24,184 nucleotides of DNA. It comes from a virus. Lineage: Duplodnaviria > Caudoviricetes. This document shows, piece after piece, positions 1 through 24,184 of this stretch. Each line of letters starts with the position of its first letter. Positions within the stretch are counted from its first letter, which is position 1. A program made the position numbers and the translations under genes. The stretch spans positions 1 through 24,184 of the IMG/VR virus record IMGVR_UViG_3300030108_001765. One strand, written 5' to 3'. The notes under the pieces were generated by a model, which searched no databases, had not been told where the DNA came from, and worked only from the letters and a program-made list of their open reading frames with translations.

Positions 1-1162
1 GTAAACCTGCGAGGGTTTCTGCTGCATGAGCAACGAGTCTTTGGAAGCCATTAGTTTCAATCATTATCTTGGTAGGTTTATACTTATCGGATAAAGAAAC
101 AATATTCTCTACTTGTTTTCTTAACCAACCTTCACCTTCTGCAATTACTTTACCTGTCCATTGATAAACTACTTGACGATCATTAGTGTCTCTGTTCCAA
201 GCTAATACACAGTAAGATGTTTCGTCATTTCTCTGATCTATACCGACAGCCAGATCAACTCCCATCACGATTTCCCAACCTTCTGGAACTACTCCCATTC
301 CTAAGTTGTCATCTAAACAAGGTTCTATAACTTCCCAAGTGATTAAAGCACTCTCAGGATCAATAGGATTTAACAAATACTCTGACTCAAAAGCTCTCGA
401 ACCCATCGTATGCTTTTCTTTCTCTAATCTTTCTAAAGTCCAATATTCTTTCCATCGAGGAGTTCCATCTTTCAAAAGTGCTGGATGTCTCAATGAACCC
501 CATTCCTTTGATTTAGTTACCCAATCTGCAGCATCATTAATTCTTTTTTGAGTTCCTATCAATACTACTTTGCCTTCGGGTAATCTCATTGGCATAACTA
601 CTCTTCTTATGTAATGTATGCTTTTCTCATCTGATAGTCTGGGAAACTCTGCAATAACGTCATCTAAAATTATTAAATGAACGTGAGGACCTTCTAAAGC
701 TTTACCAACTGAAGCTGCTTGGATTCTTGAACCATTTTTAAAATACTTAGCTCCTCTTCTCCAACCTCCACGATCTGTTCTTTCTTTAATCATAGGACTT
801 AACCAAAAGGTTCTTCTCGTAATTTCCTCAAATTGTTCTAACTTATCGAGAGCCTGATCAATAGTAGCCGACAAATACAAAGCTCTAAAATTAGGATTAT
901 TGGCCATCATATAAGCACAATAAGTTAAAATAAATGTAGTTTTCAAGTGACCTCTTGCACATAAGATTCCACTAAAAGTATTCTGATCAATACAATCAAA
1001 CCATTCTTCATGCATAGGAGATAAAGGAACAAACTTAGAAGGTTCTAATCTCATAAAGTCCTCTAACACTTCATTAGCAAAATCTAAGTATGGTAACTTC
1101 TCTTGTTGTATATGATCTAATAAGGATCCATTAAATAGATCTATAAGTTCTGCCTCATCCAT
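1..1162 (-). CDS. terL: Terminase large subunit (3' end runs off the window)
   Basis: Not in the ORF track; translated by hand from ATG at 1162 (MDEAELIDLFNGSLL...). Walker A-like ARGHLKTT, Walker B LIILDD, coupling motif VLIGT, RNase H-like nuclease start MGVDLA and IMIETNGFQ. No stop before position 1. Confidence 0.95.
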   Translation of the reverse strand, partial: MDEAELIDLFNGSLLDHIQQEKLPYLDFANEVLEDFMRLEPSKFVPLSPMHEEWFDCIDQNTFSGILCARGHLKTTFILTYCAYMMANNPNFRALYLSATIDQALDKLEQFEEITRRTFWLSPMIKERTDRGGWRRGAKYFKNGSRIQAASVGKALEGPHVHLIILDDVIAEFPRLSDEKSIHYIRRVVMPMRLPEGKVVLIGTQKRINDAADWVTKSKEWGSLRHPALLKDGTPRWKEYWTLERLEKEKHTMGSRAFESEYLLNPIDPESALITWEVIEPCLDDNLGMGVVPEGWEIVMGVDLAVGIDQRNDETSYCVLAWNRDTNDRQVVYQWTGKVIAEGEGWLRKQVENIVSLSDKYKPTKIMIETNGFQRLVAHAAETLAGL

Positions 1163-1322
1163 TTATTTTCTTCTTCCCGTAATCTGAAATCCTTGCAGAT
1201 ACTCCTTTTACTAATCGATCATGAACAAATTCATATTCTTCTAACTTATCCATAAGATCTATTATATTATCTGTTTCAAATAGAACCTCTCCTGTCTTAT
1301 CGTCTCTAATTCTAAAACTCAT
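1155..1322 (-). CDS. Small hypothetical protein (55 aa)
   Basis: Hand-translated MSFRIRDDKTGEVLFETDN...GKKKING*. ATGA overlap with the terS stop; overlaps the terL start. Confidence 0.65.
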   Translation of the reverse strand: MSFRIRDDKTGEVLFETDNIIDLMDKLEEYEFVHDRLVKGVSARISDYGKKKING

Positions 1323-1816
1323 ATTTCTTTAGTTTCCTCTATCCAATTTCTTATTATAGTATTTATTTGTTTTTGAGTCAATCCAGACTGTTTAAGGATT
1401 CTTGGAAGTTTCTCTGATACAAGTTTAACTATTACTCCTTTAGCATCAACAGCATCCTGTAACCTTTCTGCTTCTCTTATGATCCTAATATATTCGTCAG
1501 GTTTAATGTCTAAGACTTTGTCTTCCTTAAACATACTTAGCTTTTTAATAAATTGTAATTCTAAATTATCTAAGACTTTTAACCTTCTACTAAGCGTATA
1601 TGTAGCTTTCTGTTCAGTTCCGTTTACTACTTCCTCACGAATTCGATCTTTACTCTCTTCCCATTTATTGGATAGTTTCCATTTAGAAAGGGTTCCTTTG
1701 GAAACATTTACATCAAATTCTTCCTTTAAAGATTTTATAATGAACGCATAGCTTTCTCCGTTAAGGTAATAATAACGAGCTTTCTCTTTTACTGATTCAT
1801 TATATTTTATTGGCAT
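1319..1816 (-). CDS. terS: Probable terminase small subunit (N-terminal HTH)
   Basis: HTH-like N-terminus (KEKARYYYLNGES...VSKGTLSKWK...W), helical C-terminus, position just upstream of terL. Confidence 0.7.
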   Translation of the reverse strand: MPIKYNESVKEKARYYYLNGESYAFIIKSLKEEFDVNVSKGTLSKWKLSNKWEESKDRIREEVVNGTEQKATYTLSRRLKVLDNLELQFIKKLSMFKEDKVLDIKPDEYIRIIREAERLQDAVDAKGVIVKLVSEKLPRILKQSGLTQKQINTIIRNWIEETKEI

Positions 1817-2188
1817 CTATAACAACAACTTAGGTGTAAATTCCTGATCTGCTTCAATGACTCTTACTTCTAAAGGATAGAGACTTTTCTTTCTTTCTAT
1901 AGACTCTTTCTCTTCAGAACTAACTACTTCATATACAATACCTTCATCAGCATCAATAACATCAGCTCTCAATCCTGAATCATCAAATATAGCTTCTGTG
2001 TAAAACTCATGATCCCATTCTTTTAACGTCTTACAGATCTGAAACTTCATAGTAATATGTTCATCTGTTTCATTCTTTCCCCAACGTAAAGCATTTCTAT
2101 TTCTATTAGAGATCCTTAACAATCTACTAATATTATTACGTTGATACTGTTTGTTAAAATTGTTTTTATTGCTCAAAGGACTCTCCAC
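1817..2188 (-). CDS. Putative PD-(D/E)XK-fold nuclease
   Basis: Pattern H..K...TEA...RADVID....YEVVSSE resembles a restriction-endonuclease-like catalytic core. Confidence 0.5.
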   Translation of the reverse strand: MESPLSNKNNFNKQYQRNNISRLLRISNRNRNALRWGKNETDEHITMKFQICKTLKEWDHEFYTEAIFDDSGLRADVIDADEGIVYEVVSSEEKESIERKKSLYPLEVRVIEADQEFTPKLLL

Positions 2189-2696
2189 ACGAAGGACAAG
2201 TTATCATATTTGGTTTAGGATCTTCAGCAGTCTTGTTTGGTCCTATATCCATTTCTTCCCAATCAAATTCTAATAACTTTTCAAAGTTCTTCATTTCTTC
2301 TGTTGTGTCAGGCATAAACGTTTGTAATGTCTCAATGTCATATTCCTTTAGAACTTCATTAGCAAACAGATCTGCATAAGCTAAAAGATCATCATCAAAC
2401 CATTTATGATTACGTCTTCTTGCTATAGTAATTGCTTTTGCTTTACTAATAGATCCAAAGTTCTCACATGGAACCTTTTTCCACTTTAATAATTTAAGAG
2501 CCTCTAAACGATGATTACCATCTATAACTTCAAACTTATCATCAAGTTCTCTAACAGCTACAACCCCAGCGGATTGATCTTCTATAATGGATTTACTTAG
2601 TTTAGTGATCTCTTCAGAGGTTCCATCACTTTTGTAATTCCAGTCAGCAGGGACTAAGTCCTCAATGTTCATTTCTACTAATTGTGTTTTATTCAT
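2166..2696 (-). CDS. ParB/Srx N-terminal domain protein with C-terminal CxxC
   Basis: IEDLVPADWNY, FEVIDGNHRLEALKLL (ParB DGxHR motif), C-terminal CPSCG. Confidence 0.88.
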   Translation of the reverse strand: MNKTQLVEMNIEDLVPADWNYKSDGTSEEITKLSKSIIEDQSAGVVAVRELDDKFEVIDGNHRLEALKLLKWKKVPCENFGSISKAKAITIARRRNHKWFDDDLLAYADLFANEVLKEYDIETLQTFMPDTTEEMKNFEKLLEFDWEEMDIGPNKTAEDPKPNMITCPSCGESFEQ

Positions 2697-2702
2697 ATTT
2701 CC

Positions 2703-3599
2703 TCAATTTTGATTTCCAGCGTAACGGCTATATTGTTCTTTTAATGTCATTACAGATATAGCATAATTACCATAATAAGTCATATTCTGTGACTCTTTTC
2801 CTGTTGGAACTATTTGATCCTGTAAAAATATCTTTTCTATTTCAGGAACTAACAGATCGGCATGTTTCTTCATATTTCTTACTTGTACTTTTTTAAATCC
2901 ATCATTAGACAATACTGTTCCAACTCCATATCTGTTTACAGCATTCCATGAAGTAGAATCTGAACTATCACAGAATTTAGTTACTTTCATTATATCTTTT
3001 TGTGTACATCCTAACAGATGGATCTTAATATCAGGATTAACTTTTTTTATGATCTGACAAAGGCCTAAAGTTCTCATAGGTAGGTTATCCCAGCCTAATG
3101 ATCTAAACTCAGGAATACTTAACGCTATGTATTTTGACCAAGCCGCCATTTCTTTTAATCCATTAATACCATCATCTATATGCCAAACATTCATTTGTTG
3201 ATTAGGTAAAGCTTCTCTAAGTTCTTTTCTTAACTTCCAAGCATGATCAACTCCTAAGATCTTCTGACAGTCTACTTCTACAACTGTTCCTTTATATCCT
3301 GTTTCTAAAACAAAACGAATTATAGCTTTCTGCCAAGCTTCTACAAATTTAGCATCACGAGGTCCAGCGTGTGCTCCAAACATTAATGTAAATAAACCTG
3401 AATCCATTATAACGTGCTTGTAATGTTTATCTAAGTAATTGGCAACCTTAGGAATTGTCATCTTAAATTTGACTGCTTTTATGTCAAATTGATCTGCAAT
3501 AAAAGGAAAAACTGAAAAAAGACCATACTGAACTCCACATACCTTATTCAATACACAGGCAGAGTCCATTTGTTCTAATCCAGCAAAATGAACTTTCAC
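2703..3599 (-). CDS. dpdA: DpdA/TGT-like DNA-guanine transglycosylase
   Basis: TGT-family motifs IMDSGLFT, IHLLG and DSSDSTSW; directly downstream of 7-deazaguanine precursor genes. Confidence 0.78.
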   Translation of the reverse strand: MKVHFAGLEQMDSACVLNKVCGVQYGLFSVFPFIADQFDIKAVKFKMTIPKVANYLDKHYKHVIMDSGLFTLMFGAHAGPRDAKFVEAWQKAIIRFVLETGYKGTVVEVDCQKILGVDHAWKLRKELREALPNQQMNVWHIDDGINGLKEMAAWSKYIALSIPEFRSLGWDNLPMRTLGLCQIIKKVNPDIKIHLLGCTQKDIMKVTKFCDSSDSTSWNAVNRYGVGTVLSNDGFKKVQVRNMKKHADLLVPEIEKIFLQDQIVPTGKESQNMTYYGNYAISVMTLKEQYSRYAGNQN

Positions 3600-3946
3600 T
3601 TCTCAACCCTTCCTCCGCCTTTACCATCTTCCAAAACCTCTACCCATTCGCAGTCAAATTCTTCTAAAAGTATTTCTGCTATCATCTCACAGCTACGGTT
3701 ATTAAATTGTGCGGGAGACCCAAATGTGGTTTGGATCCAATTCTTAACCTTGTCTGTGTAGATAAAGATCTCTTTTTCTCTGTTAGCATGATCTACAGTC
3801 CATGCCATTCTGATCTGAAATAAATGTCTGTGATCATATTGTAAAAACTCTACAGGCTCAGGAGCCATAGGGTAATGATGAAATCCTTCTACTTCAAAGT
3901 CAGCTATCATAAATTGTTTAACTGGAACTTTTTTGTAGATCTCCAT
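3596..3946 (-). CDS. dpdL: QueD-paralogous T-fold protein, DpdL-like (predicted CDG decarboxylase)
   Basis: EGFHHY, LQYDHRHLF (LxxxHRHxF) and SCEMIA...EDG. It is a second QueD-like gene next to a canonical queD. The DpdL signature is recalled from memory, not checked. Confidence 0.65.
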   Translation of the reverse strand: MEIYKKVPVKQFMIADFEVEGFHHYPMAPEPVEFLQYDHRHLFQIRMAWTVDHANREKEIFIYTDKVKNWIQTTFGSPAQFNNRSCEMIAEILLEEFDCEWVEVLEDGKGGGRVEK

Positions 3947-4494
3947 TACTCCTCCGTAAACTCTAAGAATTCATCTCTTGCTTTATGATCGTCTTTCATG
4001 AATCCCATTAATGAACTTGTAACCATGTTTCCTTCCTTTTTAATTCCTCTCATTTCCTGACATAGATGTCTTCCTCTACATACAACTCCAAGACCTCTTG
4101 GTTTTAATTCATTCCATAAAAACTTAGCAATATCTTCTGTCATGTATTCTTGAGTATTTAGTCTTCTTGAAAACTTATCTAACGTTCTTGCTAATTTAGA
4201 GATCCCTACTATTTTACCATCTGGAATGTAACCTATAGAACAAGTTCCAAAGAACGGGATCATATGATGCTCACAGAATGAATAAAATTTTAAACCTTTT
4301 GATATTATCATCTGATCGTAATCTTTATTCTTAAAAGTAGTGCAAGTAAATTCATCTGGGTTCAAAAACTCGTTCCATAACTTAGCTACTCTTTTTGGTG
4401 TGTCTTTCAATCCGTCTCTTTCAGGATCTTCTCCTATTGAAAGTAACAAATCATATACTGCTTCTTCTGTTAGTTCTCTATTGTTTCTTGACAT
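3946..4494 (-). CDS. folE: GTP cyclohydrolase I (type IA)
   Basis: GEDPERDGLKDTPKRVAK, SFCEHHMIPFFG, GISKLAR, HLCQEMRG. Confidence 0.97.
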   Translation of the reverse strand: MSRNNRELTEEAVYDLLLSIGEDPERDGLKDTPKRVAKLWNEFLNPDEFTCTTFKNKDYDQMIISKGLKFYSFCEHHMIPFFGTCSIGYIPDGKIVGISKLARTLDKFSRRLNTQEYMTEDIAKFLWNELKPRGLGVVCRGRHLCQEMRGIKKEGNMVTSSLMGFMKDDHKARDEFLEFTEE

Positions 4495-4496
4495 AT

Positions 4497-5444
4497 TTAT
4501 GTTCCTATTGCGTTACCAAATAAATAACAATGTAATCTACCTGAGACATTGTAACCTCTCTCGTATGCCATCTTAGCTATTTTACCAGCTGAAGCTTCTT
4601 GTTCTTCTACTGTAGCTCCTACAGGCATAATGTAAACAGGCCAATCAATTCCTTCATCTCTATATAATTGAAGAACCTCTTCCATCTCATTCCATTGTTC
4701 TCTTTTTGATCCTAAAACAAACTTCAATTGTCCTGATGGTGATCCTATTGAAGTTCTTCTGTTAACTATGTTTCCTAAATTGTAATAATCTTTTACTACT
4801 TTTGGTTTTATAGCTCGTTCTCTTTTCTCTCCTGCAACTGTCCATAGTTTAGGAGATACAGAAAAAAATACAGGAATGTTCCATTTATTCCTGTCGAGTA
4901 AATAATCTGTAAATTCTGTAGACAATTTCTGAGTCCCATTAGTCTCCCATGTAATACATTTAGGTGTAATTAAATAATCCCATTCTTCGTTCATTTCTAT
5001 TACACATTTCTGAGCAGATCTCATTAATGGTTCACCTCCTGTAATACAAAGGTGTGCTGTTTGTTTTGATCTGGGGTGATAGAAACCTCCTATAGGATTA
5101 GTATCAGTAATAGCTACTTCATTTATTTTTTTAACTATTTCTTTAGCTGTAGCTTGTTTCATTAAATGTTTAAACTTAGATGACCAAGTGTAAGAACTAT
5201 CACAACCTTTCTCCCACACAGGCAGATCTTCTACCTTCTCTATTCCTTCCAGATCATAATCCTTGTATGGCAATTCATAAGACTCAGGATCGGAAGGATC
5301 TAATTGTCCAAAACCATTACATTGTAAATTACAACCAAAGAATCTTATCCACAAAGTATGTGATCCTGTATAGTAACCTTCTCCTTGTATAGAATTGAAA
5401 ATCTCAGAATAAGTATATTTTCTTGGTAAATGAGGATCGCTCAT
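4497..5444 (-). CDS. queE: 7-carboxy-7-deazaguanine synthase (radical SAM)
   Basis: SEIFNSIQGEG, IRFFGCNLQC...CDS, ITGGEP, ETNGT, SVSPK, RLH; CX3CX38C cluster motif. Confidence 0.93.
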   Translation of the reverse strand: MSDPHLPRKYTYSEIFNSIQGEGYYTGSHTLWIRFFGCNLQCNGFGQLDPSDPESYELPYKDYDLEGIEKVEDLPVWEKGCDSSYTWSSKFKHLMKQATAKEIVKKINEVAITDTNPIGGFYHPRSKQTAHLCITGGEPLMRSAQKCVIEMNEEWDYLITPKCITWETNGTQKLSTEFTDYLLDRNKWNIPVFFSVSPKLWTVAGEKRERAIKPKVVKDYYNLGNIVNRRTSIGSPSGQLKFVLGSKREQWNEMEEVLQLYRDEGIDWPVYIMPVGATVEEQEASAGKIAKMAYERGYNVSGRLHCYLFGNAIGT

Positions 5445-5884
5445 AATCTTCTTCCAAAAGTGGCACTATTGGATCCATGTTCAAAACATTCCACAGATAC
5501 TAATCTAACTCTTCCTGTAGTTTCATGATCTATTTTATTACACCAATATGAAAAAACAAATTCAGCAAAAGCTTCACAACCTACATTTCTTAGGATCCTA
5601 ACATTAGCTATATCTGTAAGATCCTTGAGTCTTTCAATTTCAGGATCATCTGAAGCTACCATCATTACATGATCGAAATGCTTTTCTAAAAATGCTTTGA
5701 TAGGTTTCATTCCTCCAAAGTCATATACCCAATTTCTGTCGTCAAGAGTTTGGGCCTCGAATGTGAATCTAAATCCTAAACTATAACCATGAATTAGTTT
5801 ACAATGAGAGTCAGCTCTCCATTGTCTAAATGCACATGAGAGACCCTTTTCGTTCCCATAGGTCTTCGTCACTCTATAAGTCAT
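5441..5884 (-). CDS. queD: 6-carboxy-5,6,7,8-tetrahydropterin synthase
   Basis: HCKLIHGY, DFGG, FDH, GCEAFAE, FEHGSNSA. Confidence 0.93.
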   Translation of the reverse strand: MTYRVTKTYGNEKGLSCAFRQWRADSHCKLIHGYSLGFRFTFEAQTLDDRNWVYDFGGMKPIKAFLEKHFDHVMMVASDDPEIERLKDLTDIANVRILRNVGCEAFAEFVFSYWCNKIDHETTGRVRLVSVECFEHGSNSATFGRRL

Positions 5885-6024
5885 TCAATCTTCTCTACCT
5901 TTTCTCTTATTGTTTCTCTTAACAGATCTGAAACAGGCCATCTTTGTTTCTTAGCATGATCCTTAAACTTTTTCCAAATTTCTGAGTATTCGTCTGTAAT
6001 TGTAAGCAAATATGTCTGTGACAT
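5881..6024 (-). CDS. Ribbon-helix-helix transcription regulator (47 aa)
   Basis: Hand-translated MSQTYLLTITDEYSEIWKKFKDHAKKQRWPVSDLLRETIREKVEKIE*. Beta-strand plus two helices with SDLLRETI; ATGA overlap with queD. Confidence 0.75.
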   Translation of the reverse strand: MSQTYLLTITDEYSEIWKKFKDHAKKQRWPVSDLLRETIREKVEKIE

Positions 6025-6042
6025 AATATACGATTGTATAGG

Positions 6043-6059
6043 TATATATAATAATATAT
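6043..6059 (-). promoter_or_regulatory. Archaeal-type TATA promoter for the modification/packaging operon (leaderless)
   Basis: TTATATAT at 6051-6044 in an AT block, about 19 nt before ATG 6024; no SD. Confidence 0.55.
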
Positions 6060-6064
6060 CTCAA

Positions 6065-6901
6065 TTAATACCCATCATAACAATCACAAGGCATAGGATC
6101 ATTTTCTTCTGGAACTTCACACGAGTCCATGTAGTCAAAAATATTAGTCTGAGTCTCTATTTCTCTTTTTAACCAATCTAACCTGTTAGGTTTAGCTCTT
6201 ACAAATAAAGGAAATTCTGGAAACTTTTTACTGTTAATTTCTAATTCTAAAGATTTGTTAAAAAGTTCGGGAGACTTATGATAAAGATCTATCCAACTTT
6301 TTTTGCTTTGAAATGGACAAAAATAACATCCTGACTTCTTAGGGTTAGGCCATCCATATTCTTCAATAATTCTACGGCATCCTTCTCGATCTATCTCCCA
6401 GTCAATTAAAGGGTATTTTTTATTTGGATATAGGTAGATCATCTCTCCCGTTTCAGGATCCTCTACTTGTTTAGCTCTATGACTCTCTCCTGAATCTATT
6501 CCTATCAATTCTAAAGAGTCAGGGTATTTTTCTTTGACTAATCTTGTAATTGGTATAATCTTAAAATTATCTGTGCAAGATCGTTTCCATACTGAAGGAA
6601 CTGACCGAGTATAAGTGTACCAATCATATATAGTTACTTTTTGACCTTCTTCCCAATCTCCTTTCTGAACTGCACCTACTCGAGGTCCAGCTTTGTAAAA
6701 AACTATTTCAAAAGGAATATTATGATCTTCACAAAAAGGTTTGACGTATTGATCTATAAACTCATATGTGTAAGGTTGTTCTGATCCTGTGTCAGCAAAT
6801 ATAACAGCATCCAATTGTTTACCTCTATTGATCCATTCTAACAATAATGCAGTAGAGTTTGTCCCTCCTCCATAACTCAGTATAGTTGTTTTAGTCTTCA
6901 T
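6065..6901 (-). CDS. PAPS-reductase-like PP-loop (adenine nucleotide alpha-hydrolase) protein with Cys clusters
   Basis: SYGGGTNSTAL, FADTGSE, CTDNFKIIPI, YPLIDW, KSGCYFCPF, terminal CDC. Confidence 0.8.
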   Translation of the reverse strand: MKTKTTILSYGGGTNSTALLLEWINRGKQLDAVIFADTGSEQPYTYEFIDQYVKPFCEDHNIPFEIVFYKAGPRVGAVQKGDWEEGQKVTIYDWYTYTRSVPSVWKRSCTDNFKIIPITRLVKEKYPDSLELIGIDSGESHRAKQVEDPETGEMIYLYPNKKYPLIDWEIDREGCRRIIEEYGWPNPKKSGCYFCPFQSKKSWIDLYHKSPELFNKSLELEINSKKFPEFPLFVRAKPNRLDWLKREIETQTNIFDYMDSCEVPEENDPMPCDCYDGY

Positions 6902-6986
6902 TTTCTATAAAATAAATAACTTCGTCTATTTCTTTACTTATCAATCCTAACAATTCTAATAAGTGTTCTTGAATAGCTGGTTTCAT
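6891..6986 (-). CDS. Possible microprotein (31 aa)
   Basis: MKPAIQEHLLELLGLISKEIDEVIYFIENED*; fills the gap with overlapping start/stop junctions. Confidence 0.35.
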   Translation of the reverse strand: MKPAIQEHLLELLGLISKEIDEVIYFIENED

Positions 6987-7052
6987 TCTTTAGTCATCCC
7001 CCTTTGTTCTGCCATTAATTCTAACAGTTTCTTTTTTTTCTTTTTCTTACAT

Positions 7053-7427
7053 TCAGTCTCTGTGTTCATTTTTCAACTCCCTAAACTTTTCGATCACAGA
7101 CTTAACTGCTTGTTTTTCTTCTATTTGAACAACTGCCATACGATCTTCTAAAAGTCTAAGTTCTGTCTCTAAAGACTCACACTCAGTTCTTTCCTTCTGG
7201 ATCCTATACTTACTTAATTGGATCCTTGATCTTACGTCATCTGCTTCTGTAGTTAATGAAAGAAGATCTCTATCCTCATCCATTACTTTTACTATTAAAA
7301 ACTCTATCATGTCTGACATTGACTTGTGATTGTGTTTACACCACAATTTAAATGTTTTCCATAGGGTAGGTTCTACTGACACTGTCCTGATAATTCGGTT
7401 CTCTTGACCCTTTGTTTTTCTTCCCAT
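7053..7427 (-). CDS. RHH DNA-binding protein with coiled-coil tail
   Basis: RTVSVEPTLWKTFKLWCKHNHKSMSDMIEFLI fits RHH; heptad-rich C-terminus. Confidence 0.7.
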   Translation of the reverse strand: MGRKTKGQENRIIRTVSVEPTLWKTFKLWCKHNHKSMSDMIEFLIVKVMDEDRDLLSLTTEADDVRSRIQLSKYRIQKERTECESLETELRLLEDRMAVVQIEEKQAVKSVIEKFRELKNEHRD

Positions 7428-7450
7428 GCTTATTCCGTAATAGATTGCCC

Positions 7451-7458
7451 CTTATAAA
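7451..7458 (-). promoter_or_regulatory. TATA box (TTTATAAG), leaderless promoter
   Basis: 23 nt upstream of ATG 7427. Confidence 0.55.
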
Positions 7459-7523
7459 TTAGTTGAATTAACCTATACAACTTATTAGATTTATTATATA
7501 ATATAAATAAGAAACTATTTGTA

Positions 7524-7859
7524 TTATATAGATAATAGATCAGGGTGTGGTTTAGACCAGTCAGCGTAGATCTGAAGTCTTCTACTACAACTGTCACATA
7601 ATGCCCAAGTATCATAACATCCTGTTCTTAAATATGTTTTAGTTTCTTCGTCAAAGCTTGACCAGTCTATTGTCTTTGGACAAGGTTCGTTAAGATGAAC
7701 AAACATCCTTTTCTTAGGATTCTCAACTTTTTTACAAACAGGACATTGACATATTTGTTTTTGTGCTTCTTTATTTCCACACTTGTCACAGATCTGCCAA
7801 TATCTATCTCTAATTTTAAGATCTATTAATTTAGCTTTCAAATCTTCTTCGTGTATCAT
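7524..7859 (-). CDS. Cys-rich zinc-finger protein
   Basis: CDKC, CQCPVC, CDSC; TTAATATA box 21 nt upstream. Confidence 0.7.
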   Translation of the reverse strand: MIHEEDLKAKLIDLKIRDRYWQICDKCGNKEAQKQICQCPVCKKVENPKKRMFVHLNEPCPKTIDWSSFDEETKTYLRTGCYDTWALCDSCSRRLQIYADWSKPHPDLLSI

Positions 7860-7884
7860 ATATGAGGTTATATATCAATCTATA

Positions 7885-7986
7885 TTAACAGTCTCCATAA
7901 ACTTCACCGCATTGACTACAACAGTTTTCAAACAACTCTACGCCACACGCTGGACAAGCACATTCATCCATTTCTGTAACACTCAT
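7885..7986 (-). CDS. Zn-ribbon microprotein (33 aa)
   Basis: Hand-translated MSVTEMDECACPACGVELFENCCSQCGEVYGDC*; GGTGA SD upstream. Confidence 0.55.
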   Translation of the reverse strand: MSVTEMDECACPACGVELFENCCSQCGEVYGDC

Positions 7987-8117
7987 CGTTCACCTGTAAT
8001 GTAATCTTCAACTGAACAATTAGGACAGTTATGTATATTTGGGTTTATATGATCTGGATCTACATTTACTGTAATCTCATATAAAACAGTATCACAAGTA
8101 GCACAAGCTATTATCAT
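7983..8117 (-). CDS. Zn-ribbon microprotein (44 aa)
   Basis: MIIACATCD...HNCPNCSVEDYITGER*; ATGA overlaps at both ends. Confidence 0.6.
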   Translation of the reverse strand: MIIACATCDTVLYEITVNVDPDHINPNIHNCPNCSVEDYITGER

Positions 8118-8350
8118 CTTCTATTCCTCTGCTTTTGAAGAGCTACTCTTCTATTTAATTCCTCAAATAGGATCTTGTCAACCGTAGCGTTTATACGCTT
8201 TAATGTTGGTTTACTTATTGCTGTGCCTTTGTTTGTCAGATCTGAATTCGACAGATCAACCTCTACAGAGATGTCTCCTCTTACTGAGTTGAAATCTCCA
8301 GAGTTGATAGTCTCTCCAGCACTAACTCTGATGCTTCTTATTGTTGCCAT
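8114..8350 (-). CDS. Hypothetical viral protein
   Basis: 78-aa ORF with GGAG SD; IRVSAGETINSGDFNSVR resembles a common small phage protein pattern. Confidence 0.7.
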   Translation of the reverse strand: MATIRSIRVSAGETINSGDFNSVRGDISVEVDLSNSDLTNKGTAISKPTLKRINATVDKILFEELNRRVALQKQRNRR

Positions 8351-8377
8351 TTTTTTCTCCTTTGTTTTGTTCGAGGA

Positions 8378-8704
8378 TCATAATTCACCCCATAACTTTG
8401 CTATAACGTCAGTCCAAATATCCTGTGCATGTCTTTCAGGATTCATCCACTTTGGATTGAAGTCAATATGTTTAACTTGTTTACCTCTTAAGTAAACATT
8501 ACCATTACTATCTATTCTTGCCCTTCCTCCTTTTGGAAGTAACTTAGATCTTAACCATTCGCCAAATTCTTTACTGTCAGGATCTGACTCATCTAATATT
8601 TGTTTTTGTTTTCTTGCCCATATTCTTCCAGAAGTATAAACTGTAACACTTTCTGGAGTGTAATACTTTCCTTCATATTGAAATGGAATTAAGTCATCTG
8701 TCAT
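8378..8704 (-). CDS. Hypothetical protein
   Basis: 108-aa ORF with GGTGA SD upstream, in operon orientation. Confidence 0.7.
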   Translation of the reverse strand: MTDDLIPFQYEGKYYTPESVTVYTSGRIWARKQKQILDESDPDSKEFGEWLRSKLLPKGGRARIDSNGNVYLRGKQVKHIDFNPKWMNPERHAQDIWTDVIAKLWGEL

Positions 8705-8706
8705 TG

Positions 8707-8895
8707 CTAATCACCTTTGTTTCCTATATCTACCGTCAGTTTATTACTTTGTTGTCTCAACCAACCATAACAATGTCCACAATATCCATTCCACATTCTT
8801 GCAGACTTTGTAGGGTTAGGAATACGATCTCCACACTTAGGACAGTTGTGGTTATGGATCCTACGATTTAGACCTTGAATTGGTGGAACTCCCAT
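8707..8895 (-). CDS. Zn-finger protein (62 aa; start revised to ATG 8895)
   Basis: CPKC and CGHC; TAATG coupling to the upstream microprotein. Confidence 0.65.
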   Translation of the reverse strand: MGVPPIQGLNRRIHNHNCPKCGDRIPNPTKSARMWNGYCGHCYGWLRQQSNKLTVDIGNKGD

Positions 8896-8999
8896 TATTT
8901 TTCCTTCCCTATTTGCCAATAAACACCTAACCAAAATCCTCCAATAAACATTATTAGAAAAAATATAGACAATATAAGTGCTGTAGTAAAATCATTCAT
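8895..8999 (-). CDS. Single-TM microprotein (34 aa)
   Basis: MNDFTTALILSIFFLIMFIGGFWLGVYWQIGKEK*. Confidence 0.55.
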   Translation of the reverse strand: MNDFTTALILSIFFLIMFIGGFWLGVYWQIGKEK

Positions 9000-9204
9000 C
9001 CTTATACTTCCCAGATTGTATATCTTCTATCATAGCACCCATTAACAATACCATCATATGCAAACCAACATCAAAAGCTTCAAGCTGTTTACCTTTGTAT
9101 TTCATTACATTATCTCTTCTAAAATTCTCAGCGTGTTCAATTAATGAGTCTAATTGAACTACCCAAGCATCATGTAAAAAATGTTCACCTTCTAATTCAG
9201 TCAT
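8992..9204 (-). CDS. Hypothetical protein (70 aa; start revised to MTELEG at 9204)
   Basis: GGAGGT SD before ATG 9204; this start avoids a long overlap with the methyltransferase. Confidence 0.6.
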   Translation of the reverse strand: MTELEGEHFLHDAWVVQLDSLIEHAENFRRDNVMKYKGKQLEAFDVGLHMMVLLMGAMIEDIQSGKYKDE

Positions 9205-9757
9205 TAGTAACCTCCAAAGTAGTCTGTCCGTCTTGATCTGTATCAGATTCATTACCCCAAACATCCCAGCCTTGTCTTTTTGATCTTGCAAACAATTCCA
9301 GATAAGGCCCTGCACTAATTGATTCTATCCTGACATATTGTTCCTCAGGCTTTTGACTGTGCTTTTTTCTTTTTGCTTGGATCACTGAAGAACAAGAACT
9401 ATCTGGAATCTTGTTTCTATGAAACTTACCTTTCACTCCAAATAACATAAGCTCATGTTGACCTCTAAAATATTGACCTAAACCAAATCTATCCTTGACC
9501 CATACAATATTCGTAATGTATCTAAATCCTAAGTTTTCCATTATATTGATACCGTCTTTGAGGAAATTGTTAGTAACCCATATGTAACAATGAGCATCAT
9601 CAGCTATTCTTCCTTTGTCGTTTATTCCATCCACAATTGCAGGAAGCATATCTTTAGGTTTAATTAGAGGGTAATGTTTGTCTGCTCCTCTTTTGATCTT
9701 ACCTCCACCTGTTTCATTCCAAGGAGGATCCATCATTATAGTCCTATATTCTTTCAT
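9197..9757 (-). CDS. MT-A70-family N6-adenine methyltransferase
   Basis: YRTIMMDPPW, HYP, WVTN, GFRY, WVK, GLGQYFRGQHE, HSQKPE, YLELFAR, GWDVWGNE. Confidence 0.92.
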   Translation of the reverse strand: MKEYRTIMMDPPWNETGGGKIKRGADKHYPLIKPKDMLPAIVDGINDKGRIADDAHCYIWVTNNFLKDGINIMENLGFRYITNIVWVKDRFGLGQYFRGQHELMLFGVKGKFHRNKIPDSSCSSVIQAKRKKHSQKPEEQYVRIESISAGPYLELFARSKRQGWDVWGNESDTDQDGQTTLEVTND

Positions 9758-10116
9758 TCGTTCTCCTCCTGCAATTTTCTTTCATCACAAATAGATTGAG
9801 CTAATCTGTCCCAATCTACTCTCCATACTGAACCAACATCATCATTCATTCCAATAGCCCATTCAGGCATTTCCATTCCTTGTTGTTTCCAATAATAAGG
9901 AGAAATTATATCTGAGACCCATTCTCTTAGTTGATCTGAGTATTGATACCTGAGATTACTATCATCATCTAATACTTCACTCTCATTTTCAAACTCCTTA
10001 ACTTGATCGTATAATTCATTATACTCTTGAACCAATATCGGGTCATTGTCTAAATGTAGCATTACTGCCCAAGTTTCTCTATTTGTCCATCCGTTGTATT
10101 CTTCTTCTCTTGACAT
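9754..10116 (-). CDS. Conserved viral hypothetical protein (YNGWTNxETW family)
   Basis: N-terminal YNGWTNRETW and C-terminal VDWDRLA; GGTGA SD. Confidence 0.75.
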   Translation of the reverse strand: MSREEEYNGWTNRETWAVMLHLDNDPILVQEYNELYDQVKEFENESEVLDDDSNLRYQYSDQLREWVSDIISPYYWKQQGMEMPEWAIGMNDDVGSVWRVDWDRLAQSICDERKLQEENE

Positions 10117-10470
10117 TTAATCACCTTTGTATTTTCTATCATGAACCGCCCATTCTTTAAAAGTGTCCTGACGTTCTCTCATTTTCTTTTGTGTAGCTTT
10201 TGAAGCTTGGAATACCTTGTCAGTATTCTGAACTTGCCTCTTTACTCTAAAGATAGTTTCAGCACTTGGAGTATAATGTAATAAGTCATACAAATCAGAC
10301 AAGAATGCATCTTCTTCACATTGACGACCTTTAGGACTCGTTGCTTGATAATACTCTTTTAAGATCAAGTAATACATAAACATAGGATCCTCACGAGATG
10401 CTGAAACATTCTTAAGATAATGAATTACAGTATCTTTTGTTTTACTGATCTTACTAAATGTATCACTCAC
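10117..10470 (-). CDS. Hypothetical protein, possible HTH
   Basis: PSAETIFRVKRQVQN helix; GTG start with GGAGG SD. Confidence 0.7.
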   Translation of the reverse strand: MSDTFSKISKTKDTVIHYLKNVSASREDPMFMYYLILKEYYQATSPKGRQCEEDAFLSDLYDLLHYTPSAETIFRVKRQVQNTDKVFQASKATQKKMRERQDTFKEWAVHDRKYKGD

Positions 10471-10717
10471 CGTAAACCTCCACTAATGCTAAGATAGCAT
10501 GGAATATGTGATCTACAGGACAACCCTCTTCATAGAAATCTCTTTTCTCATCTTCATAATAAGCCTCGTAAATCATCCTTATAGCTTTCTTAAGACTCAT
10601 CTCATGAGCAAACCTCTTTTCCCATTCTAAGTAATGATCTAATTGCTTTTCAGTCAATAAAGAAAATAAGTATTCATTTACTTTCTTATTGTGATAATGT
10701 TCGTTTAATAAGCTCAT
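10463..10717 (-). CDS. Hypothetical protein
   Basis: 84-aa ORF coupled to its neighbours. Confidence 0.65.
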   Translation of the reverse strand: MSLLNEHYHNKKVNEYLFSLLTEKQLDHYLEWEKRFAHEMSLKKAIRMIYEAYYEDEKRDFYEEGCPVDHIFHAILALVEVYGE

Positions 10718-10902
10718 TTTAACTTTGCCTCTATGCCTGTAGTGTGTTCCTCAAAAGCAAGGTAGCAGTTCTTACAAAGATGTCCTACTCCATGATACTT
10801 TACTGCTTTTTGAGATACTTTAATTGTAAGAGATACATTACCTATAGAATGTCTTTCGATACCGTGATCCCAACATCTATCACATAATTCTATTCTTGGC
10901 AT
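10714..10902 (-). CDS. Zn-finger microprotein
   Basis: CDRC and CKNC; GGAGG SD. Confidence 0.65.
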   Translation of the reverse strand: MPRIELCDRCWDHGIERHSIGNVSLTIKVSQKAVKYHGVGHLCKNCYLAFEEHTTGIEAKLK

Positions 10903-11049
10903 TTATTCCTCCAACATATCAGCTAAGAAATAGATAACCTTAGGATCCTTACAGTTATCTCTCATTAACTTTACATATTCGTTTCGGGTATAATATCCTC
11001 TTTCTATTCCTAATTTATTATCAGGAATGAAAAGTATGCCATCATACAT
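10903..11049 (-). CDS. Small hypothetical protein (48 aa)
   Basis: MYDGILFIPDNKLGIERG...ADMLEE*; GGAGG SD. Confidence 0.55.
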   Translation of the reverse strand: MYDGILFIPDNKLGIERGYYTRNEYVKLMRDNCKDPKVIYFLADMLEE

Positions 11050-11197
11050 AGAAAGCCTCCAATCTTTTGTCTAAATAAGTTACAAGTTTTGCTTCTTCCT
11101 CGTTTTCAGGATCAGTCAAGTCATAACATGATTCAAGCATATCCAAGAATGTTACTATTTGTTTTCCACTAAGCCTAACATTAACTTTTGGATCCAT
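11042..11197 (-). CDS. Small hypothetical protein (51 aa)
   Basis: MDPKVNVRLSGKQ...RLEAFYV*; GGAGG SD. Confidence 0.6.
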   Translation of the reverse strand: MDPKVNVRLSGKQIVTFLDMLESCYDLTDPENEEEAKLVTYLDKRLEAFYV

Positions 11198-11353
11198 TTA
11201 GTTTCCTCCTGTTGCTTTGTTAAAACCGTAGTTGTTAGGATCGTTATAAACTTCCCCACAATCTACACAATAGACTTTCTTGATGTACAAGAATGGCTGA
11301 CAGCTTGATCCACATTCGCAGATCAAGTTTTCGGATATAGTATTAGTTACCAT
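11198..11353 (-). CDS. Zn-ribbon microprotein (51 aa)
   Basis: MVTNTISENLICECG...YCVDCGEVY...GGN*; AGGTGA SD. Confidence 0.6.
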   Translation of the reverse strand: MVTNTISENLICECGSSCQPFLYIKKVYCVDCGEVYNDPNNYGFNKATGGN

Positions 11354-11375
11354 TTTTCACCTTTGTTAAATTAAC

Positions 11376-11395
11376 ATATATAACATTATATATAA
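11376..11395 (-). promoter_or_regulatory. Tandem TTATATAT boxes; promoter of the small-gene operon
   Basis: TTATATAT at 11395-11388 and 11383-11376, in the gap between the tail and accessory modules. Confidence 0.55.
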
Positions 11396-11414
11396 GCTTG
11401 ATGCTGAAACTTAT

Positions 11415-12626
11415 TTAAGAAATGTTTCGTTGTATCAATTCTGATATAGGTAACTGTCTTTCTCCTAATGTAATTGTTGATTCTATTGATCCATTGTTTA
11501 AGGTAAAGGTAGAGGACTCTACAGGTAATACTTCTTCTATACCTACACTTGGAGCTGTAATCTCTACTAAATCACTTGGCAAGAACATAAAGTTCATTCC
11601 TGTTTTAACTGTATATGAATATGTAGGAAATTTATATCTCTCAACGTATTTGTAAGCTTGATCTTGTAACTCTCCACCATCTGTAGAATTAGACTTAAAT
11701 GTTTTAGACATTTTGCCATATTTAGCTATTGAATTCTGATCTTCATGTAATCCTGAAATTTCAGGATCTGAAACATTAGTAATAGTTAAACTGTTAACCA
11801 TTCGTGAAGTATCTATACGAGCTTGAATTCCTTTAACCATAATTCCAGCCGAATCTTCTTTTAATTTGTGAGTCACTTTTGGAGTTATAGTGTTAACATC
11901 ATTGTAGTAAAAGAATACTTTATTATGATGAGTAATGTAATACTTCCAATTATAGTATTCATTTTTTTCATATTGATTAACAGAATAATCAGATGGAAAT
12001 ATTCCTTTATACATTTCGCCAAATACTTTATCTAAAAATTGTTTAGGAGTTTGAACTCCCCATATGTTCATATCTTCTGTGGCCATTATTTCAGATCCTT
12101 CAGTTAACAAAGAAGTGTCAAACCATCTTCCTCCCCAGAAATCGTAAGATCCTAAAGCTGAACCATAAGTTGTTGAAACTTCATTAAAGTCATCAAAAAT
12201 AGATTTAGCAACGTAATACAAATCATCTCCAACGTAATCTTCAGCTTTATAGTTTCTAACTTCTCCTGTAGCTAATGTGCTAACCATATCAGTGCAAGTT
12301 ACTACTACTGAATTATATTTAGGTTGTAACAATCTTACAATTCCATTAAATCGTAATGGCAAAACAGTAGAACCTCTATATTTGTCAAAAGGTGTTTCTT
12401 GAGTTATAAGATCACCAAAACCGTGAGAACCTGCAACCTTTACTGTAGATCCTAAATGAAACAGATCTGCTGTAGATGACCCTAATAATTCCATAACTAA
12501 TGTACAAGCTGAGTTAGCTTCGTGAGTAATATTTAATTTAGAACAAACAAAGTCTTGCTGTATATCATTGATCTTAATATCTAATTGAAAGACATATGGA
12601 TTGAGACCTTGTAATGGTGGTGACAT
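11415..12626 (-). CDS. Baseplate hub / Tal-like tail protein
   Basis: Last tail gene; DQNSIAKYG and a terminal beta-barrel (PSDLVEIT...STITLG) resemble the Mu gp44/T4 gp27-like hub architecture. Confidence 0.6.
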   Translation of the reverse strand: MSPPLQGLNPYVFQLDIKINDIQQDFVCSKLNITHEANSACTLVMELLGSSTADLFHLGSTVKVAGSHGFGDLITQETPFDKYRGSTVLPLRFNGIVRLLQPKYNSVVVTCTDMVSTLATGEVRNYKAEDYVGDDLYYVAKSIFDDFNEVSTTYGSALGSYDFWGGRWFDTSLLTEGSEIMATEDMNIWGVQTPKQFLDKVFGEMYKGIFPSDYSVNQYEKNEYYNWKYYITHHNKVFFYYNDVNTITPKVTHKLKEDSAGIMVKGIQARIDTSRMVNSLTITNVSDPEISGLHEDQNSIAKYGKMSKTFKSNSTDGGELQDQAYKYVERYKFPTYSYTVKTGMNFMFLPSDLVEITAPSVGIEEVLPVESSTFTLNNGSIESTITLGERQLPISELIQRNIS

Positions 12627-15286
12627 TAAGTTAAAGCCCTCTTTTCACCTATGATCATAAATTTAAAGGATCCATTATAGAACTTAGAGTCTGAAGCTCC
12701 TTTGTTTAATGATCCATTTACTAATTTAATTATAAGATCACGATGAGAAGAAGTAATAGTATCTAATCGTTTTGTATTAATAAACATATAATCATATCTA
12801 TTTCCATCCATAATATTCCACAAGATCCTAAGACCTGCTTGAGTTATAGCTTTTATTTTTAGATCTATTTGAGGAGTTCCAGAATTTGTTCTTACTACAC
12901 CTACAGGATATATTTGTTTACCAATAGGAACTCTACCTTCTAGACCTCCTGTTCGAGAATAGTTAGAACTTTCTAAAGCTATGTCTCCTTGATCTATTAA
13001 TGTATCTAAATCTACACTTTTAGGTTTTTGATAGTTAATATACAAATTACTTGTAGCTGTAGTAGTGCCGACTTGATCTTGAGAAACTCCTGAAGTAATT
13101 GTTACTGTTGCTGAAGCTGGAGATCCAACATGATACAATACAAAAGGAATAGCTGCTCTTTCTCTTGTGTCATGACAAACAGTAATATTTTGACCTGCAG
13201 TATCTCCTGAACCTGAAATAGTTTCCTCAAAAGTAATTTTGTTTCCAAGATCTCCAGCACCTCCAGTAATTGTCTTGATAGTATAATATCCATTAAATTC
13301 AGTAGTAGAACTAAATGTAACATAAATCTTGTCACCTACTTCAAACATTCCATCTCTTCTAATGTAAGCATCTCCTGATCCTGTATATTCTATATCATTG
13401 TTAGTCTTGTCTAATATTCCATCATTAGTACCTGGAAATGCTAAACTCTTGTAACCTCCAAAAGCATAATCAGAGTCAATGTAAGCAAGGTGTTTAGCTA
13501 TAAATCTATGAGTTCCAGCTATATGATCTATACGTCCAACAAAAAAGTGACAAGGGTCAGAAGTGTCTTGACCTGCCGTCACAACAACCATATCTACATG
13601 TTTAAAATAATTAGTAGTTCCTGTTGGAGAATCATCTGCAAAAGTATTGTTGTAGACAACTTCTCCAGTTATATTTTCAGACACATATCTATAGTAACCT
13701 GTTTCGGATCCAAATTCTGCTGCTGTATCTGCTACTGCAGTTTCTCCGCCACCATCGTCATAAAAGGAAGCTATTCCAAATATTGTAAGAGTAGAGTTGT
13801 TAGATCTGGACATTTTAACAGCTAACTTTTTAGATCCATCCTCAAGTTCAGTATTGTCTATGTCTGTAGCATTAGCAGTAGCAAATACTCCATTTGCAGG
13901 ATCTAAAAAATGTTTCCATTTATGATGATATATTTCTACACCTGAATCTCCTGTTACAGATCTGACACTATTGACTACATTAACATCATCAAACAAACCA
14001 TACTCAGTTAATGACATAGTTTTCTTAGCTGCCTGACCTACTGCAGTAGCAGATCTGGCAGAAACGTTAGGAACAGAAACTCCTAAAGAACTAATTAATT
14101 TAAGATCAGACTTGAATCCTTGTTCGTCCTCGATCCCGATCCAAATATATTTTTGTCCGCTGGAACCAAAGATATGTTTAATGGTTGTAGAGTTAGTTGT
14201 AGCTGTTAATGTTTTAGTTACTAAGTTTGGTGAATTGTAAGTTTCACCTGACGAAGCTCCTTCCCATATAACATGGATTTTCTTAAATTGACCTGAATGA
14301 ACACTATTAGTAGATGGAACAGTTATTACTCCTTCGTCTCCTGTATTAGTAAAAGCAGTCGAATAAGATACAGTTCCTATTTTAGGTCTTGAAATTTTTA
14401 TAGTGTTAGATCCTTGAGAAGTAGAATTTGTAAATGTAGCATTTTCCATAAAAGCTCTAACGTAGTAAGCGGTGTCTTCAGAAGCTAAGAAATCAGCACT
14501 TGAAACCTGAGCTAAATCTGCACCATCAAAACTTTCAAAGTTAACGTTTGAGATTTCTGCCTGATGAGTAGATGAAGCGTTTATTGTAGCTGAAGTTGAC
14601 CAATTCAAAGTTATTCCTGTATCTGTATTTGTAGGCGTAGTTTTGTTAACTATAAGAGCATTAGTTCCTGAAGGAGCTATAGATATGTTTGGAGTAGTTG
14701 GTTTAGGTTGAGTATAAGTAATAGTATAGGTAGGAACGTTTCCTGAACCTCCTGTATTATTGTCATCTTCAAAAGTAGCTAATGTGGATCCATAATTATT
14801 GTCATCATGCAATACAGAAAAATGATAGCTTTCTCCAAAAGAAATGCCCATAGCTGTAACTACATTGTTAGGAACTGTAAACACTTTATCTCCTGTTGCA
14901 CCTGTTCCTGTTGCTACATTAGAACAAAAATGAGTGTGAGCTTTGCTACTTTCGTCAGATCTAAGTTCCCATGTATAATCAGTTAATCCATGAGGAGAAG
15001 TATATGTGGCCTCGTTTTCAGCAAAAGAACTATTTAATCCAAATAATGAAATTGTAGAATTAGAAGTTCCTGATCTTTTATTTAAGGTTATAGCAATTGA
15101 CTCCACTATAGAATCTGACGGAATCCCTAATGCAGCAGTAGTTGGAATATCTAAACCTAATAATATTATTTTATCGTTTCCATCATGTGCTCCTCTTATT
15201 TCTAAAACAGTTCCGTTTTTGTTGGTTCCAGCGTTTTGATCTACCCATGTACAATTATCAATAACTAATTCGCCTGTTGTTCCCAT
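12626..15286 (-). CDS. Large distal tail protein (beta-sandwich domains, DNRLRE-like N-terminus)
   Basis: T/S/G-rich 886 aa between tape measure and hub; N-terminal TWV...LLGLDIP...IPSDSIVESIAITL...ENEATY pattern. Confidence 0.6.
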   Translation of the reverse strand: MGTTGELVIDNCTWVDQNAGTNKNGTVLEIRGAHDGNDKIILLGLDIPTTAALGIPSDSIVESIAITLNKRSGTSNSTISLFGLNSSFAENEATYTSPHGLTDYTWELRSDESSKAHTHFCSNVATGTGATGDKVFTVPNNVVTAMGISFGESYHFSVLHDDNNYGSTLATFEDDNNTGGSGNVPTYTITYTQPKPTTPNISIAPSGTNALIVNKTTPTNTDTGITLNWSTSATINASSTHQAEISNVNFESFDGADLAQVSSADFLASEDTAYYVRAFMENATFTNSTSQGSNTIKISRPKIGTVSYSTAFTNTGDEGVITVPSTNSVHSGQFKKIHVIWEGASSGETYNSPNLVTKTLTATTNSTTIKHIFGSSGQKYIWIGIEDEQGFKSDLKLISSLGVSVPNVSARSATAVGQAAKKTMSLTEYGLFDDVNVVNSVRSVTGDSGVEIYHHKWKHFLDPANGVFATANATDIDNTELEDGSKKLAVKMSRSNNSTLTIFGIASFYDDGGGETAVADTAAEFGSETGYYRYVSENITGEVVYNNTFADDSPTGTTNYFKHVDMVVVTAGQDTSDPCHFFVGRIDHIAGTHRFIAKHLAYIDSDYAFGGYKSLAFPGTNDGILDKTNNDIEYTGSGDAYIRRDGMFEVGDKIYVTFSSTTEFNGYYTIKTITGGAGDLGNKITFEETISGSGDTAGQNITVCHDTRERAAIPFVLYHVGSPASATVTITSGVSQDQVGTTTATSNLYINYQKPKSVDLDTLIDQGDIALESSNYSRTGGLEGRVPIGKQIYPVGVVRTNSGTPQIDLKIKAITQAGLRILWNIMDGNRYDYMFINTKRLDTITSSHRDLIIKLVNGSLNKGASDSKFYNGSFKFMIIGEKRALT

Positions 15287-15864
15287 TAAGTTATACTCCC
15301 TACATAACCTGACACACGGTCTCCTATATCAGATATTACGTCAAACTTAGAAGTTAAATTATCTAATCCATCAGCTAAACCTTCTATGTAATTAATAATT
15401 CCTTGTATAGCATCTCCCATAGCTCTAAAAGAATCTGTAATTATTCCTGTCTTTAATTCTAAGTAAGTAAGTCCTAAGATTAACAAAGCAATAGCAGCTA
15501 CAACTAAGATTATAGGATTCAATAACAATACAGCGTTAAAGATCTTAAACCCTGAAATAACTAATTCCAAAGGCCCAATAAGTAATTCCATTTGTTTTTG
15601 AGTTCTTAGTAATGACTCGTACTGTTCTTCGTTAACCATGTTAAGATCTTTAGCAGCATTTATTGATTTACTGTAACCTCCAACTAATCCATTAAGACCA
15701 CTTGTTAATTGTTCCATAGCTCCCATTAACACTTGAGCTTGGAAAGCAGCAGAGTCCTGTTCTTTTCTCAGATCTGACGTAGACTGTTCAGCTTTCTTCA
15801 TGCCTTGTTCATAATTAGTAGTGTCAGCTTCCATTACAATATTCAAGGCATCAACAGTTGTCAT
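15286..15864 (-). CDS. Very short tape measure protein
   Basis: N-terminal LNIVMEADTTNYEQGMKKA; hydrophobic LNPIILVVAAIALLI segment typical of TMPs; position after tube and chaperone. Confidence 0.75.
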   Translation of the reverse strand: MTTVDALNIVMEADTTNYEQGMKKAEQSTSDLRKEQDSAAFQAQVLMGAMEQLTSGLNGLVGGYSKSINAAKDLNMVNEEQYESLLRTQKQMELLIGPLELVISGFKIFNAVLLLNPIILVVAAIALLILGLTYLELKTGIITDSFRAMGDAIQGIINYIEGLADGLDNLTSKFDVISDIGDRVSGYVGSIT

Positions 15865-16445
15865 TACAGGGATCGCTCCATTTTGTTTTGCAGATCAGTT
15901 AATTCACTATTACGATCTTCTAAGACTCGTTTAGCAGCTTCAGCTTTTTGAGAAGTTAATAAATTTACATAAGACATTAATGTGTTACGATCATAATCAT
16001 CAAGTATGTCAAACATAGCAGATACATCTTCATAATTCATTTTAGGTTGTTCGATCATAACTTCCAACATTCCTTTGTAGATTGGCATAGCTTTACTTTG
16101 TCCAGCGTTCACGATCTGATATTCTTCTTTAGTTAACTTTTCTCCATTCATTACTCTGTTAGCTAAGGATCCTAAAACTTTTTTATTCTTTAACAGATCT
16201 GCTTTTTCATTGTAAAACTTTTCATCTATCCCTCGCCATTCTTCTTCTGTTAATCTTCTAATTATGATCTTAGGAGTCTCGTGTTGAGATCTATTTCTGT
16301 AAAAAGGAAACCCAAACCAACTTTTTTTCTTAGGCATGAGTTTAGCTAACGAAGGAAGTAATACTTCTTTACGTTCCCAATATTCCTTTCTAACTGCACT
16401 TACGTCTAATAGTGACGTTTCTAATTGTCCTTTTACTGATACCAT
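15864..16445 (-). CDS. Putative tail assembly chaperone
   Basis: Lies between tail tube and TMP; IIRRLT motif; charged and helical. Confidence 0.55.
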   Translation of the reverse strand: MVSVKGQLETSLLDVSAVRKEYWERKEVLLPSLAKLMPKKKSWFGFPFYRNRSQHETPKIIIRRLTEEEWRGIDEKFYNEKADLLKNKKVLGSLANRVMNGEKLTKEEYQIVNAGQSKAMPIYKGMLEVMIEQPKMNYEDVSAMFDILDDYDRNTLMSYVNLLTSQKAEAAKRVLEDRNSELTDLQNKMERSL

Positions 16446-16460
16446 TTAACCTACCTAACA

Positions 16461-17864
16461 TTATAATAACCAATCAGTTGAAATTGCATACGAACTTGTA
16501 TCGTATTTAGTTCCTTCTCCTGAAAATTGTATAACTAAATCTTCTGGAGTTTCTGTTCCTGCCGTATAAGGAGCTGTTCGTGTTATGATCTTACCATTAG
16601 TTAATGCTATCTTATACGAAGATCCACCTTCTGAAATTGCTATTTCCATAAGTGGAACTTTGAGATCAGACTGTAAAGCATCGTAAAACGTTTCGTCTTT
16701 GCTTGTAGTCTTTAATTCTAAAGTAACTGTTGAAGCTCCTCTAAACACGTTGGCATTTTGTAATGTATGAGTTATAGAGTTGGCTGTCTTAGCTTGAGGA
16801 ATAGATCCTAAATTATTAGCTAATGTTAATTTAAAAGATTTTAAATAAGGAACTTCTGTTAAAGTATCTACAGCATATATGTAATAAGGATCATCAGAAA
16901 CGTTACCGTTTCCTGACGTGTTATAGATTCCTTTTACTAATTGAGTAGATGGAATAGTGTTTGCACTTGATCCTGTATCTTCACAAGCCCAACCTGAAGC
17001 GTCATTAATAATCTTAGCAATTCCACCATTAGCTCCTGAAGTTGTTCCATCTCCTATAATCAATGCATTAGCAGATTGTAGATCTATATGACCTGTTGTA
17101 TTTACTGCAGTAGACAAAGCATCATTAACATAGAATACCATATAGCGTTCACCGACCTCTACATAACTGTTAGCAGGGCCATCAATCTTCAAACCTTTGT
17201 CTAAAGTAGTAGCTAAGTTTCCTCCTTGTGATCCATATTTTACTGTAATGTCTTGTCCTGTAGCAGGAGATGAAGAAGGAACCGCCCCCGCAGAAACAGA
17301 TCCGTAATTTGACCGAACAAAACCACTTGCCGAAAAGTCCCTTGCTCCAGTGTATGATGTTTGACCTGCTGGTCCTTCTTCACTCCAATAGGCTAAAGTG
17401 TCACAATTTAGAGTGGCTAAGGAACCTGTAGTCATATCTGCTTCAAGATCAATAGAGTTAAAAGAAACTCCTGATACTAAAGTAGCTTGAAAATTAGATC
17501 CAATTTTTTCATCTGCTAAAATTGAAACACTATCTATTCCAGTAGTTAGTTTTTGTCCTACTAATTTGGATCCACTAATACTGTATGTGGTTATTCCCAA
17601 AGCTCTTGCTATGAAATTTCTCCATGCAGAACCATGTAAACCAATTTTTAGTGGACATTGTATGTTTATTGGCCCACTTAAGATATGGGCGTTACTACTT
17701 TGACCAATACTGGAAATAGGCGTATATTGTCTATCAAACATTCTTGGATCAAAAGTGTCAAGCGAACCTGTATGGTTTAATGCGTCAGCAGCAGGAGTTC
17801 CATAAGTAGACTCTGCATTCCAATAAGCATTAACCGACTGTGGCATTCTTACATTGTTTGTCAT
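16461..17864 (-). CDS. Major tail tube protein with inserted domain
   Basis: N-terminal ESTYGTP, SFKLTLANNL, beta-rich; position in the tail module. Confidence 0.7.
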   Translation of the reverse strand: MTNNVRMPQSVNAYWNAESTYGTPAADALNHTGSLDTFDPRMFDRQYTPISSIGQSSNAHILSGPINIQCPLKIGLHGSAWRNFIARALGITTYSISGSKLVGQKLTTGIDSVSILADEKIGSNFQATLVSGVSFNSIDLEADMTTGSLATLNCDTLAYWSEEGPAGQTSYTGARDFSASGFVRSNYGSVSAGAVPSSSPATGQDITVKYGSQGGNLATTLDKGLKIDGPANSYVEVGERYMVFYVNDALSTAVNTTGHIDLQSANALIIGDGTTSGANGGIAKIINDASGWACEDTGSSANTIPSTQLVKGIYNTSGNGNVSDDPYYIYAVDTLTEVPYLKSFKLTLANNLGSIPQAKTANSITHTLQNANVFRGASTVTLELKTTSKDETFYDALQSDLKVPLMEIAISEGGSSYKIALTNGKIITRTAPYTAGTETPEDLVIQFSGEGTKYDTSSYAISTDWLL

Positions 17865-18289
17865 TAGGCGATCACCTCATAGCTTGTTAATTCCAAATCT
17901 AAAATATACCGATACCATCGTTTATTCCGATCTGTGTTATCTACCCGTGAAACAGGCCTTAACAATTGATAACTTGAATTAGGATCTATTTCTTTTAATC
18001 TTAAGATCCTTAATACCTCGCCATACATATCTCGTAAATGAGTTCTGCTTTTTGGTGTAGACATATCTACACTCACTCTCCAAGAACCTCGATCTAATGT
18101 CTTACCTACCAAACCAACTTCGTGTGTGCCTGAAACTTCATAGCACTTTATTAGATCTTTTTTAATCATGTTTAACTTACCAATATCCCAAGAGTCTCCG
18201 ATCTTAGGAGTCCTGCTATTAGTGTTACTTGCATTCCAATTAGAATTTAATAATCCTGAAACTGTTGTTACAGGATCAGCTATAACCAT
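17864..18289 (-). CDS. Tail terminator / completion protein
   Basis: 141 aa alpha/beta protein immediately upstream of the tail tube. Confidence 0.55.
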   Translation of the reverse strand: MVIADPVTTVSGLLNSNWNASNTNSRTPKIGDSWDIGKLNMIKKDLIKCYEVSGTHEVGLVGKTLDRGSWRVSVDMSTPKSRTHLRDMYGEVLRILRLKEIDPNSSYQLLRPVSRVDNTDRNKRWYRYILDLELTSYEVIA

Positions 18290-18984
18290 TATGCTCTCCT
18301 CAAGAAACTGTTATCTATTTCTATTCTATTTGACACTTTAGCAATAGGAATAATTCTTCCCTGTCTTGATCTTAATTTTAATATATCCATAGCTTGAGTT
18401 TTCAGATCTGCACTACTAATTAACTGAGCATCTGAATTATCAAACATACTTACTACGTCTGCTGCAGTCATTAACATAGTGGCTTTTCTAATATCTGCTG
18501 GTGTTGAAGCCGTACCATAAGTGTACGTTGCATAAGCTTTTACTCCTGTAGCAGATGAATTTAAATTAAATTGTTGATAACTTTTCAAATAGATCTTACC
18601 GTTTTCAGAATCTACCCAATAGTCTCCACTTAAAGGATCTGTAAATGTCCCTGCTGTGTAATCAGAAGATGCTACATAATCTACAAAGGAACCTCCTTTC
18701 CAAACATGTAAGTTAGTCAAAGAAATTAATGGATAGTGATCTAACTGAATTACTCCTCTGTTTCCAATAGTGTTAGAAGCTACTGTCTGAACTTTTAAAG
18801 GTTCTTTAGTTACAGTTCCAGCTCTACTGCTACTCCATGCATGATCTGTATATTCATCAATAAATGTTTCGTTGTTTTCAATTAGCAATTCAACTTGTGA
18901 AGATGTTGGAGTTGTTGATCCTGAAAAGGCATCCATCTGAAGAAAGTCAGAGACTTGTCCATGTGTAGTGTAGTAAACAGCCAT
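18289..18984 (-). CDS. Head-tail adaptor (HK97 gp6/SPP1 gp15-like)
   Basis: YTTHGQV, FIDEYT, TYTYG...PADIRKATMLM. Confidence 0.72.
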   Translation of the reverse strand: MAVYYTTHGQVSDFLQMDAFSGSTTPTSSQVELLIENNETFIDEYTDHAWSSSRAGTVTKEPLKVQTVASNTIGNRGVIQLDHYPLISLTNLHVWKGGSFVDYVASSDYTAGTFTDPLSGDYWVDSENGKIYLKSYQQFNLNSSATGVKAYATYTYGTASTPADIRKATMLMTAADVVSMFDNSDAQLISSADLKTQAMDILKLRSRQGRIIPIAKVSNRIEIDNSFLRRA

Positions 18985-19766
18985 CAGAGGAAATGAGTTA
19001 GAGCTGAGTTAACTAACTTTTCACTTGTTGTTGCTACAACCATTCCATTCATATCAATTGGTTGTCCTGCCATATTCCAACCTATAGCTCCTACAGGTAA
19101 TGTTGTATATCCTTGTTGAACTGCTAAAGGTGGAGGACCTCCTCCGTTTGCTGTATAGTATTGTTCACCATTAGCTAATTGATCAATTTGAGGGGGTGGT
19201 AATTGCCAAGCTTGTGGTTGTTGCATTGATGCTCCAGTTCCAATTCCAAACCATGTCCAAGGTTTTAGCATACTTGCTCCACCTTGTTGCATCATAGGTT
19301 GTTGACCATAAGGATTCATTCCCATTTGTTGTTGGTAAGGATTCATCTGTTGAGGAGGTGGAGCTTGTTGAACGGTATTGGTTTCTCCATATGGATTGTC
19401 CCAATTAGTTATAGAATGGTGAGCATTTCCTTCCTGATTGCTCCACTCCTCATGTAAACTTAATCTTGCATTTAATTCATTAGCAGCTTCATCTCCTAAC
19501 ATAGCTCGAGGTTGCCAATCGATCTGACTTTCACTAACTTGTTTTAAGAAATTTATATGATCATCTAATTCTGTAGGTAACTGAACGTCAGTAGCTTCAC
19601 ACAATCCTTTCAACATAACCATGTAGTCATGTATAATTGGGTAAAGATATTGTACAGTTCTCATTACTGTGTTCTCTGCGACACGAGCATCAAAGTCAGG
19701 ATGCTGTATTCGATCAACCGCTACGGGGTTGAGATAACCTGCTGGGGATCCGTGGTAACCACTCAT
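18984..19766 (-). CDS. Hypothetical protein with Q/P/G/M-rich low-complexity region
   Basis: Helical N-terminal half followed by QQAPPPQQMNPYQQQMGMNPYGQQPMMQQGG; coupled to the adaptor gene. Confidence 0.75.
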   Translation of the reverse strand: MSGYHGSPAGYLNPVAVDRIQHPDFDARVAENTVMRTVQYLYPIIHDYMVMLKGLCEATDVQLPTELDDHINFLKQVSESQIDWQPRAMLGDEAANELNARLSLHEEWSNQEGNAHHSITNWDNPYGETNTVQQAPPPQQMNPYQQQMGMNPYGQQPMMQQGGASMLKPWTWFGIGTGASMQQPQAWQLPPPQIDQLANGEQYYTANGGGPPPLAVQQGYTTLPVGAIGWNMAGQPIDMNGMVVATTSEKLVNSALTHFL

Positions 19767-20140
19767 TCCATAAAACTCCTATTCATTAACATAACTTCGG
19801 CTGTCATATATTCATCATAATCTCGTTGATGCATTATACAAAAACCTCCTCCTGTAAAAGATCCACAATACGGACATTCGTCTTTATTATGTCTCCTAAC
19901 CAAACCAAACCATTTACGGGTGAGACGAGAATGCTTACTTCTTAGACGTTTAACGTAGTAACTCAATTCTCTGTCGTCCATTTGATTTTTGTCCTGTAGC
20001 TTAGAGGTAGACACCACATATTGTTGACGCTGAGTTACTATTGGTTGATTAGGAGTCGAAGAGATCTCTTGTTTAGGATCTTGAGAAATTTGTTGACCTA
20101 CTTTTGGTCTTTTCATTGTAACCATCGGGGGAACAGTCAT
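19763..20140 (-). CDS. Hypothetical protein with C-terminal Zn-finger
   Basis: H...CPYC...CIMH; disordered Q/P-rich N-terminus. Confidence 0.7.
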   Translation of the reverse strand: MTVPPMVTMKRPKVGQQISQDPKQEISSTPNQPIVTQRQQYVVSTSKLQDKNQMDDRELSYYVKRLRSKHSRLTRKWFGLVRRHNKDECPYCGSFTGGGFCIMHQRDYDEYMTAEVMLMNRSFME

Positions 20141-20163
20141 TATCAGATCTTATACACTTTCAG

Positions 20164-20171
20164 AATATAAA
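20164..20171 (-). promoter_or_regulatory. TATA box (TTTATATT), leaderless promoter of the neck/tail operon
   Basis: 23 nt upstream of ATG 20140. Confidence 0.55.
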
Positions 20172-20192
20172 CCTAACTATGGTTTCCGTATT

Positions 20193-20576
20193 CTAAAGTC
20201 CTCCCTTTCTCATCATCTTTCCTGTTCGTATTGCAGCTTGACCAGCATGAACTGTAGGATCAAAAAACGCTTTAGCAATCAAAGCTTTCAATGTAGCTAA
20301 TGCAGCACTCAATATCATTAACATAAATAAGAATCCATTATAGATCCAAGCTACTCCCCAAACATACATAGCAGCATCTAAGAAATATTCTTCTAAAAAT
20401 AAACCTGCATATAGTCCTAAAGCTCCTGATCCTAACATAAAACCAAATAACCAAATTACTCTTTTCATCCACATCCATTCTATGTAACGAATAAAGTCAA
20501 CATCTGACTTACCTCCAGCTCCAAAGTTAGAAGGGTAACGATCTGGACTGAATAACATATTGCGAATAAACTTCAT
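20193..20576 (-). CDS. Two-TM membrane protein (holin-like topology)
   Basis: Two long hydrophobic segments and a basic C-terminus (RTGKMMRKGGL). Confidence 0.7.
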   Translation of the reverse strand: MKFIRNMLFSPDRYPSNFGAGGKSDVDFIRYIEWMWMKRVIWLFGFMLGSGALGLYAGLFLEEYFLDAAMYVWGVAWIYNGFLFMLMILSAALATLKALIAKAFFDPTVHAGQAAIRTGKMMRKGGL

Positions 20577-21403
20577 GGTCTTACCACATAGGACATATCT
20601 AAATAACTGTTTTGTTCTTTTGCTATTTCTGCATATACATCCGATTTAAACTTTCGTGTGATCTGATAAGCTACCTCATAACCTATTGGATCTACATCTC
20701 CGTTTCCAAGATCAATCCATTTAGGGTGATATGTGTAAACGACGACTTTCCTAAAAGACGGTCTAAAGTCCATTTCGTCAAAATACTCTACATATGATTC
20801 ATGATTAATCTCTTCATCTTGTAAAGATATAATTTGATTGTCATTTAAGAATCTTAATATTGTATTATTTATTTTATCAATAGGAACAGCTTTGCTAACA
20901 AATAAAGATGTCTTCCATCTAAAAACGTGTTCAGGAGTTAAGTTCTCTACTAAAGAATGTAACAATTCTTCACAGCTTATAATGACTTCAGACATATCAA
21001 AAGTTCTTACCTTGATTCCTCTAAAATTAAAATCTTTAGCTTTTCCTATAACTTTACCATTTTGATTACTGATCTGAATCCAATCATCTATAGCAAACTC
21101 TGTTTTGTAAGCTACAGTCATAAATGAAAAGGCATTGTTTAAAGGACTGTATTGAGAAAAAGCAGCATAAGTAATAGCTGCTAAACCTGCTACATTTTCG
21201 ATCTTGTTTAAATATCCTCCGTATAACAATACTCCTACACCAAAAATAATTATACCCATAACTCCGAAGATCTGAGTAGCTGCTTTAGTTTTAAGATCTC
21301 TAATTTTAAACGATCCTGCATTCTGATTACCTACGGCTTTTATTGCTCCTGTAGTTAAAATAAATACTACAATTGCCCATGCAAACAGAATAGCTGGATC
21401 CAT
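20573..21403 (-). CDS. MscS-family mechanosensitive channel-like protein
   Basis: Three N-terminal TM segments, then FAIDDWIQI...GKAKDFNFRGIKVRTFDMSEVIISCEELLHSLVENLT, matching the MscS beta-domain consensus (F.IGDWI...G.V..I..R.T.IRT.D...V.IPN..L....I.N). Confidence 0.78.
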   Translation of the reverse strand: MDPAILFAWAIVVFILTTGAIKAVGNQNAGSFKIRDLKTKAATQIFGVMGIIIFGVGVLLYGGYLNKIENVAGLAAITYAAFSQYSPLNNAFSFMTVAYKTEFAIDDWIQISNQNGKVIGKAKDFNFRGIKVRTFDMSEVIISCEELLHSLVENLTPEHVFRWKTSLFVSKAVPIDKINNTILRFLNDNQIISLQDEEINHESYVEYFDEMDFRPSFRKVVVYTYHPKWIDLGNGDVDPIGYEVAYQITRKFKSDVYAEIAKEQNSYLDMSYVVRP

Positions 21404-21873
21404 TAGTCCAACATCTCGGCTTCTTGAACAGGCTTGATTTCTCCAGTTACAGGATCAACATATTCTTTTTCATCTTGCGGAGGAATAAAGTTCTGCATCA
21501 TCTGTTGTGGAGGCATCTGTTGTTGCATCTGTTGTTGAGGCATCATCTGAGGCATCATCTGTTGAGGCATCATCTGAGGAGGAATCATCTGAGAGGGCAT
21601 ACCAAGAGGTTTAGCTTTCTCTCTTGATCTGGAAGATCTGCTCCTTTTAAGGTCGTCTAAACGTTCGGCAGTTAAGGAAGCGTTTGTCAAGATTGCAAAG
21701 GTAAAAGATCCTGAAACAGCTCCATACCAAATTGAATCTTGAGGATCCATAGATCCAACATACATTAGGGTAAATGCATTAGCTATAAACACTAACAAAC
21801 TTGCCATTCTATTATAGGATAATCTAACCTCATGAAGGTTGCGATCATCGGCCATATCATCGGCAAATACCAT
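21403..21873 (-). CDS. Two-TM membrane protein with M/Q/P-repeat tail
   Basis: Two hydrophobic helices, basic S/R patch, MPQQMMPQMM repeats, YVDPVTGEI motif. Confidence 0.75.
   Translation of the reverse strand: MVFADDMADDRNLHEVRLSYNRMASLLVFIANAFTLMYVGSMDPQDSIWYGAVSGSFTFAILTNASLTAERLDDLKRSRSSRSREKAKPLGMPSQMIPPQMMPQQMMPQMMPQQQMQQQMPPQQMMQNFIPPQDEKEYVDPVTGEIKPVQEAEMLD
21493..21600 (-). repeat. Imperfect in-frame tandem repeat (ATG-CCT-CAA/CAG-ATG units)
   Basis: Repeated gaggcatcatctg / catctgttg units of 12-15 nt on the + strand, encoding (M)MP(P)Q(Q). Confidence 0.85.
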
Positions 21874-21893
21874 AATACCCTAACGGAACGTAG

Positions 21894-21901
21894 CTATAAA
21901 A
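21894..21901 (-). promoter_or_regulatory. TATA box (TTTTATAG), leaderless promoter of the membrane cassette
   Basis: 20 nt upstream of ATG 21873. Confidence 0.5.
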
Positions 21902-21904
21902 GAA

Positions 21905-22190
21905 ATTCAAAATACCGACACGCAGGACAGACGTCTCGATGTCGCATCTTGAGTAGGGTATCAAAAGATAGCCGATCAATCAGAGGATGGAGGGATTTCG
22001 GCTCATTCTGATTACGTTGGCCCTTAAGGTTAATCCCGAACTTATTGATCAAGTAAGTACAGTTTTTACAGTCATATAAATGAAGTCTATATGTTAACTG
22101 CTCTGAACACCAACAACCTGCGTGTGTGTGCAGATCAAAGGTAGGTTCGATTAATACGCATTGGTTCTTACCAAACCGATGAGCTGCAAT
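21905..22190 (-). ncRNA. Candidate structured non-coding RNA (~280 nt), family not recognised; strand tentative
   Basis: No credible ORF and more GC-rich than the flanks. 9-bp long-range helix 21918-21926/22117-22125, several hairpins and a possible pseudoknot. TATA box upstream and T-rich tract downstream on the minus strand. Confidence 0.6.
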
Positions 22191-22207
22191 TTACATATTA
22201 TATATGT

Positions 22208-22215
22208 ATATATAA
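22208..22215 (-). promoter_or_regulatory. TATA box (TTATATAT) upstream of the candidate ncRNA
   Basis: Same octamer as at 6051-6044 and 11383-11376; about 19 nt before the first helix (22188). Confidence 0.5.
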
Positions 22216-22240
22216 CAGTTGCCTTGTTTAGTATATAAGT

Positions 22241-24184
22241 TTAGGATCCTGTAACTAATTCTAAAGCATTATCTAAAGCAGGTTTGGTTAATCTAAGATC
22301 ATCATCCCCTGCCTCATCTGCATCCAATAACTGCTGAGTGTCTAAGGTGTGATGGAATTGTCTTATGTTACCTGTACAATTAGTTACAGAACCTATTACC
22401 GTTAAATCACCTGTAACATCTAAATTACTTACATCTCCTACTATCTCAAATCCACCGCCAGCAGATTCAGGAATGTTAGTTGGAGTTTTTGTAGAATCTC
22501 CTGTCACTCTTGTGTTTCCTGTTGTAAGTGTTGATGAGGATGACATTGTCCAAGTATCTGATGCACCTGTGTAAAAATTTAAAGTAGAATTTCTTAAATC
22601 TAAAGTACCTGTATTTACATCTACATTTTTTGCAGCTATTGTATTACCATTAGCATTGTAGGTTGTACCGCTGTTTACTTCTAACTCTTCTGTAAGTGTA
22701 TGATTGCCTGTTGCTATTACTGAAGAAGATGAAGTTAAATCTAATCTTTTTGTAGTCAAAGCAGGTAGGTTTAAATCACCGCTACTTACCGATACTCCTA
22801 GTTTGTGTAATCCAGTCATAGTTCCTGAAAAGTCGTGAGTCTTACCTGCCGTTCGCAGTTTTAACTCTGAAATGCCTGAAGCTGTTAAAGTTCCAGTAAC
22901 TACAAGATTACCAAACAAATCTATAGTAGCTCCTGAAGCTACTCCAAAACCAGTTATACTAACTGTAGAACCTGCGTTGATTGTTATATTTTCGAAATTG
23001 TCAGAATTATAAAAATTCAAATTTTGTGTTCCAGACTTAGCAAATACAAGCGTAGAAGTGCCTTGTGTAAATGTTCCTCCTCCTACCCAGTTAGGTGCGT
23101 TACCTGCTGGGCCTAAAGTTCCTGTGTTACTGTTTGCACTTGAATCTGCTGTAGTATCACCATTACCGCCTGTGCCTTCATCAAATACATATTGAGCTAC
23201 TAATCCACCTTCTGAACTAGCTAACTGCGAAAACATATTACTACGGATTTCAGATTCAGATCTTATATCGTTAAACAGTCTTACCATATCAATAACACCA
23301 TCAAAAGTTTTAGATGTTGCTGCACTATTTCCAATTAATAATTCATTTGTTTCGTCAGAGTCTCTAACTCCTGTGGTTGAAAGTGCATTTGTTAAAGCGA
23401 CTTGTTTACCATTTACATACATTTTAGGTAAGTTTGAAGGTGAACCGTTATCATACGTAACAGCAACGTGATTCCATTTACCTATATCAATTACTCTATC
23501 TGTAGTAGAAAAGCTTGCATCCATACCATCAAAATATTGATACAATCTTAATTTCGTTTTAGAACCTGATTCTGCTTCTACATTAAAAATCCATCTGTGT
23601 TTGTCGGCAATACGACCATCGTTTCCTTCTCCGTCTGAATCTGGTTTAATCCAAGCTTCTACGGTTCCACCACTATCAAAAATATTGTCTATACTGCTGT
23701 CACTTCCACAGTCAACCTTACTAGCAACACCATCAAAGTCAAGCCCACTCTTACCAATAAGACCACCACTGGTAGTAAAATCTCCTGATACTGTAAGTGT
23801 ATCATCTGAACCATCTAACGTGCCTCCTGTTGCAACAGTTAAATTACCACATTTGTTATTAGTTCCATTTATACTTCTGTAAGTTCCTGAACCAACAATT
23901 AGATTACCTGCATAAGCTCCTGAATTATTCCAATCACAACTTGTCGTTCCATTGTTAATTAATATATTTGTTGTAGAATCTCCAGTAAAAGTAGAATCAT
24001 TAAAAGTCATATTCTCTCCGCCTGAACTTCCTGTAACAATAAATGAAGCTCCAGCTTCTCCTGTATAAGTTCCACTATCAATATTTATTCGTGGTGCGAT
24101 AAGCATACCTGCACCAAAGTCTACATTACAACTTCCTGAACTTGCTGTAAAATTACCAGAACATTCCATCCTCTGTCCATTCAG
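22241..24184 (-). CDS. LamG/concanavalin-A domain adhesin or fibre protein (5' end beyond the window)
   Basis: LDFDG...TVEAWIKP...WNHVAVTYD...MYVNG...FDGVIDMVRLFN...GLVAQYVFDEG, flanked by G/T/S-rich beta-helix-like repeats. The frame stays open past ATG 24169 to the window edge. Confidence 0.85.
   Translation of the reverse strand: MNGQRMECSGNFTASSGSCNVDFGAGMLIAPRINIDSGTYTGEAGASFIVTGSSGGENMTFNDSTFTGDSTTNILINNGTTSCDWNNSGAYAGNLIVGSGTYRSINGTNNKCGNLTVATGGTLDGSDDTLTVSGDFTTSGGLIGKSGLDFDGVASKVDCGSDSSIDNIFDSGGTVEAWIKPDSDGEGNDGRIADKHRWIFNVEAESGSKTKLRLYQYFDGMDASFSTTDRVIDIGKWNHVAVTYDNGSPSNLPKMYVNGKQVALTNALSTTGVRDSDETNELLIGNSAATSKTFDGVIDMVRLFNDIRSESEIRSNMFSQLASSEGGLVAQYVFDEGTGGNGDTTADSSANSNTGTLGPAGNAPNWVGGGTFTQGTSTLVFAKSGTQNLNFYNSDNFENITINAGSTVSITGFGVASGATIDLFGNLVVTGTLTASGISELKLRTAGKTHDFSGTMTGLHKLGVSVSSGDLNLPALTTKRLDLTSSSSVIATGNHTLTEELEVNSGTTYNANGNTIAAKNVDVNTGTLDLRNSTLNFYTGASDTWTMSSSSTLTTGNTRVTGDSTKTPTNIPESAGGGFEIVGDVSNLDVTGDLTVIGSVTNCTGNIRQFHHTLDTQQLLDADEAGDDDLRLTKPALDNALELVTGS

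Follow-up and report, generated by a model that had tools for sequence, protein, structure and literature searches.

Known GATC marks in archaea and their viruses

Restriction usually drives the loss of its target words from viruses. A contrast between GATC-rich and GATC-free genomes is nevertheless already known in haloviruses with Dam: according to PMC8651126, haloarchaeal tailed viruses carry 6.47-11.04 GATC per kb when they encode a phiCh1-like Dam and none when they do not. The same word can carry sulfur in archaea. Archaeal phosphorothioate occurs at GpsATC, on 1.4-2.6% of sites, and allows a modified virus to escape PbeABCD; dndCD is present in a marine group II/III euryarchaeote (PMC6459918). 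The role of viral PAPS-reductase homologs was called open in a 2024 preprint.

Here, we describe a window, meaning the whole stretch of DNA analysed, of 24,184 nt (IMG/VR record IMGVR_UViG_3300030108_001765; 34.7% GC), about two thirds of a genome. It derives from a tailed virus (Caudoviricetes), likely of archaea. The window itself has no capsid gene, and the capsid evidence comes from relative L001, whose protein falls in an archaeal-virus clade and, among 50,697 records, matches only the haloviruses HVTV/HCTV and a Methanofastidiosa virus. We infer a marine archaeon as host; GTDB genomes searched for the host with terminase and capsid profiles gave no match. No polymerase was recognised in the window or in the complete relative G001, and these viruses are therefore likely dependent on host replication. 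The window is organised as follows.

1..22300, unstranded: GATC-rich body of the genome; 221 sites (9.9 per kb), evenly distributed over all genes
2..1162, minus strand: terminase large subunit (phrog_38, E 1e-55); runs off the window; marker used for family collection
1319..1816, minus strand: probable terminase small subunit (weak PF10668 match, E 0.007, and position)
2166..2696, minus strand: ParB-domain protein, adjoins dpdA (Pfam/PHROG annotation)
2703..3599, minus strand: DpdA-like DNA guanine transglycosylase (phrog_887, E 2.5e-16)
3596..3946, minus strand: DpdL homolog with LxxxHRHxF motif, predicted CDG decarboxylase (39.7% to Cellulophaga phage phiST, 31.7% to ACP17)
3946..4494, minus strand: FolE, GTP cyclohydrolase I (PF01227, E 4e-59)
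4497..5444, minus strand: QueE radical SAM enzyme, 10 GATC (phrog_2076, E 6e-51)
5441..5884, minus strand: QueD (PF01242, E 3e-16)
6065..6901, minus strand: PAPS-reductase-family PP-loop protein, SspD/DndC-like (PHROG 424, E 8e-32; PADLOC SspD, E 5e-21)
9197..9757, minus strand: MT-A70 methylase (PF05063, E 3e-17)
22241..24169, minus strand: LamG-domain protein gene (PF13385); GATC-poor beyond 22300, with 3/4 of the window's CTAG

GATC excess and signs of selection

The initial annotation had described GATC as strongly over-represented across 1..22300, and its hand counts (39 sites in 1-4020, 10 in queE) are exact. Of 222 sites in the window, 221 fall in 1-22300 against 71.3 expected from base composition, an about three-fold excess, and each kb up to 22000 holds 6-16 of them. 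Under a second-order Markov model, GATC tops all 256 tetramers in the window (O/E 1.86, z 17). Other words in 1-22300 include CCGG, GCGC and CGCG with no occurrence, CTAG with one and GTAC with 12. Beyond 22300 a single site remains up to 24184 against 18.7 expected; this fall-off is a real boundary, and the LamG-domain gene (22241..24169) that marks this edge of the finding is likely a recent import. Moreover, the excess persists under the amino-acid-preserving codon shuffle that had been proposed as a check. The 37 window genes hold 213 GATC, compared with 109.8 when synonymous codons are shuffled as one pool (500 shuffles, maximum 129) and 119.9 when they are shuffled within each gene (maximum 137), excluding a codon or amino-acid artefact.

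The earlier proposal that GATC is positively selected as a genome-wide mark gains support from these shuffles, and likewise from codon contrasts, site conservation and spacing. The window realises 160/424 of its synonymously possible sites, while relatives range from 246/394 (G002) through 26/279 (G013) to 0/303 (G003). All 11 codon contrasts in the window favour GATC, 9/11 with intervals above 1. Transversions are as favoured as transitions and, after G, ATT is no scarcer than ATA, which excludes deamination or a Vsr-type bias. Between L001 and L184, synonymous differences inside GATC amount to 2/317 against 14.0 expected; the pair L005 and L002 gives no clear site conservation (9/72 against 11.4 expected). 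Furthermore, GATC pairs at most 12 bp apart number 6 in the window against 12.5 under a codon-aware null (P 0.009), and 65 against 98.9 in a second comparison, the lowest z among 69 words. Together, the preference at all four positions, the conserved sites and the few close pairs suggest that selection, and not a mutation bias, is at work. The clusters noted earlier do exist (1114/1125/1138, 3790/3812/3832 and 21626-21752), but clustering is no real feature of the genome, as the even spread and the under-representation of close pairs exclude meaningful clusters or a pac site. A longer motif around GATC was likewise rejected, flanking preferences not being common to five rich genomes. At the protein level, the dipeptide DP stands at 1.48 and DH at 1.63 in five rich genomes, whereas four poor genomes have 0.77 and 0.40, respectively. 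The control NP stands at 1.43 and 1.37; given this control, an amino-acid shift towards DP/DH in rich genomes is suggestive only.

A family divided between GATC-rich and GATC-free members

The family was collected by its terminase marker and placed on a quick terminase tree and a FastTree portal tree. Of the 80 related loci, 41 lack GATC altogether, nine are rich and 30 fall in between, with densities in relatives reaching 18-20 per kb. Relatives with terminases more than 90% alike in the tree span GATC O/E values from 0 to 2.6. One clade stays rich (2.9-5.7) under four different cassettes, those of the window, L001, L006 and L187. G001 (36.5 kb, 100% complete by CheckV) has an O/E of 3.2-3.5, with a very high 16-36 GATC per kb in small ORFs of its own. 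Loci with a PD-(D/E)xK-type nuclease are nearly all GATC-free. A model of this 168-aa protein (L044:2821-3327; pLDDT 71) retrieves known folds only weakly (best E 0.007), almost all of them of PD-(D/E)xK type, and a PDB sequence search with the nuclease profile returned no match.

The PAPS-reductase/SspD-like gene

Judged by comparing sequences across the family, the best gene correlate of GATC enrichment is the PAPS-reductase/SspD-like gene at 6065-6901, which was overlooked in the initial annotation. Four rich lineages carry it, and sisters without it have lower GATC, its absence from most sisters being judged on the fetched stretch only. On the portal tree, carrier L329 stands at 3.34 compared with 1.59 in its sister L202, L034/L221 at 2.6-2.9 compared with 0-1.07 in five sisters, L025 at 2.06 compared with 0.72-0.77 in sisters, and L336 at 2.14 compared with 1.18-1.28 in non-carriers. 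For example, a near-identical ParB-methylase is common to L025/L213, which have the SspD-like gene (2.06/2.55), and to L018/L203, in which none was seen (1.32/1.29). The window's copy is 89% identical to that of L034, whereas their terminases share only 62%, and, across rich lineages, GATC is usually denser in this gene than in the remaining locus. It is not necessary, since the complete, rich G001 does without it, and not sufficient, since carriers L217/L219, whose copies are 77% identical to that of L020, stand at 0.74/0.81. Eight carriers of another subtype reach 1.24-1.82 compared with 1.18-1.28 in non-carriers, L337 has a 45% homolog and zero GATC, and 19 homolog loci outside the family give no clear excess.

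The gene lies between queD and an RHH gene, and a sigma-70 scan nearby gave only chance-level matches. Its product has conserved cysteines in invariant columns (C109, C192, C195) and a weak PF01507 match. A structural model (pLDDT 86) retrieves PAPS/APS reductases first, followed by TilS, MnmA, TtuA and LarE; the fold is common also to tRNA thiolases, TilS and LarE, so that several chemistries are conceivable. The Dnd/Ssp assignment holds at family level only. A PDB sequence search with the protein gave no match. Among the 34 window proteins, Pfam and PHROGs revealed no DndD/SspC ATPase and no DndE/SspB, and no cysteine desulfurase, which may be host-encoded, was recognised.

A proposed self mark on GATC

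The reading we favour, at a probability of roughly 40%, is that GATC serves as a partly modified 'self' mark, likely a phosphorothioate, more sites giving more protection. GATC would be selected site by site, each site being able to carry the protective mark, and the mark would most likely be made by the viral SspD/DndC-like enzyme (6065-6901) with host help. Only part of the sites may be marked and read as a passport; unmarked sites would then cost little and additional sites would add marks, which inverts the logic of classical restriction. Either the enzyme or the reader of the mark might span about one helical turn, so that a second GATC within 12 bp would add little. Where the gene is missing, as in G001, members could use a host enzyme, their own DpdA or an inherited excess, whereas relatives with the PD-(D/E)xK nuclease may cut GATC DNA and purge the word. 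A wider reading, in which one marine archaeal virus family has split over a single word, would set phosphorothioation by a stand-alone SspD-like enzyme, with selection for the greatest number of well-spaced GATC that the proteins permit, against a GATC-directed nuclease that attacks host or rival DNA and an erased word; we regard it as rather unlikely.

Alternatives

A host enzyme, either a Dam-like methylase or host Dnd, could mark GATC, with viruses of certain hosts profiting from additional marked sites and the viral genes as passengers of those lineages, which we consider unlikely though a serious contender. The clade that is rich under four cassettes is consistent with this, as are the modification of GATC across marine archaeal MAGs (PMC8919816) and the likely reliance on host replication. 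G001 fits as well, having neither a PAPS-like gene nor a recognised methylase (PF02086 and PF01555 had no match, and a scan of 41 ORFs gave no methylase family). Conversely, very close viruses range from 0 to 2.9 and track a mobile viral gene, and the gain from extra methylated sites has no explanation under a host mark. GATC is also scarce in the candidate hosts sampled: for ten marine euryarchaeal MAGs, O/E lies at 0.36-0.95 if the counts are two-strand (PMC8919816 supplement), and copying of host composition therefore does not explain the viral excess.

Of the enzymes put forward in the initial annotation, DpdA and MT-A70, both fit poorly, although DpdA retains a place through G001, where it is the only recognised modifying enzyme. 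DpdA, the main idea there, would put a 7-deazaguanine for guanine at GATC, more sites making a denser nuclease shield. DpdAs can be motif-specific, with GA in phage iggy as precedent (PMC10484667), and ParB and DpdA occur together in the window, L001, L005 and L006, all GATC-rich; beyond these, DpdA turned up in none of the 32 terminase-family records searched, the fourth match, G028, being an unrelated virus. Against this stands the low identity of the three DpdAs (21-44%; 21% between those at the same place in the window and L001). Homolog loci are not enriched either: the window's DpdA family (80 loci) has a median O/E of 0.54, with 24 nearly GATC-free and 6/80 above 2, and the sister family (79 loci) a median of 0.59, with 21 and 4/79, respectively. 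The closest fetched relatives of the window's DpdA (57%) stand at 1.11, 0.98 and 0. GATC is also high, with no DpdA in the DNA examined, in L187 (21 of its 35 kb covered) and in G017 (an 18 kb fragment), and the G001 dpdA gene, at 6.8 GATC per kb, lies below its genome. We thus regard a DpdA mark as improbable.

Less probable again is a neutral ratchet, whereby a GATC mark steers local mismatch repair to the marked strand and loss becomes slower than gain. Such a ratchet would equally favour GATC at all four positions and preserve the sites already present, but the scarcity of close pairs needs an additional assumption, neither the window nor G001 has a recognised repair gene, and those sampled hosts in which GATC is modified show depletion rather than enrichment. 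That marked GATC guides packaging, as methylated GATC does at the pac site of phage P1 (PMC12707154), is very improbable: modification genes adjoin terminase genes across the family, but the sites are even with no cluster, relatives with terminases over 90% alike span 0 to 2.6, and 41/80 loci package without GATC in view. Finally, the MT-A70 methylase (9197-9757), although present in the window, can scarcely be the marking enzyme, since eight loci with 77-84% identical orthologs stand at 0.59-1.36 and the gene is missing from rich L001, G001, L187 and L034.

In relatives, a ParB domain fused to a methylase occupies the place of the window's ParB. Neither ParB nor ParB-methylase was retained as a cause, as they also occur in poor loci (L191 at 0, L206 at 0.62, L204 at 0.72) and as the three rich loci L034, L025 and L187 have methylase halves only some 40-44% similar. 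PF05869 carriers except L001 stand at 0.74-1.84.

Implications and comparison with known systems

In this family, GATC has been raised to 40-60% of protein-permitted positions, with a spacing rule, and half of the members have none. This offers a sequence-only handle on two orphan enzymes, as the viral PAPS-reductase homologs gain GATC as predicted target together with an inexpensive assay, and the 168-aa nuclease gains a predicted site. If the phosphorothioate self mark is true, it would answer a question on natural viral phosphorothioates raised in PMC6459918 and show partial-modification defences shaping virus genomes. If the family has indeed split between marking and cutting, it would provide virus-encoded backbone sulfur modification and a case where a defence mark drives motif gain instead of avoidance. 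Even with a host enzyme as maker, the pattern informs on how uncultured marine archaea defend themselves.

Several described systems share parts of this arrangement. Phage P1 depends on modified GATC, as the window's virus may, and has modification genes near its packaging genes, yet there GATC acts at a local pac site (PMC12707154), in contrast to the genome-wide GATC with avoided close pairs seen here. The pathway of Cellulophaga phage phiST comprises the same DpdA, FolE, QueD, QueE and DpdL without QueC (absent here as judged on the window) and the same DpdL motif, defined in PMC10516641; it differs in that a link to GATC is neither known nor found here, and tblastn with the window DpdA did not retrieve phiST DpdA3. 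With archaeal DndCDEA-PbeABCD (PMC6459918), the window has in common a PAPS-reductase-family subunit, whose best PADLOC match is SspD, and the GATC motif, and the partial modification and escape of modified virus recur in the proposed viral scheme. Unlike Dnd/Ssp as described there, the viral gene stands alone, with no ATPase, DNA-recognition or desulfurase subunits, and is known from sequence only.

The Dam haloviruses (PMC8651126) come closest in pattern, with the same split into GATC-rich genomes, comparable to the 9.9 per kb of the window, and GATC-free ones; HVTV-1, the best capsid match, has 0 GATC in 50 kb. Unlike these viruses, neither the window (two thirds of the genome), where MT-A70 is the only methylase recognised, nor complete G001 has a recognised Dam-type methylase; the best correlate here is the PAPS-reductase-like gene, and GATC-free members mostly carry the nuclease. 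At the window's 35% GC, a halovirus-like GATC density amounts to a three-fold excess.

GATC excess in the window

GATC occurs 222 times in the window, 221 of them within positions 1-22300 against 71.3 expected from composition, and ranks first among the 256 tetramers (Markov observed/expected ratio, O/E, 1.86; z 17). The over-representation claimed by the initial annotation for this interval is thus borne out, and its hand counts were exact (39 sites in 1-4020, 10 in queE). The excess survives a codon-preserving shuffle of 37 window genes (213 sites versus 109.8; maximum 129 over 500 shuffles); it is real, strong and no artefact. Isoleucine is encoded by ATC at 51/94 codons after G versus 29/367 elsewhere, and aspartate by GAT at 110/114 codons when C is next. 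Avoided words include CTAG (4), GTAC (15), and CCGG, GCGC and CGCG (0 each), while AGCT is mildly enriched (131 versus 102 under the codon shuffle). One gene has foreign word usage:

22241-24169 (-), LamG gene: 1 GATC beyond 22300, against 18.7 expected, and three-quarters of the window's CTAG

The big LamG/adhesin-like genes of two relatives (G001 and G017) are likewise lowest in GATC. Across the family, CCGG is missing from 74/80 loci and CTAG and GTAC avoidance differs by clade, suggesting host restriction sites.

The virus and its host

The window, which is the entire record (relatives span 34-36 kb), represents part of a tailed-virus genome, with terminase, ParB, DpdA, DpdL, FolE, QueE, QueD, a PAPS-reductase-like gene, an MT-A70 methylase and tail genes. 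Five genes between the head-tail and adhesin genes (18984-21873) are conserved in genomes G001, G003 and G013; this block encodes Q/P-rich proteins and, at 20573-21403, one with an MscS beta-domain. Capsid matches of the close relative L001 are limited to haloviruses and a Methanofastidiosa virus, from which we infer an archaeal host. A search for a host genome found none; the capsid clade (excerpts of PMC8651126) and the family GC of 32-56% suggest that the host may be of a marine Thermoplasmata type.

Selection on GATC sites

Across 23 shared genes, the synonymously possible positions that are GATC number 160/424 in the window, 246/394 in G002 and 181/406 in G001, versus 26/279 and 0/303 in the GATC-poor G013 and G003. 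GATC is preferred in every one of the window's 11 codon contrasts, with intervals above 1 in nine, transitions and transversions alike; the T-over-C contrast is partly generic (Asn control 3.2 versus 10.7). Synonymous change inside GATC falls below expectation in most informative pairs (L001/L184, 2/317 differing positions versus 14.0 expected; window/L001, 1/22 versus 8.6), with no clear deficit in L005/L002 (9/72 versus 11.4); two pairs were too similar to be informative. Pairs of sites at most 12 bp apart are also scarce, with 96 versus 161 under a codon-aware null in nine non-independent loci and 6 versus 12.5 in the window alone, and among 69 words in three genomes GATC has the lowest close-pair z (-5.0). 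Independent mutation would not produce this scarcity, which perhaps reflects a footprint spanning roughly one helical turn. The force on GATC looks like selection on sites, and we place selection for a marked GATC site at a probability of roughly 85%. Of the earlier proposal that GATC is selected as an enzyme target, selection is well supported, the assignment of an enzyme tentative.

Family split and a candidate nuclease

Among 80 viral loci sharing the terminase profile, GATC is absent from 41, intermediate in 30 and rich (O/E > 2) in 9; the corresponding figures for 80 metagenome loci, which overlap in part with those viruses, are 37, 35 and 8. One gene accompanies its absence:

L044:2821-3327 and its relatives, outside the window: PD-(D/E)xK-like protein of 168 aa, directly upstream of the terminase gene

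This protein, which has a PD-(D/E)xK-like motif and matches nuclease folds weakly, is carried by 34/80 viral and 23/80 metagenome loci; GATC is entirely missing from 34 and 22 of them (56/57 together), the carriers lying in related clades and thus representing few independent events. A further 63 carrier loci, many overlapping earlier contigs, hold 1 GATC in 504 kb versus 1,828 expected. Zero-GATC loci without a visible nuclease number 22, including the near-complete G003. The protein is a candidate virus-encoded GATC nuclease.

The PAPS-like gene and a possible mechanism

6065-6901 (-), PAPS-like gene: PAPS-reductase-family PP-loop protein

This gene is the best correlate of GATC richness across clades. 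Carriers exceed their sisters in O/E in L329 (3.34 versus 1.59), L025 (2.06 versus 0.72-0.77), L034/L221 (2.6-2.9 versus 0-1.07) and L336 (2.14 versus 1.18-1.28), and barely so in L217/L219 (0.74-0.81 versus 0.59-0.62) and in eight carriers of another subtype (1.24-1.82 versus 1.18-1.28); L337, with a distant copy, has zero GATC. The main counter-case is the complete genome G001, which reaches 3.2-3.5 with a DpdA cassette and neither methylase nor PAPS-like gene (absence of the latter refers to full records for G001, G003, G013 and G021 only). Taking MT-A70, DpdA and the PAPS-like gene together, none of the viral genes is at once required and enough for GATC richness.

The best PADLOC match of the PAPS-like protein is SspD (E 5e-21), and the top fold matches of its structural model are PAPS/APS reductases, followed by PP-loop enzymes that insert sulfur and others of that class. 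Its C-terminus carries a QTxLFDF-type stretch (QTNIFDY/QTSLFDF), conserved in family copies, which resembles a sliding-clamp-binding motif.

A phosphorothioate version of marked-site selection is a tentative proposal, somewhat short of even odds. Excerpts of PMC6459918 describe archaeal phosphorothioate at GpsATC at 1.4-2.6% of sites and a modified virus evading PbeABCD. In such a system, which tolerates unmodified sites in the host itself, a virus would presumably gain from offering more GATC sites. In 60/70 GATC rows and 30/33 archaeal rows of the PMC8919816 supplement, GATC modification reaches 91-99% in Thaumarchaeota and 14-51%, with mixed type calls, in marine euryarchaeal MAGs, where low coverage could be another cause of the figures. 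GATC O/E in the ten euryarchaeal MAGs computed is 0.36-0.95 if counts are two-strand (all are even), doubled if not, and by either convention under that of rich viruses.

DpdA, MT-A70 and other alternatives

2703-5884 (L001:5290-8435; L006:5827-8831), 7-deazaguanine cassette: swapped among close relatives
9197-9757 (-), MT-A70 methylase
L016:9173-9883, L015:4521-5464, L069:2091-3038, L050:153-1439, other variable-slot genes: Mom/DruA-like protein; unannotated pair (phrog_15826 and 99 aa); glutamine amidotransferase; amidoligase

In the window the cassette combines DpdA with DpdL and lacks QueC, which predicts dDG. L001 and L006 pair QueC with two other DpdAs, and L187 carries a ParB-methylase in place of the cassette. 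A small ORF (<50 aa, about 5885-6030, -) lies immediately upstream of queD; it is conserved in both L001 and L006 and looks by eye like a ribbon-helix-helix regulator. L103 (3.25) and L414 (3.51) are two unrelated DpdA-carrying viral loci with high O/E, and L191, with zero GATC, encodes from 5472 onward a ParB protein in which most of the methylase half is missing.

Among the rival readings, a mark made by the host is unlikely. The DpdA-like enzyme, earlier suggested as the GATC marker, fits poorly: homolog loci have median O/E of 0.54 (80 loci) and 0.59 (79 loci), the three DpdAs of the window's clade are mutually just 21-44% alike, and L187, of that clade by portal, reaches 4.05 with the ParB-methylase and a PAPS-like gene instead of the cassette (21/35 kb seen). 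That DpdA makes the mark is rather doubtful. A neutral repair ratchet is improbable. A packaging role of GATC seems very improbable. The MT-A70 methylase, also suggested earlier, can practically be dismissed, as eight loci with orthologs 77-84% identical have O/E of only 0.59-1.36.

Relation to known systems

Our literature search, mostly at record level and outside subscription journals, returned no report of GATC enrichment in this virus family or of a virus-encoded phosphorothioate enzyme. The proposed arrangement would work like a modification-passport system but is not a member of Dnd/Ssp, since neither the ATPase nor the recognition subunit could be recognised in the window. In haloviruses, a split between GATC-rich and GATC-free genomes tied to a phiCh1-like Dam is already described (excerpts of PMC8651126), so the GATC pattern is of a known kind; the present case differs in having no recognised Dam, in its GATC saturation, in its spacing rule and in its two associated orphan enzymes.

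Follow-up and report, generated by a model that had tools for sequence, protein, structure and literature searches.

A probable two-module non-coding RNA cassette in a variable slot of a marine tailed virus, and arrays of predicted RNA modules in its sister viruses

Bacteria and phages carry structured non-coding RNAs, GOLLD, ROOL and OLE among them, with functions that the available part of one account calls poorly understood (10.1101/2024.12.08.627333). Phages also use non-coding decoy RNAs against host defence: pseudo-ToxI of phage PhiTE and the Racrs mimic a short known host repeat (PMC3475682 and PMC10651486, in their available sections). The PeSL cassettes of T4-type phages, as the available text of PMC2839356 presents them, carry a sigma70-like promoter and terminator hairpins, shuffle protein genes, and vary between sister viruses at plastic sites. 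Finally, comparative predictions from the intergenic DNA of IMG/VR have yielded 10,006 candidate viral structured RNAs of 29–151 nt (Fremin et al. 2023, PMC10690425, available portions).

Here we describe an RNA from a virus fragment of 24,184 nt, the whole stretch of DNA analysed, which we call the window. By the tests listed below it belongs to none of the systems compared. It would resemble GOLLD, ROOL and OLE in being a structured viral RNA of poorly understood function, but it lacks an Rfam match, is about 270 nt long, stands behind an archaeal-type promoter and has relatives that exchange modules. With pseudo-ToxI and the Racrs it may share the role of an accessory viral RNA acting in trans against host defence, the functional model that we adopt by analogy, whereas it contains neither tandem, antitoxin-like repeats nor a credible match to a CRISPR repeat (best E 4.5). 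It is like the PeSLs a promoter-bearing cassette, but what is shuffled in this virus family is RNA modules of about 50–230 nt behind an archaeal-type TATA box. The set of Fremin et al. is similar in resting on comparative predictions from IMG/VR intergenic DNA, and it could overlap the sister modules described below; two motifs looked for are absent from six of the nine supplement files of PMC10690425. A phi29-type pRNA is recognized by its presence in every member of a group, and most relatives of this virus are without the window RNA. The Alu domain of signal recognition particle (SRP) RNA (Rfam RF01857) forms a self-closed stretch of some 60 nt at the 5′ end, ahead of a long-range closing helix. 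The window RNA is predicted to share this arrangement, with a closed 5′ domain of similar size, but it lacks the S domain motifs (helices 6 and 8) and any SRP model match, and an Alu-like fold is disfavoured.

The window belongs to a tailed DNA virus and has its genes on the minus strand, with the terminase at its left end, followed by FolE, QueE-like and QueD-like genes (the latter two scoring below curated cut-offs), tail genes, a membrane cassette whose second gene carries an MscS beta-domain (PF00924), and a LamG-domain gene. Complete relatives measure about 35–37 kb. Every organism-labelled run containing the stretch is marine, and neither a relative nor a provirus of the virus was found in the species genomes searched. 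The host is likely archaeal, judging from genes that are leaderless behind TTATATA boxes and from the head-tail gene at 18289-18984, whose matches among annotated phages are only haloarchaeal viruses (8 records, 28% identity); against a firm call, the top terminase matches are bacterial phages at about 25% identity. The available portions of PMC13108676 and PMC11706807 offer no basis for placing the virus among the named magrovirus families.

The first-pass annotation singled out the gap upstream of the membrane cassette as the largest non-coding gap of the window, and at 367 nt (21874-22240) it is the largest of the eight gaps over 40 nt in the gene list. Comparison with relatives places in this gap an optional insert of about 325 bp that includes both promoter boxes and the RNA (Table 1). 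Nine close relatives have the DNA upstream of the 21403-21873 gene in view, a count that excludes the uninformative partial loci L154–L156. In seven of them (L001, L147–L150, L152 and L153) the slot is empty, and about 45–55 bases join the LamG gene to the promoter of the 21403-21873 gene; in one the slot is identical (L146, 100% identity to the window over 6928 bases); and in one, L151, it holds a different, RNA-like non-coding cassette of 470 bases. In 23 further loci, found through the LamG C-terminus and including one that ends after 25 bases, there is no copy of the insert, and the readable slots are empty or hold a small protein gene; the slot thus appears to accept RNA or protein cargo. 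The insert lies between a retained GGATCC on one side and a retained TCGG on the other, and the empty site loses 3–5 bases, which the insert replaces. No target-site duplication was seen around the insert, and no mobility gene was found at the site. The 3′ edge of the insert coincides with the end of the helix that closes its large domain. In about 15 loci (L159, L161, L163–L165, L167–L174, L177 and L179) the slot after the LamG gene holds a gene for a small basic protein, helix-turn-helix-like by eye.

Table 1. Location of the insert, its predicted elements and neighbours in the window, and of the arrays in sister viruses (locus:positions)
Feature	Location	Strand	Remarks
Upstream gene	22241..24169	-	LamG-domain (PF13385), tail-region, conserved C-terminus
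Downstream gene	21403..21873	-	First of membrane cassette; leaderless
Optional insert	21919..22243	-	~325 bp, promoter boxes and RNA; by comparison with empty alleles
First TATA-like box	22231..22239	-	First 11 bases match start of L151 cassette
Likely RNA promoter, archaeal-type TATA box	22206..22215	-	Position 29 from its first base is G22187
Likely non-coding RNA	21918..22187	-	~270 nt; 43% GC (window 35%)
Module 1	22130..22187	-	58 nt; 4-bp closing helix from first base
AC-rich linker	22126..22129	-	Resembles inter-module linkers of relatives' arrays
Module 2	21918..22125	-	208 nt; predicted multibranch domain, 9-bp closing helix
Candidate pseudoknot strands	21992-97 and 22032-37 (21992..22037)	.	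Sequence complementarity
T-rich tail	21894..21914	-	Includes next gene's TATA box (21894-21901)
Stop-free frame	21894..22190	-	98 codons, no start codon at 5′ end; judged non-coding
Array behind one TATA box	L151:524-960	+	
Array behind one TATA box	L183:1467-2000	+	
Array behind one TATA box	L182:760-1803	-	
Array behind one TATA box	L233:2284-2800		
Array behind one TATA box	L234:1913-2660		
Array behind one TATA box	L236:2263-2875		
Array behind one TATA box	L237:2982-3165		
Array behind one TATA box	L242:1578-1700		
Array behind one TATA box	L232:10830-11016		
Array behind one TATA box	L239:11660-11800		
Array behind one TATA box	L248:3325-3440		

The TTATATAT box that had been noted on the minus strand is present and correctly spaced. 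The window and its relatives yielded 69 distinct TTATATA boxes with an ATG frame of at least 30 codons behind them; the ATG falls at position 29 in 24 of these and at position 30 in 14. Position 29, the commonest spacing for leaderless genes of the virus family, is where G22187 sits, which is also the first base of the helix closing module 1. All seven relatives' cassettes compared have ATT and then a purine at the same promoter position (G in six, A in L151). We infer that transcription starts at G22187, so that the locus has the TATA box at family spacing before a purine start that a discrete non-coding RNA gene of an archaeal virus should have. The first TATA-like box is likely a relic or a weak second promoter, because the base at position 29 counted from it is a T. 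Between the two boxes, the spacer (22216-22238) holds an 8-base word in common with the first hairpin of the arrays found after terminase genes (L183:1439-1485); this may be chance, or what a deletion has left of the same cassette head.

The stretch occurs in 20 sequencing runs, seven of them recorded as RNA. Contigs were placed for four of the seven RNA runs (metatranscriptomes of two studies), the runs having been chosen for containing the stretch and the small-share runs X17–X20 having been left out; the remaining three RNA runs and all DNA runs may hold strain variants of the stretch (word shares 0.22–0.68). All four sets of contigs lie inside 21941-22187, at 21942-22187 (X4), 21941-22187 (X5), 22001-22178 (X9) and 21961-22132 (X10), and no joints are listed for any of them. 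Contigs of this kind cannot reveal strand, start or level, and RNA libraries may contain DNA; that X4 and X5, two samples of one study, both stop at 22187 is a weak hint of a start there, one that agrees to the base with the independent promoter prediction. Random-primed cDNA tends to give a sharp 5′ end and to lose about 25 bases at the 3′ side, which is the pattern of the X4 and X5 contigs. The flanks of the RNA are without cover in X4, X9 and X10 (3 of 30 bins covered), although missing cover is no proof of a discrete RNA, and the flank cover in X5 is a single 53-base piece (21497-21549) with 10 differences and loose ends.

The RNA strand is likely the minus strand. On the side of the plus strand are helices containing G-U pairs, the whole-region fold and one variant. 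A plus-strand promoter at 21894-21902 was rejected as the primary one: it is the TATA box of the next gene read backwards, and a start from it would fall inside the closing helix. A scan for sigma-70 promoters and terminators gave results at chance level. What had been taken for a terminator, the T-rich tail, mainly overlaps the next gene's TATA box, which the empty-slot relatives retain. The tail may nonetheless end the RNA as well, serving both purposes, since it is T-richer in the window than in those relatives. The 3′ end of the RNA is placed by inference and may extend about 10–20 nt into the tail.

Insert boundaries, promoter spacing and RNA-library contigs together support the earlier proposal that this is a new non-coding RNA of the virus, driven by a dedicated promoter. 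The insert very probably makes a discrete non-coding RNA; as a cassette it is real and optional, is probably transcribed, and represents a new family. The other half of the first-pass interpretation, which named a ribozyme, a switch for the membrane cassette or a DNA origin as alternatives, fits poorly: the TATA box of the cassette is kept with or without the insert, and most relatives are without the insert.

The observations behind that interpretation held in part. All 13 sequence stretches named are in place, as are the gap and the box, while the terminator-like signal belongs largely to the next gene and the helices taken singly are no better than chance. The region has 27, 10, 3 and 1 perfect inverted repeats of at least 5, 6, 7 and 9 bp, and these counts are reached by 80, 29, 40 and 16 of 150 dinucleotide shuffles, respectively. 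Folding energy beats shuffles only mildly, with z ranging from about -1.3 to -2.4 according to the strand and the bounds chosen (-1.57 for the plus and -1.72 for the minus strand over the whole region, -1.7 to -2.4 for single modules). The sister array module B2, for which there is covariation support, reaches only -1.3 in the same test, so the weak z of the window RNA is no refutation of structure.

The minus-strand RNA is predicted to fold as two modules. Module 1 is modelled as an irregular rod (-13.5 kcal/mol) or, less likely, as a two-hairpin junction with kissing loops (-6.7 kcal/mol before tertiary terms). The 9-bp helix closing the large domain, which had been put forward as perfect pairing, forms in the whole fold with a probability of 0.97 on the plus strand, against 0.08 on the minus strand; folding the minus-strand module by itself raises the latter value to about 1.0, and the energy penalty for imposing the helix is 3 kcal/mol. 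Several helices rely on G-U pairs on the plus strand. Both modules have candidate loop-loop complementarity in sequence, and the C22037T variant (X9, X10) keeps the end pair of the candidate pseudoknot on the plus strand only, breaking it on the minus strand. The fold of the window RNA itself is without covariation support because no divergent homologue was found and one variant was seen.

Against the covariance models of Rfam 15, the check that the first-pass annotation had called for, the region has no credible match (the best reaches E 4.5 and 16 bits, where the cut-off is 37), and the sister cassettes have none either. The family models of GOLLD, ROOL and OLE gave no match, ARAGORN found neither tRNA nor tmRNA, and no ribozyme or group I intron core was found, either through Rfam or in a comparison by eye. 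Pattern searches returned only unrelated loci: 21 for the closing helix, 120 for the kissing loops (in 13 of the 64 parts of the collection), 29 for the pseudoknot and 67 for module 1, with a best profile E of 0.12. DNA searches of 1, 21 and 50 related virus records gave short matches only; the terminase loci (best 80 of 190) and the annotated phages held no homologue of the window RNA; and single-sequence covariance models for each module, which are insensitive, gave no match in 100 loci (1.22 Mb). The best guide-like match of an unpaired stretch, 20 of 23 bases to a portal gene, is at chance level, 5 of 20 shuffles doing as well. The word TACAGTCA, common to the plus strand and a conserved motif of the sister arrays, was likewise put down to chance, since its spacing and context differ. 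Structured RNAs of archaeal viruses are little catalogued, and the literature on them, with subscription papers and some supplements outside our scope, gave no account of this RNA family or of shuffled RNA-module arrays.

The cassette in the slot of L151 led to a larger class. Relatives of it at 70% identity lie after the terminase gene in other viruses, where most of the arrays of Table 1 directly follow that gene. Their layout is a single TATA box followed by consecutive domains of about 50–230 nt, each predicted to be closed and separated from the next by an AC-rich linker, with no closed ATG frame of more than 53 codons. Modules are shared in differing order and number by 10 terminase loci of the best 80 of 190, all in one subgroup (62–66% terminase identity); a 27-base match to one module also occurs in four loci that belong to another subgroup. 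Among 17 array segments, cut by hand from predicted folds, five are common to several genomes and 12 match their own genome only, so that the orphan status of the window RNA is the normal case. For ten of the 17, the z of the sense strand is at most -2.5, from 40 shuffles each.

No array has an Rfam match, and one family covaries. This is the family that fills the L151 slot, where 17 of 63 pairs are changed on both sides, a value reached by none of 500 shuffles and by no slid control, with 96% of the alignment cells kept paired. Because a single divergent row (L151) accounts for most of the double changes, and the same alignment served to predict the structure, the covariation is good but not independent support for the predicted fold. 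At 70% identity the family conserves both helices and unpaired motifs. The window RNA has in common with the arrays the promoter spacing, the variable slot, the closed modules and the AC-rich linker, while no similarity to known array modules was detected by sequence or by model. From promoter, slot and layout, then, it appears to be kin to the array class.

The modular RNA arrays of the sister viruses are a larger discovery than the window RNA, and they offer a dozen or more new candidate RNA folds, decoys or not. In L151 (804-955), in L183 (the module after the GC-closed domain) and in two copies in L182, a conserved 17-base lead-in and a clamp helix enclose four unrelated interiors, as if a fixed base carried variable cargo. 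The 27-base match in the other subgroup (L212:14950-15250 on the minus strand, also L214, L272 and L281) stands behind a TATA box and probably marks another RNA array, which would occupy a third position in the genome. In the closest relatives, L225–L229, a hairpin of about 65 bases lies some 140–220 bases past the terminase stop, with a TATA box on one side and, on the other, a small DNA-binding-like gene that precedes the portal; it is possibly a structured leader.

As to function, our leading proposal, held tentatively and at somewhat less than an even chance, is by analogy that the RNA is a trans-acting decoy and sequesters an RNA-binding protein of the host, for example a defence or regulatory factor. 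Action in trans is suggested because the sister family is found at two different places in the genome and the downstream cassette is served by its own promoter with or without the insert. The decoy reading draws on an accessory, orphan-rich, exchanged cargo with conserved unpaired motifs, together with the phage precedents, pseudo-ToxI and the Racrs; such cargo is the pattern that we would expect of arms-race genes. The TATA box at 22215 would draw in the RNA polymerase of the host; transcription would begin at G22187, pass through module 1, the linker of four bases and module 2, and end within the U-rich tail; and the RNA would then bind a host protein. A broader proposal is more doubtful: that strings of independently folding RNA modules are exchanged as cassettes behind one TATA promoter, each decoying a different host defence or regulatory protein, with the window RNA as a two-bead member of this new kind of viral gene. 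The arrays would then be an RNA counterpart of anti-defence islands, and modules that are decoys could serve as baits for defence and RNA-binding proteins of uncultured marine archaea. The predicted start base, the natural empty and alternative alleles and the presence in ocean RNA libraries make the window RNA ready for synthesis and probing.

Of the other readings, the most probable is a near-neutral or selfish cassette, spread by recombination at shared promoters and linkers, possibly with an unrecognised catalytic core, and of little benefit to the virus. The patchy occurrence, the exchange of cassettes at one slot and the shuffling of modules would fit it. Promoter-bounded shuffling of this sort is known from the PeSLs (PMC2839356, available sections). 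We think it unlikely: there is no Rfam ribozyme or intron match, the site is without a mobility gene or duplication, and the sister family preserves its helices and unpaired motifs at 70% identity.

Less likely again is regulation in cis, in which transcription running into the next gene's TATA box would delay or dampen the membrane cassette, or the RNA would be a leader. Only 17 bases separate the 3′ end of the RNA from that box, and L151 has a second type of RNA at the same slot. The cassette promoter is nevertheless intact in the empty-slot relatives, and the position of the L151 family after the terminase in other viruses argues for action independent of position.

We give a similarly low probability to a structural RNA of the particle or of the packaging motor (pRNA-like), or to a self-assembling RNA of the GOLLD or ROOL type, even though in 10 of the best 80 of 190 loci arrays stand directly after the terminase and both modules could make loop-loop contacts. 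Most relatives have no module or insert at these places, so an essential part of the motor is not to be expected, and no Rfam family matches. The giant RNAs of the GOLLD and ROOL type are moreover far longer than the window RNA.

That the stretch is instead a gene for a small cysteine-rich protein (the 98-codon frame, or 52 codons from a TTG), or the recent relic of one, is improbable. The frame has two CxxC motifs and shares its strand with all genes, and 98 stop-free codons arise in just 1.3% (three frames) or 2% (six frames) of 2000 shuffles, a rarity that remains beside an otherwise absent coding signal. Its codon-usage score is -0.23, close to off-frame DNA (-0.29, sd 0.21), whereas all 26 training genes score higher (minimum 0.04). 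The sole upstream ATG precedes the predicted start and is closed at once by a stop; the protein has nothing in Pfam, PHROGs, the Atlas or a homologue search among proteins of 44–140 residues; and the single variant, C22037T, changes Gly to Arg.

Mimicry of the SRP Alu domain by module 1, acting on the host ribosome, is slightly more improbable still. The module can be drawn as a closed two-hairpin junction, with the closing helix, four contiguous loop-loop pairs and a GUA-containing linker in the place of the GUA turn; this fold lies 6.8 kcal/mol above the rod, with an ensemble probability of 4e-6 when tertiary terms are left out, no SRP model matches at E up to 10, and a model of the fold finds nothing in the 1.22 Mb of relatives. 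A structured DNA origin or other DNA signal, with the RNA contigs as DNA carry-over, is the least probable reading, for the AT-rich palindromic stretch at 22189-22238 and the DNA that RNA libraries can contain stand against its absence from most relatives, near-complete records included, a contig end that fits the promoter-predicted start, and a GC skew that does not turn here.

Several other features of the window deserve mention. The membrane cassette (18984-21873) is a conserved set of five genes, an MscS beta-domain protein and Q/P/M-rich membrane proteins, at 50–95% identity across the family, and is possibly a lysis or membrane-remodelling module. A likely 7-deazaguanine DNA-modification cluster at 2166-6901, with ParB-like, FolE, QueE-like, QueD-like and PAPS-reductase-like genes and an unassigned gene of 298 aa (2703-3599), is only partly kept in the closest near-complete relative. 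The tape-measure-like gene (15286-15864, by PHROGs matches) encodes just 192 aa and is kept in relatives, which suggests a very short tail. The gaps 5885-6064 and 7860-8113 contain small unlisted genes: a leaderless frame of about 47 aa behind a TATA box, with a counterpart in relative G001, and short cysteine-rich frames.
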